Origin: Patescibacteria group bacterium | GTDB taxonomy: Bacteria > Patescibacteriota > Minisyncoccia > RBG-13-40-8-A | Assembly (NCBI GenBank): GCA_018897295.1 | Contig: JAHILA010000014.1 | Span: forward strand, 67,891 to 131,890 | Length of the DNA stretch: 64,000 nt | Direction: 5' to 3' | Made by a program: the position numbers and the translations under genes | Shown here: piece after piece, positions 1 to 64,000 of the stretch | Layout of the letters: each line of letters starts with the position of its first letter | Position numbering within the stretch: the stretch's first letter is position 1 | Notes under the pieces: model-generated | What the model was told of the DNA's origin: nothing | Database searches by the model: none | Seen by the model: only the letters and a program-made list of their open reading frames with translations

Positions 1-103
1 CGCTCCTTTTCGGAGAAGTAAAAAGGGCGGCCAATCCTTTCTACAGATAAGTTAATGATAGCAAATTTACGTGGAATAGGCAAGAAATATAAAAAGTGCC
101 ATG

Positions 104-140
104 GGAAATAAAATAACGGCCCTGCAGCTGCGGGGCCGTT
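104..140 (-). terminator. Rho-independent terminator for the minus-strand gene ending at 159: hairpin ACGGCCC-TGCAGCTGC-GGGGCCGT followed on the minus strand by a U-tract
   Basis: Inverted repeat at 116-139 with an A/T run at 104-115 immediately downstream of the minus-strand stop codon. Confidence 0.55.
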
Positions 141-158
141 TAAAGAACATTGAGATTT

Positions 159-542
159 TTAGCCGGTCTTTTGGTGTTTTTTCACCCAGATTTTTCTGGC
201 GTACAAGATTCCAGCTATGGTCAGGACAATGGAAGGGATGAGGCCAATGGTTTTAAATAATCCCCCAACGAACATGAAATGTCCCAGCCAGAGCAAAACA
301 ACGAACGCGATAAGTGTTGGCCAAAAAAATGTAAACACAAGCATTGTTTTACTGATTGTAACTCCTATTATCGGGGAGTAAAGAATCTTTTCTGGTCCCT
401 GGAAAAACGATTGCACAATGCTGGTGGAACTTGTTGAATGGTCGGAGAGATATTGCTCGGTCCCGAGCCAGTACCCGATATTGGCGTAGATTGCCACCAG
501 AAATAAAACCAAAAGAACTTTTCCGATTTTTTTAATGTTCAT
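159..542 (-). CDS. small hydrophobic membrane protein of unknown function
   Basis: 127-aa ORF with several predicted TM segments; no recognisable motif. Confidence 0.45.
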   Translation of the reverse strand: MNIKKIGKVLLVLFLVAIYANIGYWLGTEQYLSDHSTSSTSIVQSFFQGPEKILYSPIIGVTISKTMLVFTFFWPTLIAFVVLLWLGHFMFVGGLFKTIGLIPSIVLTIAGILYARKIWVKKHQKTG

Positions 543-651
543 TTTTAGCGCCTCCTAAACGCTGTTATCATTATATCATAACCGCAGATTTTGTCAACAG
601 TAGGCGCAAAATTCTTTACAAATTATTTTTTTTACTTTACAATAAAATTTT

Positions 652-2001
652 ATGGCTTTTATAGAAAGACAACAAACAGTTGAAAAAGGAAATTTCGTCA
701 GCAAGCAAAAAAGTAAAATCCGGCTGATTGTGCTGGGGATTTTTATTTTATTTATTTTGGCCGGCTCTTTGGATTATCCAGTAATCTGGGATAAAACTGC
801 TAATTGGATAAGTTCACACATCGGAATTAATGTTCCTAAGTTTTATAAGTTGCCATTCAGATTGGGGTTGGATTTACAAGGCGGGACGCATTTAGTTTAT
901 GAAGCAAATCTTATTGGAATAGAAGAAATAGACAGGGATTCATCTATGGACGGAATTAGGGATTTAATTGAAAGAAGGGTAAATCTATTCGGCGTTGCCG
1001 AGCCATTGGTTCAGATTAATAAAGTAGGGGACTCCAATCGTCTGATTGTAGAACTGCCCGGAGTTAGGGATGTTGCTGAGGCAATTGAAATGATTGGTGG
1101 AACTCCGTATTTGGAATTTAAAGAAGAAAACATAGATGGAACAGATTTTATAAACACTTCTTTGACCGGCAGATTTTTGAAAAGCGCGCAATTAGAATTT
1201 GACCAGACCACTTATCAGCCATATGTCACTTTGGAGTTTAATGACGAAGGTGCGAAAATTTTTGCTGATTTGACCAAGAAAAACATAGGAAAGAGATTGG
1301 CTATTTATCTAGACGGAGCGCCAATCAGTATTCCGGTTGTGAATGAAGAAATTCCGAGTGGCAAGGCCCAGATTAGCGGACAATTTACCCAGAAAGAAGC
1401 TAAGCAGTTGGCTGAGAGATTAAATACCGGGGCTTTGCCAGTGCCGATTAATTTAATCGGTCAGCAGAGCATCGGAGCTTCTTTAGGACACGACTCCTTA
1501 ACTAAGAGTTTGAAAGCGGGAATAATCGGATTTTTGGCAATACTTTTATTTATGATTATTTCTTATCGCTTAAGCGGATTTTTCGCTTCCATTTCTCTAA
1601 TAATTTATATTGTATTGCTTTTGGCTGTTTTTAAATTAGTGCCAGTGACTATTACTTTAGCTGGCATTGCCGGTTTTTTGCTTTCAATGGGCATGGCCGT
1701 TGATGCCAATATTTTGATATTTTCCAGAACCAAGGAAGAATTAAAGAGTGGAAGGAATTATCTTGATGCTTTAACCAATGGCGTTAAGAGAGCATGGCCG
1801 TCAATTAGGGACGGAAATTTCACCACTATCTTGGTTGGTTTGATTTTATTTATTTTCGGCACTAGTTTTGTTAAAGGATTCGCCCTTACTCTGGTTGTCG
1901 GTAATCTGGTGAACATGTTTTCAGCAATCGTAATCACTAATTATTTGATTAAGTTTTTCTTCGGCACAAATGGAGAGAAAATTAAAAAGCTTTGGCTATA
2001 A
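652..2001 (+). CDS. secD: protein translocase subunit SecD
   Basis: LGLDLQGGTHLVYEA SecD signature and C-terminal multi-TM domain; overlaps secF by 10 nt. Confidence 0.9.
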   Translation: MAFIERQQTVEKGNFVSKQKSKIRLIVLGIFILFILAGSLDYPVIWDKTANWISSHIGINVPKFYKLPFRLGLDLQGGTHLVYEANLIGIEEIDRDSSMDGIRDLIERRVNLFGVAEPLVQINKVGDSNRLIVELPGVRDVAEAIEMIGGTPYLEFKEENIDGTDFINTSLTGRFLKSAQLEFDQTTYQPYVTLEFNDEGAKIFADLTKKNIGKRLAIYLDGAPISIPVVNEEIPSGKAQISGQFTQKEAKQLAERLNTGALPVPINLIGQQSIGASLGHDSLTKSLKAGIIGFLAILLFMIISYRLSGFFASISLIIYIVLLLAVFKLVPVTITLAGIAGFLLSMGMAVDANILIFSRTKEELKSGRNYLDALTNGVKRAWPSIRDGNFTTILVGLILFIFGTSFVKGFALTLVVGNLVNMFSAIVITNYLIKFFFGTNGEKIKKLWL

Positions 2002-2894
2002 ATATGAATTTTCCTTTTGTAAAATATTATAAAATACATTACTTCTTGATTAGTATTCTCATTATTGCCAGCATAGTTTGCCTGCTTGTTTTTGGATTGA
2101 ATCTCGGAATTGATTTCCTGGGCGGAACAATTTGGGAATTTGAGCTTGAAAATAGGCCAGATAATGCCGTTATCCAGGAAAAACTGAATAAATTCGATTT
2201 AGGCGAAATTGTTATTCAGCCAACAGGAGAAAAGGGTACAATTTTGAGATTTAAAAACATTGATGAAAATATCCATCAGCAAATGCTGTCCAGTTTAAAC
2301 GAAATTTCAAAAGTTGAGGAGAGGAGATTTGAGAGTATTGGCCCGACAATAGGCAGAGAATTACGCAATAAAACAATTGCCTTGATAATTATTTCCATGA
2401 TTTCATTGCTTATTTATATTGCTGTCGCGTTCAGAAAGCTTTCTTGGCCAATCAGCGGCTGGAAATACGGACTGGTTTCTATTATTACTCTGGCAATCGA
2501 TGTTATCATTCCGGTTTTTGTTTTGATTTTGCTCGGTAAATTCAATAATGTTCAGTTTAATATACCAATTGTAGCTGCTTTGCTTACTATTTTAGGTTAT
2601 ACCATTAATGACAAGGTAATTATTTTTGACAGGGTAAGGGAAAACATCTTAAGAACAAGGTCAGAAGATTTTGCTGGGACAATAAATCAAAGCTTGAACC
2701 AGGTAATCAGCCGTTCGCTTAGTACTGGTTTTTGCACGCTTTTGATTCTTTTTTCTATATTCTTTTTAGGAGGCGAAACTTTGAAATATTTTTCCTTAAC
2801 ACTGATAATCGGAATTATTGTAGGGACGTATACTTCGCTTTTTATTGCCAGCGCTTTATTGATAAGTTGGAGTAGAAAAAGAATTGGTTCTTGA
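1992..2894 (+). CDS. secF: protein translocase subunit SecF
   Basis: GIDFLGGT motif and 6-TM SecDF-type C-terminal domain; coupled to secD. Confidence 0.9.
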   Translation: MAINMNFPFVKYYKIHYFLISILIIASIVCLLVFGLNLGIDFLGGTIWEFELENRPDNAVIQEKLNKFDLGEIVIQPTGEKGTILRFKNIDENIHQQMLSSLNEISKVEERRFESIGPTIGRELRNKTIALIIISMISLLIYIAVAFRKLSWPISGWKYGLVSIITLAIDVIIPVFVLILLGKFNNVQFNIPIVAALLTILGYTINDKVIIFDRVRENILRTRSEDFAGTINQSLNQVISRSLSTGFCTLLILFSIFFLGGETLKYFSLTLIIGIIVGTYTSLFIASALLISWSRKRIGS

Positions 2895-2939
2895 CAGACA
2901 ATTTTTATTATAGTATATTAATTCTATAAAAATAAACAT

Positions 2940-3980
2940 ATGAACAAGAAATCAACCATTTCTAAAGACATTTCTAAAAAAATAGAGAAAGCGCTTTTGC
3001 ATTTGAGCAATCCGAGAGTCAGGGAGGTTATTGAGCGCCGATTTGGTTTAAGAAATGGCAAAAGCGAAACTCTGGAAGCTATTGGCCAAAACTATGGCAT
3101 AACCAGAGAAAGGGTCAGGCAATTAGAAGAAAATGGGATAAAAATTCTTAAATCAGAAAAAGTTCTGCCGTTTTTTGAGGCAGCTTTCGATTATTTGAAT
3201 GATTTGTTTTTCGCGCATGGCCATATTATGGGAGAGAATTATTTGTATCATACTGCAACTGGAACAACCGAACCCCATGCTTCAAAGGGCTATATTTATT
3301 TGGCCTTGACCTTAGGCGAGCCGTTCCAGAGAATAGCCAGAGATGAAAAATTCCATCCTTACTGGGTTGCCCATAAATCTGCTCATCAGAAAGCCAAAGA
3401 AATTATTGATTTTTTGATTGACCATTTTAAGAAGCACGATAAAGTTTTTCATGAATCAGAAGTTTTTGATTTGCTTTCCAGAAAGCATTCCAATATTCCT
3501 TCAAAAATGTTTTCCGTTGTTTTGGAAATCTCTAGAGAAATTAATAAGAATATTTTCGAAGAAATCGGCTTAAGTTATTGGCCGGAGATTTCTCCGCAGG
3601 GAGTAAAAGACCGTGCCTATTTAACCCTTAAAAAAGAAGGCGAACCTCGCCATTTTACTGCTATCACTGAGTTGATAAATAAAATATTCGTAGATAAGCC
3701 GGCTTATACCCAGACTGTTCATAATGAATTAATAAAAGACCCAAGATTTATTTTAGTGGGAAGAGGAACCTATGCCCTTACTGATTGGGGCTATGAATCA
3801 GGAACAGTGGAGGAAGTGATCCAGAAAACTTTGGCTGAAAACAAAAAACCGTTAACCAGGAAAGAAATTATTGATTCTGTTCTGACAAAACGGCAGGTTA
3901 GACCAAATACAATCATTTTGAACCTTCACCGGTCTCCAAAAGTGAAGAGATTGGAGGATGGAAAGTATATTTTAGCTTAA
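2940..3980 (+). CDS. sigma-70 region-4-like HTH domain protein with a C-terminal domain of unknown function
   Basis: N-terminal RVREVIERRFGL...GITRERVRQLEENGIKIL matches the sigma-70 region 4 helix-turn-helix; the rest is unrecognised. Confidence 0.5.
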   Translation: MNKKSTISKDISKKIEKALLHLSNPRVREVIERRFGLRNGKSETLEAIGQNYGITRERVRQLEENGIKILKSEKVLPFFEAAFDYLNDLFFAHGHIMGENYLYHTATGTTEPHASKGYIYLALTLGEPFQRIARDEKFHPYWVAHKSAHQKAKEIIDFLIDHFKKHDKVFHESEVFDLLSRKHSNIPSKMFSVVLEISREINKNIFEEIGLSYWPEISPQGVKDRAYLTLKKEGEPRHFTAITELINKIFVDKPAYTQTVHNELIKDPRFILVGRGTYALTDWGYESGTVEEVIQKTLAENKKPLTRKEIIDSVLTKRQVRPNTIILNLHRSPKVKRLEDGKYILA

Positions 3981-4012
3981 AATGGTCTTAAAACAAGCAA
4001 TTTAACTATTTC

Positions 4013-5299
4013 ATGACTGAAATCCTTAATATTTATAGGGATATATTTGTGAGTTATTGGTGGATTATCGCACCAATAGCTCTTTTTTTATTTTTAAGGC
4101 ATTTCTGGGTGAATTATCTTATTGTTAAATATGTACGGGGTTTGGAATGGATTGTTTTGGAAGTAAAATTTCCACGCGACGTGATTAAGACGCCAAAGGC
4201 AATGGAACAATTTTTTGCCGGTATCCATGCTTCCGAAAAGGCAAGAAAGTTCAAGGAGAAATATATAAAAGGCGACCTTCCTCCATGGTTTAGTATTGAG
4301 ATGCTTGGGCATGGCGGGGAAATTCATTTTTATATCAGGACCGAAGTGAAATACAGGAATCTTGTTGAATCTCATCTCTATGCCCAATATCCCCAAGCAG
4401 AAATAATAGATGCAGAGGATTATGTAGATAGTATCCCGCCTGGCACTCCGACCGCGGATTTTGATGCCTGGGGCACAGAATTAATTTTAGCCAAGGAGGA
4501 TGCTTATCCTATTAGGACTTATCCGGTGTTTTTTGAGGAAAAAGAAGCAGAAGAAAGAACTGACCCCATTGCCGGACTTTTTGAATTTTTAAGCAGTTTG
4601 AATCCGAAAGAAAGTATTGCCATTCATATCTTAATCAGCCCAATCAGCCCAGTTACTGACAAACAATGGATAAAAGACGGGGAAAATCTAGTTGGAAAAA
4701 TAATTGGCAGAGAAGTAAAAGAAAGCAAGAAAGGATTAATGATAGTAGAAGAAGCTAGAAGCTGGCTTGAAGCGTTAGGTCAGGGTATTGTAAGATTTTT
4801 CGGTTTGGGTGGCGAGGAAAGCGCTGTTGGCAAAGAAAAGAAAGTCGAAAAAGTTATGCCGTTTTTAACCCCAGGCCAGAAAGAAGTTGTTTTGGCAGTT
4901 GAAAGGAATATTGGGAAAATAGGATTTAAGACAATGATAAGATTTATGTATTGGGCGCCTAAAGATCTTTTTTCCAAAGACAAGCCAACAGTAGTAGCTG
5001 GATTTTTCAGACAATTTAATACCCAAAATCTAAATGGTTTTAAAATTAATAAAAAATCCACTCCTGGCAGGGGGAAAATCTTCAAAAGAAAAAGAGAGCC
5101 GGGACAGAGAAGATTTTTTGTGGGTATTTTCAAGAAAAGATTTTTTCCGTTTCATAAACTTAAGACCAGAGGATTTGTTTTTAATATTGAGGAACTGGCA
5201 ACAATTTTTCATCTTCCTGGAAAGTTTGTTGAAGCTGAAAGATTGTCTAAGATTGAAGCTAAAAAAGGCGGACCGCCTAGCGAGCTTCCAACAATATGA
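4013..5299 (+). CDS. membrane-anchored domain protein, homologous to the N-terminal ~400 aa of the fused ATPase at 12137-14593 (split-gene version)
   Basis: N-terminal TM then a soluble domain; FSIEMLGHGGEIHFYIRTEVKYRN and ELATIFHLPG align with IVLEMAVPFSGTEISFYLAAPRKYET and EVASIFHFPL of the 818-aa paralog; 4-bp overlap with the next gene. Confidence 0.6.
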   Translation: MTEILNIYRDIFVSYWWIIAPIALFLFLRHFWVNYLIVKYVRGLEWIVLEVKFPRDVIKTPKAMEQFFAGIHASEKARKFKEKYIKGDLPPWFSIEMLGHGGEIHFYIRTEVKYRNLVESHLYAQYPQAEIIDAEDYVDSIPPGTPTADFDAWGTELILAKEDAYPIRTYPVFFEEKEAEERTDPIAGLFEFLSSLNPKESIAIHILISPISPVTDKQWIKDGENLVGKIIGREVKESKKGLMIVEEARSWLEALGQGIVRFFGLGGEESAVGKEKKVEKVMPFLTPGQKEVVLAVERNIGKIGFKTMIRFMYWAPKDLFSKDKPTVVAGFFRQFNTQNLNGFKINKKSTPGRGKIFKRKREPGQRRFFVGIFKKRFFPFHKLKTRGFVFNIEELATIFHLPGKFVEAERLSKIEAKKGGPPSELPTI

Positions 5300-6834
5300 A
5301 CGAAAATGAGATAACAATTTTAGGCGAGACCAATTTTCGCAACAAGCGGACCAAATTTGGAATAAAGATGGAAGACAGACGCCAGCACGTATATGTAGTT
5401 GGAAAAACTGGCACAGGCAAATCAGAACTTCTGAAAAATATGGCAATTCAAGATATCCAAAATGGGCATGGCGTGGCAATTGTTGATCCGCATGGAGATT
5501 TTGCTGAAACAATGCTTGATTTTGTTCCGTCTAACAGGGTAAATGACGTAATTTATTTCAATCCAGCTGATTTAGAATATCCTATTACTTTTAATATTAT
5601 GGAGAATGTTGAGCCAGAATATCGCCATTTGGTTGTTTCTGGTTTAATGGGGGTATTTAAGAAAATCTGGCCTGATGTTTGGAGCGCAAGGATGGAATAT
5701 ATTTTAAGAAATGCGATTTTATCATTACTGGAATATCCCGGCTCAACTCTTTTGGGTGTTAATCGTCTTTTAGCTGACAAGGATTATCGCCAGAAAGTGC
5801 TTGGAAAAGTTACTGATCCCAGCGTAAAAGCGTTTTGGACAAATGAATTTGCCAAGTATCCTGACCGATTCAGGGAAGAAGCAGTAGCGCCGATTCAAAA
5901 CAAAATAGGACAGTTTATTTCTACCCCCTTAATTAGAAATATTATTGGACAGGTTAAATCGTCAATTGACATGCGCGAAATAATGGACCAAGGGAAAATT
6001 TTAATTGTTAATCTTTCAAAAGGAAGAGTAGGTGAGGATGTCAGTCAATTATTGGGAGCCCTGGTAATAACTAAGTTGCAGCTTGCAGCTATGAGCAGGG
6101 TAGATATATCTGAATACGAAAGAAAGGATTTTTATCTTTATGTTGATGAGTTTCAGACATTTGCCACAGATGCTTTTGCAACCATTCTTTCTGAAGCGAG
6201 AAAATACCATCTCTGTCTGACTTTGGCCCATCAATATGTTGCCCAATTGGACTCCATGGGAGACAAAGGCAAGAATACTAAAGTAAGAGATGCGATTTTC
6301 GGTAATGTCGGAACCCTGATTACTTTTCGTGTTGGCGCAGATGATGCCGAGTTTTTGGAAAGGGAATTTCTGCCAGTGTTTATTGCCGATGATTTAGTTA
6401 ATCTGACCAAATATACTATTTATTTAAAACTAATGATTGACGGCGTTGCTTCTCGGGCTTTCAGCGCTCAGACCATACCTCCGTTTCTAATTCCTGAAAA
6501 ATCTTTTGAGGATAAAATTATCAAGCTCTCCCGCGAAAGATATACTATATCGCGAAAAGCAGTAGAGGAGAAAATTTCCAGATGGAGTGAGGCAACTGAA
6601 ACAGAAGAAGAAGCGAAAAAATTTGAGGCAGTTTGTTCTGATTGTGGTAAAAAGACCAAAGTTGCTTTCAAGCCGGACGGGGTAAGGCCGGTCTATTGTT
6701 CATCCTGTTTACAAAAAGAAAGAGAGAAAAAACCAAATGTTCAGCTAATTAAAAAGCAAAAACCGGAAATTGATCTTGCTGGCGTCCGCGAAGCAATCAA
6801 AAAAGCAGTAGAGTATAAAAAAGAGGAAAAATAA
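5296..6834 (+). CDS. VirD4/TraG/TraD-like (AAA_10/DUF87-type) P-loop ATPase with C-terminal CxxC-x17-CxxC zinc ribbon
   Basis: Walker A GKTGTGKS, Walker B DFYLYVDEFQ, VDPHGDF and AHQ motifs as in T4SS coupling/VirB4-like ATPases; C-terminal CSDCGKK...CSSC. Confidence 0.65.
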   Translation: MNENEITILGETNFRNKRTKFGIKMEDRRQHVYVVGKTGTGKSELLKNMAIQDIQNGHGVAIVDPHGDFAETMLDFVPSNRVNDVIYFNPADLEYPITFNIMENVEPEYRHLVVSGLMGVFKKIWPDVWSARMEYILRNAILSLLEYPGSTLLGVNRLLADKDYRQKVLGKVTDPSVKAFWTNEFAKYPDRFREEAVAPIQNKIGQFISTPLIRNIIGQVKSSIDMREIMDQGKILIVNLSKGRVGEDVSQLLGALVITKLQLAAMSRVDISEYERKDFYLYVDEFQTFATDAFATILSEARKYHLCLTLAHQYVAQLDSMGDKGKNTKVRDAIFGNVGTLITFRVGADDAEFLEREFLPVFIADDLVNLTKYTIYLKLMIDGVASRAFSAQTIPPFLIPEKSFEDKIIKLSRERYTISRKAVEEKISRWSEATETEEEAKKFEAVCSDCGKKTKVAFKPDGVRPVYCSSCLQKEREKKPNVQLIKKQKPEIDLAGVREAIKKAVEYKKEEK

Positions 6835-6835
6835 T

Positions 6836-8143
6836 ATGGATAATTTGGAAGAAATAAAGAAAATTAGAATACAAAAACTGGAAAATTTGGAAAAAGCTGG
6901 AATTAATGCGTATCCGGCCGAAGTTTTGCGTACGCATACGAACAAGGAGGCGATAGATGAATTTGAAAAACTGGCAAACAAAAAAATAACCCTGGTTGGC
7001 AGGGTGCGTTCAATTAGGGAGCATGGTGGTTCGACTTTTTGCCATATTGAAGATGGTTCTGCACAGATTCAAGTTTATTTTAAAAAAGATGAAGTCAACG
7101 AAAAGCAATATAAGTTATTTTTGGAAAACACGGATATCGGCGATTTCATCCAGGTTTCTGGTAAATTGTTTTTAACAAAGAAAGGTGAGAAAACCTTATT
7201 AGTTTCATGTTGGAAAATTTTAACCAAATCATTATTGCCATTGCCGAGCGAATGGTATGGATTAGAAGATGTTGAAGAAAGATTCAGAAAAAGATATTTG
7301 GATTTGATGATGAATAGGGAAGTTAAAGATAAATTCATAAAGCGCTCGGAGATTATCAGAAAAATCAGGGAGTTTTTGAATGAAAACGGATTTTTGGAAG
7401 TTGAAACTCCCATGCTGCAAACAATGGCTGGTGGAGCAAAGGCCAGGCCGTTCGAAACGCATCTTAATGCCCTGGATATGGATTTGTATTTAAGGATTGC
7501 GCCGGAATTATATTTAAAAAGATTATTAGTCGGCGGATTTGAAAAGGTTTATGAGTTGGGCAGAAATTTCAGAAATGAAGGCATGGACAGGGAGCATAAT
7601 CCGGAATTCACTATGTTGGAATTTTATGCAGCTTATTGGGATTACAATAAAATGATGGATTTTACGGAAAAATTATTGGGTTCATTAGATAAGAAGATTT
7701 TCGGAAAAAGGTTTAAAAAAGTGGAATACAGCAAAGCTGTCGGAAATAAGGATGAAAAAGAGGTTTTTGCAAAAATTAAAGAACCGTGTTTTATCATTAA
7801 TCATCCCATAGAAATTTCGCCTTTGGCGAAAAAACTGGACTTTAAAAAAGCCGCGCGCTTCCAATTAATTGTTAATGGATTGGAAATTGCCAATGGATTT
7901 TCCGAATTAAATGACCCATTTGACCAAACAGAGAGATTTAAAGCGCAGGAAATAGAGAGAAGAGAAGGCAGTTTGGAAGCGCACCAGTATGATAAGGATT
8001 TTATTGAAGCATTGGAATACGGTATGCCGCCAGCCGCAGGAATTGGCATTGGCATAGACCGCTTGGCAGTCTTATTAACTAATTCAAAAACAGTGCGGGA
8101 AATAATTTTATTCCCGACAATGAAGCCGAAAAATGAACAATAA
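6836..8143 (+). CDS. lysS: lysyl-tRNA synthetase (class II)
   Basis: NPEFTMLEFYAAYWDY and GMPPAAGIGIGIDRL class II LysRS motifs; N-terminal OB-fold region. Confidence 0.9.
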   Translation: MDNLEEIKKIRIQKLENLEKAGINAYPAEVLRTHTNKEAIDEFEKLANKKITLVGRVRSIREHGGSTFCHIEDGSAQIQVYFKKDEVNEKQYKLFLENTDIGDFIQVSGKLFLTKKGEKTLLVSCWKILTKSLLPLPSEWYGLEDVEERFRKRYLDLMMNREVKDKFIKRSEIIRKIREFLNENGFLEVETPMLQTMAGGAKARPFETHLNALDMDLYLRIAPELYLKRLLVGGFEKVYELGRNFRNEGMDREHNPEFTMLEFYAAYWDYNKMMDFTEKLLGSLDKKIFGKRFKKVEYSKAVGNKDEKEVFAKIKEPCFIINHPIEISPLAKKLDFKKAARFQLIVNGLEIANGFSELNDPFDQTERFKAQEIERREGSLEAHQYDKDFIEALEYGMPPAAGIGIGIDRLAVLLTNSKTVREIILFPTMKPKNEQ

Positions 8144-8151
8144 ATAAAATT

Positions 8152-9381
8152 ATGATTGATGTTAAATTATTACGAGAAAATCCGGAAAAAGTGAGAAAGG
8201 CCTGCGTAAACAAAGGCGCTAAAATTGATATTGATAAAGTTCTGGAATTAGACAAAAAGAAAAGGGAATTAATTCAGGAAATTGAAAAACTGACAGCTGA
8301 GCAGAGAAAAATGGGTAAAGATCAAATAGGAGAGGCGAAAGAACTAAAAAATAAAATCAAGGAGCTGGAACCAGAATTGAAAAAAGTAGAGCTAAATTTC
8401 AATATATTATTTTCACAAATCCCGAATCTGTCATTAGATGATGTGCCAATTGGAAAAGATGAATCGGAAAATAAAATTATTGGAGAAGTAGGTAAAAAGC
8501 CAAAATTTGGTTTTCAACCTAAAGATTATTTAGAAATCGCAGAGAAATTGGATATTATTGATGTAAAACGAGCAGCCAAAGTTTCGGGTTCGCGCTTTGG
8601 TTATCTGAAGGGCGGGGCAGCACTCTTGGAATTCGGATTAGTTGGTTTGGCCTTAAAAGTTCTTAAAAGGGAAGGATTTATTCCAGTTATCCCGCCAGTA
8701 ATGATAAAGCCGGAAATGGCCAAAGGTATGGGTTATATAGAGCAAACGAATAGTGAGGAAGCATATTATATCAATAGCGACAATCTATATCTTGTAGGCA
8801 CATCAGAACAATCATTGGGCGCAATGCACGCGGACGAAGTTTTTAATGAAAATGAATTGCCAAAAAGATATGTTGGTTTTTCAACCTGTTTTAGAAGAGA
8901 AGCAGGTTCTTATGGCAAGGATACAAAAGGGATTTTAAGAGTTCATCAATTTGATAAGGTTGAAATGTTTAGTTTTTGCAAGTCAGAGGATTCAATAAAA
9001 GAACACAAATTTCTGTTGTCTTTGGAGGAAAAACTGATGAACCTTTTAAAAATACCTTACCGTGTTGTGCAAATGTGCACAGGAGATTTAGGCCATCCAG
9101 CTGTAGCTAAATATGACATCGAGGCATGGATGCCTGGCCAGAATAAATACAGAGAAACGCATTCCACCTCAAATTGCACTGATTTTCAGGCGCGAAGATT
9201 AAACATTAAATATAAAACAAAAAACGGATTGGAATTTGCTCACACCTTAAATGGCACGGCTTTTGCAATCGGTAGAACATTAATTGCGATTATTGAAAAT
9301 TATCAGCAAAAAGACGGAAGCATTAAAATCCCAAAAGCTTTAAGAAAATATACCGGAATAAAATGTATCACTACAAAATAA
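8152..9381 (+). CDS. serS: seryl-tRNA synthetase
   Basis: MIDVKLLRENPEKV N-terminal coiled-coil arm and class II core motifs (FRRE, GSRFGYLKG). Confidence 0.9.
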   Translation: MIDVKLLRENPEKVRKACVNKGAKIDIDKVLELDKKKRELIQEIEKLTAEQRKMGKDQIGEAKELKNKIKELEPELKKVELNFNILFSQIPNLSLDDVPIGKDESENKIIGEVGKKPKFGFQPKDYLEIAEKLDIIDVKRAAKVSGSRFGYLKGGAALLEFGLVGLALKVLKREGFIPVIPPVMIKPEMAKGMGYIEQTNSEEAYYINSDNLYLVGTSEQSLGAMHADEVFNENELPKRYVGFSTCFRREAGSYGKDTKGILRVHQFDKVEMFSFCKSEDSIKEHKFLLSLEEKLMNLLKIPYRVVQMCTGDLGHPAVAKYDIEAWMPGQNKYRETHSTSNCTDFQARRLNIKYKTKNGLEFAHTLNGTAFAIGRTLIAIIENYQQKDGSIKIPKALRKYTGIKCITTK

Positions 9382-9947
9382 GAAAGAAAAAAAGAACAAA
9401 TAAAAGAGCGATAATCTGGATTATCTCTCTTTTTATATTAGCTGGATTGGCTTATATTTTATTTTTCTCATCTATCGGAGAGAATTTATTTAAAAAGAAG
9501 CCAGAAATAAGAGACGAGCAGGAAATAGGTATTATTTGTAAAGAGAATACTGGTAATTGTTTTTATTTTAACAAAGATGGAATTATTTTTAAGGATGCGT
9601 TGCTCACAAGCGGCAGTTTAATTTTACTGATAAAAGATTATTCCGAGAAGGATTATAGATTATGGGACAAGATTTTAGATAAGAGTTTTCTGGATATTTT
9701 ATTGCATGCGAAAGACGAATTATTCTCTAAGATGAGTTTAAGGGCTGCGAGTTTTGATATAGAATCATTTCCAATAGAAATATTGAGGGTTGTGACCAAT
9801 GAGAGTTGGTATATATTATTTAGCTTAAAAAGAGACATAAAAAGCCAGCTTTTGGCTTTAAAAGTGGCTTTAGATGAGAAAATCGAGAATAGGATGAGTC
9901 TGCAGTATATTGATTTGAGAATTGAAAACAGAATTTACTATAAGTAA
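9363..9947 (+). CDS. FtsQ/DivIB-like cell-division protein (POTRA-like), tentative
   Basis: Basic N-terminus, a single TM, and a C-terminal YIDLRIENRIYY resembling the FtsQ beta-domain terminus. Confidence 0.35.
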   Translation: MYHYKIRKKKRTNKRAIIWIISLFILAGLAYILFFSSIGENLFKKKPEIRDEQEIGIICKENTGNCFYFNKDGIIFKDALLTSGSLILLIKDYSEKDYRLWDKILDKSFLDILLHAKDELFSKMSLRAASFDIESFPIEILRVVTNESWYILFSLKRDIKSQLLALKVALDEKIENRMSLQYIDLRIENRIYYK

Positions 9948-11720
9948 TTACGGAATATAATATACAAAAATTGAATTGCCGATAATTGTTACTGGTTCGT
10001 ACTTATTGAGCCAGACATAGTAGTCAGTTCTTATTTCAAATCCTTTTGTCGCTATGGCGCGATTCTGCTGCAGAAAAGTTGCGGAAACAGCTAACCAGCT
10101 GTTTTTTGCTTTTTGCGGATCATAATCCGCATGCCATTCTTCAGCTTTGTCTCCTAAATAATATTTCGCATTTGCCCCGCCGAAATAATCGATTTTAATT
10201 TTCTGGATGTTATTTTTCTCAACCCATTCTGCCAGACGTTTTAAATCCTGGCCCCAGTCGAGATTGGAGTCGGTTACATATATATAACCGTTTTTAGCGC
10301 CGCCAATTAATTCGTTAAAATAAGTGAGGTAATAAGGATAGATTGATAAGGATGAAAACGCATACCATGCCAATAAAGTTCCGAGTAGCAGGCAACAAGT
10401 AATAAAAACTCTTTTTTTATTATGGATTTGATTGAATAATTTTTTTATCTGGCCAGAAACAAGAATATAAACAAATGGAAATGTAGGGAGAATATGACGT
10501 ATGCCGATATTTAAATTGCTGGTAATACTTGCGCCCCAATATATGGCTAGAAAAATCAGCATTGCAATTTCTGTAAAATGGTTTTTCAGAAAATTTTCAA
10601 CTTGCCTCGCTGGCAGGCGGGTTTTACGGAACTTAGTTTGCCAAGCCAGGAACAAAAGAGCAATAATGGTTAATATGTGTAGCACTAATGGTTCCTTTAT
10701 GGCATATACAATAGGGAAATAACTCTTCCAACCCTTATTGGTTACATCTCCCAGGAAATAAGTAGTATTTCCGCCAGTTGCTCTTTGGAAAACCATGAAC
10801 AATCCTAGGGCATACTGGGCATACGGCCTCAAAATCGGCTGTTTAGACATCCAAATTGTCAGGTCGCCGATTGGTTTTACTGGAAATTGCGAAGCAATAA
10901 AAGTTGTGTCGGAAATTTGTTTTTCTTGCGGGTAATTATAAGTATGGAACAGATAAACAGGATAAACAAGAATATAGCCGATAATCATAATCAGGGCGAA
11001 TCTAAAAATATAATGAAAAAATGTTTTCCAGAATTGTCTATTTTCCCGCCATTTGATATAGACCCAAATCAGAATCAAGATTCCAAAATAGGGGACAAGC
11101 AAAATCAAAGAGAATTTTATAAGCTGGGCAATGCCAAAAGCTATTCCTGCCCAAAACAGATTTTTCCCGTTTTGGTTCTTCAAATATTTTATGAAGAAAT
11201 AAGAGGCAAAGAAAAATGCGAAAGCAGCGCCGACATCAGTAGTAACATAACGACCGTGCGCTAGGAATGTTGGAGAAAAAGAAAAAAGGAAAACCGCAAG
11301 CAAAGCAGAAAGTTTTCCGTACAATTCTTTTGTCCAACGATAAATGAAAAAACCCAAAAGAATCAGTAGTAGAAGCATTGGAATTCTGGACCAGAAAATA
11401 ATTTTATCAGCGTTGTTATTAGATTCGTATAGAAATTTAAACCCGAAATCCCACTGACTGTTTACTTCGCTTGTCCAGGATTTTAAATCTTTCGGAAAGT
11501 TGATATCATTCATAAAAAGCGCGGGAATGGCTGATAAATCCTTCAATAAAGGCGGGTGTTCCGGATTCAAACGCATATCTTTTTGGGTTAAATAAGAATA
11601 GCCCGCAGGAGTGTGGGCAACTTCGTCCATAATCGCTGATTCCTGTTTTTGGCTGATAGTTGCCAGGACCAGCATTAATAAAACCAAAACTATAGATAAA
11701 ATTGGCGCTAATTTTTTCAT
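9948..11720 (-). CDS. GT39/ArnT/PMT-like membrane glycosyltransferase (polyprenyl-phosphate-sugar dependent)
   Basis: Multi-TM protein with a DEVAHTPAGYSY...EHPPL N-terminal loop motif typical of the ArnT/PMT_2 family; carries an in-frame GC palindrome (LPARQ). Confidence 0.7.
   Translation of the reverse strand: MKKLAPILSIVLVLLMLVLATISQKQESAIMDEVAHTPAGYSYLTQKDMRLNPEHPPLLKDLSAIPALFMNDINFPKDLKSWTSEVNSQWDFGFKFLYESNNNADKIIFWSRIPMLLLLILLGFFIYRWTKELYGKLSALLAVFLFSFSPTFLAHGRYVTTDVGAAFAFFFASYFFIKYLKNQNGKNLFWAGIAFGIAQLIKFSLILLVPYFGILILIWVYIKWRENRQFWKTFFHYIFRFALIMIIGYILVYPVYLFHTYNYPQEKQISDTTFIASQFPVKPIGDLTIWMSKQPILRPYAQYALGLFMVFQRATGGNTTYFLGDVTNKGWKSYFPIVYAIKEPLVLHILTIIALLFLAWQTKFRKTRLPARQVENFLKNHFTEIAMLIFLAIYWGASITSNLNIGIRHILPTFPFVYILVSGQIKKLFNQIHNKKRVFITCCLLLGTLLAWYAFSSLSIYPYYLTYFNELIGGAKNGYIYVTDSNLDWGQDLKRLAEWVEKNNIQKIKIDYFGGANAKYYLGDKAEEWHADYDPQKAKNSWLAVSATFLQQNRAIATKGFEIRTDYYVWLNKYEPVTIIGNSIFVYYIP
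10601..10622. repeat. GC-rich palindromic element copy (CCTCGCTGGCAGGCGGG), in frame within the GT39 gene
   Basis: GC-rich island in an AT-rich gene; encodes RLPARQ; same core as other copies. Confidence 0.5.
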
Positions 11721-11760
11721 ATAGTTTAATTATATCATCTAATGTGGTACAATAGTAGAT

Positions 11761-12135
11761 ATGGAAGAGATATATAAAAATTTTGAGGCAAAAAAAGCCG
11801 AGGCTTTGCAGCAGCCAGAAAACAAAGAAGGAGAGTTGAGTCCGGAAAAACAAAAAGAAATTTTAAAAGAAGCTATTTCCGAGAGAATAACTACAGCCCA
11901 GCCAGTAATTAGCCAGCAGCAAGTTGCTGCGCAGACAGCGCAGAAATTAAAAGACCAGCCAAAAGACAGACAGATTCAGCTTCTGATTGAAATGGCTTTT
12001 GAAAAAGGAATTGTCGAAGCAGTGGAAGTTGCCAAAAATCTTGACAATCCTTATCTTTTGGATGAATTCCACGATGCCTTGGTAGATGAGTTTTATAAAA
12101 AATTAGTCGAACAAGGAAAATTGAAAGCGATATAA
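11761..12135 (+). CDS. hypothetical protein, translationally coupled to the downstream ATPase
   Basis: 124-aa ORF whose stop lies 1 nt before the ATG of the 12137 gene; TACAAT -10-like box just upstream. Confidence 0.45.
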   Translation: MEEIYKNFEAKKAEALQQPENKEGELSPEKQKEILKEAISERITTAQPVISQQQVAAQTAQKLKDQPKDRQIQLLIEMAFEKGIVEAVEVAKNLDNPYLLDEFHDALVDEFYKKLVEQGKLKAI

Positions 12136-12136
12136 T

Positions 12137-14593
12137 ATGGAGACAATGCAATTTATTTATATTGTCAGCGGATTGATTGTACTTCTAATCGGCGGATTGG
12201 CGTTTATTTTGTTAGTTGAAAGATCGAGGGGCAGGGGATTAATTGTCAGGGCTTTGAATATGAGTTTGTTTTTAATCAAGATACCCAGAGAGACAAAAGA
12301 GGACTTGTCATCTGAAGAAAAGAAAAACAGGATTGCTGTAATGGAGCAATTTTTATCAAATTTGGGCTCTTTGAGGGAAAGGGGCTCAAAAATTCAGTTT
12401 TCCTATGGCCAGCCGTATATTGTTTTGGAGATGGCTGTTCCATTTTCTGGCACAGAAATTTCTTTTTATCTCGCGGCTCCCAGGAAATACGAAACATTTC
12501 TGGAAAAACAAGTTTACGGATTTTATCCAAAAGCCATTGTACAAAAGGTTGAAGATTACAATATTTTCAATCCCCAAGGGGCTTGCGCCGGCGGATTTTT
12601 AAAGCTGGAGAAAAACAGTATTTTGCCGATTAAAACTTATAAAGATTTAGAAATTGACCCATTGGAAAACATTTCTACTGCATTGAGCAAGATAGAAGAA
12701 ACCGGCGAGGGCGGGGCATTACAGATTGTTTTAAAGCCATCTCTGAAAAACTGGGATAAATTCGGATTGTCTATAATCAGAAAAATGAATCGGGGCCAAA
12801 GTTTTAATGACGCCATAAAAGGTAAAGAAATAAAAAAGCCCAAAAAAGACGAACCACAGCAAGTTCAACCGCAAGTTACTCCTGATGCCCAGGAAACAAT
12901 AAAATCTTTGCAATCCAAAATATCAAAAACCGGATTTGAGGTGAATATCCGGCTTTTATTTTCAGGAAAAACACAGGAAAGGTCAGAAGAGCTTTTATCC
13001 CATATGGAAGGTTCTTTTTATCAATTCGGCGCGCCTAATCTTAATTCTTTGAGATTGGGAAAGATGAAAAAAAATGGGCTGAAAAAACTTTGCTTCTACT
13101 TCTCATTCAGAGTATTTAGTAAAAAACAAAAAATGATTTTAAATAGTGAGGAGGTCGCAAGTATTTTCCATTTTCCATTAACTTCGCTTAGTTCTCCCAA
13201 AATGAAATGGCTGAAAGCCAAGGAATCAGTTCCGCCGATAAATATTCCCAAAGAAGGCGTATTGCTCGGCAAGAATATTTTTAGGGGCGAGGAAACTGAA
13301 ATCAGAATGGCTGAAAATGACAGGCGTAGGCATTTTTACGTTATTGGGCAAACTGGAACAGGCAAGACAAAATTAATGATTAATATGATTAAGCAGGATA
13401 TTATTAATGGCAAAGGAGTTTGTTTTATTGATCCGCATGGTTCAGATGTTGATGATATTTTGGGAATGATTCCGCCAGAAAGAGCAGAAGATGTTATTTA
13501 TTTTAATCCAGGAGACATTGAAAGGCCAATGGGTTTAAATATGCTTGAATATGACCCGAAATTTCCAGAACAAAAAACTTTTCTTGCTAATGAAATGATA
13601 AATATTTTCAAGAAAATATTTCCTGAAGCGCCAGAAGGAATGGGTCCTGTGTTTCAGCAATATATGAGAGGCGCGTTATTATTGGTTATGGATGACCCAG
13701 AATCAGGAGCAACGCTTTTAGAGGTTCCCAAGGTTTTGGCTGATGCAGAATTCAGAAAATACAAGCTTTCAAAAACAAACAATATTGTAGTTAAAGATTT
13801 TTGGGAAAAGGAAGCTGAAAAGGCAGGAGGAGAGGCCTCGTTGGCAAACATTGTTCCTTATATCACTTCCAAAACAAATATATTTTTAGCAAATGATATT
13901 ATGCGCCCTATTTTGTGCCAGCAGAAAAGCTCTTTTGATTTCAGAAAAATAATGGACGAAAAGAAAATTTTCTTAGCCAACCTATCAAAAGGCAAGATGG
14001 GAGATTTAAATAGTTATCTATTAGGTTTGATTATTGTTGGGAAGTTTTTAATGGGAGCTTTTTCCAGAGTAGATACCCCAGAAGATCAAAGGCCTGATTT
14101 TTATCTTTATATTGATGAATTTCAGAATTTTACAACAGACAGTATTTCAACAATTTTAGCTGAAGCAAGAAAATATAAATTAAATTTAATTATAGCTCAT
14201 CAATTCATTGGGCAATTAGAAGATAAAATTAAAGATGCAGTATTTGGAAATGTCGGTAGTATGGCTGTTTTTAGGGTTGGAGCCAATGATGCAGAGTTCT
14301 TAGTAAAACAATTTGAGCCGGTTTTTAGCGCACAAGATTTATTAAATATTGATAATTTCAATGCTTACTTGAAGCTTTTGATAAATAATACGACCAGCGT
14401 GCCATTCAATATTAAATGCAATCTTCCGGCAAAGGGAGATTCTCGAATTGCAATGAAAATTAAAGAACTTTCACGTATGAAATATGGACGCGAAAAAACA
14501 ATTGTGGATAAAGAAATTTTTGAAAGATCTAAAATTAAAACGGACAATACTCCTGGCGCTGATGTTTTATCAGAAGAAATAAATTTAAAATAA
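12137..14593 (+). CDS. fused membrane N-domain plus VirD4/TraG-like P-loop ATPase (paralog of 4013+5296)
   Basis: N-terminal TM; Walker A GQTGTGKT, Walker B DFYLYIDEFQ, AHQ and FRVGANDAEFL; collinear with the split pair 4013-5299/5296-6834. Confidence 0.65.
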   Translation: METMQFIYIVSGLIVLLIGGLAFILLVERSRGRGLIVRALNMSLFLIKIPRETKEDLSSEEKKNRIAVMEQFLSNLGSLRERGSKIQFSYGQPYIVLEMAVPFSGTEISFYLAAPRKYETFLEKQVYGFYPKAIVQKVEDYNIFNPQGACAGGFLKLEKNSILPIKTYKDLEIDPLENISTALSKIEETGEGGALQIVLKPSLKNWDKFGLSIIRKMNRGQSFNDAIKGKEIKKPKKDEPQQVQPQVTPDAQETIKSLQSKISKTGFEVNIRLLFSGKTQERSEELLSHMEGSFYQFGAPNLNSLRLGKMKKNGLKKLCFYFSFRVFSKKQKMILNSEEVASIFHFPLTSLSSPKMKWLKAKESVPPINIPKEGVLLGKNIFRGEETEIRMAENDRRRHFYVIGQTGTGKTKLMINMIKQDIINGKGVCFIDPHGSDVDDILGMIPPERAEDVIYFNPGDIERPMGLNMLEYDPKFPEQKTFLANEMINIFKKIFPEAPEGMGPVFQQYMRGALLLVMDDPESGATLLEVPKVLADAEFRKYKLSKTNNIVVKDFWEKEAEKAGGEASLANIVPYITSKTNIFLANDIMRPILCQQKSSFDFRKIMDEKKIFLANLSKGKMGDLNSYLLGLIIVGKFLMGAFSRVDTPEDQRPDFYLYIDEFQNFTTDSISTILAEARKYKLNLIIAHQFIGQLEDKIKDAVFGNVGSMAVFRVGANDAEFLVKQFEPVFSAQDLLNIDNFNAYLKLLINNTTSVPFNIKCNLPAKGDSRIAMKIKELSRMKYGREKTIVDKEIFERSKIKTDNTPGADVLSEEINLK

Positions 14594-14615
14594 TAATTAG
14601 TAAAAATTAAGATTA

Positions 14616-15305
14616 ATGAAAAAAAACGATATTATCGCGGTTTTATTTTTGGGCGAAATTGTTGCCTGGTTGATTCTGGCAGTGGCCAAGGGAATTTTGA
14701 ATCCGGATTTGTACGATAAGATTCACGGATTAATAACTATAATCTTGCCGATAATTTTTCCGATTGCGTGTTTGATTTTTCTTTATTTGGCAAGTATAAT
14801 CAGCAAAAAGATTAAAGTTGCTTATGAGGTGGCAAAATTTATTTTGGTTGGCGGATTGAATACTTTGGTTGATTGGGGAGTATTAAGTTTTCTTATTTTT
14901 GCCTTTAAGCGCTCCGGTATTAATTCGGATAAGGTCCTGTTTGAAGTTTTCTCTATAACAATTATTCTTTTTACTTTATTAAAGGCGACCTCATTTATTA
15001 TTGCCACTATTAATAGCTATATTTGGAATAAACTCTGGACATTTAAAAAGAAAACTACAGAAAAATTAGGCAGAGAATTTATACAATTTATAACTGTTTC
15101 GATTATTGGTTTTTTAATTAATGTCGGAATTGCTTCGTCTATTTTTAAATTCATTCCTGCAATGGGGGGATTGAATATAGAGCAGTGGGCTATTATTGCT
15201 GCAGCGATTGCTTCGGCAATCTCAATGACGTGGAATTTTGTAGGTTATAAATTTATCGTATTTAACAAAAAAGATGGCGGAACTAGTGATTTATCGCAAA
15301 TATAG
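14616..15305 (+). CDS. GtrA-like membrane protein (polysaccharide/lipid-linked sugar translocation family)
   Basis: KFILVGGLNTLVDWGVLSFL GtrA-type motif with 4-5 TM helices. Confidence 0.55.
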   Translation: MKKNDIIAVLFLGEIVAWLILAVAKGILNPDLYDKIHGLITIILPIIFPIACLIFLYLASIISKKIKVAYEVAKFILVGGLNTLVDWGVLSFLIFAFKRSGINSDKVLFEVFSITIILFTLLKATSFIIATINSYIWNKLWTFKKKTTEKLGREFIQFITVSIIGFLINVGIASSIFKFIPAMGGLNIEQWAIIAAAIASAISMTWNFVGYKFIVFNKKDGGTSDLSQI

Positions 15306-16389
15306 ACCTCAGAAATTTTCCGAGGTGATTGGCCAGGACCATGTTATAAAAACCCTGACCAGTGCTTTGAATGGCAATAAAGTTGCCCATGCTTATTTAT
15401 TTGCCGGGCCACGCGGAACAGGCAAGACCACAGTGGCTCGGCTTCTGGCAAAAGCAGTGAATTGCCAGGACAATTTCAGTTTTGAGCCGTGCAACAAGTG
15501 CGAATCCTGTTTGGAAATTATGGAAAACAGGGCAATGGACTTAATTGAAATTGACGCTGCTTCAAACAGGGGAATTGATGAAGTCCGGGAATTAAGAGAA
15601 AGAATCAGATTTGCTCCGAGTCGCGGCAAATACAAAGTTTTTGTTATTGATGAAGCGCATCAATTAACTCCAGCTGCTTTTAACGCTCTATTAAAAACAT
15701 TAGAAGAACCGCCTGCCCATGCCATCTTTATTCTTGCCACAACCGAAGCGCATAAAATGCTGCCAACCATTCTTTCGCGCGTCCAAAGATTTGATTTCAG
15801 AAAATTGTCTTTGTTGAATGTAATTAAAAAACTGGAAATGGTTGCTAAAAAAGAAGGGGTTAAAATCAGTGAGAAAGCATTAAGGATTATTGCTTTGAAT
15901 TCTGAAGGGTTTATGCGGGATGCGGAAAGTATGTTGGGGCAGGTGATTGCGTTTTCCGCCTCATCGGCGGACAAGCCCGGCGATAAGGAAATTTCCGTAG
16001 AAGATATTGAAAATATTTTGGGCATTGTTGATATTAATCTGGCAATAAAATTTATTGATTTATTGGCAAAGAAAAATTCCAGCGAAGCCTTGGGCTTTGT
16101 TGATAAATTTGTGAATCAGGGATATGATTTAGTGCAGTTTATCGAGTCATTGATAAACTATTCTAGAAAATTGATGCTTTTAAGGGTTGATAAAGACCTT
16201 TCAAAACTGATAAAAGAAGAAATAAGCGCGGAACAGTTAAATACTGCATTAAGGCAGTCAGAAGAGTTTTCTTTGGCAGAAATTTCAAAAATGATTGATA
16301 TTCTGCTTGAAACTTTATATCGCATGAAGAGTTCTTCTTTCCCGCAAATAAATATGGAATTAGCAGCAGTAGAGATTTGTAATAGGTAA
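15274..16389 (+). CDS. dnaX: DNA polymerase III gamma/tau subunit, short form
   Basis: YRPQKFSEVIGQ, GPRGTGKTT Walker A, CNKCESC zinc module, SRVQRFDF sensor motif; 371 aa lacking tau C-terminal domains. Confidence 0.85.
   Translation: MAELVIYRKYRPQKFSEVIGQDHVIKTLTSALNGNKVAHAYLFAGPRGTGKTTVARLLAKAVNCQDNFSFEPCNKCESCLEIMENRAMDLIEIDAASNRGIDEVRELRERIRFAPSRGKYKVFVIDEAHQLTPAAFNALLKTLEEPPAHAIFILATTEAHKMLPTILSRVQRFDFRKLSLLNVIKKLEMVAKKEGVKISEKALRIIALNSEGFMRDAESMLGQVIAFSASSADKPGDKEISVEDIENILGIVDINLAIKFIDLLAKKNSSEALGFVDKFVNQGYDLVQFIESLINYSRKLMLLRVDKDLSKLIKEEISAEQLNTALRQSEEFSLAEISKMIDILLETLYRMKSSSFPQINMELAAVEICNR
15955..15982. repeat. possible GC palindrome insertion in dnaX (TCCGCC-TCATC-GGCGGA)
   Basis: Perfect 6-bp-arm palindrome plus GCCCGGCG in an otherwise AT-rich gene; encodes SSADKPGD. 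Confidence 0.3.
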
Positions 16390-16404
16390 AATTGAGTTCA
16401 GTCC

Positions 16405-16475
16405 TGCCGGATCGTCTAATGGTAGGACATGGGCCTTTGAAGCCCAGTATCTAGGTTCGAATCCTAGTCCGGCAG
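16405..16475 (+). tRNA. tRNA-Gln (anticodon TTG)
   Basis: Manual cloverleaf: U1:A72, G73 discriminator, anticodon loop CTTTGAA, T-loop TTCGAAT; no encoded CCA; flanked by a 10-bp leader/trailer helix (TTGAGTTCAG / CTGAACTCAA). Confidence 0.75.
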
Positions 16476-16490
16476 GCCTGAACTCAAAAA

Positions 16491-16625
16491 ATTGTGAATC
16501 TAGGTTTGCCCGCCTAGACTCGACTCGCCTCGCTAAAGCTATGGCGAAGCGGGCGTCTAGTCGAGGCTGGAATCCAAGTCCGGCAGCACGAGTCAGCGCG
16601 TTATCGAGGCAGACCGGAGAGCATT
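16491..16625. repeat. GC-rich structured intergenic block of palindromic-element-like sequences downstream of tRNA-Gln
   Basis: GCCCGCCTAGACTCGACTCGCCTCGC ... GCGAAGCGGGCGTCTAGTCGAGGC ... GTCCGGCAG; shares GCTTCG/CGAAGC/GTCGAG/GGCGGG words with the in-gene elements. Confidence 0.5.
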
Positions 16626-16665
16626 AAAAATCGCCTTTTAGGCAATTTTTTGATAGAATAAAAAT

Positions 16666-17832
16666 ATGGATAAAAAAACAAACTTAAAAACCTTATACTT
16701 CATATCCTTTCTTTTAGCTGTCTCAACAGCTTTTCCTGCATATATTCGTTCTTCATTTATTGAAGAATTCGTAGGATTACAATGGTTAGGTATATTTTTT
16801 ATTGCAGCGATGCTTGTAAGCTTAATCGCTATTTTATTCTTTTCGGGATTAATTAAAAAATTAACTAATTATTATCTAAGCATAATAGTTCTAATAGTTA
16901 ATCTTATATCAATCATATTTCTTGTTTTAACTAGTTCTCCTTATCTTTTATTTTTATCCTTTATTCTTTTTACAGTTACTACTGTTTTAATTTGGATAAA
17001 TATGGATGTTTTTATTGAAAGTTGTTCTTTAGATCGTACAACCGGCAAAACAAGAGGCGTTTATTTTACTGTTCTTAATTTTGGATGGGTAATATCTCCT
17101 TTATTAGCTGGTTATTTAATCGGAAACAATAATTATCGTTTAACTTTTATTGTTGCCGGTTTGTTATTAATACCTGTTGTTTTTACTTTATTGATAAAGA
17201 AAAAGCAATTAAAAGATAATTGTGAATACGAGCATCATAATATTTTGTATGTATTTAAGAAATTTCTAAAGAACAAAAATTTAAAAGGAATATTCTTTAT
17301 TGCTTTTTTACTGCAGCTCTTTTTTGCTGTCATGACTATCTATGTGCCAATATATTTGAACCAATATTTAGGTTTTAGCTGGTCCACGATAGGAATTATG
17401 TTTACTTTTATGCTTTTGCCTTACATTTTTTTAGAGCTACCTGCTGGGATTGTTGCTGATAAGCATTTTAGAGAAAAAGAAATATTGATTGTTGGTTTTT
17501 TAATCTTGATAGCTAGTTGCGCTTTATTCTTTTTTACTAAATCTACTAGTGCTATTGTCTGGGCGTTAATATTATTTTTAAGTAGATGCGGAGCTGCTTT
17601 AATTGAGATAATGAGAGAAACATATTTCTTTAAGGTTGTAGATGTTCAACATATCGATTTTATTAATTTTCTTCGCACTAGCGGACCATTATCTTTTATA
17701 TCAACAATGATTTTATTTACATTACTTCTTAATTTTTTTGCAATTCAATATTTATTTATTTTTGTAGCCATTATTCTTCTTTCTGGCATCTATTTTGCTT
17801 GGGGGTTAAAGGATACGAAGCAATTAGGCTAA
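16666..17832 (+). CDS. MFS-type transporter
   Basis: About 12 TM segments and a GKTRGVYFTVLNFGWVISPLLAGYL MFS-like loop motif; very AT-rich coding sequence. Confidence 0.6.
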   Translation: MDKKTNLKTLYFISFLLAVSTAFPAYIRSSFIEEFVGLQWLGIFFIAAMLVSLIAILFFSGLIKKLTNYYLSIIVLIVNLISIIFLVLTSSPYLLFLSFILFTVTTVLIWINMDVFIESCSLDRTTGKTRGVYFTVLNFGWVISPLLAGYLIGNNNYRLTFIVAGLLLIPVVFTLLIKKKQLKDNCEYEHHNILYVFKKFLKNKNLKGIFFIAFLLQLFFAVMTIYVPIYLNQYLGFSWSTIGIMFTFMLLPYIFLELPAGIVADKHFREKEILIVGFLILIASCALFFFTKSTSAIVWALILFLSRCGAALIEIMRETYFFKVVDVQHIDFINFLRTSGPLSFISTMILFTLLLNFFAIQYLFIFVAIILLSGIYFAWGLKDTKQLG

Positions 17833-17916
17833 CCAGCCCAGAATATAAAAAAGTAATCAAGATCCCAAATTTTGGTGATTGGATTGTATAAATCCGGATT
17901 AAGGGCTAAAATAAAG

Positions 17917-18031
17917 TTATGCCCCGTAGTGAATTTTTGACTGGTCCGACGTCCGTCGGACCAAAATACTACAGGCATACATAATGATTAATTTTTAATT
18001 AGTCAAAAATCTACTACAGGGTATGAGTGTG
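17917..18031 (+). repeat. inverted-repeat leader element copy 1 (upstream of tyrS), ends at the start codon
   Basis: TTATGCCCCGTAGTGAATTTTTGACT ... TTAATTAGTCAAAAATCTACTACAGGGTATG; near-identical copy at 52931-53012; contains an internal perfect palindrome GGTCCGACG-TC-CGTCGGACC. Confidence 0.6.
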
Positions 18032-19207
18032 AAAATAGATGAAAACAAAATAGAAGAGATATTAACCCGCGGGGTAAGCGAGGTAATTGACCTAAAACAC
18101 TTGCGCGGGAAATTGATGTCTGGCAAAAAATTAAGGGTGAAACTTGGAATTGACCCCACCAGCCCCAATATTCATATTGGCAGAGCAGTTACATTGTTGA
18201 AAATGAAGGACTTTCAGGAGCTTGGCCACGAGATTATTTTTGTTATAGGCGACTTTACGGGCATGGTAGGCGATACTTCTGACAAAGATTCCGAAAGGCC
18301 GATGCTTTCCGGAGAACAGGTTAAGAAAAATATGAAAAATTATGTTGAGCAGGCAGGAAAGATTATCAATGTTAAAAAAGCCAAAATCGAACATAATTCA
18401 AAATGGCTTAAAAAACTTAATTTTGGCGAGATTAGTAAGTTAGCAAACCAATTTTCATTAGGAGAATTTATTGCCAGAGAAAATATCAGAAAAAGATTAG
18501 TAGAAGAAAAACACATTTCTCTAAGAGAATTACTATATCCTTTATTGCAAGGATATGACAGTATTGCAATCAAAGCAGATGTTGAACTTGGCGGGACAGA
18601 CCAAAGATTTAATTTATTAGCAGGCAGGACATTGCAAGAACATTATGGCCAGGAAGCGCAGGACATTTTAATGACTAATCTAATTTTGGGAACTGATGGC
18701 AGGAAAATGAGCTCAAGTTGGGGGAATACAATTAATGTTACAGACGAGCCAAAAGATATGTTCGGAAAAGTGATGAGCATTTCAGATGATTTGATTATTA
18801 CTTATTTTGTGCATTGTACCCGCATTGATATGGATAAAATCAGGGAATATGGAAAAAAACTTTTACTGGAAATAACTAACCCGCGCGATATCAAGATGGA
18901 ATTGGCTTTTGAAATCGTAAAAATCTATTGGGGAGAAAAAGGCGCAGAAAAGGGCAAAAAATATTTTGTTTCGGTTTTCCAGAAAAAAGATTTACCGGAC
19001 GAAATCCAGAAATATAAATTAGCAGGAAGGGATATTGTTGATGTTTTGGTTGAAACAAAACTGGCAACGAGCAGAGGAGACGCAAAAAGACTGATTGAGC
19101 AGGGCGGGATTGAAATTGACGGCGAAGAAATAAAATCGATTGACATCACAGTTAATCGAGGAAGCGTAATTCAGAAAGGCAAGAGGTTCTTTGCAAAGAT
19201 AATTTAG
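18023..19207 (+). CDS. tyrS: tyrosyl-tRNA synthetase
   Basis: HIGH-type motif PNIHIGR, KMSSS motif, C-terminal S4-like domain (DAKRLIEQGGIEIDGE). Confidence 0.85.
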   Translation: MSVKIDENKIEEILTRGVSEVIDLKHLRGKLMSGKKLRVKLGIDPTSPNIHIGRAVTLLKMKDFQELGHEIIFVIGDFTGMVGDTSDKDSERPMLSGEQVKKNMKNYVEQAGKIINVKKAKIEHNSKWLKKLNFGEISKLANQFSLGEFIARENIRKRLVEEKHISLRELLYPLLQGYDSIAIKADVELGGTDQRFNLLAGRTLQEHYGQEAQDILMTNLILGTDGRKMSSSWGNTINVTDEPKDMFGKVMSISDDLIITYFVHCTRIDMDKIREYGKKLLLEITNPRDIKMELAFEIVKIYWGEKGAEKGKKYFVSVFQKKDLPDEIQKYKLAGRDIVDVLVETKLATSRGDAKRLIEQGGIEIDGEEIKSIDITVNRGSVIQKGKRFFAKII

Positions 19208-19226
19208 ATATGTTATACTGGTTTTC

Positions 19227-20387
19227 ATGGAGAGAAAGCGATTAACTTTCTTTATTTTAATAGCAGTTCTAATCGGTATTATTCTTGGAATCCTGCTTTG
19301 GAAAATCCTTAGCCCGAAACTGGGCGAAGGAGTTTTTTATTACCGACTTGATGGGAATAAAGCCAATTTGTTCTTATTAGATAATAAAGGCGAAGGCGAA
19401 AAGATTATTACGGTTGCTGCTCAGGAAGTTGATTTAGGCAAATACAAGCCGCCCCGCCATTCTTTTATTTCGCCGGACAGGCGCCAATTAGTTTATTTTA
19501 AAAAATCAAAGGAAGAGCAGATAGGAGATTTAGGCAACGGCATGATAGCAAGCAGGATTTATTATGATCCGATTCTGGTCAATCTAAAAACCGGAACAGA
19601 AAAGAAAATTGAACAGCCGATTGATTCAACCAGCTTGGTTTTTTCTCCGGATAGCAATAGCATTGCATGGATTAAAGAAATTAAAGATTCAACTTATGAG
19701 GAAATAGAGAAGAACGATACGAAGAGGGAGTTATGGATAAGTATAGCAGACGGTGAAAGTCCGCAACTATTAGCAAAATTTGAGGAAAATGTGCTTTTGT
19801 TAAAGCGCTGGAATGAAGATTATGTCTATTTTCAGGGAATTTTTGATGCGAATATCAAAAGCTTGGGTAGAATAAATATAAAAACCAAGAGAGTAGAATA
19901 TATAATTCCAAAAGGCTGCAATACTAATCTGACCAATTGCCAGAATATAGAATTCTCGCCAAGCGGCAAGATGTTTCTTTACGAGATCTACAGCAAGAAA
20001 AACGATAAGGAAATTACTGAGCTTTATTTGGGCGATTTCGAAAAAAGAGACTATAAACCGGTTTTAACCACAGATAGAATCAGTGACAAAATCTGGCTAG
20101 ATACAGAAAAAGGATTTTTTTACACAGAACAAAAGTCAGGTAAAAACAATGAAATAATTGAGACAATCCACTTGGTTGATTTATACAAGGAAACGGATAA
20201 TGAGATATACTCCGGAAGCTATATCAGCCAACTGGCATTTGACGGTTCCAGTAATTCTTTATACTTTCTTGAGAGGTCAGAAGGAGAAGAGCTGAATATG
20301 TTTAATATTATGAGATTAAATGTAAAAATCAAAGAAGCGGAAAAAATGCTGACCGAAAATTATAACAATATTTTAATCGTGCAGTAA
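19227..20387 (+). CDS. membrane-anchored PD40/TolB-like beta-propeller repeat protein, tentative
   Basis: N-terminal TM; repeated FSPD/FSPSG motifs (FSPDSNSIAW, FSPSGKMFLYEI). Confidence 0.4.
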   Translation: MERKRLTFFILIAVLIGIILGILLWKILSPKLGEGVFYYRLDGNKANLFLLDNKGEGEKIITVAAQEVDLGKYKPPRHSFISPDRRQLVYFKKSKEEQIGDLGNGMIASRIYYDPILVNLKTGTEKKIEQPIDSTSLVFSPDSNSIAWIKEIKDSTYEEIEKNDTKRELWISIADGESPQLLAKFEENVLLLKRWNEDYVYFQGIFDANIKSLGRINIKTKRVEYIIPKGCNTNLTNCQNIEFSPSGKMFLYEIYSKKNDKEITELYLGDFEKRDYKPVLTTDRISDKIWLDTEKGFFYTEQKSGKNNEIIETIHLVDLYKETDNEIYSGSYISQLAFDGSSNSLYFLERSEGEELNMFNIMRLNVKIKEAEKMLTENYNNILIVQ

Positions 20388-21553
20388 TGTTAAAATTCCC
20401 AGAAAATTTTTATTGGGGCACAGCTACATCTGCATATCAAGTGGAAGGAGGGATAAAAAATGATTGGACCTGCCTTGCCGGCAGGCAGGGTGTAGCCGGG
20501 GAAAAATTTGATGCTGGAATTTGTTGCGACCATTACAATCGGTTTGAAGAGGATTTTAATTTAGCAAAAGAGATAAATAATAATGCCCACCGATTTTCAA
20601 TTGAGTGGGCTCGTATTGAACCCGAGAAAGGAAAATTTGACCAAAAAGAAATTGAGCATTACAGAAAAGTAATTTTGGCGCTTAAAGAAAGAGGGCTGGA
20701 GCCGTTTGTGACTTTGTATCATTGGACTCTGCCTGTTTGGTTTGCTGAGAAGGGCGGGCCTGCCTCGCCGAGTCAAGGCGGGTGGTTGAATAAAGACGCA
20801 CCAAAAGATTTTGAAAAATTTGTTGAGAAAATAATATTAGAGTACAAGGATTTAGTTAAGTTTTGGATTACTTTAAATGAGCCGAATGTTTATGTTTCGC
20901 ATTGTTATTTGCGCGGCGACTGGCCGCCATTCGAGAAAAATTACAGCAATTCCCAAAAGGTTTTAAACCAGTTGGTCGAAGCGCATAAATTAGCTTATAA
21001 AAAAATTCACGAAATCTCTCCTCGTGCTATAGTCGGCATAGCTAAGAATAATATTTGGTATCGCGGTATCATAGAATTAGTTTTAAATTATAAATGGAAT
21101 CATTGGTTTTTAAACGAGATTAAGAATTATCAGGATTTTATTGGTTTAAATTTCTATTTTAGTTCTTCTTTTTTAAATTTTATTTTTAAAAACAGGAATG
21201 TTAGTGATCTTGGATGGGGAATTGTGCCAGAAGGGATTTATCACGTTTTAAAAGATTTGAAAAAATACCAGAAACCGATTTACATTACGGAAAACGGCTT
21301 GGCTGATGCCAAGGATGAAAAACGGGCAAAATTCATTATTGAGCATTTAAAATGGGTTCATAAAGCAATTGGAGAAGGAGTTGATGTGCGCGGATATTTC
21401 CATTGGTCGTTATTGGATAATTTTGAGTGGGATAAAGGATTTGAGCCACATTTTGGCTTGATTGAAATTGATTATAAAACTCTTCAACGAATTCCGCGCC
21501 CAAGCAGTAAGGTTTACGCGGGAATTTGTAAGAATAATGGAATAAATTTATGA
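20387..21553 (+). CDS. glycoside hydrolase family 1 beta-glucosidase
   Basis: YQVEGG, TLNEPN (acid/base Glu) and YITENG (nucleophile Glu) GH1 motifs; contains two in-frame GC palindromes. Confidence 0.8.
   Translation: MLKFPENFYWGTATSAYQVEGGIKNDWTCLAGRQGVAGEKFDAGICCDHYNRFEEDFNLAKEINNNAHRFSIEWARIEPEKGKFDQKEIEHYRKVILALKERGLEPFVTLYHWTLPVWFAEKGGPASPSQGGWLNKDAPKDFEKFVEKIILEYKDLVKFWITLNEPNVYVSHCYLRGDWPPFEKNYSNSQKVLNQLVEAHKLAYKKIHEISPRAIVGIAKNNIWYRGIIELVLNYKWNHWFLNEIKNYQDFIGLNFYFSSSFLNFIFKNRNVSDLGWGIVPEGIYHVLKDLKKYQKPIYITENGLADAKDEKRAKFIIEHLKWVHKAIGEGVDVRGYFHWSLLDNFEWDKGFEPHFGLIEIDYKTLQRIPRPSSKVYAGICKNNGINL
20468..20500. repeat. GC palindrome copy (CCTGCCTTGCCGGCAGGCAGG) in frame in the GH1 gene
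   Basis: Encodes CLAGRQGVAGE; CCTGCC/GGCAGG arms. Confidence 0.55.
20752..20785. repeat. GC element copy (GGGCGGGCCTGCCTCGCCGAGTCAAGGCGGGTGG) in frame in the GH1 gene
   Basis: Encodes GGPASPSQGGW; shares GAGTCAAGGCGGG with the copy at 25568. Confidence 0.55.
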
Positions 21554-22434
21554 GTTGGATTTTATTAGTAATTTTAGCCCAGTTTTTCTACGCATTAGTT
21601 TTTATACTTGATAAATATATCCTTTCCAGGTCAATGCCGCACCAAGTGGTTTATTCTTTCTATGTTGGGGTTTTAGGCATATTTGTTTTAGTTTTAATTC
21701 CATTTGGATTTGTAATGCCCAATGGCGCGGAAGTTTTTTGGAGTTTAATTGCTGGAGTTGCGCAGATTAGTGCTTTCCTGTTTTTTTATAAAGCCGTAAA
21801 CAGAGAAGAAATTTCCAGGGTCGTGCCTTTTGTAGGCGCCGCAAGTTCAGTATTTGTTTTGATTTTGAGCTCCTGTATTATAAAAGAATTTCTAACATTT
21901 CAACAGATAATAGCTTTTTTATTATTGGTTTTGGGATGTTTAGTTGTAGGGTTTAGGAAAAAGCATTTTATGGGAAATGGGGTTTTGGGATTATCTATTG
22001 TTTCAGCTTTTTTCTTTGCGCTTTTTTGGGTAATCACTAAGTATTTATTTTTAGGAACCAATTTTGTCAGCGGTCTGATTTGGGTAAGGGTTGGGGTAGC
22101 GTTAATAGCTCTAACTTTATTGTTTTTGAAAAAGAACCGAGAGCTTATATTTTCAGAAACGAAACAGGTTAAATCAAAAACAACAAAATTCTTTATATTA
22201 GGCAGGACTTTAAATGTTGCGGGGAGCTTATTCTTGTATCTGGCAGTATTTTTGGGAAGCGTAACTTTGACAACTGCTTTTCAGGGATTGCAGTATGTTT
22301 TTGTTTTGATTTTGGCTTTATTATTATTGAAGAAGATTCCGGTTTTGAAAGAACAGTTTAATAAAGAGGTTCTTATTCAAAAGATCGTCGCCATCATCTT
22401 TATTTGTATAGGATTAAGTCTTTTGGTAATATAA
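21550..22434 (+). CDS. EamA/DMT-superfamily-like membrane protein
   Basis: About 10 TM helices in two halves, typical of drug/metabolite transporter folds. Confidence 0.45.
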   Translation: MSWILLVILAQFFYALVFILDKYILSRSMPHQVVYSFYVGVLGIFVLVLIPFGFVMPNGAEVFWSLIAGVAQISAFLFFYKAVNREEISRVVPFVGAASSVFVLILSSCIIKEFLTFQQIIAFLLLVLGCLVVGFRKKHFMGNGVLGLSIVSAFFFALFWVITKYLFLGTNFVSGLIWVRVGVALIALTLLFLKKNRELIFSETKQVKSKTTKFFILGRTLNVAGSLFLYLAVFLGSVTLTTAFQGLQYVFVLILALLLLKKIPVLKEQFNKEVLIQKIVAIIFICIGLSLLVI

Positions 22435-22438
22435 TATT

Positions 22439-23632
22439 ATGAGTAAGTCAAGGATTTATTTTGATTATGCTGCCACGACATCATTAGATGCCGGAGTTTT
22501 AAAAAAAATGATGCCGTATTTAACTGATAAATACGGTAATCCATCGTCTATACATAAGTTTGGCCAAGAGGGAGGCAGCGCAATTGATGAAGCCAGGAAA
22601 AAAGTGGCTAAGTTTTTAAACTGCAAGCCATTGGAAATTGTTTTTACGGGCTCTGCATCAGAAAGCGATAATCTTGCGATCAGGGGCTTAATAAAGGCTC
22701 TAAAACGTAAAAAACAAGCAGGGGAGAGAATTCATATTATTATTTCAAAAATAGAGCACAAAGCAGTGCTGGAAACCTGCAGGGATTTGGAAAAAGAAGG
22801 AATCAGGATAACTTATCTGCCAGTAGGGCCGGATGGTTTGATAAATTTGGATGACCTTAGGGCTGAGATTACTCCTGAAACTGATTTAGTTTCAATAATG
22901 TACGCGAATAATGAGGTTGGTTCTGTGCAGCCAATTAAGAAAATCGGAAAAATTATTGGCGAAACTAACAAAAACGAAGAGCATCCGACTTATTTCCACG
23001 TTGACGCGGTTCAGGCAGCGAATTGGCTGGACTGCAGAGTTGATGATTTGAAAGTTGATTTGTTAACACTTTCAGCCCATAAGATTTACGGGCCAAAAGG
23101 AGTCGGGATTCTCTATATTAAAGAGGGTACGCCGATTGCGTCGTTAATTACTGGCGGGAGCCATGAATGGAAATTGAGGGCAGGGACGGAAAACGTTGCC
23201 GGTATTGTTGGTATGGGGGAGGCGATTGCAAAAATCAGAAATACGAAAGCCGAAATTCGAAAAATGGAAATATTAAGGAATAAATTAGTAGACGGTGTTC
23301 TAGAAAACGTCCAAGGCAGCAAGGTTAATGGCTCGAAACGACCAGAAGAAAGATTGCCGAACATCGTTAATTTTAGTTTTTTGGGAGTTGAAGGGGAAAG
23401 CCTGGTTATTGCTTTGGACCAAGAAGGGATTGCTGTTTCAACCGGCTCGGCCTGCACTTCAACTACCTTGTTGCCTTCGCACGTTTTAATCGCGATGGGA
23501 TTGCCCGAATTAGACGCGCATTCTAGTTTGAGAGTGAGTATGGGGAAATATACAACAATTAAAGAAATTGATTATTTTATAAAAATTTTGCCAAAGGTAG
23601 TCGAAAAACTAAGAAAAATTTCCGGCCGCTAA
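22439..23632 (+). CDS. iscS: cysteine desulfurase (IscS/NifS, class V aminotransferase)
   Basis: SAHKIYGPKGVGILY PLP-lysine motif and STGSACTS active-site Cys loop. Confidence 0.85.
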   Translation: MSKSRIYFDYAATTSLDAGVLKKMMPYLTDKYGNPSSIHKFGQEGGSAIDEARKKVAKFLNCKPLEIVFTGSASESDNLAIRGLIKALKRKKQAGERIHIIISKIEHKAVLETCRDLEKEGIRITYLPVGPDGLINLDDLRAEITPETDLVSIMYANNEVGSVQPIKKIGKIIGETNKNEEHPTYFHVDAVQAANWLDCRVDDLKVDLLTLSAHKIYGPKGVGILYIKEGTPIASLITGGSHEWKLRAGTENVAGIVGMGEAIAKIRNTKAEIRKMEILRNKLVDGVLENVQGSKVNGSKRPEERLPNIVNFSFLGVEGESLVIALDQEGIAVSTGSACTSTTLLPSHVLIAMGLPELDAHSSLRVSMGKYTTIKEIDYFIKILPKVVEKLRKISGR

Positions 23633-23636
23633 ATTT

Positions 23637-24005
23637 ATGGCTATTTATAACAAACAAATAATGCAGCATTTTACTAATCCCAAGTTTTTTGGTAAAATTA
23701 ATAATCCGGACGTGATTGGAAAAGCAGGTAATCCGCGCTGCGGAGATTTACTGACTTTATATTTAAAAATTGACGAAAAAAGCAGGAGAATAAAAGGTAT
23801 TAAATTCGAAACATTGGGCTGCGCCTCAGCCATTGCTTCTTCAGATATGATTTGTAAGCTGGCAAAAGGCAAGACATTAGAGCAGGCATTAAAAATCGGT
23901 TTTCAGGATGTTTCTGATGAATTGGGAACATTACCTCCATTAAAAATTCATTGTGCTCAGTTAGTCACTGAGGCATTAAAAGATGCGATTAATAAATACA
24001 AGTAA
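23637..24005 (+). CDS. IscU/NifU-type Fe-S cluster scaffold
   Basis: Three conserved Cys (GNPRCGD, GCASAIASS, HCAQL) in a NifU N-domain arrangement. Confidence 0.8.
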   Translation: MAIYNKQIMQHFTNPKFFGKINNPDVIGKAGNPRCGDLLTLYLKIDEKSRRIKGIKFETLGCASAIASSDMICKLAKGKTLEQALKIGFQDVSDELGTLPPLKIHCAQLVTEALKDAINKYK

Positions 24006-24011
24006 TAAAAT

Positions 24012-24935
24012 ATGAAAAAACTTTTAATTCCAATAATTATAATTCTGATTGTTTTGGGTATTGCTCAGGTGCTTTACAGCCAAAAAGGGATATCTTCAAA
24101 AGAGGCCGGAGAGATAGTTATAGATTATATCGATAAAGTATTAGAAGGCCAGGCTACTGCAACATTAGTCGGAGACGTGGTAAAGGAAAATGGGGTGTAC
24201 AAATTAGAACTTAAAGTCGGAGAACAAGAAATGACTTCATATATTTCTCTTGATGGAAAATTAATATTTCCAAGCGGCATAGCAATTACAGAAGACACAA
24301 CTGCCAGTAGCGATGCCAATAGCGATATTCCAAAACAAGACAAAACAAACGCTGATTTATTTGTAATGAGTTTTTGTCCTTATGGCAATCAGGCAGAAGA
24401 AATAATGATAGAGGTCGTTGATTTATTAAAGGATAAGGCGGATATTGAATTGCATTATGTGATTTACGAAAATTACCAAGGCGGCGGCTCTGATTACTGT
24501 GTAGCTAATGGCAAATATTGCTCAATGCATGGGATACAGGAATTAAATCAAGGTATTCGAGAATTATGCGTGCAGAAATATCAAAAAGAAAAATTCTGGG
24601 ATTTTGTAAAGCAAATAAATGCTTCTTGCAATTATCAAGATGTTGATGCTTGCTGGGAAAAAATTGCCAAGAATTCCGGAGTTGATGTTAATAATGTGAA
24701 GACCTGTTTTGCAGAGGAAAAAATTTCTTTATTAGAGAATGAAGTTGAATTAGGAAAGAAATACGACATCAGCGGTTCGCCTCAGCTTATAATTAATGAC
24801 AAGGAATTTACAGGAACAAGAAGCGCAGAAGGGTATAAATCTGCTATTTGCGCAGGATTTAGCACTGCGCCATCAGAATGTTCCACGAGCTTAGGAACTG
24901 ATTCTGGTACAACTTCAACTGGCGGATGCGAATAA
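24012..24935 (+). CDS. secreted Cys-rich protein with a possible thioredoxin/DsbA-like fold
   Basis: Signal/anchor N-terminus; FVMSFCPYGNQ resembles a degenerate CPYC thioredoxin-fold motif; Cys-rich C-terminus. Confidence 0.35.
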   Translation: MKKLLIPIIIILIVLGIAQVLYSQKGISSKEAGEIVIDYIDKVLEGQATATLVGDVVKENGVYKLELKVGEQEMTSYISLDGKLIFPSGIAITEDTTASSDANSDIPKQDKTNADLFVMSFCPYGNQAEEIMIEVVDLLKDKADIELHYVIYENYQGGGSDYCVANGKYCSMHGIQELNQGIRELCVQKYQKEKFWDFVKQINASCNYQDVDACWEKIAKNSGVDVNNVKTCFAEEKISLLENEVELGKKYDISGSPQLIINDKEFTGTRSAEGYKSAICAGFSTAPSECSTSLGTDSGTTSTGGCE

Positions 24936-24942
24936 CCAAGAT

Positions 24943-25848
24943 ATGAAAGAAGCATTACTTTACAAAAAATTAGGTGGCAGTAAAGTTCAATGCAATGCGT
25001 GCAATCACAGATGCGTTATATTGGATAAAAAGCGCGGAATCTGCGGAGTGCGTGAAAATCAAAACGGAAAATTATATAGTTTGGTCTACGGCAAAATAAT
25101 TGCCGAACATATTGACCCGATTGAGAAAAAGCCCCTGTATCATTTTTTGCCAGGGACTTTTTCTTTGTCTTTTGCCACGGCTGGCTGTAATTTTCGCTGC
25201 TTGCATTGCCAAAATGCGGATATATCCCAGCTTGGTCCAGACCGCGGTCCCGATCCAAGTCAGGACTATGGTCGGGACAAAACCCCAGAACAGATTGTTC
25301 AAGACGCCTTAGATGGCAAATGCCCGAGCATTTCTTATACTTATACCGAACCAACTGTTTTTGTGGAATTTGCTTTGGATTGCATGAAATTAGCGCATAA
25401 AAAGGGATTAAAAAACATCTGGGTTTCTAATGGATATATGACTAAAGAATGTTTGGACTTAGTTGGTCCTTATTTGGATGCAATTAATATTGATTTGAAA
25501 GGATTTACAGAAAAATTTTATCAGGAAATTTGTGGAGCGCGGCTTAAGCCGGTTTTAGAAAATTTGACCCGTCTCGCGTCGACGAGCTTCGCGAGTCAAG
25601 GCGGGAAAGTCCATTTGGAAATTACAACTCTGATAATTTCTGGCAAGAATGATTCAGAAAAAGAACTAAAAAACATTGCCGAATTTATTAAAAAAGAATT
25701 AGGAGATGAAATTCCTTGGCACGTTTCGCGCTTTTTCCCGCAATATAAATTGTCGGATATCCCATCTACGCCAGTTGAAAAAATTCATCAAGCAGTTGAA
25801 ATCGGCAAAAGGGTTGGTTTAAGATATGTTTATCCGGGAAATGTGTAG
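24943..25848 (+). CDS. AmmeMemoRadiSam-system-type radical SAM enzyme
   Basis: N-terminal C-x2-C-x-H-x-C then CNFRCLHCQN radical SAM motif; two GC-rich in-frame insertions. Confidence 0.75.
   Translation: MKEALLYKKLGGSKVQCNACNHRCVILDKKRGICGVRENQNGKLYSLVYGKIIAEHIDPIEKKPLYHFLPGTFSLSFATAGCNFRCLHCQNADISQLGPDRGPDPSQDYGRDKTPEQIVQDALDGKCPSISYTYTEPTVFVEFALDCMKLAHKKGLKNIWVSNGYMTKECLDLVGPYLDAINIDLKGFTEKFYQEICGARLKPVLENLTRLASTSFASQGGKVHLEITTLIISGKNDSEKELKNIAEFIKKELGDEIPWHVSRFFPQYKLSDIPSTPVEKIHQAVEIGKRVGLRYVYPGNV
25228..25278. repeat. GC-rich hairpin-forming insertion (GTCCCGA...TCGGGAC) in the radical SAM gene
   Basis: Encodes QLGPDRGPDPSQDYGRD right after the CxxxCxxC motif, where relatives have no such segment; produces antisense ORF artefacts. 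Confidence 0.45.
25568..25612. repeat. GC element copy (CTCGCGTCGACGAGCTTCGCGAGTCAAGGCGGG) in the radical SAM gene
   Basis: Encodes RLASTSFASQGGK; shares GAGTCAAGGCGGG with the copy at 20752. Confidence 0.55.
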
Positions 25849-25878
25849 TATTTTATTTTTGTGATATAATAAAAATGT

Positions 25879-26331
25879 ATGGGGAAAATAATCTTAATCT
25901 TAATAATTTTAGGTGTAGTAATTCCTATTTATCTTTTGGCTGTCCAGCCTCGCGTTGCGCGAGTCGAGGCAGGGTTTCCAAATGATCTACCAGGGCCCAA
26001 AATATCGGCTGACAGTAAATTTTATTTTTTGAAAATCTGGTGGGAGAAGATTGTTATATTTTTCACTTTTGGCGCTGAAAACCGGGCGGAAAGATACAAG
26101 GTGTTTGCGGAAAAGAGAGTTATAGAAGCCAAAGAAATGCTTTTAAAGGGAAATACGGAATTAGCCGAGAAGTTGAATGGTGTTTATCAGTCTTATTTGA
26201 ACAAAGCCAAAGATGCGCTAAACAATGCGATTCAAAAAGCGATAGAAAAGCAAAAAGAAAATTTGAAGCAAGCATTAGAGGAAAAACTTGATGAGATAAT
26301 GCAAAAAATTAAGGACTCACTAAGTATATAA
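25879..26331 (+). CDS. membrane-anchored coiled-coil protein, unknown function
   Basis: N-terminal TM, then a K/E-rich helical C-terminus; carries a GC palindrome at 25945-25975. Confidence 0.4.
   Translation: MGKIILILIILGVVIPIYLLAVQPRVARVEAGFPNDLPGPKISADSKFYFLKIWWEKIVIFFTFGAENRAERYKVFAEKRVIEAKEMLLKGNTELAEKLNGVYQSYLNKAKDALNNAIQKAIEKQKENLKQALEEKLDEIMQKIKDSLSI
25945..25975. repeat. GC palindrome copy (CCTCGCG-TTG-CGCGAGTCGAGGCAGGG)
   Basis: Perfect CTCGCG/CGCGAG arms; encodes QPRVARVEAG. Confidence 0.5.
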
Positions 26332-26335
26332 TTTT

Positions 26336-26563
26336 ATGGTAAGAGTATTTTCAACTCCGAGCTGCCCATATTGCGTGGCTCTCAAGGGTTATTTAAAAGA
26401 ACGCAATATAGAATTTCAAGATATTGATGTTTCGCAGGATTTGGAAGCCCAGAAGGAAATGATTGAAAAGTCAGGGCAATACGGGGTGCCTGTCATAGAT
26501 ATTAATGGGGAAATTATTATAGGATTTAATCAAGAACGCATTAAGCAATTATTAAAATTATGA
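26336..26563 (+). CDS. glutaredoxin-like protein (NrdH/YruB-like)
   Basis: 75 aa with CPYC active site; thioredoxin fold length. Confidence 0.75.
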   Translation: MVRVFSTPSCPYCVALKGYLKERNIEFQDIDVSQDLEAQKEMIEKSGQYGVPVIDINGEIIIGFNQERIKQLLKL

Positions 26564-27471
26564 TATACGATTTAATTATTATTGGTGGAGGGCCGGCTGG
26601 AATAACTGCCGGGATTTATGCTGCTAGGAAAAAATTAAAAACTCTTTTAATTACCAAGGAATGGGGCGGCCAGATAGTTAAAGCTAATGAAATCGAAAAT
26701 TGGCCCGGAACGAAAATTATTTCAGGTACAGAGTTGATTAAACAGATGACAGAACATCTTAAAGAATTCGAAATTGAAATAAAACAGGATAAAGAAGTGA
26801 TTAATCTGGATAAAAAGGGCGACAATTTTTTAGTAAGAGACAATGAACTGGAATATGAAGCGAGAACAGTCATTATTGCTACTGGCAAGATTCCGCGAAT
26901 GTTAAATGTTTCAGGCGAAGAAGAATTTAAAGGAAAGGGGGTGAGTATTTGCGCAACCTGCGATGCGCCGATGTTTAAAAATAAGGATGTGGCAGTTGTT
27001 GGCGGAGGAAATTCCAGCTTTAGCACAGCGTTGGATTTGGTAAAATATGCCAAAAAAGTTTATATCTTGGAATTTTTTGAAGAAATGAAAGGAGACCCGA
27101 CTACCAAGGAAAAATTAGCCAATACAGGAAAAGTAGAATTTATTACAAATGTAGCAATAAAAGAGATTAAAGGAACAAAATTTGTAGATAGCTTGGTTTA
27201 TGAGGATAGAAAAACAAGTAAGGATAATGAAATAAAAGTACAAGGAGTATTTATTTCTGTTGGCATGGAAGCAAAGGTTGGGTTTGCTGAAAAATTAGTG
27301 GAGTTGAATAAAATAGGGGAGATTGTAATTGATAAAAATAATTATACAAAAACACCGGGATTGTTCGCAGCAGGAGATATTACTGATATTAAATACGAGC
27401 AGATTGTAATTGCCTGCGGCGAAGGCGCAAAAGCAGTTTTAGCAGTCACAGATTATTTAGAAAAAAAATAA
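26560..27471 (+). CDS. trxB: thioredoxin reductase
   Basis: GGGPAGITAGIYAAR FAD motif, CATCD redox-active disulfide, GGGNSS NADPH motif. Confidence 0.8.
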   Translation: MIYDLIIIGGGPAGITAGIYAARKKLKTLLITKEWGGQIVKANEIENWPGTKIISGTELIKQMTEHLKEFEIEIKQDKEVINLDKKGDNFLVRDNELEYEARTVIIATGKIPRMLNVSGEEEFKGKGVSICATCDAPMFKNKDVAVVGGGNSSFSTALDLVKYAKKVYILEFFEEMKGDPTTKEKLANTGKVEFITNVAIKEIKGTKFVDSLVYEDRKTSKDNEIKVQGVFISVGMEAKVGFAEKLVELNKIGEIVIDKNNYTKTPGLFAAGDITDIKYEQIVIACGEGAKAVLAVTDYLEKK

Positions 27472-27584
27472 TCCCTTTGATTTTCTATTATCAACTCGTC
27501 ATTGACGGGTTTTTATTATAGGATTATGCTTTAAATACAATAATTAAGGAGGATCGCTCTTTAAAATTCAACAGAGGAGGAAAT

Positions 27585-28058
27585 ATGAAAAAAAGACCGA
27601 GCTGGGATGAAACTTTTATGGCGATGGCTGAGAATATTGCCGATAGATCGGCATGTATTCTCTATCAGGTTGGCGCAGTTTTTGCCAAGGAGAAACAATT
27701 TTTACAAGTAGGATTTAATGGTCCTACCAGAGGGGGAGATAATCATTGTAGTGAAATTGGCTGCGCTAAAAAGGTTAATGATGTGATAATGCCTTCTGGT
27801 TCAAAAAAATGTAGGGGAGCTCATGCTGAGATGAATGGCATTGTGAATGCTGCCAGAAATGGAGTGGGTCTTGAAGGTTCAACTGTTTATTGTACTTTGT
27901 CTCCTTGTTACGATTGTGCCAAACACCTTGTGAATCTTGGAATTAAGAGATTCGTTTACAAAATCAAATATGAGGAGGAATGGCCGCAAGTCAGTAAACT
28001 TTTTCAAGAAAAGAAAATCAAATTGGAAAAATTTCAGAGAGGAGGAAAAAATGATTGA
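27585..28058 (+). CDS. dCMP deaminase (cytidine/deoxycytidylate deaminase family)
   Basis: HAEMNGIVNAA and SPCYDCAKHL zinc-binding motifs; strong SD AGGAGG upstream. Confidence 0.8.
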   Translation: MKKRPSWDETFMAMAENIADRSACILYQVGAVFAKEKQFLQVGFNGPTRGGDNHCSEIGCAKKVNDVIMPSGSKKCRGAHAEMNGIVNAARNGVGLEGSTVYCTLSPCYDCAKHLVNLGIKRFVYKIKYEEEWPQVSKLFQEKKIKLEKFQRGGKND

Positions 28059-28746
28059 CAGATGGAAGTATTTAAGAAAGGGTTTATTCAGGAGTGTAGA
28101 ACCGTTAGTCGAGTTGGTGGCTATCTCTAAGCCGGTTGGAAGGTTTGTTGATTTGTGCATTACCGAAACCCTGCCTGGTTTTACTGCTCGGGTAAGTCAT
28201 GAATCCAAAGGAACCCAGGATGATGATCTGCGGTTGAATCGGGATTTGATCAAAAAGAGGCATCATACGCCTTTGGAATCCGTTTGTTTCACGTTTCTTG
28301 TTTCCGGCATTACGAAAAGCCTTCAGAACCAATGGGTAAGACATCGCATCGGCGTGGGATGGACGTACCGGAGTACAAGATTTGTCCCGGCTAGCGAGAA
28401 CAATTTCATCTACTGTACTTACGACTACGTCAATGATGAACAAAAAGTACGGAAACTCCTGGCAATCGACGAAGAAAAAGCGAAGAAAGCAATTGAAGAT
28501 TACGAAGAAAAACGGAGACTCGGCGCGACCAAGCAAGACAGCAGAAAAATTATGCCAGTTTTCTGGAATACGCCATGCTATTTCTACTGCAATGTCTGTT
28601 CTCTGCGATATTTCTTCAATCTGCGCCTTGCCAAAGATGCGGAATGGGAAATCCGCAGAATGGCCAAGTTAATGTTTGAAATCGTCATCAAGGAAGTTCC
28701 TTCTCTTTTTGAAGATTTCATTGAATTAGCCAGAAAGGAGGACTGA
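28051..28746 (+). CDS. thyX: flavin-dependent thymidylate synthase ThyX
   Basis: RHRIGVGWTYRSTRF matches the ThyX RHR-x7-8-S motif; start chosen at the ATG preceded by GAGGAGGAAAAA rather than the ORF-track 27937 start. Confidence 0.8.
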   Translation: MIDRWKYLRKGLFRSVEPLVELVAISKPVGRFVDLCITETLPGFTARVSHESKGTQDDDLRLNRDLIKKRHHTPLESVCFTFLVSGITKSLQNQWVRHRIGVGWTYRSTRFVPASENNFIYCTYDYVNDEQKVRKLLAIDEEKAKKAIEDYEEKRRLGATKQDSRKIMPVFWNTPCYFYCNVCSLRYFFNLRLAKDAEWEIRRMAKLMFEIVIKEVPSLFEDFIELARKED

Positions 28747-28753
28747 ATTTTAA

Positions 28754-28797
28754 GAAGCTCTATTGGTTAGATAACCAACAGAGCTTCATTTTTTTAT
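28754..28797 (+). terminator. Rho-independent terminator after thyX
   Basis: GAAGCTCT-ATTGGTTAGATAACCAAC-AGAGCTTC hairpin followed by a T7 run. Confidence 0.7.
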
Positions 28798-28824
28798 TGT
28801 TTTGATATAAAATATAATTGAACT

Positions 28825-30288
28825 ATGAATAAGTATGAACCTACAATTGGGCTGGAGATTCACGTTGAATTAAAAACAAAGACAAAAATGTTTTGTTCTT
28901 GTTTGAACGACCCTCTGGAAAAAGAAGCAAATAAAAATATTTGTCCGATTTGTACTGCTCAGCCAGGGAGTTTGCCTGTTATTAACGAAGAAGCAATTTA
29001 CAGTGTAATAAAAGCAGGATTGGCTTTAAACTGCAAAATTGCAGAGAAAACTTGGTTTGAAAGAAAGAATTATTTTTACCCTGATTTGCCAAAAGGTTAT
29101 CAGATTACGCAATTTGAAGCTCCTTTATGTTTTAAGGGAGAATTGAATAATATTAAAATCAGGAGAATACATTTGGAAGAAGATACTGGAAGATTAATGC
29201 ATGACAAAGGCGATCTACCTGCCGGTAGGCAGGGATATTCTTTAGTTGATTATAATCGCGCTGGCATGCCTTTAATGGAACTAGTTACAGAGCCGGACAT
29301 CCATTCTGCTGAACAGACAAAGAATTTTGCCCAAGAATTGCAATTAATTTTAAGATATCTGGGAATTTCCGATGCTGATATGGAAAAGGGACAGATGCGC
29401 GTGGAAGCAAATATAAGTTTAAATATGGGCACAAAAGTTGAAGTGAAAAACCTTAATTCATTCAAGAGCGTTGAAAAAGCAATTGAATACGAGATTATCA
29501 GGCAGCAAAGGATTTTGGAAAAAGACGACCTGCCTGCCGGTAGGCAAGGTAAGGTAGAACATGAAACAAGAGGATGGAATGACGCGAAGCAGGAAACATT
29601 CTCCCAGAGAATAAAGGAAACATCTGATGATTATCGTTATTTCCCAGAGCCGGATTTGCCGCCACTAGACATTAAAGCTGAATTGATTAAGAAATTGCAG
29701 GCAGAAATTCCTGAGTTGCCGCAAGCAAGAAGGAAAAGATTTAAAAGAGAGTATAAATTACCAGAAAAAAGCGCAGAAGTATTGGTGAATTTTAAATATT
29801 TGGCTGATTTTTTCGAGCACGCAGTAAGCGAGCTTAATGCTTGGCTAAAGTCGGGCAAGATTAAAACCGATATCAATAGATTGATAATTTTAAGCTCCAA
29901 TTATATTATTACTGAGTTTCCAAAATTTGTTTCTACAAGTCGGGAGATTAAAATAACTGCGGAAAATTTTGCAGAATTGATTTATTTGACTTTTATCGGC
30001 GAGGTTTCCTCAAGCGGGACGCAGGAAGTTTTAAAAGAAATGTTTAGAACTGGCGCAGACCCTTCGCAAATTATTGAATCTAAAAACCTGAAGCAATTAA
30101 GCAAAGAAGGGGACTTGGATAAGATTGCGGAGAAAATAATAAAAAACAATCCCCAGCCAGTTGAGGATTACAAGCAAGGAAAGGAAACCGTATTGCAGTT
30201 TTTAGTTGGTCAGGCAATGCGCGAGACCAAAGGCAAAGCCAATCCCGAGATAGTTGCCAAGATATTGCGGGATATATTGACAAAATGA
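28825..30288 (+). CDS. gatB: Asp-tRNA(Asn)/Glu-tRNA(Gln) amidotransferase subunit B
   Basis: YEPTIGLEIHVELKTKTKMFCSC N-terminus and C-terminal GatB/YqeY domain; two in-frame LPAGRQG insertions. Confidence 0.9.
   Translation: MNKYEPTIGLEIHVELKTKTKMFCSCLNDPLEKEANKNICPICTAQPGSLPVINEEAIYSVIKAGLALNCKIAEKTWFERKNYFYPDLPKGYQITQFEAPLCFKGELNNIKIRRIHLEEDTGRLMHDKGDLPAGRQGYSLVDYNRAGMPLMELVTEPDIHSAEQTKNFAQELQLILRYLGISDADMEKGQMRVEANISLNMGTKVEVKNLNSFKSVEKAIEYEIIRQQRILEKDDLPAGRQGKVEHETRGWNDAKQETFSQRIKETSDDYRYFPEPDLPPLDIKAELIKKLQAEIPELPQARRKRFKREYKLPEKSAEVLVNFKYLADFFEHAVSELNAWLKSGKIKTDINRLIILSSNYIITEFPKFVSTSREIKITAENFAELIYLTFIGEVSSSGTQEVLKEMFRTGADPSQIIESKNLKQLSKEGDLDKIAEKIIKNNPQPVEDYKQGKETVLQFLVGQAMRETKGKANPEIVAKILRDILTK
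29215..29234. repeat. GC palindrome copy (CCTGCCGGTAGGCAGG) in gatB
   Basis: Encodes DLPAGRQGY. Confidence 0.6.
29527..29549. repeat. GC palindrome copy (CCTGCCTGCCGGTAGGCAAGG) in gatB
   Basis: Encodes DDLPAGRQGK, about 310 nt from the first copy. Confidence 0.6.
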
Positions 30289-30331
30289 TTTTTATAATAT
30301 ATAATAAGAGGATAATTATTAATAAAATTTT

Positions 30332-30700
30332 ATGTTTGAAACCATGGATAGAGATTTTAAAAGAAAACCTCCATTAACTCCCGAAGATAAGGCAAGAATA
30401 GCCAAAGAGCATGAATTGGCGAGAATCAACGAAGAAGCACAAATAACAACTGATTTTCAGAAAGGATCGGATATCGTTATAGAACAGGGAGAGGATATGA
30501 GGGTGGTGCGTGCAGAAAAAAAGGAAAAGGGTGAAAAAGTTCACGCCCTTGATGTTTTGTCTCAGGAAATACAGAACGAGATAATGGTTCAAGCCAGAGA
30601 AGAGTTGATGAAAGAAGCTTATTCTCCGCAAAAAATTGAAGAAATGGCCATGGATAGGGCCAGGAAAATCGCCAAAGAGGAATTCGGAAGCAAGGGCTAA
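30332..30700 (+). CDS. hypothetical charged/coiled-coil protein
   Basis: 122-aa ORF with no recognisable motif. Confidence 0.4.
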   Translation: MFETMDRDFKRKPPLTPEDKARIAKEHELARINEEAQITTDFQKGSDIVIEQGEDMRVVRAEKKEKGEKVHALDVLSQEIQNEIMVQAREELMKEAYSPQKIEEMAMDRARKIAKEEFGSKG

Positions 30701-30708
30701 AATTTTAT

Positions 30709-32580
30709 TCAGGCGAATTTTTTAAACCAGGTAAGCTGGCGCTTGGCATATTGAAGAGTATGGAGTTTAATCGTCTCGATGATTTGTTTTCTGTTCTCGG
30801 AGTTTTTCCATTCTGCGTAGCCAATAGTATTTTTCAATACTGTTGTCCAGCCATATTTTTTGACTAATTTATTCACTTCTTTTTCCAGCCCCATTTTAAT
30901 CATTTTATCAACCCTTTTATCTATTAATTTTTTCAGCTCTGCTGAAGATTTTTCAATTTTAATATACTGGACACTGAATCGGGGACTGCTTTTTAATTGA
31001 GGTATTGGTTTATTGGTTTTAATGATAATCTCCAACGCCCTGATTAATCTGCGTTTGTTTTTAGCATCAATATTTTTTGCTCGATTCGGGTCGAGTTTTT
31101 TTAATTGTTTAAATAATTCTTTCTCGGTTTTCTTTTCTAATTCTTTTCTTAATTTCCAATCAGGTTTAACTTCTGGAATTACTATTTCATTAACCATTGC
31201 CTGAATATAAAATCCAGTGCCGCCGCAAATAATCGGTGTTTTTCCTTGTTTATAAATTTTATCTATTGCTTGTAATGCCAATTTTTTGTACTCTGTGACA
31301 CTAATCTGTTTTTGGGGATTAGCAATATCTATTATATGGTGAGGGATGTCTTGCATTTCTTTCTTCGTGGTCTTGCCTGTGCCAATATCCATTCCTTTAT
31401 AAACTTGCCTTGAATCAGCTGAAATAATTTCACCATTTATTTTTTTAGCCAGTTTGATGGCAAAAGTGGATTTTCCCGAAGCAGTTGGTCCAATAATGAC
31501 AATCAGTTTAGGTTTTGTTTTGGTTAATTTATTTAAAACTCTCCACCTCCTTACCTTTTCTTTCCATAGGACATCGTCTTTAAATCTGCTGGCCAACGTT
31601 CCGGGCCTGGTTGAATATTTATTAATATAAGCCATGTCAAATCCGACTTTTTTGAATAATCCGACTGTATTCTCAAATTGTTTTTTTGTTTCGCCGGGAA
31701 AACCCACAATTACATCTGTGGTAATTTTTGCTTGAGGGATTTTTGCACGGATTTTTCTAATTAAATTAAGATATTTTTCTGTTGTGTATCCGCGATTCAT
31801 CTTTTTCAGAATTTCATTGTCTCCACTTTGAACCGGTAAATGGATTTCTTTGCTGATTTTTGGCGATTCAGTGATTACATCAATCAATTCTGCGGAGAAA
31901 TCTTTAGGATGGGAAGTAAGAAATTTTACTGTAAAATCACCCGGGATTCCGGAAATAAGTTTAAGCAATATTGGAAAAGTAGTTTTGCCACCCTGCGGGT
32001 GGTCAGCCGTGGGCTGATCTTTATATGAATTAACGTTTTGTCCGAGTAAAATAATCTCTTTATATCTATTTTTAATGAGATTTTTTATTTCAAAAATTAT
32101 ATTTTTTGTTGATCTTGAAACCTCTCTGCCGCGGGTGTAGGGGACTGCGCAGTAAGAGCAGAAATTGTTGCAGCCGGTCATTATGGGTACAAATGCTGAT
32201 TTTTGATTTGTCTGCCTCGCTGGCAGGCAGGCCTGCCTGCCAGCGAGGCAGGAGTATTTTGGTTTCATCTCCAGATATTTTTTCCCGAGAAATTCATTGA
32301 TTGATAAAATCTCGTTAAAGAAAGATTTAAATTTAGGTTTATCTGCCTTTAAAACGCAGCCAGTTAAAATTTTCTTTGCCTTGATTTTTGCAAATTTTTT
32401 CTTTAGGCCGAAGATTCTATCAATCGCGCTTTGTCGTATAGAGCAGGCGACAACTACTATCAGGTCAGCATTTTCCATTTTATCCGTATTCCTATAATTT
32501 CGTTGTTCTAAAAATGAAGCGATTCTCTCGGAATCGCTTTCATTCATTTGGCAGCCGAATGTTTTGATGTAATACCTCAT
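30709..32580 (-). CDS. bifunctional fusion: MiaB-like radical-SAM methylthiotransferase (N-terminal, no TRAM domain) plus tRNA dimethylallyltransferase MiaA (C-terminal)
   Basis: N-terminus MRYYIKTFGCQMNESDSE (MTTase N domain) and CNNFCSYCAVPYTRGRE radical SAM motif; C-half GPTASGKST P-loop and ADSRQVYKGMDIGTGK MiaA motifs. Confidence 0.75.
   Translation of the reverse strand: MRYYIKTFGCQMNESDSERIASFLEQRNYRNTDKMENADLIVVVACSIRQSAIDRIFGLKKKFAKIKAKKILTGCVLKADKPKFKSFFNEILSINEFLGKKYLEMKPKYSCLAGRQACLPARQTNQKSAFVPIMTGCNNFCSYCAVPYTRGREVSRSTKNIIFEIKNLIKNRYKEIILLGQNVNSYKDQPTADHPQGGKTTFPILLKLISGIPGDFTVKFLTSHPKDFSAELIDVITESPKISKEIHLPVQSGDNEILKKMNRGYTTEKYLNLIRKIRAKIPQAKITTDVIVGFPGETKKQFENTVGLFKKVGFDMAYINKYSTRPGTLASRFKDDVLWKEKVRRWRVLNKLTKTKPKLIVIIGPTASGKSTFAIKLAKKINGEIISADSRQVYKGMDIGTGKTTKKEMQDIPHHIIDIANPQKQISVTEYKKLALQAIDKIYKQGKTPIICGGTGFYIQAMVNEIVIPEVKPDWKLRKELEKKTEKELFKQLKKLDPNRAKNIDAKNKRRLIRALEIIIKTNKPIPQLKSSPRFSVQYIKIEKSSAELKKLIDKRVDKMIKMGLEKEVNKLVKKYGWTTVLKNTIGYAEWKNSENRKQIIETIKLHTLQYAKRQLTWFKKFA
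32212..32252. repeat. tandem inverted GC palindrome (perfect 41-nt palindrome) in frame in the miaB domain
   Basis: CTGCCTCGCTGGCAGGCAGG-C-CTGCCTGCCAGCGAGGCAG; encodes CLAGRQACLPARQ on the minus strand. Confidence 0.65.
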
Positions 32581-34298
32581 TTTATTTTCTTGATAAATCC
32601 TTCAATTTTCATCATTCCGATATCTCCTTTTTCTCTGGTTCTTACGCGAACAGATTTATTTTTTATTTCTTCATCTCCAACTACAAGCATATAAGGGATT
32701 TTTTGTATTTCTCCCTCGCGGATTTTTTTAGAAACAGTTTCGTTTTCATTCTTTACTTTAATTCTTAAACCATGAGTCATAAGTTTTTCTTTGATTTGCT
32801 CGGCATATTTCGCGTGGCGGTCTCCAATAGGAATAACATAAACCTGGATAGGGGAGAGCCAGAATGGCAAAGCACCAGCATAATTTTCAAGCAAAACCCC
32901 GATGAATCTTTCTATTGAACCAAGCAGGGCTCGATGAACCATATATGGCCTTTGTTTTTTGCCTTTGTCGTCAATATAAGTCAAATCAAATTTTTCCGGC
33001 AGATTAAAGTCAAACTGGACAGTAGTGCATTGCCATTCCCTTCCTAATGAATCTTTGATTTTGATATCAATTTTCGGCCCGTAAAAAACCCCTCCGCCTT
33101 TATCAACTTGGTATTTTAGATTCAATTTATTTAAGACATTTTTTAGAGTATTGGTTGCTTTTTCCCAATTCTTCGGAGTTCCTACATATTTTTCCGGCCG
33201 AGTAGCCAGATAAATATTATATTCTTTAAATCCAAATTCTTTTAGAAGTTTGATGCCGAATTTTACAGCAGCCATCATTTCATCAGCCAATTGGTCCGGG
33301 GTGCAGATTATGTGCGCATCATCCTGGGTAAATCCTCTGACTCGGGTCAAGCCATGCAGAACTCCGGAACGTTCAAACCTATAAACCGTACCGAGTTCTG
33401 CCCAGCGTACGGGCAAATCTCTGTAGCTTCGGCTTTTGGTCTTATAGATTTTCATGTGGAACGGGCAGTTCATCGGCTTGATTAAGTATTTATCGCCTTC
33501 AACTTGCATTGGGCCGAACATATTTTCTTTGTAAAAATCAGTATGGCCTGATGTTTGCCAGAGTTTTATCCGGCCGATATGGGGAGTGTCGATTATTTCA
33601 TAGCCGTTTTTTAGATGTTCATTAACCCAGTAATTTTCAATTACTCCCTTTAAAGCCGTTCCCTTAGGATGCCAGAGGATTAGTCCCGGTCCGACTTCTT
33701 CGTCAATGCTGAATAAATCCAGTTTTTGGCCGATTAAACGATGGTCGCGCTTTTCCGCTTCTTTGATTTGTTTCAGATAAGCATCCAACTCTCCTTTAGT
33801 ATTAAAAGCAATTCCGTAAATTCTTTGCAGCATGGGATTTTTTTCATCTCCGCGCCAATAAGCGCCAGCGATTTTTGTCAGCTTAAATGCATCAGGATTA
33901 ATTTCCTTTGTGGATTTTACGTGCGGGCCTTTGCATAAATCAGTAAAATCTCCGCTAATATAAATAGTTGCGTTTTTGCTGTCGAGGTCTTTTATAAGCT
34001 CCAATTTATATGGCTGGTTTTTGAATAATTTTATAGCTTGTGACTTGGGGACTAATTTTCTTTTGAATTCAATATTTTGTTTGATTAGCTCGCGCATTCT
34101 TTTTTCAATCTTCGGTAGATCTTCTGGAACTAAGGTCGCCCTCGCCTTCGCTCCGCGAGCTTCGGCGGGCAAATGGAAGTCGTAGTAAAATCCGTTCTCA
34201 ATTGTCGGGCCAATAGCAAATTTAGTTCCAGGAAATAATTCCTGAACTGCATATGCCATAATGTGGCTTATTGAATGTCGTATTGTATCAATTTTCAT
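32577..34298 (-). CDS. thrS: threonyl-tRNA synthetase
   Basis: TGS/editing N-region, class II core motifs, anticodon-binding C-domain; 4-bp overlaps with flanking genes. Confidence 0.9.
   Translation of the reverse strand: MKIDTIRHSISHIMAYAVQELFPGTKFAIGPTIENGFYYDFHLPAEARGAKARATLVPEDLPKIEKRMRELIKQNIEFKRKLVPKSQAIKLFKNQPYKLELIKDLDSKNATIYISGDFTDLCKGPHVKSTKEINPDAFKLTKIAGAYWRGDEKNPMLQRIYGIAFNTKGELDAYLKQIKEAEKRDHRLIGQKLDLFSIDEEVGPGLILWHPKGTALKGVIENYWVNEHLKNGYEIIDTPHIGRIKLWQTSGHTDFYKENMFGPMQVEGDKYLIKPMNCPFHMKIYKTKSRSYRDLPVRWAELGTVYRFERSGVLHGLTRVRGFTQDDAHIICTPDQLADEMMAAVKFGIKLLKEFGFKEYNIYLATRPEKYVGTPKNWEKATNTLKNVLNKLNLKYQVDKGGGVFYGPKIDIKIKDSLGREWQCTTVQFDFNLPEKFDLTYIDDKGKKQRPYMVHRALLGSIERFIGVLLENYAGALPFWLSPIQVYVIPIGDRHAKYAEQIKEKLMTHGLRIKVKNENETVSKKIREGEIQKIPYMLVVGDEEIKNKSVRVRTREKGDIGMMKIEGFIKKIK
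34135..34171. repeat. GC element copy in the thrS N-terminal region
   Basis: GCCCGCCGAAGCTCGCGGAGCGAAGGCGAGGGCGAC on the coding strand; encodes LPAEARGAKARATL. Confidence 0.5.
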
Positions 34299-37200
34299 AT
34301 AATTTCTTCTGCATTATCACAGAGGATTTTTAGTTGGTCGTCTTTATCAGTCAGGCGGCCCTCGACCAAGATGACTTTTCCTTCCTGCCAAATGGTCGGA
34401 TTTTTTTCCAAAATTGTGGCAAAGACCAAGATTTCTATCGCGCTGGTCAAGTCCTCCGCTTTTACAAACAGCATCGGCTTGCCGGATTTGGTAATAAATT
34501 TGGTAATCTTGATAATTACCCCTGCAATTTTAACTTTACTATCTTTTTTCTCTTTGAGCAAGTCCCTAATCTGGATTATTTTGCCTTTCAAGAAGCCTTC
34601 GTGGTTTTTAAGCGGATGGTCAGAGATATACATTCCCAGTAAATCTTTTTCCCATTGGATTTCCTCGCTTAACAATTTTCTTTTTCCATTGCCGTTTCCG
34701 TTAGTGAATAATAATTGGTTTTTATTTGTTATTAGTTCTTCGCCGAATAAGCTGGCTTGGCCGTTATCTTTTGTTTTTTGCGATTCTTTAGAGAATTCCA
34801 AGAGTTCCTCTAAATGTTCTAATAATTCTTTTCTTTGGGCAAGAGCATCGAATGCTCCTGCGCGGATTAAGTTTTCCAGAGATTTTTTATTGATAATTGC
34901 TGATTTCCCCGCTTGAGGAGTAAGGCGAGTGAGGAAACCAGCCATGGTTTGAAAATTTCCATTTTGCTTTCTTTCTTCAACAATTGCTGCCACAACATTA
35001 TGACCTACGTTTTTTATTGCTGCTAATCCGAAGCGAATTGATGGAGGCCCGCCTGCCGGCGAGGCAGGGACGAGCGTAAAATTATCAAAACTTTCATTGA
35101 TATCCGGAGCTAAAACCTGGATGCCCATTTTTTTCGCCTCATCAACTAAAATATTAATCCTATCCAGGTCTTTTTGGTCTGCCTGCATTAAAGCAGTGAT
35201 AAATTCCTCTGGATAATTCGCTTTTAAATAAGCTGTCTGGTAAGCAATTAGAGCATAACAGGTTGCATGAGAACGATTAAATCCATATTGGGCAAATGGC
35301 TCGATAGAATCCCATATTTTCTGTGCGATTTCTTTATCAATTCCGTTTTTCACCATGCCGTCAATCATTTTATCGGCCTGCTGTTCAAGTAGTTTTCTAA
35401 TTTTTTTGCCGACTGCTTTTCTCAAAACATCTGCTTCGGACATGGTAAATCCCGCTAAATCTTTTGCAATTTGCATCAGTTGTTCCTGGTAAACAGTAAT
35501 GCCGTAAGTATTTTTCAGGATTGGCTCGAGTTTCGGATGGACATATTTAATTTCTTTTTCTCCGTGTTTCCGGGCAATATAATCGGGAATCAAATCCATG
35601 GGTCCGGGCCGGTATAAAGAAATCATGACAATAATGTCTTCTAAGTCATTTGGTTTTAATTTCTGCAAATATTTTCTCATGCCGGAAGATTCCAATTGGA
35701 ATACCCCGACTGTATTTACTCTTTTGAAAAGTTCAAAGGTTTTTTTGTCGTCTAATGGTATATCATCAATATTAATTTTAATTCCCCGGAGTTTTTCAAT
35801 GAGATTTAAAGCTGTTTCAATAGTGGTTAGATTTTTTAAGCCGAGAAAATCCATTTTTAAGAGTCCAAGCGCTTCAATGCTGTGCATTTCATATTGAGTG
35901 ACAATAGAATTCTCGTCCTGCGGTGCAAATTGGCGCGGAGCATAAAAATCAATCGGATTTTTAGTGATTACAATTCCGCAGGCATGGGTTGAAGCATGGC
36001 GGGCAACGCCTTCTAATTTCGTAGCAATATCAATCAATATTTTTACCTGGTCATCAGTGTCGTAGGATTGGGAAAGTTCGGGAACCTTTTCTAGGGCTTC
36101 TTTTAATCCAAAGCCGAAAGGAATCATTTTAGCAATTTGGTCGCAGAAAGCATAGGTATAGCCGAGAGCTCTGCCAGTGTCTCTGATTGCAGCGCGGCTG
36201 GCCATTGTTCCAAAAGTAATAATTTGGGCAACGTGGTCAGCTCCGTATTTTTTTGCAACGTAATTAACAATTTCATTTCGTCTAATATCGGCAAAATCTA
36301 AATCAATATCAGGCATACTTATTCTTTCCGGATTAAGAAATCTTTCAAAAAGAAGTTTGTATTTCAGCGGGTCGACATTAGTGATATTTAAAAGATAAGA
36401 GACAATCGAACCTGCTGCTGAACCTCTTCCTGGCCCGACGACAATGTTGTTATTTTTTGCCCAATTAACTACGTCCTGGACAATCAGGAAGTACGAAGCG
36501 AAGCCGGTTTTTTCAATAACCCCCAATTCAAATTTCAGTTGTTTTTTTGCCTGGTTGAGATTTTCTCCAAAGTCTCTTTTGCGCAATCCTTTTTCGCATA
36601 ATTTTTTCAGATAAGAATTCGCTGTTTCGTCTTCAGGAAGAGGAAAGTGGGGAAGCTCGATTTTATCAAGCTCCAGTTTAAGGTTGCACATATCAGCGAT
36701 TTTCTGGGTGCTTTCAATCGCTTCCGGAATATTGCGAAATGCGCTAATCATTTCATCGGGCGGTTTCAGGGAATAATCTTCGCCTTTCATAGTCATTCTG
36801 TTTTTTTCACCAACAGTGCGGTTGGTCTGGACGCAAAGCAGAACATCGTGCACATCAGCATCTTCTTTGTTTAAATAATGAACATCATTAGTGGCAACCA
36901 ATGGCAAATTTGTTTCTTTTGCTAGTTTGACAATCTTTTCATTCAGACGGACCTGGTTTAAATCATTCGGATGGTCCATTATTTCAAGATAAAAATTGTC
37001 CTTGCCGAAAAGTTTTGAATATTCTAAGGTAAGTTTTTTTGCTTTGGCAATGTCGTCAGCCAGAAGCGCGGACGGAATTTCTCCTTGCGGACAGGCGGTC
37101 AGAGCAATCAGTCCCTCGTGATACTCTTTCAAAATTTCTTTGTCGATTCTCGGCTTATAATAAAAACCCTCAAGATGGGCTTTGGTTACGAGTTTGATTA

Positions 37201-37510
37201 AATTATGATAGCCGGTTTTGTCTTTTGCCAATAAGATTAAATGATATCTGATATCGGATTTGCCTGCGGTTTTGTCAAAGCGGCTTCCTGGTACGAGATA
37301 GGTTTCAACGCCGATAATCGGTTTTATACCGGCAGAAGTTGCTTTTTTATAAAATTCAACCACGCCGTACATTGTGCCGTGGTCAGTAAGAGCCAAGGAA
37401 TCCATTCCTGTTGCCTTGGCTTTTTCAATTAGTTCATCAATTTTTGCCAATCCGTCCAAAAGCGAATAATGACTATGAACGTGTAAGTGTGTAAACTTTT
37501 GTTCCGCCAT
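34295..37510 (-). CDS. dnaE: DNA polymerase III alpha subunit
   Basis: PHP domain N-terminus HLHVHSHYSLLDG, polymerase core, GPGRGSAAGS, OB-fold C-terminus. Confidence 0.9.
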   Translation of the reverse strand: MAEQKFTHLHVHSHYSLLDGLAKIDELIEKAKATGMDSLALTDHGTMYGVVEFYKKATSAGIKPIIGVETYLVPGSRFDKTAGKSDIRYHLILLAKDKTGYHNLIKLVTKAHLEGFYYKPRIDKEILKEYHEGLIALTACPQGEIPSALLADDIAKAKKLTLEYSKLFGKDNFYLEIMDHPNDLNQVRLNEKIVKLAKETNLPLVATNDVHYLNKEDADVHDVLLCVQTNRTVGEKNRMTMKGEDYSLKPPDEMISAFRNIPEAIESTQKIADMCNLKLELDKIELPHFPLPEDETANSYLKKLCEKGLRKRDFGENLNQAKKQLKFELGVIEKTGFASYFLIVQDVVNWAKNNNIVVGPGRGSAAGSIVSYLLNITNVDPLKYKLLFERFLNPERISMPDIDLDFADIRRNEIVNYVAKKYGADHVAQIITFGTMASRAAIRDTGRALGYTYAFCDQIAKMIPFGFGLKEALEKVPELSQSYDTDDQVKILIDIATKLEGVARHASTHACGIVITKNPIDFYAPRQFAPQDENSIVTQYEMHSIEALGLLKMDFLGLKNLTTIETALNLIEKLRGIKINIDDIPLDDKKTFELFKRVNTVGVFQLESSGMRKYLQKLKPNDLEDIIVMISLYRPGPMDLIPDYIARKHGEKEIKYVHPKLEPILKNTYGITVYQEQLMQIAKDLAGFTMSEADVLRKAVGKKIRKLLEQQADKMIDGMVKNGIDKEIAQKIWDSIEPFAQYGFNRSHATCYALIAYQTAYLKANYPEEFITALMQADQKDLDRINILVDEAKKMGIQVLAPDINESFDNFTLVPASPAGGPPSIRFGLAAIKNVGHNVVAAIVEERKQNGNFQTMAGFLTRLTPQAGKSAIINKKSLENLIRAGAFDALAQRKELLEHLEELLEFSKESQKTKDNGQASLFGEELITNKNQLLFTNGNGNGKRKLLSEEIQWEKDLLGMYISDHPLKNHEGFLKGKIIQIRDLLKEKKDSKVKIAGVIIKITKFITKSGKPMLFVKAEDLTSAIEILVFATILEKNPTIWQEGKVILVEGRLTDKDDQLKILCDNAEEII
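35045..35077. repeat. GC palindrome copy (CCTGCCGGCGAGGCAGG) in dnaE
   Basis: Encodes PASPAGGPPS on the minus strand. Confidence 0.55.
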
Positions 37511-37573
37511 GAACTTATTATATCACAAGATAAATTTGCATTTAAATTTTTTTTCTGATATATTGAAATCAAT

Positions 37574-37888
37574 ATGCCAGTACCAAAACAAAGACATACC
37601 AAAAGCAGAAGAAATAGGCGAAGATCTCATCTTAAATTAAAGAAGAGAACTTTAGGTAGCTGTCCGAAATGTGGAGAGCCGATTTTGCCGCATCATATCT
37701 GCGCTTTTTGCGGATTTTATAATGGTGTAGAAAGAATTGATGTTCTGGCGAAATTAGAGAAGAAAGCCAAGAAGAAAAAGGAAAAAGAACTAAAAGAACA
37801 CGAAGGAGAAGTTAAAGAAACAGCAAAAGCCATGCCTACCGGCAGGCAGGTCAAACCATTAAGTTTAGAAGAATTGTCTAAAAAATAA
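37574..37888 (+). CDS. rpmF: 50S ribosomal protein L32 with a long K/E-rich C-terminal extension
   Basis: [22 protein letters not shown] and CPKCG...CAFCG zinc ribbon; 104 aa versus about 60 typical. Confidence 0.85.
37834..37850. repeat. GC palindrome copy (CCTACCGGCAGGCAGG) in the rpmF tail
   Basis: Encodes MPTGRQV. Confidence 0.5.
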
Positions 37889-37889
37889 T

Positions 37890-38333
37890 ATGTCTTCAAG
37901 GCACATTGCTCGCTCAATAGTCTTGCAATCTTTATACGAACTGGATTTCAACTTCGCCCGTGGGCGAGACAAGCAAGAGAAAAATCTTAATATTGATAAA
38001 GTTATTGAAAGAAACAAACAGGAATTTGGGTTAGGAATTGAAGAAAATGAATTCATAAATAATTTGGCGCACGGGGTTTTAGAGCATCAATCACAGATTG
38101 ATGATATTATTACTAAGTCAGCTCCAGAATGGCCTTTGAACCAGATTACTATTGTTGACAGGAATGTGCTGAGAATCGGGATTTATGAATTATTGTTCGG
38201 CGATAAAGAGCAAGTTCCGCCGAAAGTGGCAATTAATGAAGCAATTGAATTAGCCAAAGGTTATGGCGGGGACAGCTCTGGCAGATTTGTAAATGGAGTT
38301 TTGGGGACGATTTTTAGAGAAATGAATAAATAA
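37890..38333 (+). CDS. nusB: transcription antitermination factor NusB
   Basis: [14 protein letters not shown] and [26 protein letters not shown] NusB motifs. Confidence 0.8.
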
Positions 38334-38338
38334 TATTT

Positions 38339-39040
38339 ATGGCTGCGATTGAAAATCTTAATCAATTAGAGAAGAATTTTAAAATAAAATTTAAGAATAA
38401 AAGCTTGTTGCAACAGGCTTTTATTCATAGATCTTATTTAAATGAAAATCCCGGCTGCGAATCAGAGCAGAACGAACGTTTAGAATTTTTAGGCGATGCA
38501 GTAATTGAATTAGTGGTTACAAATTATCTTTTTAAGAATTATCCCAAGAATCCAGAAGGGGATTTAACTACTTGGCGAGCAGCTTTGGTTAATAGCAAGA
38601 TGCTGTCTGAAGTTGCTAATAAACTGGGATTTAATGATTATTTGATGCTTTCAAAAGGCGAAGGGCAGGACATAGGACGTGCCCGCCAATTTATTTTGGC
38701 TAATACATTTGAAGCAGTTGTCGGGGCGATTTATTTGGATAGAGGATTTGCTAAGGCGGAAAAATTTCTTTGTGAGAACTTAATTTGCGAACTAGAAAGA
38801 GTTTTAAGCGAGAAATTATATTTAGATCCAAAGAGCCATTTTCAGGAAGAAGCGCAGGGCAAGGAAGGGATTACGCCTAATTATGAATTAATTGAGCAGA
38901 AAGGTCCTGACCATGCCAGAAATTTTGTAGTTGGGGTATATTTAAAAGGGGACCTTATTGCTAAAGGCGATGGTCCGTCAAAGCAGGCAGCACAGGAAGA
39001 TGCAGCAAGAAAGGCGTTAAAAGAAAAGGGATGGGAGTAG
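38339..39040 (+). CDS. rnc: ribonuclease III
   Basis: ERLEFLGDAVIELVVTNYLF RNase III signature plus a C-terminal dsRBD. Confidence 0.9.
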   Translation: MAAIENLNQLEKNFKIKFKNKSLLQQAFIHRSYLNENPGCESEQNERLEFLGDAVIELVVTNYLFKNYPKNPEGDLTTWRAALVNSKMLSEVANKLGFNDYLMLSKGEGQDIGRARQFILANTFEAVVGAIYLDRGFAKAEKFLCENLICELERVLSEKLYLDPKSHFQEEAQGKEGITPNYELIEQKGPDHARNFVVGVYLKGDLIAKGDGPSKQAAQEDAARKALKEKGWE

Positions 39041-39082
39041 AGTCGATTGCCAAAATTATTTTTGTCTGTTATATTAAAATTC

Positions 39083-39472
39083 ATGTTAAAAATACGATTA
39101 CAGAGAATTGGAAAAAAGAATAGCCCGAGCTTTCGGGTTGTTTTGGTTGAACACACCATGAGGCCTCAGGGAAAATTTTTGGAACTGCTTGGCTCATATA
39201 ATAAAATTCAGAAACAGAAGAGTTTTAATAAAGAAAGAATCTTGTATCGGATTTCCAAAGGAGCGCAAGTTTCTCCAACCGTGCATAATTTATTAGTTGA
39301 TGAAAAGATTATTGATAAACCAAAGGTAAAAGCATGGAAGCCCAAGAAAAAAACAGTCGAAGAGGCGAAGAATGTTGTACCTCCGACGCCCGCTGAAGGC
39401 GGGGTCGGAGTCCCGACCTCTCCGCCAGATGCGGAGAGCGTCGGGATTGACATAGAACCAAAAAAGGAATAA
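39083..39472 (+). CDS. rpsP: 30S ribosomal protein S16 with C-terminal extension
   Basis: MLKIRLQRIGKKNSPSFRVVLVE S16 N-terminus; start moved to the internal ATG at 39083 (the ORF-track start at 39047 adds a non-conserved leader); the GC-rich tail (39380-39445) encodes PTPAEGGVGVPTSPPDAESVG. Confidence 0.8.
   Translation: MLKIRLQRIGKKNSPSFRVVLVEHTMRPQGKFLELLGSYNKIQKQKSFNKERILYRISKGAQVSPTVHNLLVDEKIIDKPKVKAWKPKKKTVEEAKNVVPPTPAEGGVGVPTSPPDAESVGIDIEPKKE
39380..39445. repeat. double GC hairpin element in the rpsP 3' tail
   Basis: CCGACGCCCGC-TGAA-GGCGGGGTCGG and GACCTCTCCGC-CAGAT-GCGGAGAGCGTC. Confidence 0.5.
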
Positions 39473-39554
39473 AATACATAAAAGATAGTAGCACTGCTAT
39501 CATCTGAAATGCAGAAAGGTCGGCTACTAGTAAATCCGTAATTCATTTAATCTA

Positions 39555-39884
39555 TTGAAAAACATGGCTAAAGCAAAAGATCAGGAATTTCTTGAATCAT
39601 TAGTTGAAGGCATTGTTAACAATCCAAAAGACGTTGAGATTGAAAGAATCGTCGATGAAATGGGCGTACTTTTAACCTTAAAAGTCAATCCGGAAGATAT
39701 GGGTGCTTTAATTGGCCGCGGTGGTTCAACAGCAGGAGCTATTAGAACTCTTTTAAGAATCGTTGGCGCCAAGAATAATGCCCGAGTTAATCTCAAGATT
39801 GAAGAGCCAGAAGGCGGGAAAAGACCCGCAGTTCGAGGCGAGAAAAAGGATGTTGACAGCGTAGTCGACGACCTCAAGATATAA
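39555..39884 (+). CDS. KH-domain RNA-binding protein (KhpA/YlqC-like), with C-terminal extension
   Basis: GALIGRGGSTAGAIRTLLRIVG KH GXXG motif; conserved position between rpsP and trmD. Confidence 0.7.
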   Translation: MKNMAKAKDQEFLESLVEGIVNNPKDVEIERIVDEMGVLLTLKVNPEDMGALIGRGGSTAGAIRTLLRIVGAKNNARVNLKIEEPEGGKRPAVRGEKKDVDSVVDDLKI

Positions 39885-39920
39885 CTTGCCCTGCCAAGGC
39901 GGGGTTCATAGAACTTGTCA

Positions 39921-39949
39921 AAAACCGTGCTATTTATGGCACGGTTTTT
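39921..39949 (+). terminator. Rho-independent terminator
   Basis: AAAACCGTGC-tatttatg-GCACGGTTTTT. Confidence 0.75.
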
Positions 39950-40066
39950 AGTTTGTTTAGTTATATACATTTTTTCTTGATCGTGAAAAAGTGTATATAT
40001 AACAATTATTGTAATTTTCCTTGTTTTTTAGTAAAATTTGTGGTATTTTAAAGTTGAAATAAATTT

Positions 40067-40690
40067 ATGAAGTTTAATATAATAACTATATTTCCGGATA
40101 TATTTGATTCGTATTTTTCCGAATCAATTATTAAACGAGCGCAAGCAAAAAAGCTTGTGGATATTAAAATTCATAATTTACGGGATTATACTGACGATAA
40201 GCATAGGCAGGTTGATGATAAGCCGTATGGCGGGGGGCCGGGAATGGTGATGATGGTGGAACCGATTTTAAAGGCGATCAAGAAAATAAAAAAGGGCAAA
40301 GCAAAAATTATTCTATTTTCTCCGAAAGGAAAGAAATTTAATCAAGAAATGGCGAAACGATTTAGTAAATTGAATCAATTGATTATGATTTGCGGGAGAT
40401 ATGAGGGAGTTGATGAAAGGGTTGCAAAATATATTGCTGACGAGGAAATTTCAATAGGAGATTATATTTTGACTGGCGGAGAAATTCCAGCGATGATTGT
40501 TGTTGATGCAGTAAGCCGTTTTATCCCCGGTGTTTTAGGAAAACATGAATCCTTGGAAGAAATTAAAGGCAGTTATCCGGTTTATACAAGACCAGAATCT
40601 ACCTTGATAAAAAATAAAAAAAGAATTGTCCCGAAAGTTTTATTATCCGGCAATCATAAAAAAATAGAAGAGTGGAGGAGAGGACTTTAG
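40067..40690 (+). CDS. trmD: tRNA (guanine37-N1)-methyltransferase
   Basis: [17 protein letters not shown] and a SPOUT knot region ([22 protein letters not shown]). Confidence 0.9.
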
Positions 40691-40709
40691 CCCGAGCGAA
40701 GTCGAGGGC

Positions 40710-40738
40710 TTGACACGCGAATTAAATTTTTATACTAT
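40710..40738 (+). promoter_or_regulatory. sigma70-like promoter with an upstream GAGGGC motif
   Basis: GTCGAGGGCTTGACACGCGA...TATACT; same extended -35 context as the 16S and 23S promoters. Confidence 0.45.
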
Positions 40739-40842
40739 TTAAACATAAGAGATCCTTATTATTTGCTTCGGCAGTAATAAGTAACGAGAGGCCCCTTTGG
40801 GTCTCTTGTTTTAAGTTCAACATAAGAATATACTAAAATTAT

Positions 40843-41436
40843 ATGGTTTATGATAATAAATTAAAACAAGTTTCGAAAGTCGCTGTTTTTATAGATAACA
40901 GTAATGTATTTAAAATTATTCAGTATTTAAGAAAATCAGACCCTAAATGGATTAGTCTTTACGATCCGTTAAAATTGGCTGAAAAATTGGTAGGAAATAG
41001 AAATTTGGCGTATGTAGGATTTTATTGCGTCCAGCCACCTTCTTACTTATTAGGCGAAGATGAATGGCATATTAAAATATATAAAATTACACAAAAATAT
41101 TATTCCGAAATTGAAAAAATGCCCTTGGTACATGTAAAATATGGAAATCTAAGGGGTCCAAAAGGTTCCTTGCAAGAGAAAAATGTTGATACGCAACTTG
41201 CTACTGATATGGTAGCCATGGCAGCTACTGGTGCATATAATACGGCAATTATAGTTTCTAATGACGGAGATTATGAGAGCGCAGTTAATTTAGTTAAAAA
41301 TACATTTGGCAAAAAGGTGGAGGTGGTTTTTTTCAAGGGACGTCTTTCAATGAACCTAGAAAAGTCATGTGATGTTAAAAGAAGGGCACGACGTTCCTTT
41401 TTTGAATTATTAGATTTTGATAAAAATACATTTTAA
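40843..41436 (+). CDS. NYN-domain (LabA/DUF88-like) protein
   Basis: VAVFIDNSNV, EKNVDTQLATDM, SNDGDYESAV motifs of NYN/LabA nuclease-like domains. Confidence 0.6.
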   Translation: MVYDNKLKQVSKVAVFIDNSNVFKIIQYLRKSDPKWISLYDPLKLAEKLVGNRNLAYVGFYCVQPPSYLLGEDEWHIKIYKITQKYYSEIEKMPLVHVKYGNLRGPKGSLQEKNVDTQLATDMVAMAATGAYNTAIIVSNDGDYESAVNLVKNTFGKKVEVVFFKGRLSMNLEKSCDVKRRARRSFFELLDFDKNTF

Positions 41437-41495
41437 GCGTAAAAAAGAAAATTTTGATGTATTATTAAATAATAGTTAATTTTTAAAAATAATTT

Positions 41496-41765
41496 ATGGA
41501 GAACAATAAAGAAAAATCATTTTTAGTAGATACGACCGATCAACATAAACAAGGAGAAGGTGTTGAAATTTTAAGCGCTAAAATGCCTAAAAAAACAAAT
41601 GATGATCAGAATATAGCAAAAAAATTTCAAGAACATAAAAAAACAGGATTTATTAAAAAAATATTCAGCAATGAATCACACTGGTTTTGGGGATTACTTA
41701 CAATAGCATTTATTATTTATTGTATTTGGGAATCGTTGAAATACGGCAATGAATGGTGGCGTTAG
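41496..41765 (+). CDS. small protein with a C-terminal TM segment, unknown
   Basis: 89-aa ORF; hydrophobic WFWGLLTIAFIIYCIW near the C-terminus. Confidence 0.35.
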   Translation: MENNKEKSFLVDTTDQHKQGEGVEILSAKMPKKTNDDQNIAKKFQEHKKTGFIKKIFSNESHWFWGLLTIAFIIYCIWESLKYGNEWWR

Positions 41766-41808
41766 AAATTTTTAATTTTTTCCTCGTAGTTTAAAAACAA
41801 AGAGGGGC

Positions 41809-41837
41809 TTGACACGTGATTTTAATTGATATATATT
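41809..41837 (+). promoter_or_regulatory. candidate 16S rRNA promoter
   Basis: AGAGGGGCTTGACA-N17-TATATT about 250 nt upstream of the 16S 5' end. Confidence 0.5.
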
Positions 41838-42086
41838 TTAAACACATAATTAATTAACCCCAGTAGTACAAACCTTTGGTTTGACTACGGGGCAAGCATA
41901 ATTCTTATGTAAAAAGAGCGAACAATTAAACGTACTTTAAAACAGAGTTTAGTTTTGGAATTTAGTTCAAAAATTGAGCTCTGTTTTAAATTGTTCTTTA
42001 AAATAGAAATATGTAATTGTACAGTAAGTTTGTGTGAGTTATTAGAGATCGAATCTTTTATAGTTGTTCTGATACAACTAAAATTA

Positions 42087-43560
42087 TTATTGAGAGTTTG
42101 ATCCTAGCTCAGGACGAACGCTGGCGGCGTGGATAAGGCATGCAAGTCGAATGGGTTTAGACCCATGGCGAACGAGTTAGTAACACGTAGGTACATCCCT
42201 CTGACTTGGGCATAACCCCGCGAAAGCGGGGATAATTCCCAATGGTGTCCCGATTTATCGGGACTAAAGGTTCCGGTGCAAATCGGAATCGGTGAGAGAG
42301 TGGCCTGCGGCCTATCAGCTAGTTGGTGAGGTAATAGCTTACCAAGGCTATGACGGGTAGGGGGCGTGAGAGCGTGTTCCCCAACGAGGGCACTGAGATA
42401 CGGGCCTTACTCCTACGGGAGGCAGCAGTCGAGAATCTTCCACAATGGGCGAAAGCCTGATGGAGCGACGCCGCGTGCATGAAGAAGTCCTTCGGGATGT
42501 AAAATGCTTTTATAAGGGAGCAATTTTTTGAGTGTACCTTATGAATAAGGGGTTGCTAAACTCGTGCCAGCAGCAGCGGTAATACGAGTGCCCCAAGCGT
42601 TGTCCGGAATTACTGGGCGTAAAGCGTCTGTAGGGGGTTTGATACGTCTTCTGTTAAATTTCGATGCTCAACATCGGAGCTGCAGGGGAAACGGTCAGAC
42701 TAGAGAGTGTGAGAGGCTGATGGAACTTAAGGAGTAGGGGTGAAATCCGTTGATACTTTAGGGAACACCAAAGGCGAAGGCATTCAGCTGGTGCATTTCT
42801 GACCCTGAGAGACGAAAGCGTGGGGAGCAAAAAGGATTAGATACCCTTGTAGTCCACGCCCTAAACTATGAATACTAGCTGTCTGAAGTATCGACCCTTC
42901 AGGTGGCGAAGCTAACGCGTTAAGTATTCCGCCTGGGAAGTACGGTCGCAAGACTAAAACTCAAAGGAATAGACGGGAGCTTGCACAAGCGGTGGAGCGT
43001 CTGGTTTAATTCGATGATAAGCGTAGAACCTTACCAGGACTTGAAATTCTAGTGAAACCCCGATGAAAGTCGGGTCTTCTACAAGGACACTAGAACAGGT
43101 GCTGCATGGTTGTCGTCAGCTTGTGGCGTGAGTTGCTCCGTTAATTCGGGTAACAAGCGCAACCCCTGTTGTCTGTTATATGTGTCAGACGAAACTGCCC
43201 CGTGATACGGGGAGGAAGGTAGGGATGACGCCAAATCAGCATGGCCCTCTGATGTCCTGGGCAACACAGGCGCTACAATGGCCGATACAATGGGTTGCCA
43301 AGCCGTAAGGTGGAGCCAATCCCATCAAAGTCGGTCCCAGTTCGGATTGGGGTCTGCAATTCGACCCCATGAAGTTGGAATCGCTAGTAATCGCAGATCA
43401 GCTACGCTGCGGTGAATACGTTCTCAAGCTTTGTACTCACTGCCTGTCACACCAGAGAAGCCGGGGGCACCTGACATTCTCGCATTGCGGGACCTAAGGT
43501 GAATTCGGTGACTAGGGTGAAGTCATAACAAGGCATCCGTAGGGGAACCTGTGGATGGAA
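42087..43560 (+). rRNA. 16S ribosomal RNA (3' boundary uncertain; canonical anti-SD not present after helix 45)
   Basis: AGAGTTTGATCCTAGCTCAG 5' end, internal universal blocks, 3' GTAGGGGAACCTGTGGATGGA; 515-site variant GTGCCAGCAGCAGCGGTAA. Confidence 0.9.
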
Positions 43561-43671
43561 AATATTTTTACTTAGTAACCATTTTGGATGCTAAGGAGAG
43601 TCGATTGAATCCGCCTTTGCGTAAAGCTTCGGCGGACAAGAGGGATTTAGATTTTTGTCCAAATAAAAATC

Positions 43672-43704
43672 AGGCCCGCTTCGACTCGCGAAGCGAGGCG
43701 AGTA
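43672..43704. repeat. GC palindrome element downstream of the 16S body
   Basis: GCCCGCTTCGACTCGCGAAGCGAGGCGAG (GCTTCG-ACTCG-CGAAGC). Confidence 0.5.
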
Positions 43705-43734
43705 TCAGGATAACTATAAAAGATTTGATTCAAA

Positions 43735-43761
43735 AAATCCTCCGCGTTGCGGGGGATTTTT
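43735..43761 (+). terminator. terminator-like hairpin containing the only CCTCC near the 16S 3' end
   Basis: AATCCTCCGCG-TTG-CGGGGGATTTTT. Confidence 0.45.
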
Positions 43762-43832
43762 AGTTCTCTATTGCATATTGTATTATTTTAGCTGTATAAT
43801 AGAATTAGTAATTATTAAATAAAAAAAACATT

Positions 43833-43991
43833 ATGGCAGATGTAGCATACTGCGTAAAATGCAGAAAAAAAGAAGAGATGAAAAATGCAGTAGAGGTTAA
43901 AATGAAAGGGAAGGGGGGAGACAGAAGGGCATTGAAAGGAATTTGTCCTGTTTGTGGAACTGGAATGTTCAGGATTTTAGGCAAAGCTTAA
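43833..43991 (+). CDS. small zinc-ribbon protein (52 aa), candidate
   Basis: CVKC-x24-CPVC; below the ORF-track size cutoff; followed by a hairpin AATCCCGCG-ACG-CGGGATT; no SD. Confidence 0.35.
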   Translation: MADVAYCVKCRKKEEMKNAVEVKMKGKGGDRRALKGICPVCGTGMFRILGKA

Positions 43992-44048
43992 AAGATTTTA
44001 AAAAATCTTATCAAAATTAATCCCGCGACGCGGGATTAATTTTGAGAA

Positions 44049-44120
44049 GGGCGTGTAGTTCACCGGTAGAACGCTTCACTGATAATGAAGAAGTAGAAGG
44101 TTCGACTCCTTCCACGCCCA
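44049..44120 (+). tRNA. tRNA-Ile (anticodon GAT)
   Basis: Manual cloverleaf: GGGCGTG/CACGCCC acceptor, anticodon loop CTGATAA, T-arm GAAGG-TTCGACT-CCTTC. Confidence 0.8.
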
Positions 44121-44143
44121 CTCAACTCGTCTTAATTTTGTTC

Positions 44144-44214
44144 GGGCCTATAGTTTAATGGTAGAACACCGCATTTGCAATGCGGAAATAGCAGTCCGAT
44201 TCTGCTTAGGTCCA
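44144..44214 (+). tRNA. tRNA-Ala (anticodon TGC)
   Basis: G3:U70 identity pair, anticodon loop TTTGCAA; T-loop slightly atypical. Confidence 0.7.
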
Positions 44215-44218
44215 CAAT

Positions 44219-44247
44219 TAAAAAATCTCGCTATGCGAGATTTTTTA
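44219..44247. terminator. bidirectional Rho-independent terminator (tRNA cluster / murC)
   Basis: AAAAATCTCGC-TAT-GCGAGATTTTTT. Confidence 0.75.
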
Positions 44248-44262
44248 ATATTTTAATTCATC

Positions 44263-45567
44263 TTATTTTTTCATTTCTTCTCCAATCTTATATACATCTC
44301 CCGCGCCGAGAAAGAGAATAATACTATTTTTATCAGTATTTTGTTCCAAATAGTTTTTTATTTCGTCAAAACTACTGATGTATTTCGCATTGACGGTCTG
44401 CATTGCTTTAACTAAATCTTTGGAATGGATTGTGTGGTCATCTTTTTCACGCGTAGCATAGATATCAGTGATAATAACTTCATTTGCCAAATTAAAACTT
44501 TCTGCAAAATCATTTAATAAAAGTTTTGTGCGCGAATATAAATGCGGTTGGAAAACAACAATCAGTTTATAGTTTGGATATTGTTCGTTGCAGGTTTTTA
44601 AAGTTGCTTTTATTTCTGTGGGGTGGTGGCCGTAGTCATTGTAAAGTAATGCGCCATTTTTTGCATTGCCCATAAATTCAAACCTGCGCCAGGTGCCAGT
44701 ATAATTTTTTAGGATTTTTAAAGCGGTTTTTTCTTCTATTCCGCACAATTTGGCCGCGTCAAACGCGGCTTGCGCATTTTTAAGATTGTGTTCGCCGGGA
44801 ATGGATAATTTAATATCGGCTTTTCCTTCATTATAATCAATTATCTTTGCCAATTGGTTTATTTTTTTTGCTTTTTTAATTGCTTTGTCCGTATTTTCGT
44901 CATTTAAATCGCAGATAATATATTCTTTTGTTTTGGCGATTAATTTTGCAAAAGCATTTTGGATGTTTTCAATATTTTCATAATAATCCAAATGGTCACT
45001 ATCAATATTTAAAATTACGAGAATATTCGGAGTCAGGTTCAAGAATGATTCTTTATATTCGCAGGCTTCAACAATAAAATATTTACTGCTTCCTAAAACA
45101 AAATTATCTTCCTGTTTTTTTAAAAATCCGCCGACAACAACAGTAGGGTCTAAGTTTCCATAAATCATCAATTCAGCAAGCATGGAAGTAGTGGTTGTTT
45201 TGCCGTGGGCTCCGGATATGGCAATGGTATACATATCTTTGGAAATCAATCCAAGGATTTCTGGATACGAATAAATTGGAATGTTTAGCGTTCTGCCATA
45301 AATTAATTCTGGATTATCCTCGGTTATGGCAGGGGAGTAGATAATCATATTTGTATCTGAAGGCAGATTTTCTTTTTTGTGGTCAATAAAAACCTTCCCC
45401 CCGATTTTTTCAATCCGTTCAGTCGTTTTTCCCGCGGAAATATCAGAACCAGTAACCTTTATACCTTTTAACCGCGCCATTCTGGCAATTGCAGACACTC
45501 CGACACCCCCAATTCCGATAAAATGTATTTTCTTAACGTGGTCGAACATAAGTTTAAATTTTATCAC
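44263..45567 (-). CDS. murC: UDP-N-acetylmuramate--L-alanine ligase
   Basis: IHFIGIGGVGVSAIA N-terminal Rossmann, GAHGKTTTTSM P-loop, Mur ligase C-domain. Confidence 0.85.
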   Translation of the reverse strand: MIKFKLMFDHVKKIHFIGIGGVGVSAIARMARLKGIKVTGSDISAGKTTERIEKIGGKVFIDHKKENLPSDTNMIIYSPAITEDNPELIYGRTLNIPIYSYPEILGLISKDMYTIAISGAHGKTTTTSMLAELMIYGNLDPTVVVGGFLKKQEDNFVLGSSKYFIVEACEYKESFLNLTPNILVILNIDSDHLDYYENIENIQNAFAKLIAKTKEYIICDLNDENTDKAIKKAKKINQLAKIIDYNEGKADIKLSIPGEHNLKNAQAAFDAAKLCGIEEKTALKILKNYTGTWRRFEFMGNAKNGALLYNDYGHHPTEIKATLKTCNEQYPNYKLIVVFQPHLYSRTKLLLNDFAESFNLANEVIITDIYATREKDDHTIHSKDLVKAMQTVNAKYISSFDEIKNYLEQNTDKNSIILFLGAGDVYKIGEEMKK

Positions 45568-45629
45568 AGAGAATCTTTGTTGCCAAATTAATTTTGTGCT
45601 ATAATTAATTATGTTATAATTAAATTAAA

Positions 45630-45678
45630 GGTCGACCTGCCTGCAACGTCAGCAAACTGTCTTGCGTGGCGGGCAGGG
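45630..45678. repeat. GC palindrome element in the divergent intergenic region
   Basis: GACCTGCCTGCAACG...CGTGGCGGGCAGGG. Confidence 0.45.
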
Positions 45679-45703
45679 AATTAAGAATTAAAATTATTTT
45701 ATT

Positions 45704-46372
45704 ATGTTAGAAATATTACTTGATTCATTGACGCAAATTTGGCAGAGCTTTATTGAGTTCTTACCGACATTATTGGCATCTTTAATCGTTTTCATTGTAG
45801 GCTGGTTGATTGCTATATTCTTGGGCAAGATGGTTAACCGAATGATAAAAGCTATAAAACTTGATCTGCTTTTAGAAAGGCTTAATTTTCAGAAAGCATT
45901 AGCCAAAGCAAGATTAAAATTGGACTCTCCGAAGTTTTTTGAAGAACTTGTAAAATGGTTTTTCATTATCGTTTTCTTAATGACAGCAGTTGAGATTTTA
46001 GGATTAGTAGAGGTAACTCTGTTTTTAAAGGGCATCCTTTATTACATACCTAATGTTGTGATTGCCGCTATCATGCTTTTGGCCGCAGCTATTGTTGCGA
46101 AGTTTATGCAGAAATTAGTGAAAGCCAGTGCTGATACTGCCGGCCTTTCATCAGCAAATGCGATTTCCGGAGTTGTGAAGTGGGCAATTTTGATTTTCGG
46201 TTTTGTAATTGCTTTAACCCAATTAGGAATTGCCGCAGCTTTAATCCAGACAATCATTATTGGAATTATTGCTATGATTACGATTGCAGGCGGTCTTGCA
46301 TTCGGCCTAGGAGGAAAGGATCTGGCAGCTAATATTCTGGACAAAATTAGGCAGGATTTAAGCGATAGATAG
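45704..46372 (+). CDS. membrane protein with conserved TM-helix repeats (MscS/CmpX-like family, tentative)
   Basis: Repeated hydrophobic helices with G/A-rich faces; no enzymatic motif. Confidence 0.4.
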   Translation: MLEILLDSLTQIWQSFIEFLPTLLASLIVFIVGWLIAIFLGKMVNRMIKAIKLDLLLERLNFQKALAKARLKLDSPKFFEELVKWFFIIVFLMTAVEILGLVEVTLFLKGILYYIPNVVIAAIMLLAAAIVAKFMQKLVKASADTAGLSSANAISGVVKWAILIFGFVIALTQLGIAAALIQTIIIGIIAMITIAGGLAFGLGGKDLAANILDKIRQDLSDR

Positions 46373-46383
46373 TAATAGAGGAC

Positions 46384-46412
46384 TTGACACGCGATTTTTT
46401 ACCATTTACAAT
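46384..46412 (+). promoter_or_regulatory. candidate 23S rRNA promoter
   Basis: GAGGACTTGACA-N17-TACAAT about 200 nt upstream of the 23S 5' end. Confidence 0.55.
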
Positions 46413-47136
46413 GGTAGTGTTGTTAGTTTATATGAGAAAAAACCAAAAACAATTTATAAAAAAGAGCGGTTGATAAAACCAGGTATTTTCATACCCGTGG
46501 ATGTCAAACCGCTAAAAGCGGTTTTTTCAATCCTGAACTTTGAAAATTGAATATGTATAGCAAGTAATAAAAGTAATAATAAGTAGTAGTATCTATAAAT
46601 TGCCAGCTATATTAAGCAGGTTATATATTAAGGGTGTATGGTGGATGCCTTGACATTAGAAGACGAAGAAGGACGTGGCGTAACTGCGATAAGCCTCGGG
46701 GAGGTGTGTAGCGACCTTAGATCCGGGGATGTCCGAATGGGGAAACCCAATATAGTGATAAACTATATTATCCCGACTTTATTGTTGGGAGGTGAACTCG
46801 GCGAAGTAAAACATTTCAGTAGCCGGAGGAACAGAGAAAAACTTTATTCCCCAAGTAGTGGCGAGCGAAAAGGGAAGAGCCCAAACCTGATGGTCCCGCA
46901 TTTGTGGGATTATTAGGGGTAGTAAGATAGTGACGTCGGGAGAAATCCCGGGGAGTGAATACAAAACTAAGACTTCCTTAGTTGAAAGGGATGGAAAGCC
47001 CTACCGAAGAAGGTAATAGTCCTGTAAGCGAAAAGGGTCTTATACTCCTAGTCATTAATCTTGAGTACCGCGAGAACATGCAGTCTCGCGGGAATCATCC
47101 TGAACTATCTAGGAAAGGCTAAATACTTCTAATGAT

Positions 47137-47175
<39 letters not shown>

Positions 47176-48447
47176 GCCCGACAAGGGCAGTGAAATAGTA
47201 CCTGAAATCATACACTTACAAAGAGTCGGAGCCCCGCATTAGCGGGGTGACGGCGTGCTTTTTGCAGAACGAACCAACGAGTTTACCGTAGACTGTTTTG
47301 TCTAAGTCCGTAAAGGACGGAGGCGTAGGGAAACCGAGTGTTAATAGCGCGTTTTATAACAGTATGCGTAAGACCCGAAGCCAGGTGAGCTACCCATGGC
47401 CAGGATGAACCCCGATGAAAATCGGGGGGAGGTCCGAACCCATCGGCCGTGCAATACCGTGGGATGAGCTGTGGGTTGGAGTGAAAAGCTAATCGAACCT
47501 GGTAATAGCTGGTTCTCCTCGAAATATGTTTAGGCATAGCCTCTTATTTTTCTCCTTAGGGGTAGAGCACTAAATGGGCTGAGGTGGCGCAAGCCTACTC
47601 ACTCAATTAAACTCCGAATACTAAGACAGATAATAAGGGAGTAAGACTGTGGGGGCTAAGCTCCATAGTCAAAAGGGAAACAGCCCAGATCGTCATCTAA
47701 GGTCCCAAAACTAAGTTAAGTGGGAAAAGAAGTGCCTCGTCTTATACAGATGGGATGTTGGCTTAGAAGTAGCCATCATTTAAAGAGTGTGTAATAACTC
47801 ACCATTCTATTTATGACGAAGTGCGCTGAAAATGTAACGGGGCTCAAACTTAGTACCGAAGATACGAATTTCTCTCCGATTTATCGGAGAGGAGTGGTAG
47901 AGGAGCATTTCTTGTGCTGTGAAGTCATTTCGTGAGGAATGGTGGAGCGCAAGGAAGAGAGAATGTTGGTATGAGTAACCGCAAGTCTGATGCGAAATCA
48001 GACCACCGAAAGCCCAAGGATTCCTTGGCAATGTAAATCAACCAAGGGTTAGGCGGGCCTAAGGCAATCCCGAAAGGGGTAGTCGATGGACAGTCGGTTA
48101 ATATTCCGACCCTTCTGTATTTTTTTATGGAGTGACGGAGTTTAGTAGATAGGGCAGATTATTGGATTTTTGTCTGTATATTAAGAAGCTAGGCTAGGTA
48201 AATCCGGTTTAGAATACTTCAAGATATGCAGGAAGTTTCGATTTCGATCGGGATTACCCTATTGAGCAGACTTCCAAGAAAAACTTCTAAAATAAGAATA
48301 CAGGATCCGTACCGCAAACCGACACAGGTGGGCAGGGCGAGAAGCCCAAGGTGAACGGGTTAACCCTCGTTAAGGAACTCGGCAAAATAGCGGCCGTAAG
48401 TTCGCAATAAGGCCTTCCCCCGCTTAGCGGGGGACGCAGCTAAAGAT

Positions 48448-48478
<31 letters not shown>

Positions 48479-49347
48479 CCTGCTAACTCGTAAGAGGATG
48501 TATAGGGGCTGACACTTGACCAGTGCTGGAAGGTTAATGGTGGGGGTGTCTCGACCTTGCGTCGGGATGCTCACTGCTTGAAGCCCCAGTGAACGTCGGC
48601 GATAACTATAATCGTCCTAAGGTACCGAAATTCCTTGGCATGTAAGTTATGTCCTGCAGGAAAAGTGTAACGACTGGAGAACTGTCTCAACGAGGAGCCC
48701 GGTGAAAATGCAGTGTCAGTGAAGATGCTGACTACCTGCGACAAGACGAAAAGACCCCAGGAGCTTTACTATAACTTGGTATTGTTTTAATGTTTTTGAT
48801 GCGTAGCGTAGACGGTAGGATTTGAAGGTCGCCTCTCGGGGCGGCTGGATCCGACAATGAAACACCGTTCTTTAAAAATGTTAAAACTAACCCCTCCGTA
48901 ACAGAGAGGGACAGTGCCAGGCGGGTAGTTTTAGTGGGGCGCTAGCCTCCTAAAGAGTAACGGAGGCGTTTATTAAGGTCGACTAGCTCCGGATGGAAAT
49001 CGGAGTGATAGTGTAAAGGCAAAAGTCGGCTTTACTGCAAGACTGACAGGTCGCGCAGTTGCGAAAGCAGAACTTAGTGAACCGACTCTGGTTAATAGAA
49101 TCGGAGAAGATCATCGGACAAAAGCTACCCTGGGGATAACAGGCTGGTAGGCGCTAAGAGTTCATATCGACGCGTCTGTTCGGCACCTCGATGTCGGCTC
49201 ATCTCATCCTGGAGGTGGAGAAGCTTCCAAGGGTTTGGCTGTTCGCCAATTAAAGAGGTACGTGAGCTGGGTTCAAACCGTCGTGAGACAGGTTGGACTC
49301 CTATCTGTCGTAGGCGTAGATACTTGAGAGACTTTGTCCCTAGTAAG

Positions 49348-50104
49348 AATATTGCTACTTCACGAAGTAATTCGTGATGACAATGTGGCTTATAACGGTG
49401 AAGTCTTAATAAAATATGGTCTATTGATAATCATTATTGCATCGGTCCAATAATAATGATACAATTTAATTGAGGACCAGATAATTATTAAGATAATACC
49501 GTGGGAAGTCGATCTAAAATTAATTATGCGTATATTGCAGGATTTCTTGATGGTGATGGAAGTTTAATGTTTCAAATCAAAAAACGGAAAGATGGCAAAT
49601 CTAAAATAAGATTTATGCTGACTATCTGTTTTTATCAAGATTCTAGACATGCAAAACCACTATACTGGATTAAAAGAGTTTTGAGGATAGGTTATATCTC
49701 AAAACGTAAAGACGGAATTACTGAATTAAGGATTAACGGTTTTAAGCAGATTAAGGATATAGTGGGGAATTTAATTCCATTTATCAAATTTAAGAAAGTC
49801 CAAGCAAAAGCAATATATAGCGCTGCGAATCTTTTGAATTGTGTAAAAAACAAGGATTTATCTGAGAAAGATTTACACAGGTTAATAAATTATATTCTGG
49901 TGATTCAGAATAATAATTATGTGACCAAAAAAAAGAAGACTAAAAAAGATTTGTTAAAGATTTTAGATTTGACCCCGTAACGACTTGATCCGATTTCCAT
50001 CGGATCGGAGTTCAGTAGAAATACTGAGCTAATACGCCACTACCCTAATTCCGATTAACGTCGGAATGGGTAAAGATATAGTCTGCGCACATAGTGATAT
50101 GTGA
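49348..50104 (+). mobile_element. intron (probably group I) in 23S rRNA carrying a homing endonuclease gene
   Basis: Insertion between exon sequences CCCTAGTA and CGAGAGGACC; contains the LAGLIDADG ORF; boundaries approximate. Confidence 0.6.
49501..49980 (+). CDS. LAGLIDADG homing endonuclease (intron-encoded)
   Basis: YIAGFLDGDGSLMF LAGLIDADG motif; 159 aa, single-motif type; located inside the 23S gene. Confidence 0.85.
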   Translation: MGSRSKINYAYIAGFLDGDGSLMFQIKKRKDGKSKIRFMLTICFYQDSRHAKPLYWIKRVLRIGYISKRKDGITELRINGFKQIKDIVGNLIPFIKFKKVQAKAIYSAANLLNCVKNKDLSEKDLHRLINYILVIQNNNYVTKKKKTKKDLLKILDLTP

Positions 50105-50405
50105 TAACGTGACGAGAGGACCGGGATGAACAAACCTCTGGTGTACCAGCTGTCCTGCCAAGGGCACTGCTGGGTAGCTATGTTTGGCAGAGATAAATGC
50201 TGAAAGCATATAAGCGTGAAACTCTTCTCAAGATTAAGTATCATAGATTCCTTGAAGACTACAAGGTTGATAGGCTTCAGGTGTAAGTCCTGTAAAGGAT
50301 TTAGCCGAGAAGTACTAATAAATCATTTTGCCTGTTTAATACGGCTGGCAATTTTTGGACACTACACTTTAAAATAATTTTATTTGCAACAAACAAGATT
50401 GCGGT

Positions 50406-50528
50406 CATTGTAAGGGGGTTATACTTGGGGTGCTCCACCTGATCCCATTCCGAACTCAGAAGTGAAATCCTTAAAGGCCGATGGTACCCCGATGAACTTC
50501 GGGGAAGAGTAGGTGACCCTCCTACAAT
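50406..50528 (+). rRNA. 5S ribosomal RNA
   Basis: CCACCTGATCCCATTCCGAACTCAGAAGTGAAA and GGCCGATGGTACCCCG...GGGGAAGAGTAGG conserved blocks. Confidence 0.75.
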
Positions 50529-50799
50529 GCCCGCAATTTAAAGGCGTTGACCCTGCAACACAGGTGAGCTGAGGAAAGAAAGCTTTAATAAGCGAGTAGA
50601 ATCCTACGGGCGTGCCCGTTATAGCACAAAGACCGTGTCGGATTTCCAGAGCGGTTGGAGAGATTCAATTAGTAATAATTGAATGAAATAAGGTGGCAAC
50701 ACGATAAAAATCGTCCTTATGAGATTATCATTTTTGGTAATTTCGTGAGGTCGATTTTTTTTTATTTATTAATTATTAATAAAAGTAAAAATAAAATAT

Positions 50800-52107
50800 A
50801 TGGAAAGAATTTTAATTTCTAAAATTAAAGAAAAAATTGGACAAAAGACCAAAATCATTGGCTGGGTTTATAATATACGCGATATAGGGTCCATAAAATT
50901 TTTGGTCATCAGGGACGTAAGCGGAATAATTCAGGTAGTCGTTAGTGGCGAAGAATTAATAAAAGTTGTTAAACCAATAAGACTGGAATCAATCGTTGAA
51001 ATTATTGGTATAGTTAAAACGGAGAAACAAGCACCAGGAGGAATTGAAATAATGGCAGAAGAAATAAAAATAATTTCAATTCCATTAGAAACGCCTCCAA
51101 TTTCTGTTTTGGAAAAGGAAGAAACAGAAGCGTCTTTGGAAAAAAGAATGGATTGGCGCTGGATTGATTTAAGAAAACCTCGGAAACAATTGATTTTTAA
51201 GGTTTGGACAACAATGGAAATGGCTTTTAGGAAATGGTGGCTTGAACATGGATTTATTCAGATACATTCTCCGAAATTAATGAGTGCGGCGAGTGAAATC
51301 GGGTCAGAACTTTTTCAGATTTCTTATTTTAACGGAAAAGCATATTTGGCTCAATCGCCACAATTCTATAAACAAATGGCAATGGCATCGGGATTTGAAA
51401 AGGTCTTTGAAATCGGTCCTGTTTTTCGGGCAAACCCATCGTTTACTTCAAGACATGATACAGAATTTACCAGTTACGATATTGAAATGTCATTTATTGA
51501 ATCACACCAAAAATTAATCGAGACAGAACAAGAAATGTTTGTTTATATGATTTCTGAAGTTAAAGAAGAGTACGGTGAGGAAATTGAAAAAGAATTTGGA
51601 AGGAAATTAGTTATTCCTACAATTCCGTTTCCTCAAATTACCATGAAGGAAGCAAAAGAAATGCTTTCTCATTATGATATTAAAAACAGAAGGGAGGGGG
51701 ACTTAAGCCCCGAAGAAGAAAGAAAACTGAGTGAAATCATAAAAGAAAAATACGGGCATGAATTTTGTTTTGTTACCGAATATCCGAGCAGCGTTCGGCC
51801 GTTTTATCATATGCGTCCACAAGGAGATTCTAAATTTACAAAAAGCTTTGATCTTCTGTGGAATGGTCTAGAGATTACAACAGGCGCTCAAAGAGAGCAT
51901 CGATACGAGGTTCTGAAAAAACAAGCGATTGAAAAAGGAATCAAAACCGAAGAGATTAAACATTATCTGGAATTCTTTAAGTATGGCTGTCCGCCTCATG
52001 GGGGATTTGCGATTGGCGCGACAAGATTACTTATGAAGATATTCAATATTGGCAATGTCAGAGAAGTTACTTATCTTTATCGCGGCGTTAAAAGATTAAC
52101 TCCATAG
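50800..52107 (+). CDS. aspS: aspartyl-tRNA synthetase, archaeal/compact type (probably non-discriminating)
   Basis: QSPQFYKQMAMASGFEKVFEIGPVFRA, RHDTEFTSYDIEMSF, GGFAIGATRLLM class IIb motifs; 435 aa; gatB present in the window. Confidence 0.7.
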   Translation: MERILISKIKEKIGQKTKIIGWVYNIRDIGSIKFLVIRDVSGIIQVVVSGEELIKVVKPIRLESIVEIIGIVKTEKQAPGGIEIMAEEIKIISIPLETPPISVLEKEETEASLEKRMDWRWIDLRKPRKQLIFKVWTTMEMAFRKWWLEHGFIQIHSPKLMSAASEIGSELFQISYFNGKAYLAQSPQFYKQMAMASGFEKVFEIGPVFRANPSFTSRHDTEFTSYDIEMSFIESHQKLIETEQEMFVYMISEVKEEYGEEIEKEFGRKLVIPTIPFPQITMKEAKEMLSHYDIKNRREGDLSPEEERKLSEIIKEKYGHEFCFVTEYPSSVRPFYHMRPQGDSKFTKSFDLLWNGLEITTGAQREHRYEVLKKQAIEKGIKTEEIKHYLEFFKYGCPPHGGFAIGATRLLMKIFNIGNVREVTYLYRGVKRLTP

Positions 52108-52176
52108 CCACAAAAGAAAAACTGCTTAATTTATAAGCAGTTTTTCTTTTCCTTAAAGTTTGTTATAATATAATTA

Positions 52177-52929
52177 ATGAATCCATATACTAAAAAACAA
52201 TTTATTATCGGATTGGTGTGGGTGGTGATTTTTGCGATTATCATTGGCGGGATTTATTTATTGATAAAATCAGAAACTCCCCCTGTTAATAATGGAAATC
52301 AAAACGAACCAAAGGAAGATTTAATTATTTTATCCCAATCTTTTATTCTGACTACGGAAAATAATTTTGACTTGGTTGCTAAAATTAAAAATTCCAATAA
52401 TGAATGGGCAGCCGAGTCATTTACTTATGTTTTTAACTTATACGACAGCGCTAATCAGTTGATTGGTTCGCGACAAGGTAAATCATACATTCTGCCACAA
52501 GAAACAAAATACATTATTGAACAGAAAGTTTCTTCGCAAAAATCAATCTCAAAAATCGAATTAAAAATTAGTAATGTCTACTGGGGAAAAATAAGCCAAT
52601 TAGGAGGCCTAGAATTAAGAGTGAAAAATACAGAATACCAAATATTGGAAGATGGCAGCAATCTGTTTACAGGCACAGTGGAAAATAAAAGCAGTTATGA
52701 TTTAGACACTATAGAAGTTGCCGGAGTTTTGCTCAATGAAAATAATGAGATTATTGCTGCTGGTAAAACCTCAATGAACACAGTTTTAAGAAATGAGAGC
52801 AGGGGATTTGAAATTTTTTGGCCTTATCCTATTGCGCAGGAAACCAAATCGTTTGACGCCAGGGCTTATACTAATATTTTTTTGAATGACAATTTTATCA
52901 AAACCCAGGGCGAACCGCCAAAAGAATAA
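52177..52929 (+). CDS. membrane-anchored/secreted hypothetical protein
   Basis: N-terminal TM, then a soluble domain without recognisable motifs. Confidence 0.4.
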   Translation: MNPYTKKQFIIGLVWVVIFAIIIGGIYLLIKSETPPVNNGNQNEPKEDLIILSQSFILTTENNFDLVAKIKNSNNEWAAESFTYVFNLYDSANQLIGSRQGKSYILPQETKYIIEQKVSSQKSISKIELKISNVYWGKISQLGGLELRVKNTEYQILEDGSNLFTGTVENKSSYDLDTIEVAGVLLNENNEIIAAGKTSMNTVLRNESRGFEIFWPYPIAQETKSFDARAYTNIFLNDNFIKTQGEPPKE

Positions 52930-52930
52930 A

Positions 52931-53012
52931 TTATGCCCCGTAGTGAATTTTTGACTGATGCTACGGGCATCAAAATAATTTTTAATTAGTCAAAAATCTA
53001 CTACAGGGTATG
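52931..53012 (+). repeat. inverted-repeat leader element copy 2 (upstream of ftsW/rodA), ends at the start codon
   Basis: ATTATGCCCCGTAGTGAATTTTTGACTGATGCTACGGGCATC...TTAATTAGTCAAAAATCTACTACAGGGTATG; matches 17917-18031. Confidence 0.6.
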
Positions 53013-54095
53013 TTCATATATCTTTTGAAAAAGCTTGATTGGGTGCTGATTATCAGCGTGTTGCTGCTGACAATAATCGGATTGATGTCGATTTTCAGCA
53101 CTTCTTTTTCTCACGATAAAAGTTATTTTTATAAACAGACCGCATTTTTAATAATCGGCCTTTTTTTAATGCTCGTTTTCGCTTTTATTGATTATAGGTT
53201 TTTTAGGAATCACTCCACATTGTTGCTGATTTTGTATTTTCTGAGCGTCTTATTATTGATTGCGGTTTTATTTTTCGGGAAAATAAGAGGCGCAGCGAGC
53301 TGGTTTAATTTCGGGATAGTTAATTTTGAACCCGTAGAATTTGCGAAATTGGTAATGGTGTTGATTTTTGCCCAGTATTTCTCTTTGCGTCACATTGAGC
53401 TTTATAGGATAACTCATATTGTCATTTCTGGAGCATATACAATGCTTGTTGCTGGTTTAGTTTTTCTCCAGCCGGATTTGGGTTCGGCAATGGTGCTGAT
53501 ATTTTTATGGTTGGGGGTTATGGTAATTGCAGGAATTAAATTAAAACAACTTTTAATTTTGTTTATTATCGGATTAATTCTTTTTAATATTGCTTGGGTT
53601 GGAGTTTTAAAACCATACCAAAAAGACAGAATTACCAGTTTTATAAATCCGTATCTTGACCCGCAGGGAAGCGGCTATCATCAGATTCAATCAATGATTG
53701 CTATTGGCTCTGGCCAGTTTTGGGGCAGGGGATTGGGGCACGGCCCACAAAGCCAACTGAATTTTTTACCTGAACAGCATACTGATTTTATTTTCGCGGC
53801 AATCGGGGAAGAATGGGGATTTGTAGGATTAATAATTATTTTCATTCTTTATTTTATTTTCTTTTACAGGATTATGAGAATTGCTTTGCAATCGGAAAAT
53901 AATTTTGCCAGATTATTCTGCATTGGCGCGGCGATTGTTTTTATATTCCAGGTTTTCGTGAATATTGGAATGAATCTCGGCCTTCTGCCTATTGCCGGAA
54001 TTTCTCTACCATTTGTTTCCTACGGCGGAAGCAATTTATTGATTAATTTTGTAATGCTGGGAATTGTACAGAGTATTGCAGTCCGCGAGAAGTAG
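53010..54095 (+). CDS. SEDS-family peptidoglycan glycosyltransferase (FtsW/RodA)
   Basis: 10-TM topology and the conserved C-terminal LPFVSYGGSNLL SEDS motif. Confidence 0.8.
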   Translation: MFIYLLKKLDWVLIISVLLLTIIGLMSIFSTSFSHDKSYFYKQTAFLIIGLFLMLVFAFIDYRFFRNHSTLLLILYFLSVLLLIAVLFFGKIRGAASWFNFGIVNFEPVEFAKLVMVLIFAQYFSLRHIELYRITHIVISGAYTMLVAGLVFLQPDLGSAMVLIFLWLGVMVIAGIKLKQLLILFIIGLILFNIAWVGVLKPYQKDRITSFINPYLDPQGSGYHQIQSMIAIGSGQFWGRGLGHGPQSQLNFLPEQHTDFIFAAIGEEWGFVGLIIIFILYFIFFYRIMRIALQSENNFARLFCIGAAIVFIFQVFVNIGMNLGLLPIAGISLPFVSYGGSNLLINFVMLGIVQSIAVREK

Positions 54096-54119
54096 GGGAT
54101 TGATCCCGCAACTGCGGGG

Positions 54120-54148
54120 TTGACAATCTTTTTAAGTGTGTGTAGGAT
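54120..54148 (+). promoter_or_regulatory. sigma70-like promoter (TTGACA-N17-TAGGAT) preceded by hairpin CCCGCA-ACT-GCGGGG
   Basis: GCGGGGTTGACAATC context as in the other promoters; upstream of the 54186 gene. Confidence 0.55.
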
Positions 54149-54154
54149 ATTAGC

Positions 54155-54170
54155 GTAAGAAAAATCTTAC
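54155..54170 (+). promoter_or_regulatory. 16-bp perfect palindrome GTAAGA-AAAA-TCTTAC between the -10 box and the SD (candidate operator or 5' stem-loop)
   Basis: Identical copy at 63824-63839 in the same position relative to another consensus promoter. Confidence 0.5.
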
Positions 54171-54185
54171 AAAAGGAGGAGAAAA

Positions 54186-54638
54186 ATGTATCTTAAAAAA
54201 ATCTTTTTTGTTCTTTTTCTGGTTTTGTTCGTCGTGATGTTCTCTGTTGACTGCAAAGGCGAGCAGTCCGAAGTCGGAGAAAAAGCCCAGTTCGTCGAGA
54301 GAAGCGACGCAAAAGTGTGGCGTGGAGAAATTATGGCCACCCCAATTCGTTGTTTTGGACCATATGCCAAAATCAAAGTGAAAAATCCGGTCGATAACCA
54401 GGATTATCAATTTCAACTTGAGGTCATTTATAAAGCTAATAATGGCCCGGCGCGGATTGGTCTTCAAAACCTGAATGTGGGTGACGAAATTTTGTTTTTT
54501 AAAACTTTCGTCATTGCCAAGACCAAAGAGAGGGCGATGTATTGCCCTATTGGTATCTATTATTCTTATTCTCTTCGTTATAGAGGAGAATCCATTATCA
54601 ATGGCCATAAAGTCGCCAATCCTCCGAAAAAGAAGTGA
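54186..54638 (+). CDS. secreted/lipoprotein-like hypothetical protein
   Basis: SD AAAAGGAGGAG; hydrophobic N-terminus ending in VDC; chosen over the antisense ORF 54150-54647; GC content above the local average. Confidence 0.55.
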   Translation: MYLKKIFFVLFLVLFVVMFSVDCKGEQSEVGEKAQFVERSDAKVWRGEIMATPIRCFGPYAKIKVKNPVDNQDYQFQLEVIYKANNGPARIGLQNLNVGDEILFFKTFVIAKTKERAMYCPIGIYYSYSLRYRGESIINGHKVANPPKKK

Positions 54639-54657
54639 GGAGCACAATGTTCCAACA

Positions 54658-54693
54658 CGCCCCTGCGTTATTTTCCGCGTAGGGGCTTTTTTA
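54658..54693 (+). terminator. Rho-independent terminator
   Basis: CGCCCCTGCG...CGCGTAGGGGC followed by TTTTTT. Confidence 0.55.
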
Positions 54694-54698
54694 TTTTC

Positions 54699-54726
54699 TT
54701 GACAAACTTTATGGATATACTATAAT
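54699..54726 (+). promoter_or_regulatory. near-consensus sigma70 promoter TTGACA-N16-TATAAT
   Basis: Directly upstream of the candidate sRNA. Confidence 0.6.
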
Positions 54727-54732
54727 GGAAAT

Positions 54733-54936
54733 AACAATCAAGGCAGTTCGCAACCAGTATAGGCTGGTGTGCCTAAAACTTTCTACTGTATGTAAAAATT
54801 TCATCCCCCCATGGTCCGGCATGCGAGACCGCGGTATGTTGCGAACCGTACTACTCTCGCCCCTGGACCAGATTATTCTATTTGTTCTTTTCTTCTGCTC
54901 TTTTGGAAAACCCGCCTAACCGCGGGCTTTTTATTT
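54733..54936 (+). ncRNA. candidate ~200-nt small RNA (identity unknown; 6S-like long irregular hairpin possible)
   Basis: Consensus promoter upstream and intrinsic terminator CCCGC-CTAAC-GCGGG-TTTTT downstream; long-range complement GCAGTTCGCAACC / GGTTGCGAAC; the 64-aa ORF here has no SD and odd composition. Confidence 0.4.
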
Positions 54937-55022
54937 ATTCCAAAAAGGCGTATAATAAGGGTGTCTTAAATATTCATTTTTTTTAAAGAGGTTGGAAAAG
55001 GGAAAACAATAAAAATTATTTT

Positions 55023-55583
55023 ATGAACGGACAAAATAAAACAGTTTATGTATTTATAGACGCATCAAATGTTTGGAATGCGGTTAAGTCGGTAAAAAAG
55101 TTTATTGAATACAAAACTCTTAAAGATTATTTTAGGAAAAATTTTAACGCAGACAAGGTTGAAATTTTTTATTATGACGCCTATCCAAAAACCGGAACAA
55201 GAGATTATGATTTGGATGGAAAGCATAAATTCTTTACTTATCTTAAAAAGGGGCTTGGTTTTACCGTAAGAAAAAAAGAATTAAAAAGAATCTCTGTTAT
55301 TAGCGAGAGCGGAGAATCTATTATAGAAAAAGGAAATATGGATGTGGAAATAACGATTGACGCAATGCATAACATTCATAAATATAATATAGCCATTTTT
55401 TTTAGCGGCGACGCTGATTTTCTTGCGCTGGTGAATTATTTGAAAAACGGCGGCAAAAAGGTTTATATCTTTTCGTCAGAAGATAATATTTCTCACGAAC
55501 TAAAAACTGGCGGGGATGGTTATTTTGATTTGAAAGATATACATGAATTTTGGGGTAAAGATTTAAAACATCGTGTAAAATGA
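55023..55583 (+). CDS. NYN-domain (LabA/DUF88-like) protein
   Basis: VFIDASNVWN, GNMDVEITIDAM, SGDADFLALV motifs. Confidence 0.6.
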   Translation: MNGQNKTVYVFIDASNVWNAVKSVKKFIEYKTLKDYFRKNFNADKVEIFYYDAYPKTGTRDYDLDGKHKFFTYLKKGLGFTVRKKELKRISVISESGESIIEKGNMDVEITIDAMHNIHKYNIAIFFSGDADFLALVNYLKNGGKKVYIFSSEDNISHELKTGGDGYFDLKDIHEFWGKDLKHRVK

Positions 55584-55885
55584 TAATATATAAACGAAAG
55601 TCACCCTCAATTAAGAGGGTGACCCTTGGATGTATAACCCTAACAGTTCTATGGATAGAACCGAAAGACATTATCAGTATAGATAAATTAATTAGGTAAG
55701 TCAATAGCAAGTTATCCACAGGTAAAAATAAAAACTAATAAAAATAAATTTATGGATAATAAAATAAAAAAATTGAGAGGAGCGAATGCGGTCTTGAATA
55801 TGAAGATATATTATTGTGTTCTTATCCAACAAAATTAAAAAGATAATTAAGGAAAATGCGGGGCTTGTCCCGCGCAGTCGAGGGG

Positions 55886-55914
55886 TTGACGATAATTTAA
55901 TAAAAGAGTAGTAT
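55886..55914 (+). promoter_or_regulatory. sigma70-like promoter preceded by a hairpin and the GAGGGG motif
   Basis: GCGGGGC-TTGT-CCCGCGC AGTCGAGGGGTTGACG-N17-TAGTAT. Confidence 0.5.
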
Positions 55915-55949
55915 AAAAACATCTGCCAAAGGCAGATAAGGAGGAAAAA

Positions 55950-56096
55950 ATGACTGGAGAATGGTTTTTTTTCGGGGTTGGGTTTATTGTTTTCATATCG
56001 GTTCTTATTTTCTTCGTTGGAAGGAATGTAGGAAAGGAAATCAAGGACCTGAAAAAAACTCCTCAAAATAAATCTTTTGAGGATGGACCAGAATGA
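55950..56096 (+). CDS. small single-TM membrane protein (48 aa), weak TatA-like resemblance
   Basis: 5'UTR hairpin ATCTGCC-AAA-GGCAGAT then SD AAGGAGG; hydrophobic N-terminus and an amphipathic GKEIKDLKK tail; below the ORF-track cutoff. Confidence 0.4.
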   Translation: MTGEWFFFGVGFIVFISVLIFFVGRNVGKEIKDLKKTPQNKSFEDGPE

Positions 56097-56108
56097 ATTT
56101 TTGTAATC

Positions 56109-56140
56109 GGGGGCTGGAAGCAGTCCCCGAGTTTTTTTTT
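56109..56140 (+). terminator. Rho-independent terminator
   Basis: GGGGCTGG-AAGC-AGTCCCC followed by a T9 run. Confidence 0.65.
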
Positions 56141-56150
56141 AAATAAAAAA

Positions 56151-56184
56151 ATGGAGCATGCGGTTTTTTGGACCGATGCTCCAT
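56151..56184 (-). terminator. terminator for the minus-strand gene 56198-56446
   Basis: ATGGAGCATGCGG...CCGATGCTCCAT hairpin with the U-tract on the minus strand. Confidence 0.55.
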
Positions 56185-56197
56185 GAAGAGCAGGGAA

Positions 56198-56446
56198 TTA
56201 AGACTTGAAGAAGGTGCGGACCCACTTCGGGCTTGAGATAGTGACGTACCATCCTCCGTAACTCCAATTGAATTTGAATTGATCTTTTTTGAGTTCTTCT
56301 TTAATGGGTTCCCACATCTTCCTGCTGACGAATGGACCCTTACGTATGATCAGAGTCAACATGTAATGGTTGATGTAGATAAAGCCAAAGCAAAAACGTT
56401 TTCTTTCCGCCATTTTCAGCCACTTCCTCATGTTTATTTTTTTCAT
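56198..56446 (-). CDS. hypothetical protein (82 aa) with strong SD
   Basis: AGGAGGTGATTG-ATG on the minus strand; downstream terminator; no recognisable domain. Confidence 0.5.
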   Translation of the reverse strand: MKKINMRKWLKMAERKRFCFGFIYINHYMLTLIIRKGPFVSRKMWEPIKEELKKDQFKFNWSYGGWYVTISSPKWVRTFFKS

Positions 56447-56521
56447 CAATCACCTCCTGTTCGCATCATAATCGCTTTTTATAATCTTGTCAATGTTCTT
56501 AAATTGTATTATGATAGATGT

Positions 56522-56809
56522 ATGGCAAAAATTATTTTTAAAATTATGAAGGCAGGGGAGAAAGGACGTTCGGAAGTTGAGATAATTCTGGAAACCCGCC
56601 GCAAGCAAAGCAAGCAGGCGGGCCCGTCAAAATACAAAGTTTTTGTCCGGGACACTGATGAAGTACTTTCTGCGCTTGACACGCTATTAAAAAGGAGTAA
56701 AATAGGATTAGAGTCAGTAAAAGATATTAAAATAGAGACTCATAAAGAAGCAGGGCTTACCTCTACGAGGATAATAAAATCAATTGTAAAAGCCCTTTGC
56801 TTCCTCTAA
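56522..56809 (+). CDS. hypothetical protein (95 aa); coding status uncertain
   Basis: Internal ATG of the ORF-track 56279-56809; contains a GC palindrome (RRKQSKQAGPS) and promoter-like TTGACA boxes; may instead be rpoB leader. Confidence 0.3.
   Translation: MAKIIFKIMKAGEKGRSEVEIILETRRKQSKQAGPSKYKVFVRDTDEVLSALDTLLKRSKIGLESVKDIKIETHKEAGLTSTRIIKSIVKALCFL
56594..56626. repeat. GC palindrome copy (CCCGCC-GCAAGCAAAGCAAGCAG-GCGGGC)
   Basis: Sister copy of 60058-60093. Confidence 0.55.
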
Positions 56810-56910
56810 ACTTGACTTGGAAATATAAATAAATTAGTATAGAAAAGCTAGTGAAAGCCCTATTTTAGGGTCAGTTTCTATATTTTAATCGGGTAAAATG
56901 CTGCGTTTTC

Positions 56911-59900
56911 ATGATTAAATATTTTTCAAACTATCCGAAAAAATTATATCCTCTTCCAAACTTAGTTGAAATTCAACTTAATAGTTATAAATTATTTTTA
57001 GAAAAAGGATTGAGGGAACTCTTTGATGAAATATCTCCTATCGTCGATTACGGCGGTAAGGATATTTCTTTATATTTTAAGGAATATTATCTGGATGAGC
57101 CCAAATGTGATGAGATAAAGGCCAAAAAAAATAGTCTTTCCTACGAAGCGCCTTTAAAAATTAAATTAAAATTAGTCAATAAAAAAGCGAACGAGACAAA
57201 GGAACAGGAGATTTTTCTCACTGATTTGCCTTTGATTACTCCCCGCGGAACATTCATTGTCAACGGAGTGGAAAGAGTTGTTATTTCCCAGTTGATAAGG
57301 TCCGCGGGTGTTTTTTTTAAGACAAGTTATATAAAAGGAAGGAAAGTGCATGGCGCAAAAATCATTCCGAACCGAGGCGCTTGGCTGGAATTTGACACAG
57401 AAGCAAACAATTCAATTGTTGTGCGTATTGACAGAAAAAGAAAAATTCCAGCAACAGCATTGCTTAGAATTTTTGGTTTGGATACTGATGAGAAAATTCT
57501 CAAGGAATTCAAAGACATTGACAATGATGCTGATATTCAATATATAAAAGAAACTCTGGCCAGGGATACTTCCAAAACATCCGACGACGCCTGGATTGAA
57601 ATTTACAAAAGAATCAGGCCAGGCGATTTGGCTGCTATTGATAATGCAAGACAGCTGATTGAAAATATGTTTAAGAATTTCGACAGATATGATTTATCGG
57701 AAGTCGGTCGTTATAAATTAAATCAGAGAATAGGAATTAAGACTCCACTGGACCCAGGACACAGGATTTTAAGAAAAGAAGACGTGGTTGCAACTATAAA
57801 AGAAATTATTAAATTGAATAATGATCCGGATTTGGTCGGAGATGATATTGACCATTTGGGAAATAGGCGCGTGAGGTCGCTGGGAGAACTTTTGCAAAAT
57901 AAATTCAGAGCAGGCATGGCGCGGGTGATCAGAATTATTAGAGATAGAATGAGTACCATGGACGCTTATAATTTAGCTCCTGCGCAACTTGTTAATTCCA
58001 GGCCGCTTATGGCAGCAGTCAAAGAATTTTTCACATCATCGCAATTATCCCAGTTTATGAATCAGGTAAATCCTTTGTCAGAACTGGAGCATAAAAGAAG
58101 ATTGTCAGCCATGGGCCCCGGAGGCCTAACCAGAGAAAGAGCGGGATTTGAAGTCCGCGATGTGCATCCCTCCCATTATGGAAGAATTTGTCCTATTGAA
58201 ACTCCAGAAGGCCCGAATATTGGTTTGGTTGGCCATCTGGCAAGTTATGCCAAAATTAATGATTATGGATTTATAGAAACTCCATACAGAAAAGTTGAAA
58301 ACGGAAAGGTGACAAATAAAATTGTCTATATGGGCGCTTCTGAAGAGGAAAAATACAATATTGCTCATGCAGGCATTGTTCTGGAATCCAGTGGTCGCAT
58401 GAAAGAGAAAAGAGTTGAGGCAAGAATTCATGGCGAGCCGGGAATTATAGAACGAGACAAGATTGACTGGATGGACGTTTCGCCATACCAGTGTATTAGT
58501 ATTGCTACTGCTTTGATTCCTTTTGTTGAACACGATGATTCAAACCGCGCATTGATGGGTTCAAACATGCAGAGGCAGGCAGTGCCATTGGTTAATCCAG
58601 AAGCGCCGCTCGTCGGCACCGGAATCGAAAGGAAAGCAGCTGTGGATTCAGGCCAGGTAATGCTTTCACCAAGCGACGGAGTAATCAAAGGCGTCGATGC
58701 TTCCCGTATTACTATTTCTTCAAAAGGAACTTTAAAAACTTATCCTTTAAATAATTATTTGCGTTCTAATGAGTATACCTGCATTCACCAGAGGCCGATA
58801 GTCAGGCCTGGCCAGAGAGTTAAGAAAGGCGATGTTATTGCTGACAGTTCTTCAACTCAGGATGGCGAACTGGCTTTAGGGCAAAATCTTCTGGTGGCAT
58901 TTATGTCCTGGTCAGGAGCTAATTTTGAAGACGCAATCGTGCTTTCGGAAAAATTGGTTAAAGATGACAGATTCAGCTCTATTCATATTGAAGAATTTTC
59001 CTGCGATGTGCGTGATACAAAACTTGGGCCGGAAATAACCACTCCTGATATTCCTAATGTCGGCGAGGACAGGTTAAAGGACTTAGATGAGGAAGGTATT
59101 GTTAGAATCGGCGCTGAAGTCGGGCCGGATGATATTTTAGTAGGCAAGATTTCACCTAAAGGCGAAACTGATTTGACTGCGGAAGAAAGATTATTGAGAG
59201 CAATTTTCGGGGATAAAGCCAGAGATATCAAAGATACTTCATTAAGATTGTCCCATGGCAAGCGCGGAAGAGTGGTCGGCATTAAAATTTTCTCAAGAGA
59301 CAAAGGCGACAAACTGCAGGCCGGAGTAATCAAGACAATACAGGTTGAAGTTGCCCAATTCAGAAAAGTTTCCATTGGCGACAAGCTGGCAGGCAGGCAC
59401 GGAAATAAAGGAGTTATTTCTAAAATTCTGCCTGAACAGGATATGCCGTATCTGGCAGACGGAACTCCGGTTGATGTTGTTTTGAATCCTTTGGGAGTTG
59501 CTTCACGTATGAATCTCGGGCAAATATTGGAAACTCATTTGGGATGGGCAGCAAAAACTTTAGGATACAGGACTTACAGTCCTCCGTTTTCAGGCGTGAC
59601 TGAGGAAGAAATCAGAGGGGAATTGAAAAAAGCCGGATTGCCGGAAAGCGGAAAAGTCATTTTACGCGATGGCAGGACCGGCGAACCGTTTATCAATAAA
59701 GTTACGGTCGGTCAGATTTACATCATGAAATTGAATCACTTGGTTGAGGATAAAATTCATATGCGTTCAATCGGCCCTTATTCATTGATTACCCAGCAGC
59801 CGCTCGGGGGAAAGGCTCAATTCGGAGGCCAGAGATTCGGAGAAATGGAAGTGTGGGCATTGGAAGGATATGGCGCAGCGCATACATTGCAGGAAATGCT

Positions 59901-60096
59901 GACTATAAAATCCGATGATGTTATTGGCCGCGCTAATGCTTATGATTCAATTATTAAAGGCAGGCCGATTCAGGCGCCTCATTTGCCTTCATCTTTTAAT
60001 GTTTTATTAAGCGAAATAAGATCGCTTGGATTCGCGATTAATTTAGTAAAAGATAAACCCGCCGCAAGTCCAAAGGACAAGCAGGCGGGCAGGTAA
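56911..60096 (+). CDS. rpoB: DNA-directed RNA polymerase beta subunit
   Basis: Conserved blocks: [30 protein letters not shown], fork and rifampicin-cluster regions; C-terminal 12 aa and the stop lie in a GC palindrome. Confidence 0.95.
60058..60093. repeat. GC palindrome copy (CCCGCC-GCAAGTCCAAAGGACAAGCAG-GCGGGCAGG) forming the rpoB 3' end
   Basis: Encodes [12 protein letters not shown]-stop; 1-nt spacer to the rpoC ATG. Confidence 0.55.
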
Positions 60097-60097
60097 T

Positions 60098-63000
60098 ATG
60101 GATTTTGAAGAGAAAAAACCAGAAGAATTTAACGGGCTTCAGTTGAAAATTGCAGGACCGGAGGAGATTTTGTCGTGGTCGCACGGAGAAATTACTAAAC
60201 CGGAAACAATTAACTACCGAACGCAACGCGCAGAAAAAGATGGCTTGTTCTGCGAGAAAATTTTCGGCCCGGAAAAAGACTGGGAATGTTATTGCGGAAA
60301 ATACAGAAAAATCAGATATAAAGGAGTTGTCTGTGACCGCTGTGGAGTGGAAGTAACTCGTTCAATTGTTAGGCGTGAAAGGATGGGCCATATAAAATTA
60401 GCAGTGCCGATTTCCCATATTTGGTTTTTAAGAGGCGTGCCGTCAAGAATCGGTTTAATTTTAGATATTTCAGTACAAAAACTGGAGAAAGTTGTTTATT
60501 TTGTTGCATATATCATCACCAATGTTGATGAGAAAGCCAAGGAAAAAGCTTTTAATGATATAGAAAAGGAATTTAAGGCAAAATTAAAAACAATTAAAGA
60601 CAAGGAAGCAAAAAAAGAACTAAAACTTGCCCGCGATAAAGCCAAAGAGGAATTGTCAAAAATAAAGAAATTGGAAATTATTTCAGAACTGACATTCAGA
60701 TATTTATCCCAGAGATACAGCGATGTATTTTCAGCTGGGATTGGAGCTCAGGCATTGAGGGATATCTGCAAGGAACTTGATTTGGAGAAAATAGTATCAG
60801 AACTTGAAGAGCAGTTGAAGAAAGTAGAATCAATTCAGAAGAGAAAAATTTTGCAGAGATTAAGATTGATTAAAGGATTCCAAAGAGCGGGAATTAGACC
60901 AGAATGGATGTTTTTGACAATACTGCCGGTCATGCCAGCTGATTTGAGGCCAATGGTGCAGCTGGATGGAGGCAGATATGCTACTTCTGATGTTAACGAT
61001 TTATACAGAAGAGTGATTAACAGGAATAACCGCTTGAAAAGATTATTAGAATTGAACGCGCCAGAAGTTATATGTAGAAATGAGAAGAGGATGTTGCAAG
61101 AAGCCATTGATGCTTTAATTGATAATTCTGCACGCAGGGGGCAAAAAGCCGTAATGGCTGCAACCGGACAGAAAAGGCAGTTAAAATCTTTGGCAGACCA
61201 ATTAAAAGGGAAACAGGGAAGATTCAGACAAAATTTGCTTGGAAAAAGAGTTGATTATTCCGGTCGTTCAGTTATCGTTGTTGGCCCGGAACTGAAACTC
61301 CATCAATGCGGTATTCCCAAAACAATGGCTTTGGAATTATTCAAGCCATTCATTATCAATAAATTAATAGAAAGAGAAATAGTATTTAATATCAGAGGAG
61401 CAAGAAGGTTGATTGAAGAAGGAGTTGAAGAGGTTTGGGAAATTTTAGAAGAAGTGACTGAAAGATATTATGTATTATTAAATCGCGCTCCTACCTTGCA
61501 TCGTTTGGGCGTCCAAGCATTTAAGCCAATTTTAGTTGAGGGTTTGGCAATTCAGCTTCATCCAATGATTTGTAAGGCGTTTAATGCTGATTTTGACGGC
61601 GACCAGATGGCTGTGCATTTGCCATTGTCGGAAAAGGCCCAGAGAGAAAGCAGGGAAATTATGCTTTCTTCTGTCAATTTATTTAAGCCGGCAACAGGTG
61701 AACCAGTAGTTGCTCCAAGTCAGGATATTGTTCTGGGTTGTTATTTTATGACAAAAATAGAATCAGGGTTTAAGGGTGAAGGAAAAATATTTTCAACTCC
61801 GGAAGAAGCAATTATGGCTTATCAATTGGATGTTATTGATTTGCAGGCTGCGATTAAAGTGAAGATTCCCACCCAGGGCGGGTCCGACTCGGGCGGAGAC
61901 ATCATTGATACATCAGCCGGCAGGGTTATATTTAATACTGTTCTTCCTCCTGAAATAGGATTTAAAAACAAAGAAATGACACAGAAAGAATTAAAGGGTG
62001 TGGTTGAAGAAATTATTAATATTTTAGGAACTGAAAAAACTCCTGAAATTTTGGACAAAATAAAAACATTAGGATTTAAATATGCAACTAAGTCAGGGCT
62101 CAGTTGGGGAATGGATGATATTAGTTTGCCTGTTGAAAAACCGAGGATTGTTGAGGAAGCAATAAGAAAAGTTGAACAAATTAGGAAACAATATCAGGAA
62201 GGACTTTTAACCAGAGCAGAAAGAAGGTCAAAAATTATTGAAATCTGGTCAAAGGTTAAAAACGAAATTTCAGTTTTGGTCTCACAGACACTTGATCCGC
62301 ATGGTTCAATTCACACTATATTTTCATCTGGCGCCCGAGGCTCCTGGGGCCAGGCAGTACAGATGGCAGGAATGAAAGGATTGGTTATTAATCCGGCTTC
62401 CGAGACATTGGAGTTGCCGATTATCAGCAGTTTCAAAGAAGGATTTAATGTTCTGGAATATTTTATTTCCACTCACGGAGGTAGAAAAGGCTTGGCTGAT
62501 ACAGCTTTAAAAACTGCCAGCGCTGGTTATCTTACGCGACGTTTGGTTGATGTTGCCCAGGATGTAATTATTAAAGAAGCTGATTGCAAAGACAAAGAAG
62601 GAATTATTTTTTATAAAAGAGATTTGGAAGATTTGGGGATTTCTCTTGTTGTGCAATTGACCGGCAGGGTCATTCTGGAGGACATTGTTGTTAAAGGTAA
62701 AGTTATTGCCGAGAAAAATGAATTATTGACCAAGAAAAAAGCCCAGGAAATTGAAGTAGCAGGAATTGATAAATTAAGAGTGAGATCAGTTATCTCCTGT
62801 AAAGCCAAATTCGGAGTATGCCAGCAGTGTTATGGCTATGACTTAGGCAGGAATAAATTAGTTGAGAAGGGAGAAGCAGTAGGTATTGTTACTGCCCAAG
62901 CAATCGGCGAACCAGGCACCCAACTTACTTTAAGAACTTTCCATACTGGAGGTGTTGCCGGAGGCGCTGATATTACTCAGGGTTTGCCAAGAGTTGAAGA

Positions 63001-63730
63001 AATTTTTGAGGCCAGGGTTCCAAGAAATAAGGCAGTACTCAGTGAGTTAAATGGAAAAATTATAGATATTAAAGAACATAAAGGGCAAAGAATTATTACT
63101 GTCGACGGCTGGCAGGAATTAAAAAATAAAAAAAGGAAAAAAACTTCTAAAGAATATATTGTATCTCCGCAAGTCGGCGTCTGGGTCCAGAAAGGTGATG
63201 AAGTGAGCCAGGGCCAGCAGTTGTGCGAGGGTTCTGTTGATTTAAAAGATTTATTTAAACTGGCAGGATTAGAAGCTCTGCGCAGATATATTATTAAAGA
63301 AATCCAGGGAATTTACAGTATCCAGGGAGAAGGTTTGAATAATAAACATATTGAATTAATTGTTCGCCAGATGCTTTCTAGGGTCAGAGTTAAAGATGAA
63401 GGAGATACCAATCTTTTGGTTGGCGCGATTATTGAAAAAGACATATTTTTACAAGCCAATGACAAAGCGAAAAAAATGGGTAAAAAACCGGCAACCGCTG
63501 TACAGGTATTAATGGGCATTACCAAGATTGCTTTAAGCACGGAAAGTTTCTTGTCAGCAGCTTCATTTATGGAAACTGTCAGAGTTTTGATTAAAGCAGC
63601 TTCAGAAGGTAGAATCGACAGATTGAGGGGATTAAAAGAAAATGTTATTTTAGGAAGATTAATCCCAGCAGGCACAGGATACAGGGAAATGGTAGAAGAC
63701 AAAGAAAGAGAAAAGGAAGAAAAGAAATAA
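60098..63730 (+). CDS. rpoC: DNA-directed RNA polymerase beta' subunit
   Basis: Zinc-binding CYCGKY...CDRCG, NADFDGD catalytic motif, trigger loop and bridge helix regions. Confidence 0.95.
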   Translation: MDFEEKKPEEFNGLQLKIAGPEEILSWSHGEITKPETINYRTQRAEKDGLFCEKIFGPEKDWECYCGKYRKIRYKGVVCDRCGVEVTRSIVRRERMGHIKLAVPISHIWFLRGVPSRIGLILDISVQKLEKVVYFVAYIITNVDEKAKEKAFNDIEKEFKAKLKTIKDKEAKKELKLARDKAKEELSKIKKLEIISELTFRYLSQRYSDVFSAGIGAQALRDICKELDLEKIVSELEEQLKKVESIQKRKILQRLRLIKGFQRAGIRPEWMFLTILPVMPADLRPMVQLDGGRYATSDVNDLYRRVINRNNRLKRLLELNAPEVICRNEKRMLQEAIDALIDNSARRGQKAVMAATGQKRQLKSLADQLKGKQGRFRQNLLGKRVDYSGRSVIVVGPELKLHQCGIPKTMALELFKPFIINKLIEREIVFNIRGARRLIEEGVEEVWEILEEVTERYYVLLNRAPTLHRLGVQAFKPILVEGLAIQLHPMICKAFNADFDGDQMAVHLPLSEKAQRESREIMLSSVNLFKPATGEPVVAPSQDIVLGCYFMTKIESGFKGEGKIFSTPEEAIMAYQLDVIDLQAAIKVKIPTQGGSDSGGDIIDTSAGRVIFNTVLPPEIGFKNKEMTQKELKGVVEEIINILGTEKTPEILDKIKTLGFKYATKSGLSWGMDDISLPVEKPRIVEEAIRKVEQIRKQYQEGLLTRAERRSKIIEIWSKVKNEISVLVSQTLDPHGSIHTIFSSGARGSWGQAVQMAGMKGLVINPASETLELPIISSFKEGFNVLEYFISTHGGRKGLADTALKTASAGYLTRRLVDVAQDVIIKEADCKDKEGIIFYKRDLEDLGISLVVQLTGRVILEDIVVKGKVIAEKNELLTKKKAQEIEVAGIDKLRVRSVISCKAKFGVCQQCYGYDLGRNKLVEKGEAVGIVTAQAIGEPGTQLTLRTFHTGGVAGGADITQGLPRVEEIFEARVPRNKAVLSELNGKIIDIKEHKGQRIITVDGWQELKNKKRKKTSKEYIVSPQVGVWVQKGDEVSQGQQLCEGSVDLKDLFKLAGLEALRRYIIKEIQGIYSIQGEGLNNKHIELIVRQMLSRVRVKDEGDTNLLVGAIIEKDIFLQANDKAKKMGKKPATAVQVLMGITKIALSTESFLSAASFMETVRVLIKAASEGRIDRLRGLKENVILGRLIPAGTGYREMVEDKEREKEEKK

Positions 63731-63767
63731 GCGCTATAAAATAAATCCTCGTTATGGGAGTAAATGC

Positions 63768-63798
63768 GAAAAATCTGTCAACTATTGACAGATTTTTA
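63768..63798 (+). terminator. rpoC terminator hairpin whose 3' arm contains the next promoter's -35 hexamer
   Basis: GAAAAATCTGTCAA-CTA-TTGACAGATTTTT. Confidence 0.6.
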
Positions 63799-63813
63799 TA
63801 TTGGGTGTATAAT
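63785..63813 (+). promoter_or_regulatory. consensus sigma70 promoter TTGACA-N17-TATAAT
   Basis: Perfect hexamers with a 17-nt spacer. Confidence 0.65.
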
Positions 63814-63823
63814 GTAAATGTAA

Positions 63824-63839
63824 GAAAAATCTTACAAGG
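63824..63839 (+). promoter_or_regulatory. second copy of the GTAAGA-AAAA-TCTTAC palindrome
   Basis: Identical to 54155-54170; followed by SD CAAGGAGGAAAA. Confidence 0.5.
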
Positions 63840-63846
63840 AGGAAAA

Positions 63847-64000
63847 ATGATGAAAGAAATCATTAAGGAGAAGTTCGGCCTGTTTATTGATCTCGGTATC
63901 ATCACGGTGCCGGACGACTACGTCCACAACACCCGGCTGGCCTCGTTCAAAAAAAAGAACCGTAAAAAGTTCTATGGTTGGAACGACGACATTACCGACG
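63847..64000 (+). CDS. hypothetical protein, 5' partial in window; GC-richer coding
   Basis: SD AAGGAGG-N5-ATG; MMKEIIKEKFGLFIDLGIITVPDDYVHNTRLASF...; runs off the window edge. Confidence 0.5.
   Translation, partial: MMKEIIKEKFGLFIDLGIITVPDDYVHNTRLASFKKKNRKKFYGWNDDITD

Follow-up and report, generated by a model that had tools for sequence, protein, structure and literature searches.

Both ATPase modules in the window, by which is meant the whole 64,000-nucleotide stretch of Patescibacteria DNA analysed here, are best explained as chromosomal members of the T4SS coupling protein (T4CP) branch of the FtsK-HerA ATPases, and more precisely of a sub-type in which a DUF8128 domain precedes the ATPase. 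I put the probability of this reading at roughly 0.6. Assignment to the VirD4/TraG/TraD-type family is solid; the substrate and the partner machinery of the modules are inferred only.

Patescibacteria account for much of bacterial diversity and rely on host cells. In the only genetically tractable species epibiotic growth requires a T4SS, whose clusters nevertheless encode neither a coupling protein nor a relaxase (PMC10633639). The two modules are obvious candidates for this missing T4SS motor, or alternatively for a separate DNA-handling device. Should the genes prove to be ordinary T4CPs serving the Patescibacteria T4SS, this would amount to a useful annotation and not to a discovery. The genes and features concerned are listed below.

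2940-3980, + strand: protein of 346 aa with sigma-70 region 4 and HARE-HTH domains (Pfam)
4013-5299, + strand: stand-alone DUF8128 protein of 428 aa, the N-half of the split module
5296-6834, + strand: T4CP-type P-loop ATPase of 512 aa without a TM segment (Pfam), the other half of the split module
6619-6723, + strand: CxxC-x17-CxxC zinc ribbon, aa 442-476 of the split ATPase (zf_Tbcl_2, TIGR04272)
9948-11720, - strand: PMT/PMT_2 (GT39/GT83-like) membrane glycosyltransferase (Pfam; context only)
11761-12135, + strand: acidic small protein of 124 aa, p124 (no Pfam family)
12137-14593, + strand: fused DUF8128 and T4CP-type ATPase protein of 818 aa
14616-15305, + strand: GtrA-family membrane protein (Pfam GtrA_DPMS_TM, 1.5e-19; context only), with dnaX next

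Architecture of the split and fused modules

A first-pass annotation had proposed that the two-gene module is collinear with the single 818-aa gene, and alignments bore this out: over residues 37-371 of the fused product the 428-aa protein aligned with 25% identity (E 3e-23), and over residues 373-794 the 512-aa protein aligned with 42% identity (E 2e-109). The split occurs exactly at the linker between the DUF8128 and ATPase domains. The start of the 512-aa gene overlaps the end of the 428-aa gene by 4 nt (ATGA), and the ATPase is translationally coupled to the gene at 4013-5299.

The core motifs quoted in the first-pass annotation, DFYLY(V/I)DEFQ, AHQ and FRVGA(D/N)DAEFL, were present in both copies. 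In the split ATPase, Walker A is G36-S43 (nt 5401-5424, GKTGTGKS) and Walker B is D278-E285 (nt 6127-6150, within DFYLYVDEFQ), accompanied by AHQ and FRVGADDAEFL; conservation of its catalytic motifs reaches 90% or more across 71 orthologues. The corresponding positions in the fused protein are G404-T411 (nt 13346-13369, GQTGTGKT) and D654-E661 (nt 14096-14119, within DFYLYIDEFQ), with AHQ and FRVGANDAEFL, and in 37 fused orthologues the catalytic motifs are either invariant or conserved to 90% or more. The C-terminal ribbon claimed for the split ATPase was confirmed as a treble-clef motif, C447-x2-C450-x17-C468-x2-C471, matching Pfam zf_Tbcl_2 (8.3e-15) and TIGR04272 (6.3e-15). A CxxC-x(10-25)-CxxC pattern recurs in 42/71 split-ATPase orthologues and is absent from the sequence of the fused paralogue.

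According to precomputed annotation, PF26449 (DUF8128) matches the exact window proteins and all listed homologues. The domain consists of one N-terminal hydrophobic helix and a soluble alpha/beta domain of ~350 aa, whose predicted fold comes nearest to that of the TrwK/VirB4 NTD and as such bears on the divergence of VirB4 and VirD4; DUF8128 found no mention in the literature searched. In the split protein the membrane helix spans aa 10-29 and is followed by the soluble domain. What had been called a membrane N-domain is therefore, by structure prediction, a single-pass anchor with a soluble VirB4-NTD-like domain. The fused protein, for which the NCBI start at Met4 gives 815 aa in place of the 818-aa ORF, carries its helix at ~aa 5-27, DUF8128 up to ~aa 360 and the ATPase at ~aa 375-800, and its AF2 monomer model shows helices inserted between Walker A and Walker B (~aa 478-607).

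Family assignment and plasmid relatives

T4CP membership was judged at Pfam gathering cut-offs. The split ATPase scored 42.3 bits for TrwB_AAD_bind (cut-off 20.5), 27.1 for T4SS-DNA_transf (20.1), 26.5 for TraG-D_C (22) and 43.6 for DUF87 (23.2), while the fused ATPase reached 25.5 for TrwB_AAD_bind and 20.7 for T4SS-DNA_transf and, at 21.9, fell just under the cut-off of 22 for TraG-D_C. The TrwB_AAD_bind match covers profile positions 10-311 of 387. Among the models named in the first-pass annotation, T4SS-DNA_transf thus matched in both copies, DUF87 and TraG-D_C matched in the split copy, and AAA_10 failed to match; this last model, CagE_TrbE_VirB and TraC_F_IV gave no Pfam match at E up to 5. 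The resemblance to T4SS coupling proteins was upheld both by these gathering-level matches and by the position of the plasmid homologues described below.

The closest PDB sequence to the ATPase was TrwB, although similarity beyond the P-loop is weak, and R388 TrwB (PDB 1e9r) starts with two TM helices and lacks any large N-domain. The T4CP trait of two such helices before the NBD was not found in the window proteins, which have one helix and the 350-aa DUF8128 instead. Scores for the NCBIfam TraD/VirD4 equivalogs were far below cut-off (SXT_TraD 52.6 vs 366; CD1115 36.2 vs 250), and the canonical Gram-positive VirD4, pSK41 TrsK, showed no similarity at the sequence level. In its fold the ATPase resembles the VirB4 CTD and DndH-C no less than TrwB. 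The VirB4 layout of an N-terminal domain and a C-terminal ATPase domain with VirB4 fold was likewise found, and yet, for VirB4 itself (R388 TrwK, PDB 7o42/7o43; T. pseudethanolicus VirB4 CTD, 4ag5), the window proteins showed no sequence-level similarity to the NTD or to AAA_10 and CagE_TrbE_VirB.

Two other families were considered and rejected. The motor domain, multi-pass N-terminal membrane domain and gamma wHTH of FtsK/SpoIIIE were not found together in these proteins, and for HerA or defence ATPases, which have a HAS-barrel N-domain and, in a variable defence island, a nuclease, methylase or Sir2 partner, only the ATPase core matched (DUF87, mad8, DndH-C), in a fixed housekeeping synteny. 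Placement in an unrelated ATPase family, or a lack of conservation in related genomes, had been named as grounds for abandoning the first-pass proposal; neither was encountered.

Actinomycetota, Bacillota and haloarchaea also have plasmids with the DUF8128 and ATPase architecture, fused or split, and contrary to the first-pass suggestion the family is not specific to the lineage. In Embleya sp. NBC_00896, the plasmid protein WP_331738717.1 (812 aa) aligned to fused residues 91-791 (E 3e-67) and is encoded in the order PrgI(VirB3), VirB4-like, WP_331738717.1, Replic_Relax, NlpC/P60. A B. subtilis plasmid protein, WP_144625398.1 (913 aa), aligned to fused residues 93-789 (E 2e-37); its gene adjoins one that NCBI annotates as replication-relaxation family (no Pfam match for that gene) and lies near TcpC/D/E and an AAA_10 VirB4. 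On a haloarchaeal plasmid of Natronorubrum the split form adjoins VirB6-like and conjugal-transfer genes. Association with a relaxase and a VirB4-containing T4SS was thus found for the Embleya, B. subtilis and Natronorubrum homologues, and those of Actinomycetota and Bacillota lie between VirB4 and a relaxase-family gene, which is the coupling-protein position. Like the window genes, the plasmid homologues are collinear over DUF8128 and ATPase and have the same Pfam ATPase matches, at an identity of only 24-26%. They differ in their surroundings of relaxase-family, VirB4, VirB3/PrgI, TcpC/D/E and cell-wall hydrolase genes, whereas the context of the window genes has no T4SS genes, and they lack the zinc ribbon, the sigma-4/HARE-HTH partner and the p124 partner. 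The plasmid homologues are uncharacterised and are annotated as 'T4SS conjugative DNA transfer family' or 'DUF87'.

Conserved neighbours and distribution in Patescibacteria

Pfam matches and ORFs agreed with the neighbours listed in the first-pass annotation (sigma-4-like HTH, aaRS, GT39-like, 124-aa ORF and GtrA). The modules sit in a secDF, aaRS and dnaX setting that includes class II aaRS genes, with aaRS genes 1 nt away in the same operon-like string. As claimed before, the larger window ORFs scanned and the called genes listed for ~2,100-24,600 included no relaxase, pilin or further T4SS component, and no association with a relaxase or VirB4-T4SS was seen among these ORFs; T4SS coupling therefore remains a proposal.

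The suggested test of neighbourhood conservation came out positively, with modules and surroundings kept across many Patescibacteria. The partner of the split module has a sigma-70 region 4 (aa 24-71) and a HARE-HTH domain (aa 222-283), both present in 48/48 aligned orthologues, and its sigma-4 part matched RpoD/SigA region 4 in the PDB (3e-20). The partner gene lies directly 5' of the DUF8128 gene in 72/74 loci, a linkage kept in four loci without an adjacent ATPase; the ATPase is directly 3' of DUF8128 in 68/72 loci, and general synteny, as with SecF, was seen at 50/64. A promoter-like TTGACA-17-TATATT occurs at 2891-2919, 5' of the partner gene.

The fused gene is paired with p124, which has a pI of 4.9 and no hydrophobic segment, and whose stop lies 1 nt before the fused gene. 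Its 924 homologues (119-156 aa) belong to no Pfam family, and an alignment of four orthologues adjoining fused genes revealed a C-terminal PYLLDEFHDxLVDE motif. In loci L002-L008 and L011 p124 adjoins the fused gene and a PMT gene lies 5' of the pair, and the order fused-GtrA-DnaX is repeated in L002, L003 and L005. The only basis for the suggested surface-interaction role is PMT/GtrA adjacency, an arrangement seen for the fused copy only, in the four extra loci examined and in close relatives of the window, and the role was not supported.

The homologues numbered more than 7,900 and 2,110, and every one with a named source came from Patescibacteria, where both modules are near-universal across classes. 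Split and fused Patescibacteria clades were sisters in a rough NJ tree. The modules stem from an early duplication in Patescibacteria, and both copies are chromosomal and vertically inherited among housekeeping genes, the split copy usually zinc-ribboned and the fused copy paired with the small acidic protein.

Orphan T4CP homologues, about two per genome and rarely near virB4, are already known. The relevant passages of Quinonero-Coronel et al. (2025, PMC12102498) report 5,713 VirD4-type homologues in 2,918/3,035 Patescibacteria genomes, with only 148 near virB4, and suggest exaptation for the orphans; the window genes almost certainly belong to this same set. These passages give counts only; they mention neither the N-terminal DUF8128 domain nor the two paralogue forms, split and fused, nor the conserved partners. 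They also place VirB4 in 2,417 genomes, ~500 fewer than the T4CP homologues, and state that in S. epibionticum the t4cp homologue is non-essential and the T4SS genes are essential; both points argue against an obligatory T4SS role.

Proposed mechanism and alternatives

In the preferred reading, the helix and VirB4-NTD-like domain would anchor a hexameric ATPase ring to the membrane on its cytoplasmic side, and the ring would spend ATP on recruiting a polymer substrate and pushing it toward a membrane conduit, which may be the Patescibacteria T4SS, with its genes elsewhere, or a different channel. In view of the sigma-4/HARE-HTH neighbour and the zinc ribbon, the substrate is more likely to be DNA, and each of the two paralogues probably has its own substrates or adaptors. 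The two ancient paralogues, the VirB4-NTD-like domain, the sigma-4/HARE-HTH tie and the plasmid relatives offer handles for genetics and structure work.

It is conceivable, if rather doubtful, that the modules handle DNA independently of any T4SS, with the sigma-4/HARE-HTH protein binding DNA and passing it to the DUF8128-anchored ring, which would move DNA at the membrane alone or with a non-T4SS channel, for instance ComEC or a Sec-proximal site, in host DNA import, export or segregation. The link of this protein to DUF8128 is tighter than the SecF synteny and survives where no ATPase is adjacent, the ribbon is frequent in split ATPases, and both observations favour such a machine, as does the excess of T4CP homologues over VirB4 and their rarity near virB4 in the passages cited above. 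Furthermore, it is established that one FtsK-like ATPase is enough for DNA transfer in Streptomyces (discussed in PMC13492992). However, adjacency is weak evidence in compact genomes, where aaRS genes sit in the same string, and the sigma-4/HARE-HTH protein might just as well be a factor associated with RNA polymerase that has no relation to the ATPase. For the Saccharibacterium TM7x, a paper reportedly mentions ftsK, so that a role in replacing FtsK may not be needed. A bolder version remains speculative: sigma-4/HARE-HTH protein, DUF8128 scaffold and T4CP motor would form a near-universal T4SS-independent DNA translocation machine, the fused copy with its acidic adaptor a second variant, possibly for DNA import or export at the host interface, in an architecture keeping an ancestral VirB4-like organisation that predates the divergence of VirD4 and VirB4.

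The N-domain fold and overall domain order would also suit VirB4-type assembly or energising ATPases, anchored like VirB3-VirB4 fusions and not acting as substrate-receptor coupling proteins. This is unlikely: VirB4 families failed to match where T4CP families exceeded their cut-offs, the DUF8128 profile reached an hhalign probability of <1% against two VirB4-like proteins and TrsD, the plasmid clusters hold a separate canonical VirB4 alongside a DUF8128-ATPase that adjoins the relaxase-family gene, and Patescibacteria already possess a distinct VirB4 clade, as the passages of PMC12102498 describe. It is very improbable that the ATPases serve in anti-phage defence (of HerA, MADS or Dnd type) or are left over from an integrated conjugative element. 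The top PADLOC match was indeed mad8 (3.9e-18, 1.3e-14), followed by weaker HerA models, but no methyltransferase, nuclease, NurA or Sir2 was found in the window ORFs scanned, neither an integrase nor a relaxase nor repeat boundaries were observed, the GC content of 0.34-0.39 at positions 1-16,000 matches the protein-coding background in the rest of the window, and near-universal genes with a fixed housekeeping synteny across classes are the opposite of a defence island or mobile element.

The membrane anchoring proposed for the T4CP-type motor has a counterpart in pELF2 of Enterococcus faecium, where TraC (~420 aa with a TM segment) is encoded just 5' of the TM-less VirD4/FtsK-type TraD and is proposed as its membrane anchor, both proteins being essential for conjugation (PMC13492992). 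TraC and DUF8128 gave an hhalign probability of 0.5% and TraD matched only at the P-loop; the pair is an analogue of the split module and no relative, the two sharing a common design principle.

Two paralogous modules and their family

The first-pass annotation had described two paralogous VirD4/TraG-like ATPase modules, one split into two genes and one fused, at ORF coordinates that proved correct. With the two neighbouring genes 5' of the modules, the ORFs are:

2940-3980 (+), sigma-4/HARE-HTH protein, 346 aa
4013-5299, DUF8128 gene of the split module, 428 aa
5296-6834, ATPase gene of the split module, 512 aa
11761-12135, p124, an acidic 124-aa protein
12137-14593, fused DUF8128 and ATPase gene, 818 aa

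The collinearity of the split pair with the fused gene was confirmed by alignment of both halves: the 428-aa product matched fused residues 37-371 at 25% identity (E 3e-23), and the 512-aa product matched residues 373-794 at 42% identity (E 2e-109). The split-module genes overlap by 4 nt (ATGA) and are translationally coupled, and the gene break falls exactly within the linker, between '...GGPPSELPTI' and '...EITILGETNFR'. Both copies contain the ATPase motifs quoted earlier, and the split copy also has the CxxC-x17-CxxC ribbon (C447...C471). Across the orthologues of either paralogue, conservation of the catalytic motifs is complete or at least 90%, and 42 of the 71 split orthologues carry the zinc ribbon. 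The flanks also agree with the earlier description (Sigma70_r4/HARE-HTH, two class II aaRS genes, PMT/PMT_2 and GtrA), as does the lack of any T4SS, pilin or relaxase gene among the scanned window ORFs and the called genes at ~2,100-24,600. The GC content of the modules' part of the window (0.34-0.39) is at the level of the protein-coding background.

The family call was likewise right: both ATPase halves exceeded the Pfam gathering cut-offs of TrwB_AAD_bind, T4SS-DNA_transf and DUF87, and the split-copy ATPase passed that of TraG-D_C, so that, judged by sequence profile, both modules are type IV coupling proteins (T4CPs). The closest solved sequences to the ATPase were, in order, TrwB, DotL and HerA. 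The NCBIfam equivalogs TraD, VirD4, CedB and CedD matched around the P-loop only and far below their cut-offs, BLASTP found no similarity to the canonical Gram-positive VirD4 (pSK41 TrsK), and TrsE matched at the P-loop only. The pELF2 TraC/TraD proteins were rejected as homologues of the split pair and retained solely as an architectural analogue. Replacement of FtsK is a weakly disfavoured role; a paper on TM7x reportedly mentions ftsK.

Orphan T4CP homologues in this phylum have already been published. Quinonero-Coronel et al. 2025 (PMC12102498) screened 3,035 Patescibacteria genomes: 2,918 carried VirD4-type T4CP homologues, 5,713 in all, of which only 148 lie near virB4, and VirB4 was present in 2,417; the resulting ~2 homologues per genome probably correspond to the two paralogues seen here. 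The authors add that the S. epibionticum t4cp homologue is non-essential and its T4SS genes essential, and they regard exaptation of T4CP homologues as possible. Wang et al. 2023 (PMC10633639) describe a S. epibionticum T4SS cluster without recognisable coupling and relaxase proteins. Orphan Patescibacteria T4CPs are thus already in the literature as counts. Neither the consulted parts of both articles nor a DUF8128 literature search described the N-domain DUF8128 with its VirB4-like fold, the split/fused pair and its plasmid relatives, or the sigma-4/HARE-HTH and p124 partners; the present work adds some anatomical detail that is new and a set of partners that can be tested.

The DUF8128 domain and its plasmid relatives

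Precomputed annotation of identical proteins assigns the N-halves of both window proteins to PF26449 (DUF8128), a domain absent from the literature searched; a local Pfam search of the N-halves gave no match. Hydropathy showed one N-terminal helix per copy, followed by basic residues, and no hydrophobic segment in the split ATPase. Because basic residues trail the helix, the positive-inside rule suggests that the bulk of each DUF8128-bearing protein lies at the cytoplasmic side. The split N-protein was modelled with AF2 from an alignment of 43 sequences (pLDDT 71, pTM 0.72), and in a PDB search with this model the top seven Foldseek matches were seven TrwK/VirB4 chains (E 6e-4 to 1.6e-3, probability 0.99-1.00). 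Since the query lacks a P-loop, the matched part is presumably the VirB4 N-terminal domain (NTD), and the DUF8128 fold would be VirB4-NTD-like. The N-part, earlier called a membrane domain, is not one: a single helix is followed by a soluble domain with this predicted fold. The full-length fused AF2 model (pLDDT 77.7) gave the following matches:

Matches of the fused model, with scores
VirB4 C-terminal domain, T. pseudethanolicus (4ag5): 29.2
DndH C-domain: 27.9
TrwB: 26.3
HerA: 25.0
DotL: 22.9
Cag-beta: 20.4
TcpA: 17.0
FtsK: 16.5

By modelled fold, the window proteins therefore look like VirB4, in the N-domain as well as the ATPase. A sequence-level link of DUF8128 to the VirB4 NTD or TrsD was rejected by profile-profile comparison: when the DUF8128 profile, built from 43 sequences, was compared by hhalign with plasmid VirB4-like proteins from Embleya and B. 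subtilis and with TrsD of pSK41, the probabilities stayed below 1%, and a DUF8128 profile search of PDB sequences returned no match. As the sequence comparisons came back empty, the resemblance to VirB4 is structural only.

Searching 72,556 plasmids by tblastn yielded 788 records for the ATPase query and 11 for the N-domain query. An 812-aa protein on an Embleya plasmid aligned with fused residues 91-791 (E 3e-67), covering both domains, and lies in a cluster with the order PrgI(VirB3), VirB4-like protein, 812-aa protein, Replic_Relax protein and NlpC/P60 hydrolase, in which the VirB4-like neighbour carries AAA_10, P-loop_TraG and TraC_F_IV. In B. subtilis, plasmids 63-65 kb in size encode a protein of 913 aa that matched fused residues 93-789 (E 2e-37); 3' of its gene follow a gene annotated by NCBI as replication-relaxation family, for which Pfam gave no match, and then TcpC/TcpD/TcpE-like genes and an AAA_10 VirB4. 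A Natronorubrum plasmid encodes the N-domain and ATPase as separate adjoining genes, as in the window's split module, next to a VirB6/TrbL-like gene, a large 'conjugal transfer protein' and a pilin. From these three clusters it follows that the DUF8128 and ATPase architecture, fused or split, is the coupling-protein-position ATPase of monoderm bacterial and archaeal conjugation clusters. This plasmid context is the strongest functional anchor available for the modules, and the suggestion of a lineage-specific system has to be dropped. No experimental study of any member was apparent in the literature searched.

A Sulfitobacter mediterraneus plasmid (NZ_CP081110.1, 6983-8170) carries a lone 395-aa ATPase without DUF8128, which shares 42.6% identity with the split ATPase of the window and is the closest non-Patescibacteria relative in a rough tree. 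Its gene, flanked by a recombinase and transposases on this alphaproteobacterial plasmid, may have been transferred horizontally.

Conserved neighbourhood and a possible mechanism

Database searches returned >7,900 relatives of the fused protein and 2,110 of the split N-protein, all those with a source name being Patescibacteria, and 3,449 DUF8128 clusters emerged when 1.84 billion cluster representatives were searched with a profile. A one-genome-per-species scan found >587 loci, and neighbourhoods were read in the best 80 of these, which come from many lineages, among them Portnoy-, Nealson-, Azam-, Yanofsky-, Terry-, Sung-, Doudna-, Kerfeld-, Falkow-, Niyogi- and Moranibacteria. Within these best 80, conservation of the gene neighbourhood was evident: the sigma-4/HARE-HTH gene lies directly 5' of DUF8128 in 72/74 loci, the ATPase directly 3' in 68/72, and secF farther upstream in 50/64. 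The four exceptions (L019, L058, L068 and L077) keep the sigma-4/HARE-HTH and DUF8128 pair and have other genes in the ATPase place (YceG, MnmA and AlaRS in L068). Masked sequence does not account for the gap; the ATPase looks to have been relocated or lost, and DUF8128 in these genomes may rely on an ATPase whose gene lies at another site.

Downstream of the split module, the string of Asx-RS, SerRS, FtsQ-like, PMT, p124 and fused genes is kept in closer relatives only, and the order p124, fused gene, GtrA, DnaX with PMT nearby recurs in Yanofskybacteria and one other lineage, at an identity of 58%. p124 is a real protein family of 924 acidic members (119-156 aa) with a conserved C-terminal motif and no Pfam family. 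Both modules are strictly vertically conserved. In a rough NJ tree without support values, the Patescibacteria split and fused clades are sisters with the plasmid proteins outside, which tentatively points to a duplication early within the phylum.

The sigma-4/HARE-HTH protein, conserved across Patescibacteria classes, combines a primary-sigma-like region 4 (3e-20 against RpoD/SigA region 4 in the PDB) with HARE-HTH; sigma region 2 or 3 is absent from it. Region 4 of sigma factors also binds the RNA polymerase beta-flap, and the protein may therefore be an RNA-polymerase flap-binding factor with a purely positional link to the ATPase. It could equally be named as a candidate DNA adaptor for the ATPase. 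That it is a divergent Replic_Relax relaxase was rejected, there being no similarity.

VirB4 NTD holds its ATPase on VirB3 and VirB8. By this parallel, the helix and DUF8128 would hold a hexameric ATPase ring at the inner membrane face, and the ring would recruit a polymer and drive it to a conduit, which may be the Patescibacteria T4SS, with its genes at another locus, or a different structure. DNA would be a likelier substrate than protein because relatives among the T4CPs pump DNA, a treble-clef zinc ribbon is common at the C-terminus of the split ATPase, and the neighbour that constantly accompanies it carries two HTH modules of DNA-binding type.

The main rival, unlikely on balance, is a DNA machine independent of any T4SS. 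PMC12102498 places T4CP homologues in ~500 more genomes than VirB4 and reports the non-essential S. epibionticum homologue, and both facts argue against an obligatory T4SS role; the plasmid clusters anchor the coupling reading. That the modules are VirB4-type ATPases would fit the modelled folds and is improbable, since the sequence profiles disfavour it and a canonical VirB4 coexists on the plasmids. A defence system or mobile remnant is hardly credible given the context and universality of the modules: the ATPase core alone matches PADLOC mad8, HerA and DndH while its context is contrary, and the MADS preprint holds no domain detail for mad8.

Other features of the window

The rest of the scanned window ORFs are housekeeping genes, including dnaE, rpoB/rpoC, further aaRS, ftsW/rodA and an interrupted rRNA operon.

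Further features of the window
6836-8143 and 50800-52107 (+), paralogous 435-aa class II aaRS genes of Asp/Asn/Lys type
9363-9947 (+), 194-aa protein with one N-terminal membrane helix
11740-11763, extended -10-like TGgTACAAT
28825-30288, gatB
30709-32580 (-), MiaB-like/MiaA fusion, 623-aa single ORF
42086-50525, interrupted rRNA operon, comprising:
42086-43570, 16S, then tRNA-Ile and tRNA-Ala
44263-45567 (-), Mur-ligase gene
45704-46372, MscS-like membrane protein gene
46618-49342, 23S, just ~2,725 nt long where the model has 2,925 positions
49501-49980, 159-aa ORF before 5S
50411-50525, 5S

Both 435-aa synthetases carry tRNA-synt_2 and an OB anticodon domain and are presumably AspRS and AsnRS. 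The 194-aa protein overlaps the serS end by 19 nt and gave no Pfam match; it may be a divergent FtsQ/DivIB-like protein, because its positional counterpart in the compared locus L004 has a weak POTRA_1 match. A promoter/terminator scan found promoters not above shuffled controls (58 vs 49.9 +/- 7.9), with one suggestive site 5' of the sigma-4 gene. TGgTACAAT went unlisted in this consensus scan because it has no -35 element; it ends 6 nt 5' of the p124 ATG (11761), which suggests a leaderless or near-leaderless transcript start for the p124-fused unit. In the 623-aa ORF, a MiaB-like part (UPF0004 and Radical_SAM) and a MiaA part (IPPT), enzymes for consecutive steps of tRNA-A37 modification, are joined in a single chain.

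Follow-up and report, generated by a model that had tools for sequence, protein, structure and literature searches.

The stretch of DNA analyzed here (the window) comprises 64,000 nt of a Patescibacteria group bacterium (contig JAHILA010000014.1, positions 67,891-131,890), and the identities of its genes were confirmed with Pfam. For comparison we used the syntenic contigs of three relatives, two of them close (81-98% protein identity) and one more distant; all sequences entering the comparison were contigs that had been assembled from either metagenomic data or raw sequencing runs. The closest relative is represented by L169/L371 (85-98% protein identity outside GH1), and L002 is closer to the window than the more distant L003. 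A comparison with L003 was possible for the inserts in gatB, miaB-miaA, thrS, dnaE, rpmF and nusB, the rpsP tail being too divergent to score, while inserts outside these genes were judged against the two close relatives only.

The comparison revealed 18 lineage-specific GC-rich segments in genes, all of them in frame and stop-free. They are located in dnaX, GH1 (two), a radical-SAM gene (two), a DUF5667 gene, gatB (two), miaB-miaA (two), thrS, dnaE, rpmF, nusB, rpsP, a hypothetical gene, the rpoB tail and rpoC (Table 1). The segments are 18-42 nt long, encode peptides of 6-14 residues and have G+C contents of 62-89%, compared to 37.6% for the genome; only two AT-rich indels of comparable size were found. 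A first-pass annotation had listed 13 in-gene items, and 12 of these indeed turned out to be lineage-specific, GC-rich and in frame (both gatB sites, miaB-miaA, dnaE, thrS, L32, S16, two each in GH1 and radical-SAM, and the rpoB tail). Six further cases were added (dnaX, DUF5667, miaB-miaA 31990-32016, nusB, the hypothetical gene and rpoC). The remaining listed item, LPARQ in GT39, was rejected as an insertion because the protein has the same length as in both relatives (590 aa); this site is a patch of about 57 nt that diverges from both of them.

Table 1. GC-rich segments in the window, with strand, fold z-score or other basis.
Feature	Position	Strand	Basis
GT39, family-1-like word CCCGCCTGCCAGCGAGGCAAG, RLPARQ, replaced patch	10601..10624	-	weak fold, z=-0.8
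dnaX, 21-nt GC-rich hairpin, ASSADKP	15955..15978	+	z=-1.9
Intergenic GC-rich patch of hairpin words, downstream of tRNA-Gln	16500..16640	+	z=-1.5
GH1, family-1 unit CCTGCCTTGCCGGCAGGCAGG (20469-20489) and altered flank, CLAGRQGVAGE	20469..20503	-	z=-2.2
GH1, family-1/2 composite GGGCCTGCCTCGCCGAGTCAAGGCGGG, GGPASPSQGG	20753..20785	+	weak fold, z=-0.2
Radical-SAM, hairpin, LGPDRGPD, core GACCGCGGTC	25231..25254	+	z=-1.8
Radical-SAM, family-2 hairpin patch, ..SFASQGG, net +21 nt	25570..25605	+	z=-2.4
DUF5667, family-2-like hairpin, QPRVARVEAG, net +27 nt	~25940..25975	+	z=-1.1
gatB site 1, family-1 unit, LPAGRQG	29215..29235	+	z=-4.0
gatB site 2, canonical family-1 21-mer CCTGCCTGCCGGTAGGCAAGG, DLPAGRQ	29529..29549	+	gap vs. 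relatives
miaB-miaA, 27-nt double hairpin, QPTADHPQG	31990..32016	-	z=-4.2
miaB-miaA linker, head-to-head family-1 doublet CLAGRQACLPARQ	32212..32252	.	perfect ~40-nt palindrome
thrS, 27-nt GC-rich nested hairpin, PAEARGAKA	34143..34169	-	z=-1.2
dnaE, family-1 unit CCCGCCTGCCGGCGAGGCAGG, antisense, PASPAGG, net +18 nt	35048..35068	+	vs. L002
rpmF (L32) tail, family-1 21-mer CCATGCCTACCGGCAGGCAGG, AMPTGRQ	37830..37850	-	clean 21-nt gap
nusB, older 21-nt hairpin, NFARGRD	37950..37970	+	window and L002
rpsP (S16) tail, 30-nt hairpin CTCCGAC-GCCCGC-TGAA-GGCGGG-GTCGGAG	39383..39412	+	z=-2.5
Intergenic hairpin GCCCTGCCAAGGCGGGG, directly after KH-domain gene stop	39888..39904	+	z=-3.5
Hairpin GCTTCGACTCGCGAAGC and neighbouring GC-rich words, downstream of 16S	43676..43712	+	sequence
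Intergenic imperfect hairpin CCTGCCTGC..GGCGGGCAGG, between murC-like and channel gene	45636..45677	+	z=-2.9
Hypothetical gene, family-3 hairpin CCCGCCGCAAG..CAAGCAGGCGGGC, net +24 nt	56594..56629	+	z=-3.8
rpoB, family-3 hairpin, last 12 codons	60058..60093	+	z=-5.1
rpoC, 24-nt GC-rich insert and altered 18-nt flank, PTQGGSDSGG	61868..61897	+	z=-0.7

Alignment with orthologs, as proposed in the first-pass annotation, placed the encoded peptides as lineage-specific indels. The dnaX insert is missing in L169 and L170 and leaves a clean 21-nt gap in the nucleotide alignment. In GH1, the CLAGRQGVAGE site corresponds to gaps of 21 nt against L169 and 30 nt against L002/L170, and GGPASPSQGG to a gap of 24 nt against L002 and L170 at the nucleotide level, this peptide also being missing in the L169 protein. 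The radical-SAM insert LGPDRGPD is a 24-nt gap against L002; the ..SFASQGG patch is likewise gapped there, with adjacent host bases replaced, and shares the word GAGTCAAGGC (at 25593) with the GH1 composite. The DUF5667 insert, also a gap against L002, contains the word GAGTCGAGGC. L002 and L003 both lack the QPTADHPQG insert, the linker doublet (a 42-nt gap; dG -41.5, z=-9.8), the thrS insert, whose flanks are altered, and the rpmF 21-mer. PASPAGG is missing in L002, whose DnaE is 95% identical, and an identical copy of its DNA word lies just beyond the window in SecA, where further copies were found (852 aa compared to 809 aa in the relative). The rpsP tail hairpin is missing in L002, and the inserts of the hypothetical gene and of rpoC, the latter with a weak hairpin, are missing in L371 and L370. 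The 36-nt rpoB tail is also present in L371 (RpoB 97% identical), while L370 carries a 21-nt Lys-rich tail instead. Because the closest relative (L169/L371) is devoid of the dnaX, GH1, hypothetical-gene and rpoC inserts and carries a private LPAGRQG insert in GT39 (L169), the process is recent and active on both branches.

The two gatB sites were additionally compared with 120 GatB homologs, about 110 of which lack the peptides. The unit at site 2 is missing in L002, L003 and 118 of the 120 homologs, and that at site 1 in L002 and about 113 of them. In an AlphaFold model, site 1 falls into a coil with pLDDT<50 and site 2 into a low-confidence coil looping between a helix and a strand. Among the inserts in gatB, miaB-miaA, thrS, dnaE and rpmF, only gatB site 1 is present in L003, and it is filled at the same position in the distant homologs P0004, P0026, P0063 and P0115. 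Since it is empty in the closer L002, there must also be precise loss or recombination, or else repeated hits at this site. The nusB hairpin, missing in L003, is shared by the window and L002. The filled gatB site 1 and this sharing might speak for segments that are ancestral and were precisely deleted in the relatives, or for peptides that arose by protein-level selection. We regard this as highly improbable, because the segments are lacking both in the more distant relative and in over 100 homologs and the same nucleotides recur in different frames, strands and genes, in intergenic DNA, in other phyla and in phages. An assembly or sequencing artefact, which the exclusive use of assembled contigs might suggest, is a practically negligible explanation: P0002, a 99% identical sequence from an independent assembly (ENA), carries both gatB inserts, two different sequencing runs underlie L003 and L004, the inserts are in frame within long contigs with unique flanks, and copies also occur in cultured isolates.

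Compared to shuffles of matched composition, most segments fold better, as anticipated in the first-pass annotation. The z-scores are negative in all 22 segments tested, with p<=0.05 in 13 of them; several fold weakly, e.g., the second GH1 segment and those of ThrS, RpoC and GT39, which counts against a reading as mobile insertions. The proposed word-sharing families are also real in three cases, being present far above chance: CTGCC-N3-9-GGCAG hairpins occur 8 times (0.09 expected), AGGCAGG 24 times (5.5 expected), GAGTCRAGGC three times (0.04 expected) and CCCGCC-N10-30-GGCGGG twice (0.01 expected), both copies of the latter sharing 11-nt and 13-nt ends. The fourth, GCTTCG..CGAAGC, is weak because it is represented by just one exact hairpin (43678-43694).

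The dominant family 1 is a sharply bounded 21-mer, CCTGCCTGCC-(GGTA or GGCRA)-GGCAGG, with the perfect 20-nt palindrome CCTGCCTGCCGGCAGGCAGG as archetype. Its word translates into LPAGRQ, CLAGRQ/MPTGRQ and PASPAG and was also found between genes, as claimed before; because at least two frames and both orientations are used, it represents a DNA element rather than a peptide motif. Excision of family-1 units restores the host codon at gatB site 2 (GA/T) and in L32 (G/TC), and the GT39 copy of L169 provides a third clean case (AA/T for GA/T); the host codon is likewise restored on removal of the L003 copy at gatB site 1. These clean events show no target duplication. The orientation in the window, which lies on one replichore, is about 4:4 and lends no support to IS200/IS605-style lagging-strand targeting. 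In intergenic DNA, the hairpin at 39888..39904 contains the common word CAAGGCGGG, and the patch at 16500..16640, without a match in Rfam, belongs to an insertion of about 1.5 kb specific to this genome; in L169, tRNA-Gln is followed after about 31 nt by tyrS, and L170 has a small DUF4234 gene at that place.

Family 1 is not specific to Patescibacteria. Genome stretches containing the exact 18-mer numbered at least 120, drawn from many phyla, compared to about 17 estimated by chance; the family occurs in Bacteroidota isolates, in the cultured isolates Olivibacter and Terrimonas, and in real phages. The edges of the 18-mer are sharp across unrelated genomes, and the copies are arranged singly, as inverted doublets, nested or in tandem arrays; 11% lie within loops of other copies or other inverted repeats (1.5% in controls). 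The identity of the 20-nt sequence across phyla was counted against a reading as mobile insertions. Two phage contigs of 98.5% identity are distinguished at one site by a tandem array comprising at least 11 units, the array of phage L045 is built of a unit identical to the rpmF 21-mer, and phage L012 contains at 632-673 a doublet laid out like that of the miaB-miaA linker. Our literature search yielded no description of the family-1 element; given its spread over many phyla and phages, the label of a Patescibacteria analogue of Rickettsia elements understates it.

L012 also carries a direct doublet followed by a T-run, which resembles a terminator, other copies lie within terminator-like stems (e.g., in L095), and the hairpin at 39888 directly follows a stop codon. 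The hairpins might accordingly be retained as mRNA or DNA structures of use to the host, for example in termination, RNase cleavage, protein binding or uptake signalling, rather than being selfish passengers. We consider this very unlikely, since the positions differ between genomes with 85-98% identical proteins, the majority of copies are situated well inside essential coding sequences, a place at which a terminator would do harm, and the arrival of the copies would be left unaccounted for. In an unbiased sample, family 1 was present in 2 of 80 rpoB loci, which fits bursts rather than a conserved function.

We conclude with a probability of roughly 0.8 that the segments are mobile-type insertions, in line with the earlier proposal of in-frame mobile palindromes in essential genes and with their being missing in relatives of 81-98% protein identity. 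GC-rich palindromic repeats would have been copied recently into the DNA of this lineage rather than inherited from a common ancestor. New copies would land anywhere in the genome, and those surviving in genes would be selected for a length divisible by three, lack of stops and location in tolerant loops, linkers or tails. Because the inserts contain 60-90% G+C, their translation yields short Gly/Pro/Ala/Arg/Gln-rich peptides, LPAGRQG being an example. An element without coding capacity would have to be copied by something in trans. Our favoured, if tentative, guess is a HUH/RAYT-like or similar nuclease which recognises the hairpin in its folded single-stranded form and would be encoded elsewhere or brought by a phage or other mobile DNA. 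Counting against the mobile reading, the search for a mobilising enzyme gave none in the window, confirming the earlier statement on transposases, and none recurring as a neighbour across 120 loci.

The insertions are not uniformly clean. Several represent GC-rich patches that also replaced adjacent host bases (the second radical-SAM segment, thrS, rpoC, the rpoB tail and GT39), a pattern more easily explained by patch repair or gene conversion than by simple transposition. The segments might therefore be templated filler, with break repair or ectopic gene conversion copying short stretches of existing GC-rich hairpins at breaks or stalled forks, via template switching or microhomology and without a dedicated transposase. 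Such a process would give insertions, replaced neighbours, inverted doublets and tandem arrays. It would agree with the lack of a detected transposase, with the start of the phage array beside a host CCTGG resembling the element start, and with the enrichment of inverted repeats and of flanking direct repeats: the latter (at least 6 nt) accompany 8% of the copies in other phyla, compared to 0.7% in controls, and are of variable length, unlike a classical transposase footprint. However, untargeted filler should have ragged, out-of-phase ends, whereas the canonical unit has identical sharp ends in unrelated genomes and clean 21-nt events, and its identity across phyla would still require a shared donor. 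We therefore judge templated filler as improbable and prefer mobile-type insertion.

Several known systems resemble these mobile-type insertions. Rickettsia palindromic elements (RPE), reportedly described by Ogata et al. in 2000, are palindromic repeats of a reduced AT-rich genome which enter essential genes in frame and add extra surface peptides. The segments described here share the in-frame palindromes in essential genes, their translation into extra surface peptides, the reduced AT-rich genome and the lack of an obvious transposase. RPE-1, at about 100-150 bp and 30-50 encoded residues, is much larger than the present units of 18-42 nt and 6-14 residues. To our knowledge, RPEs are confined to Rickettsia, and no sequence relationship to the units described here is expected.

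REP/REPIN sequences are likewise GC-rich palindromes (20-40 nt) without coding capacity which occur in many copies (Di Nocera et al. 2013, PMC3733652) and form inverted doublets making larger hairpins. In some species, REPs are located in frame inside genes, often those for replication, repair or tRNA synthetases, and are seen as extra residues compared to orthologs; RPE-4 and RPE-6 have been equated with CGTC REPs (PMC3733652). In contrast to REPs, family 1 is devoid of a GTAG/CGTC end tag (one variant has GTAG in its loop, the others lack it), the copies in this genome are mostly in genes, and no RAYT gene was seen. Moreover, REP families are species- or genus-specific, whereas the family-1 20-mer is identical across phyla and phages.

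The GC clusters of yeast and fungal mitochondria are short GC-rich palindromes in very AT-rich genomes, which occur as polymorphic in-frame insertions in the protein gene var1, singly or in tandem arrays, and merge and shuffle into composites (PMC8811140). They differ in being organellar and in their AG/TAG terminal direct repeats, which are read as target duplications (PMC8811140), unlike the clean events observed here. GC clusters are bypassed in translation in one yeast (PMC8811140), for which there is neither sign nor need here. The likeness lies in scattered short GC-rich palindromes, inserted in frame into genes as singles, arrays and composites. The segments are best explained by a new family of miniature palindromic mobile repeats whose behaviour resembles that of REP/REPIN sequences, RPEs and yeast mitochondrial GC clusters.

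Syntenic DNA of three related genomes was compared with the window, namely a closest relative (E, ENA ERZ27256828; proteins mostly 85–98% identical), a 482-kb JGI contig (J; mostly 81–97% identical) and a more distant relative (L003/L004; 55–87% identical). The closest relatives were found by protein searches combined with contig look-ups; a metagenome scan with the RpoB C-terminus did not recover them. The window, with a G+C content of 37.6%, belongs to contig JAHION010000002.1 of NCBI assembly GCA_018895295.1 and is situated at one end of it. As identified by Pfam, it contains core genes of a genome from Patescibacteria (Portnoybacteria-like), and a split rRNA gene set and three tRNAs are also present. 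After calling indels by global protein alignment and then by nucleotide alignment, we found that nearly all internal indels of at least six codons were GC-rich segments (62–89% GC) present in the window, with net lengths of 18, 21, 24, 27, 30 or 42 nt and encoding 6 to 14 residues. Altogether, 18 lineage-specific in-frame GC-rich events distinguished the window from its relatives, which were located in dnaX, GH1 (two), a radical-SAM gene (two), a DUF5667 gene, gatB (two), miaB-miaA (two), thrS, dnaE, rpmF (L32), nusB, rpsP (S16), a hypothetical gene, the rpoB tail and rpoC, and only two AT-rich indels of similar size were observed (in hyp194 and as RNVSDLGW in GH1). The alignments thus confirmed the observation of the first-pass annotation that GC-rich segments are inserted in frame into host genes of this lineage, and its interpretation is supported after some corrections. 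One of these concerns the LPARQ segment of GT39, which had been counted as an insertion: it contains a word resembling that of family 1 (the ~21-nt hairpin unit CCTGCC..GGCAGG), but protein length does not differ from that in E and J, and the patch of ~57 nt is divergent rather than inserted.

The set of inserts varies from genome to genome. L003 was comparable for gatB, miaB-miaA, thrS, dnaE, rpmF, nusB and rpsP, the S16-tail alignment being too divergent to score, and apart from gatB site 1 it carries none of the inserts in the six scored genes. E does not contain the inserts in dnaX, GH1, the hypothetical gene and rpoC and has a private LPAGRQG insert in GT39, and private GC-rich inserts are also present in J and L003. 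Because the inserts differ among the window, E, J and L003, the process is recent and independent on each branch. Seven of 120 GatB homologs carried the site-1 peptide, and two carried that of site 2. Further copies were detected within secA, in the adjacent 9.3 kb on the upstream side, and SecA has 852 amino acids in this genome versus 809 in J. The rpoB tail consists of a 36-nt hairpin of family 3 (CCCGCC..GGCGGG), which is shared with E and is replaced in J by a 21-nt Lys-rich tail. RpoB tails are variable in general, and that of one relative ends in ...AMPTGRQAGK, which represents a family-1 copy. A second recurrent C-terminal motif, KSRPQSGSRQRSGK or variants of it, was seen in seven RpoB homologs (P0251, P0253, P0257, P0266, P0280, P0262 and P0289) and may represent a further, translated hairpin family that targets the 3' end of rpoB.

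Because the output of a generic repeat finder was swamped by AT-rich chance repeats, we used a census of GC-rich 9-mers that excluded rRNA and tRNA genes, in which CCTGCCTGC (nine copies) and CTGCCTGCC (seven copies) made up the dominant word group. Hairpins of the type CTGCC-N3-9-GGCAG were observed 8 times versus 0.09 expected from dinucleotide shuffles of the window, and the word AGGCAGG 24 times versus 5.5. The family-2 word GAGTCRAGGC occurred 3 times versus 0.04 expected, and the family-3 hairpin CCCGCC-N10-30-GGCGGG twice versus 0.01, with long ends common to both copies. Three of the proposed word families lie far above chance, whereas the fourth, GCTTCG..CGAAGC, does form a hairpin but is represented by a single exact copy. 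Alignment of the family-1 copies, ~8 of which are present in the 64 kb and more in the adjoining ~9 kb, yielded a consensus of ~21 nt, CC(T/C)GCCTGCC-(GGTA, GGCGA, AGCGA or GGCAA)-GGCA(G/A/T)GG.

All 22 segments tested folded better on average than mononucleotide shuffles, with p ≤ 0.05 reached in 13, and several were weak. The miaB-miaA insert consists of two head-to-head units forming a perfect palindrome of ~40 nt (dG −41.5, z −9.8). Compensatory base-pair changes among diverged copies were uninformative, since the palindrome is its own match on the opposite strand. The AlphaFold model of GatB (mean pLDDT 81.7) places both inserts in coils of low or moderate confidence (residues 122–145 with pLDDT < 50, and 232–246), and these two GatB peptides are predicted to lie at the protein surface, away from the catalytic sites. 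The positions of some of these segments and of other features observed in the window are collected in the following table.

Features of the window with their positions; E and J are the two nearest relatives, and handles in brackets are their fetched loci
Feature	Position (nt)	Observation
GT39 segment	10601–10624	
tRNA-Gln	16404–16478	Acceptor stem CTGCCGG / CCGGCAG resembles family-1 arms; treated as coincidence
Segment directly after tRNA-Gln	16480–17900	~1.5 kb with GC-rich hairpin patch and MFS transporter gene, in this genome only; tyrS after ~31 nt in E (L169), small DUF4234 gene in J (L170); a typical tRNA-adjacent integration spot
Near-identical repeat	17914–18025 / 52928–53012	Directly upstream of tyrS and ftsW; 37 nt at 100%, 38 nt at 89%; could reflect duplication of a promoter or leader, or mark the junction of a rearrangement
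Second GH1 insert (GH1-b)	20753–20785	
Second radical-SAM patch (rSAM-b)	25570–25605	
gatB site 1	29215–29235	
gatB site 2	29529–29549	
miaB-miaA fusion	30709–32580	One 623-aa gene; fusion kept in J (L002) and L003
miaB-miaA inverted doublet	32212–32252	
Promoter-like pair	40706–40745 / 41805–41844	TTGACA ... TATAAT-like; upstream of NYN-domain gene and 16S
Second NYN protein	40843–41436	
rRNA genes	42086–50525	Noncontiguous: 16S, small Cys-rich ORF (~43834–43991), tRNA-Ile, tRNA-Ala, Mur-ligase (opposite strand), mechanosensitive-channel gene, 23S, LAGLIDADG ORF, 5S
51-nt inverted repeat	46570–46620 / 50331–50381	Brackets 23S and LAGLIDADG ORF
LAGLIDADG endonuclease ORF	49501–49980 (region 49343–50381)	Between Rfam-defined 23S end and 5S; 97% identical in E (L371); ortholog not found in fetched J stretch (L370), which may stop before the rRNA region; looks like an rRNA-associated homing-endonuclease insertion
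Second promoter-like pair (TTGACA ... TATAAT-like)	54120–54172 / 63785–63837	
hyp165	54150–54647	Within 54150–56066; ortholog not found in fetched stretches of E (L371) and J (L370)
NYN-domain protein	55023–55583	As hyp165

At least 18 of the ~22 segments of the window lie inside genes, and the family-1 element is found between genes as well, in agreement with the earlier description of both locations. Within genes, the sense reading LPAGRQ(G) is used at both gatB sites and in GT39 of E, the antisense reading CLAGRQ or MPTGRQ in GH1, L32 and one half of the miaB-miaA doublet, and another antisense frame, PASPAG, in dnaE and GH1-b; a single sense frame was never observed, and it contains TAG. 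A DNA element that lands in any frame, with selection removing its protein-breaking copies, would be expected to give this pattern. Excision of the canonical 21-mer in silico restored a host codon in three clean cases; the L003 copy of gatB site 1 behaved likewise. With the slash marking the junction, the resulting sequences are GACGA/T at gatB site 2, GGGGA/T at gatB site 1 (L003 copy; the mutated copy of the window gives GAA or GAT by boundary placement), AATAA/T in GT39 of E (empty alleles AATGA/T) and TTTGA/C on the opposite strand in L32. The 5' flank ends in A in all clean events and in GA in three of the four, and the junction alignments revealed no target duplication, which rules out a fixed target-site duplication for these events. 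In rSAM-b, thrS, rpoC, the rpoB tail and GT39, neighbouring host bases were also replaced, and these events are better described as GC-rich patches.

The element is not restricted to Patescibacteria. The exact 18-mer CCTGCCTGCCGGTAGGCA was retrieved from at least 120 stretches of one-genome-per-species contigs, with chance matches estimated at ~17 in 596 Gb. Among the matches listed are cultured Bacteroidota (Olivibacter oleidegradans, Terrimonas), numerous Bacteroidota and Ignavibacteria assemblies, at least nine Patescibacteria lineages and contigs labelled as Nitrospiraceae, Chloroflexi/Chloroflexota, Planctomycetes, Omnitrophota, delta- and gamma-proteobacteria and Stahlbacteria. Viral contigs were scanned with a 17-mer that did not require the 5' CCTG; this returned 44 stretches, about half of which nonetheless showed the CCTG extension, and with the loop left free the commonest viral form was the perfect palindrome CCTGCCTGCCGGCAGGCAGG. 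As judged from the flanking base composition, the element ends sharply at [G/A]CCTGCC...GGCAGG[G], and the sequence outside is random. Among the matches listed from other phyla, long open frames hold ~19% of the exact copies, mostly read as LPAGRQ, and ~81% are outside. Because the core was present in only two of 80 rpoB loci in an unbiased set of 1.2 Mb, its distribution is patchy and in bursts. Curated plasmid and phage collections gave chance-level matches only, in GC-rich replicons. No Rfam family matched in a gathering-threshold scan of the window or in E-value scans of the tRNA-Gln flank and element-rich loci, the latter returning only sub-threshold miRNA-like hairpin noise, and a literature search for the peptides, DNA words and topic yielded no description of the element. 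There is a substantial chance that the 20-mer family constitutes an undescribed cosmopolitan element. In seven stretches from other phyla (L022, L025, L054, L090, L163, L079 and L118), the 21-mer was seen inside another widespread small module, CCCTCTCC-N4-GGAGAGGG followed by GGGGTGAGG, which suggests a wider set of co-occurring mini-hairpins.

We classed the segments as miniature palindromic mobile repeats. Five fetched stretches (L056, L078, L086, L094 and L139) contain nested copies of the form CCTGCCTGCCG[unit]GTAGGCAGG, in which one copy occupies the loop of another, and copies also reside in the loops of inverted repeats unrelated to the element, one of which is a terminator-like stem in L095. 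Of the copies, 11% are flanked by stems of ≥ 6 bp (1.5% of controls) and 8.3% by direct repeats of ≥ 6 nt and variable length (0.7% of controls). Inverted doublets are present in the miaB-miaA insert and in phages L012 (632–673) and L041. Direct and inverted doublets were found in a true phage, which has terminase, capsid and portal genes, together with a tandem array of 11 or more units, all of them identical to the L32 insert of the window; in a phage contig 98.5% identical to the array carrier, the site is empty. These features fit an element whose folded single-stranded form would be recognised and which would be copied in trans. The replaced flanks and variable-length repeats would also fit repair-type copying. 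Neither the window nor the fetched flanks contain a RAYT (Y1 HUH) gene, and when 1,230 ORFs of the 120 genome loci listed were clustered all against all, no neighbouring protein recurred. The family-1 copies of the window are oriented ~4:4 on one replichore, as judged by GC skew, and therefore provide no support for lagging-strand targeting. At a probability somewhat short of even (about 0.45), CCTGCCTGCCGG(C/T)AGGCAGG would be a previously unrecognised cosmopolitan miniature mobile palindrome, among the smallest mobile DNAs known, which moves within and between bacterial phyla and phages, inserts with no duplication of the target and often into its own copies and hairpin loops, builds doublets and tandem arrays, and whose bursts in Patescibacteria remodel surface loops in core proteins of replication, transcription and translation.

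If this is true, the smallest streamlined bacterial genomes tolerate bursts of selfish hairpins in rpoB, rpoC, dnaE, dnaX, secA, gatB, thrS and ribosomal protein genes, and such bursts are a fast source of lineage-specific protein loops. The peptides LPAGRQG, MPTGRQ and CLPVGR, or the 20-mer itself, provide a searchable marker for recent insertion in metagenomes. The inserts also create spurious length variation in marker proteins, and can lead to errors in the alignments and phylogenies of uncultured lineages. The question is raised of by what agent a 20-nt palindrome is copied with exact ends in hosts as diverse as Bacteroidota, Patescibacteria and phages, and the answer could reveal a new hairpin-recognising nuclease or recombinase.

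Compared with known systems, the element shows the defining features of none of REPs, RPE-1 and mitochondrial GC clusters. MITEs have IS-derived terminal inverted repeats and a fixed-length target-site duplication and measure 50–500 bp; we rejected this class because the unit here is 20–21 nt, the clean events show no duplication, and the direct repeats in other phyla are variable and confined to a minority of copies. DNA uptake sequences are species-specific 9–12-mers which occur about once per kb and accumulate by point mutation, whereas the copies described here arrive as whole-unit indels, have the same sequence across phyla and are rare in the relatives sampled. The 18 events resemble Rickettsia palindromic elements (RPE) in being palindromic in-frame inserts in protein genes that are absent from orthologs. 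However, RPE-1 is ~100–150 bp long and encodes 30–50 residues, so that the units of 18–42 nt and 6–14 residues are far shorter, and the host is a metagenome-assembled Patescibacteria genome instead of Rickettsia. By size and palindromy, family 1 falls into the 20–40-nt range of REPs, and it shares inverted doublets with REP/REPINs. In contrast to REPs, it has no terminal GTAG/CGTC, its ends being [G/A]CCTGCC... and ...GGCAGG[G], and GTAG is confined to the GGTA variant, where it lies in the loop. REPs are also mainly extragenic, which differs from the predominantly genic copies of the window, although not from those in other phyla, and REP families are species- or genus-specific, whereas family 1 is identical across phyla. 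In behaviour, the element resembles intragenic REPs and RPE-4/6 (PMC3733652). The GC clusters of yeast mitochondria, which form in-frame insertions in var1, single copies and arrays (PMC8811140), differ by their AG/TAG terminal repeats and organellar host from the clean, duplication-free events in a bacterial host, and the likeness is one of behaviour only: GC-rich palindromes in an AT-rich genome that give rise to polymorphic in-frame inserts and tandem arrays.

Follow-up and report, generated by a model that had tools for sequence, protein, structure and literature searches.

Why would a gene for tyrosine--tRNA ligase (tyrS) and a gene of the FtsW/RodA/SpoVE family (rodA) share a hairpin that reaches into their start codons? 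A preliminary description of the 64-kb window that we analyzed (the whole stretch of DNA, from a member of the Patescibacteria) offered two answers: a MITE-like mobile unit that supplies a start context, or an RNA switch common to a gene for translation and one for the cell wall. We consider it quite likely that the two copies are non-autonomous, miniature (MITE-like) members of a mobile family that is specific to Patescibacteria and whose long form is a GIY-YIG gene bracketed by the family's arms.

Two copies of an inverted repeat at the start codons of tyrS and rodA

Copy 1 lies at 17922-18021 (100 bp), upstream of tyrS, and copy 2 lies at 52936-53008 (73 bp), upstream of rodA (all features are on the forward strand). 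Each copy has inverted arms of 20-21 bp, which are identical between the copies, and a direct TATG on both sides; the right-hand TATG holds the ATG of tyrS or rodA. The two shared blocks are exactly as first reported: TTATGCCCCGTAGTGAATTTTTGACT is found at 17917-17942 and 52931-52956, and AGTCAAAAATCTACTACAGGGTATG at 18001-18025 and 52988-53012. Each has 2 matches in the window with up to 3 mismatches and none in 100 dinucleotide shuffles, and both were also recovered as repeat families (D9 and D10) and by aligning the copies, whose identity ends exactly at the arms plus TATG. Within the 64-kb window, neither a profile search (arm HMM via nhmmer) nor fuzzy arm searches found a third copy, intact or degenerate.

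The centers of the copies differ, as the preliminary description had it. Copy 1 has, from left to right, a TATG at 17918-17921 (the left half of a 4-bp target-site duplication, given the single TATG in the empty site L047, below); the left arm CCCCGTAGTGAATTTTTGAC(T) at 17922-17942; a perfect palindrome, GGTCCGACG-TC-CGTCGGACC, which is a variable hairpin module, at 17943-17962; AAAATACTACAGGCATA, in which the right arm and its flank recur inside the element in degenerate form, at 17963-17979; an A/T-rich segment ending in TTTTTAATTA at 17980-18001; the right arm GTCAAAAATCTACTACAGGG at 18002-18021; and the right TATG at 18022-18025. The palindrome recurs at other loci of the family (L006, L014, L018, L024, and L158), as does AAAATACTACAGGCATA (L006, L014, L018, and L074), while the A/T-rich segment is common to the whole TATG subfamily and is similar to the 3' end of the GIY-YIG ORF of one long unit, L174. 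In copy 2, the left TATG (52932-52935) and left arm (52936-52956) are followed by an inner hairpin, TGATGCTACGGGCATCA (52956-52972), with a 3' half that complements the left junction (ATGCCC(C)GTAG), and then by an A/T-rich segment, AAATAATTTTTAATTA (52973-52988), the right arm (52989-53008), and the right TATG (53009-53012). The arms of both copies were delimited by the arm pattern and by profile searches.

The downstream genes are also as first named. The product of tyrS (18023-19207, 394 amino acids) matches Pfam tRNA-synt_1b, and the ATG at 18023 is the true start, as close homologues are all 394 amino acids long; this start codon was the target. The gene downstream of copy 2 (53010-54095, 361 amino acids, starting with the ATG at 53010) belongs to the FtsW/RodA/SpoVE family and is named RodA by our sources. 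A 250-amino-acid ORF lies upstream of it at 52177-52929, and before the insertion, its stop codon TAA (52927-52929) was 3 nt from the ATG of rodA.

The long stem was also borne out. The arms of each copy complement each other for 20-24 nt, a stretch that includes one G.T and one A.C position, and RNA folding gives -44.6 kcal/mol for the region of copy 1 and -31.8 kcal/mol for the region of copy 2 (z about -6; 0 of 200 shuffles were as stable as either). In both predicted folds, the A and U of the start codon are at the base of the stem.

Both copies are recent insertions

Orthologous sites without the element are available for both genes. TyrS orthologues (91%, 89%, and 77% identity) and RodA orthologues (96%, 94%, and 81% identity) have the same flanks, a single TATG, and no element. 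For example, the tyrS site of L047 (91% identity) reads ...GCTATAATAAAAT[TATG]AGT and those of L051 and L052 read ...GCTATAAT(N6-7)ATG, while the window reads ...GGCTAAAATAAAGT[TATG]-100 bp-[TATG]AGT. Similarly, the rodA sites of L055-L059 (94-96% identity) read ...GAATAAAT[TATG]TTCATATAT; in the window, the same flanks enclose an additional 73 bp and a second TATG, and L060 is also empty. At both sites, near-identical genomes differ in whether the element is present. These comparisons indicate that both copies are recent insertions and not an evolved leader.

What, then, of a cis-regulatory RNA (a leader, a thermosensor, or something like a riboswitch) that evolved to sequester the start codon and to co-regulate tyrS and rodA? 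The strong hairpin does take in the A and U of the AUG, alternative pairing of inner segments with the 5' arm is conceivable, and the TATG-type copies all have one orientation relative to the gene. But the nearest orthologues of both genes lack the element, and target duplications are found on both sides of it. Furthermore, the family adjoins dozens of unrelated genes, and it includes copies at the 3' ends of genes, where a TAG in the element serves as the stop codon, as well as copies inside -35 boxes in either orientation. There was no Rfam match above noise: at the gathering threshold, the whole window has only rRNAs and tRNAs, and at E ≤10, the two copies have only sub-threshold, generic matches to miRNA-like hairpins. 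Covariation of the arms is unusable as evidence for a functional RNA because the loci were picked by an exact arm pattern. Compensatory changes in the arms are present in diverged units, and they are equally expected for transposon ends. An RNA switch as the origin of the element is largely refuted, and we consider this explanation very unlikely.

It could also be argued that one upstream region was simply copied to another in the same genome, as the arms of copies 1 and 2 are 100% identical. This is already refuted, and we give it practically no chance of being right: the identity stops exactly at the arms and TATG, the inner parts are two different sub-types (100 bp and 73 bp), and the same element is found in many other genomes at many other genes.

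A family of short elements with a 4-bp target-site duplication

The preliminary description had reasoned that if there were only these two copies and no covariation, then they would reflect a simple recent duplication. In fact, the pattern CCCYGTAGTRRATTTTTGAC matches 24 loci in 17 MAGs, all of them Patescibacteria, and at least 120 loci in metagenomes. Each representative MAG has 1-5 loci with exact arms. (As the loci were gathered with an exact arm pattern, the conservation of the arms is inflated, and a partner with diverged ends could be missed.) A unit of this family has two inverted arms of 20-24 bp, CCCCGTAGTGAATTTTTGAC and GTCAAAAATCTACTACGGGG, which always differ at the same two positions. 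Of the 20 arm positions, 18 are each paired in at least 95% of 87 elements; the others are position 4, which is paired in 74%, and position 11, where there is a fixed A.C mismatch. The short forms are non-coding, are 61-162 bp long, and have hairpin modules between the arms.

The target-site duplication is exactly 4 bp. The 4-mers on either side are identical in 64 of 87 unique paired elements, as compared to 1 of 87 for the next 4-mers outward; identical flanks of 3, 5, or 6 nt were seen in 3, 5, and 0 of the 87. Nested and tandem insertions also occur. The short forms look like MITEs: they are small, non-coding, and multicopy, with terminal inverted repeats, a fixed-length duplication, and precise empty sites. 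Hence the suggestion of a MITE-like unit was right about the mobility but not about the start context: the element does not supply the start codon, as the ATG belongs to the host's TATG, which the empty sites already have and which the duplication restores.

We also considered a model like that of IS200/IS605, in which the right-hand tetranucleotide is part of the element itself and insertion takes place 3' of a target that matches it. We rejected this model because the duplicated 4-mer varies within one sub-type (the 63-bp elements have CTTG, TTGA, TCAA, TCCA, TATA, or TATG) and because mismatched pairs are altered on either side (CATG/TATG in L006 and TATG/CATG in L064).

Long forms of the element have a GIY-YIG gene

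Some members of the family are longer. Three long units of 296-320 bp (L019, L156, and L174) each contain a GIY-YIG ORF (Pfam PF01541, E = 1e-16) and have duplications of their own (TTCT, TAAA, and TATG, respectively); a further long unit has TTTA. L174 has both the arm type of the window's copies and the TATG duplication. The gene is promoterless, with 6 nt between one arm and its start and 0-3 nt between its end and the other arm; the exception is L174, whose frame continues through the right arm. The protein is 88-91 amino acids long and has a single domain (PF01541 only). When we examined related GIY-YIG genes, 5 of 5 were bracketed by arms with the same geometry (P0095, P0036, P0001, P0062, and L019), and in total, we found the repeat-flanked gene at eight loci or groups of loci, with at least 6 independent insertion contexts. 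The two arms of these units covary (CCCAG..TGAT with ATCA..CTGGG, or TTTTTAGAT with ATCTAAAAA). More than 965 homologues of the protein exist, mostly of 88 amino acids. NCBIfam has no match for the family's protein, and among structures, it matches UPF0213 weakly (1zg2, E = 0.004). The gene was not found within the 64-kb window (by tblastn).

We infer that the GIY-YIG protein mobilizes the family. It would act in trans on the arms, probably when they are folded into a hairpin in single-stranded DNA (as for Ssn nucleases), and so move both the short and the long forms; the short forms would be derivatives with internal deletions.

On the other hand, it is DDE transposases (as in IS5, IS701, and IS1380) that are characterized by inverted ends together with a duplication of fixed length, and we know of no GIY-YIG enzyme with transposition or strand-transfer activity. 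Perhaps this is an ordinary MITE that is moved in trans by a DDE-type IS transposase with the same ends, and in some copies the GIY-YIG gene is only a passenger or has invaded secondarily. The terminal inverted repeats and the fixed 4-bp duplication are what such an enzyme would produce. However, none of 128 arm pairs are 400-2500 bp apart, which leaves no partner of the size of a DDE insertion sequence among them, and most of the apparently solo arms have diverged partners nearby. Also, across those insertion contexts, the GIY-YIG ORF takes up the interval between the arms and keeps its 6-nt spacing, the long units have their own 4-bp duplications, and the arms diverge in step with the protein. 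So we consider a DDE-type transposase unlikely and favor mobilization by the GIY-YIG protein.

Insertions rebuild the signals that they target

Of 26 elements of the TATG type, 24 coincide with the ATG of an ORF, and all have a single orientation. A TATAAT-like box is 4-8 nt upstream at 15 of these 26 sites, versus 23 of 83 control genes; often, the box is 6-8 nt before the insertion. At another 16 sites, the element lies within a TTGAC -35 box; a -10 box is present at a distance of 16-18 nt for 14 of them, versus 17% of control TTGAC sites. Outside of the TATG subfamily, the elements have either orientation relative to genes. The association with start codons is partly expected, given that 33 of the window's 54 genes have TATG at their start and that gene starts account for 53% of non-genic TATG sites; the excess over this expectation (about 2e-5) is real but not dramatic. 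Whichever signal is hit, -35 box or ATG, the insertion regenerates it and does not destroy it.

Does this mean that the host benefits? The repeats could have been domesticated, as Ssn/NTS-like repeats that tag genes for a nuclease specific to single strands, which would modulate recombination or the uptake of DNA, with positions at promoters and starts being selected, for instance as portable promoter or leader modules. A GIY-YIG gene between repeats, along with dispersed repeats, parallels the Ssn system (PMC11893778); the host signals are preserved; and copy 2 has a promoter-like TTGACT-17-AATAAT. Yet the copy number is low (1-5 exact-arm loci per representative MAG, and 2 in the window), presence or absence differs between near-identical genomes, the nested and tandem insertions look selfish, and copy 1 has no promoter-like site. 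Domestication thus seems to us quite improbable.

Comparison to known systems

The closest known system is that of the Ssn nucleases, which are single-strand-specific GIY-YIG enzymes with SRM/NTS repeats (Chenal et al. 2025, Nat Commun, PMC11893778). The ssn gene is bracketed by inverted copies of the repeat, which is also dispersed, almost always outside of genes; the authors remark that this layout resembles an insertion sequence and ask whether repeat-ssn-repeat units are mobile elements (PMC11893778). Like Ssn, the long form of our family has a gene for a single-domain GIY-YIG protein of about 90 amino acids that is flanked by inverted repeats. Using SRM-flanked plasmid genes from Azospirillum and Shinella as stand-ins for Ssn proteins, we found that the catalytic residues align and are invariant across eight family members and these two proteins. 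The similarity is weak (33-39% identity; tblastn E = 4e-4 to 7e-4), and the Patescibacteria protein lacks the C-terminal NPDW..DLY segment of the SRM-flanked proteins. The published SRM search motif (HGTCWYN(0-2)YYVSBRHN(0-5)WNVSBRGN(0-2)RNCYNB) has 4 matches at each of two positive controls (the proteobacterial genes L181 and L182) but none in the window, in either copy, or around L019 and L029. An SRM is a self-contained hairpin, whereas our arms pair with each other across the unit. And unlike NTS/SRM repeats as described, our elements have exact 4-bp duplications, empty sites, and short non-coding derivatives.

Among bacterial MITEs, the Correia elements of Neisseria and the RUP elements of Streptococcus are likewise short and non-coding, with terminal inverted repeats and a fixed-length duplication. 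Those elements are intergenic, are often co-transcribed as a hairpin, and can provide or alter promoters or end reading frames; known MITEs derive from, or are mobilized by, insertion sequences with DDE transposases. Our elements differ in that the only coding partner that we found is a GIY-YIG nuclease and in that they duplicate 4 bp (Correia elements duplicate TA) at TATG start codons or -35 hexamers (TTGA or CTTG). REP/REPIN elements have a single-copy RAYT gene (Y1, IS200/IS605-like) between inverted short repeats, and the repeat, which has a GTAG tetranucleotide near its 5' end, spreads as hairpin-forming doublets. Our family also has a small nuclease gene flanked by inverted copies of a dispersed repeat, and its arm has a GTAG near the 5' end (CCCC-GTAG-TG...). 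However, REPs and IS200/IS605 insert without a target duplication, and our partner is GIY-YIG instead of HUH/Y1. (REP/REPIN-RAYT elements are discussed in PMC11893778.)

In the literature that we searched, we found neither a prokaryotic GIY-YIG element with terminal inverted repeats and target-site duplications nor any description of MITEs or of the repeat or mobile-element content of Patescibacteria. This family may be an undescribed class of prokaryotic DNA transposon of about 300 bp, with an 88-amino-acid GIY-YIG protein as its sole gene product. The nuclease would recognize the hairpin of the two arms, would cut the target with a 4-nt stagger, and would be directed to the TATG of leaderless genes and to the TTGACA -35; promoterless copies would use host promoters, the duplication would restore the host's signal, and the copies in the window would be miniature derivatives. 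We hold this proposal tentatively and lean slightly against it. If it is true, these rank with the smallest self-contained mobile elements. Should the GIY-YIG protein prove to be the mobilizing enzyme, then Ssn nucleases would be linked to real transposition, which would answer their discoverers' question, and a very small, site-directed system for DNA insertion would be on offer.

More broadly, the genomes of Patescibacteria are tiny and densely packed, and this family illustrates a way for a mobile element to maintain itself in them: by inserting into the signals that flank genes (start codons, -35 boxes, and stop codons), which are rebuilt by the target duplication.

Consequences for tyrS and rodA

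For the window, we propose that two members of the family inserted recently into the TATG that holds the start codon of tyrS or rodA, and that these insertions were tolerated because the TATG was duplicated, so that each gene kept an intact ATG. Any effect on the host would be a by-product. At rodA, a 77-nt hairpin-forming stretch would now separate the ATG from the stop codon of the formerly coupled upstream gene. At tyrS, a 104-nt hairpin-forming stretch would separate the ATG from a native promoter of the leaderless type. The putative -10 box of this promoter is TAAAAT (17907-17912), 6 nt upstream of the left-hand ATG; sequence comparison identifies it as the counterpart of the GCTATAAT box, which precedes the ATG of tyrS by 7-8 nt in orthologues that lack the element. 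The left-hand ATG opens a potential upstream ORF of 21 codons (MPRSEFLTGPTSVGPKYYRHT*, 17919-17984), which would be in use if transcription still starts at the native leaderless position.

Both genes are presumably still translated, either through unfolding of the stem by a ribosome that initiates at the left-hand ATG or through transcription from a weak promoter within the element. In copy 2, AAATAATTTTTAATTA and the TTGACT of the left arm score as promoter-like (10/12, a match to the consensus only). Scoring against the promoter consensus found no such site in copy 1, so we dropped an internal promoter common to both copies as a general explanation. Finally, the element breaks short-read assemblies, and start sites and "leaders" in Patescibacteria could be wrongly annotated because of it.

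The two copies are insertions

The preliminary description reported two sequence blocks shared by the regions upstream of tyrS and of an FtsW/RodA-family gene (RodA by source naming). These blocks are real. The window contains exactly two copies of the left block (26 nt) and two of the right block (25 nt), and neither had a match in shuffled sequences, even with up to three mismatches. A repeat analysis of the window also recovered them, as families D9 and D10. When the two regions are aligned, the identity runs from TTATG through GGGTATG, and everything outside of it is unrelated sequence. An arm profile search of the window found no additional copy. The window lies on contig JAHION010000002.1 of the Patescibacteria MAG GCA_018895295.1.

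By comparing these regions to other members of the family, we set the exact boundaries of copy 1 (17922-18021, 100 bp, before tyrS) and copy 2 (52936-53008, 73 bp, before rodA). The element proper is CCCCGTAGTGAATTTTTGAC ... GTCAAAAATCTACTACAGGG, and each copy has the direct repeat TATG on both sides. The ATG had been counted as part of the element, but it is really the right-hand copy of this direct repeat. Because the proteins have the same length in all close homologues of TyrS and RodA, both ATGs are real starts.

The arms are complementary, as had been claimed, and the RNA is predicted to fold at -44.6 kcal/mol for copy 1 and -31.8 kcal/mol for copy 2 (z ~ -6). In both folds, the base of the stem includes the A and U of the start codon. 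The arms are also asymmetric: one is GTAGTGAATTTT and the other, as its reverse complement, is GTAGTAGATTTT, and these differences give one G.T and one A.C position in the hairpin. This asymmetry is preserved in 82-83 of 87 family members. The interior of copy 1 has a perfect palindrome, a degenerate second right arm, and an A/T-rich tail; that of copy 2 consists of a short hairpin (TGATGCTACGGGCATCA) followed by the same tail.

At the loci of the TyrS orthologues at 91%, 89%, and 77% identity, the gene order is conserved and the element is missing. For example, the tyrS locus L047 reads TTTTGCTATAATAAAAT-TATG-AGTATAAAA, and the window reads AGGGCTAAAATAAAGT-TATG-element-TATG-AGTGTGAAA. Similarly, the loci of the RodA orthologues at 96% and 94% identity read GAATAAAT-TATG-TTCATATATC, with a single TATG, and the window has the same flanks, nearly base for base, plus 73 bp and a second TATG. 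The element is also absent upstream of an 81% identical RodA, where the flanks have diverged. Both copies are precise pairs of filled and empty sites, so the element is not an ancestral leader of either tyrS or rodA. The identical rodA insertion is present on one metagenome contig (L101).

A family of elements across Patescibacteria

We searched for relatives with a degenerate 20-mer that fits both arms. Among species-representative MAGs, 24 stretches matched in 17 MAGs, all of them Patescibacteria (Nealsonbacteria, Wildermuthbacteria, Paceibacterota, Parcubacteria, and bins labelled Saccharibacteria), and at least 120 stretches from JGI metagenomes matched. Pairing the arms among the matches listed gave 128 elements, of which 87 were unique. 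The flanking 4-mers are identical in 64 of these 87, as compared to 3 for 3 nt, 5 for 5 nt, and none for 6 nt, and the next 4 bases outward are identical in just 1 of 87. Thus the duplication is exactly 4 bp and is far above chance. The elements are intergenic or overlap the last codons of a gene, in which case a TAG within CCCCGTAG provides a new stop codon. Some copies are in tandem or nested.

It had been suggested that the element was either MITE-like or a regulatory RNA shared by the two genes. The 4-bp duplication, the empty sites, and the copies across Patescibacteria support the first idea. The empty sites and the variety of contexts argue against a shared riboregulator and rule out an evolved regulatory RNA as the origin. 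A simple duplication within the genome is also excluded.

Several details of the other copies deserve mention. In the nested insertions (L065 2508-2659, L079 3276-3431, L105 1324-1435, and L157 209-348), the second element has a different arm dialect (e.g., CCCCGTAGAGAAATTTCGAA) and lies within the loop of the inner GCTTCGC / GCGAAGC mini-hairpin of the first, with an apparent 5-nt duplication (CTTCG / CGAAG). A truncated copy, with one arm plus about 30 nt and direct CATCAA flanks, is conserved in two or three related MAGs or contigs (L027 411-470, L028 3165-3225, and L168 ~840-903); it might be what is left of an element after decay or partial deletion. Finally, in the Logan assemblies of run SRR11548473, from the source sample, the tyrS and rodA contigs (L002 1-27 and L004 1-27) both stop within the right arm, 27 nt short of the ATG. 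That the element breaks short-read assemblies is no surprise for a repeat.

Insertion at start codons and at -35 boxes

Of the 24 identical TATG duplications, 23 belong to the window's sub-type; the other (L111) is of a 63-bp type. Among elements with TATG on the right flank, the right-hand ATG opens a real open reading frame in 24 of 26 cases. The genes that were hit include those for thioredoxin reductase, phosphoglucomutase, ribosomal protein L10, FtsA, ribonucleotide reductase, Fpg (twice), and, in a second lineage, RodA again. The elements at start codons have one orientation relative to the gene throughout. Also, a TATAAT-like hexamer lies 4-8 nt before the ATG at 15 of the 26 sites, as compared to 23 of 83 control genes. 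Fourteen of these 15 hexamers are at 6-8 nt, ten are perfect, and most are preceded by TG. These target genes, tyrS included, look like leaderless-type genes.

The association with start codons is partly expected, given how TATG is distributed in the window: 33 of 54 genes (61%) start with TATG, and the two strands together have 412 TATG sites, with 33 at gene starts and 29 at other, non-genic positions. If insertion into TATG were random and the intragenic hits were then lost, about 53% of the elements would be at starts. The observed rate of at least 92% is an excess (binomial p ~2e-5), and this model gives no account of the strict orientation of the TATG-type copies.

Other sub-types have another target. 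At 16 unique sites (L008, L013, L063, L079, L103, L130, L158, L163, L167, and others), the element lies within TTGAC(A), and TTGA or CTTG is duplicated. A -10-like hexamer is found 16-18 nt downstream at 14 of these 16 sites, as compared to 17% of 1247 control TTGAC sites. These targets are promoter -35 boxes. The duplication rebuilds the box beside its -10 element, and the two orientations are equally common (8:8). Whether the target is a start codon or a -35 box, its duplication preserves the host signal.

We also note some features of the promoters themselves. Motifs like Shine-Dalgarno sequences are rare (9 of 83 control genes), and in many genes the ATG is preceded, at 6-8 nt, by a TGnTATAAT box (for examples, see the tyrS loci without the element: L047 2980-3000, L051 487-507, and L052 2978-3000), which suggests that leaderless-type expression is widespread in this lineage. 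The window contains two promoter-like pairs of direct repeats, at 40706-40745 / 41805-41844 (GGGCTTGACACG...TATACT / TATATA) and at 54120-54172 / 63785-63837 (TTGACA...TAGGATATT / TGTATAATG, then GTAAGAAAAATCTTACAA). The GGGCTTGACA context in these repeats is the element family's preferred -35 target.

A GIY-YIG nuclease shares the ends of the element

Most arms that seem to be single have a diverged partner close by. The only long units are 296, 316, and 320 bp, and each is filled by one open reading frame, which encodes a single-domain GIY-YIG nuclease of 88-91 amino acids (Pfam PF01541, E = 1e-16). These units, too, are flanked by 4-bp duplications (TATG, TTCT, and TAAA). Searching with the protein instead gave over 965 close homologues, nearly all of 88 amino acids, from organisms named Nomurabacteria, Paceibacterota, or Patescibacteria. 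All four of the loci that we looked up are bracketed by arms, as [arm]-6 nt-ATG ... TAA-2 or 3 nt-[arm]. The arms vary by lineage yet remain complementary (CCCAGTAGTAGATTTTTGAT / ATCAAAAATTCACTACTGGG; CCCGGTAAGTAGATTTTTAGAT / ATCTAAAAACTCACTTCCGGG), and the catalytic Tyr, Tyr-x-Gly, Arg, His, and Glu are invariant in the aligned sequences. The 64-kb window does not contain a GIY-YIG gene.

One long unit, L174, shares its arm type with the window copies, carries a TATG duplication, and points the same way as the host gene. The final 18 nt of its reading frame (AAAGATTATTTTTATA-GTC) are similar to the A/T-rich tail in the miniature copies (AAGATAATTTTTAATTA-GTC), so the short forms look like internal-deletion derivatives.

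To sum up, a hairpin-ended element inserts with a 4-bp duplication and a strong bias to start signals, and a promoterless GIY-YIG unit shares its ends. Inverted ends and a duplication are also the classic products of DDE enzymes, and the nuclease might be a passenger of a MITE that such an enzyme mobilises. But we saw no such partner: among the arms that we paired, none were 400-2500 bp apart, so no unit of the size of an insertion sequence was seen. The nuclease unit is also too regular, and it co-varies with its arms. We consider a DDE enzyme to be unlikely.

The closest described system is Ssn/SRM, in which copies of a hairpin repeat lie on both sides of the gene for a single-domain GIY-YIG nuclease and are also scattered across the genome. 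As positive controls, we used two SRM-type loci, from Azospirillum (L181) and Shinella (L182). Each contains four matches to the SRM motif, while the Patescibacteria arms contain none and, unlike the Ssn/SRM repeats, are not self-contained hairpins. The proteins align with those of Azospirillum and Shinella over their whole length (33-39% identity) and have a different C-terminus. Furthermore, the Patescibacteria family has target duplications, empty sites, and apparent miniature derivatives, none of which is reported for the Ssn repeats. A role that benefits the host, as for Ssn, would be compatible with mobility, but it seems quite improbable to us. MITEs and REPIN/RAYT are partly alike, but their enzymes (DDE and Y1, respectively) and footprints are different.

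Our literature search found no description of this element family. The finding is real, and an apparent GIY-YIG partner accompanies the MITE-like element. It is possible, and we suggest it tentatively, that these are a new class of nuclease-only transposon. What sets the family above an ordinary repeat is this apparent partner, together with how precisely the elements target start codons and -35 boxes in minimal genomes.

Some related loci are less regular. At L036 (~1930-2420) and L043 (~1930-2350), a GIY-YIG unit lies within the 3' end of the SHMT gene (glyA), and about 18 C-terminal codons of SHMT are present twice, before and after the unit, in diverged form (ending with IARLMDKVLRKTR and a stop upstream and with IARKMDKVLRGKK and a stop downstream). 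This repeat exceeds a 4-bp duplication. Distant GIY-YIG paralogues (~40% identity; L086 ~7700-8050, L090 ~1030-1380, which is the same as L114, and L066 ~4900-5200) are flanked by other hairpin repeats that start with CCCGTAG or contain GTAG (e.g., CCCGTAGGTCGCTTATGGCGACCGAGGG); these bacteria may thus have a broader range of nuclease-repeat pairs. In the control loci (L181 479-987 and L182 430-1032), each side of the plasmid GIY-YIG gene has two NTS-like repeats in inverted orientation (CGTCATCCCCGCGAAGGCGGGGATCCAG), and the Azospirillum unit is between sufB and sufC.

Possible mechanism and effects on tyrS and rodA

Ssn enzymes bind a hairpin and cut the single-stranded DNA beside it (PMC11893778). 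By analogy with these enzymes, we infer that the nuclease acts on the ends of the element, probably on the stem that the arms would form in single-stranded DNA. Host repair at a break with a 4-nt stagger could then finish the insertion. By landing just 3' of a -10 box in one orientation, the promoterless nuclease gene would be transcribed from the host's promoter, and the placement of L174 fits this.

At tyrS, the native -10-like box TAAAAT (17907-17912) now faces the left-hand ATG (17919), which opens a potential reading frame of 21 codons that ends at 17984; the real ATG is 38 nt beyond. At rodA, the distance from the stop codon of the upstream gene to the ATG has grown from 3 nt to 80 nt. 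As tyrS and rodA are both presumably essential, their expression must persist. A ribosome that starts at the left-hand ATG, or that comes through from the upstream gene, might melt the stem and expose the true ATG. Alternatively, there might be a weak promoter within the element (putatively TTGACT-17-AATAAT, in copy 2 only).

An interrupted rRNA operon

The window also contains an interrupted rRNA operon (42086-50525). It begins with the 16S, tRNA-Ile, and tRNA-Ala genes, which are followed by a Mur-ligase gene on the minus strand (44263-45567) and a gene similar to MS channels (45704-46372). Next is the 23S gene (46618-49342), whose match to the 2925-position Rfam model runs end to end; the gene is shorter than the model by about 200 nt. 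Between the 23S and 5S (50411-50525) genes is a 159-amino-acid reading frame (49501-49980), whose counterpart in L058, one of the rodA loci without the element, is a LAGLIDADG endonuclease.
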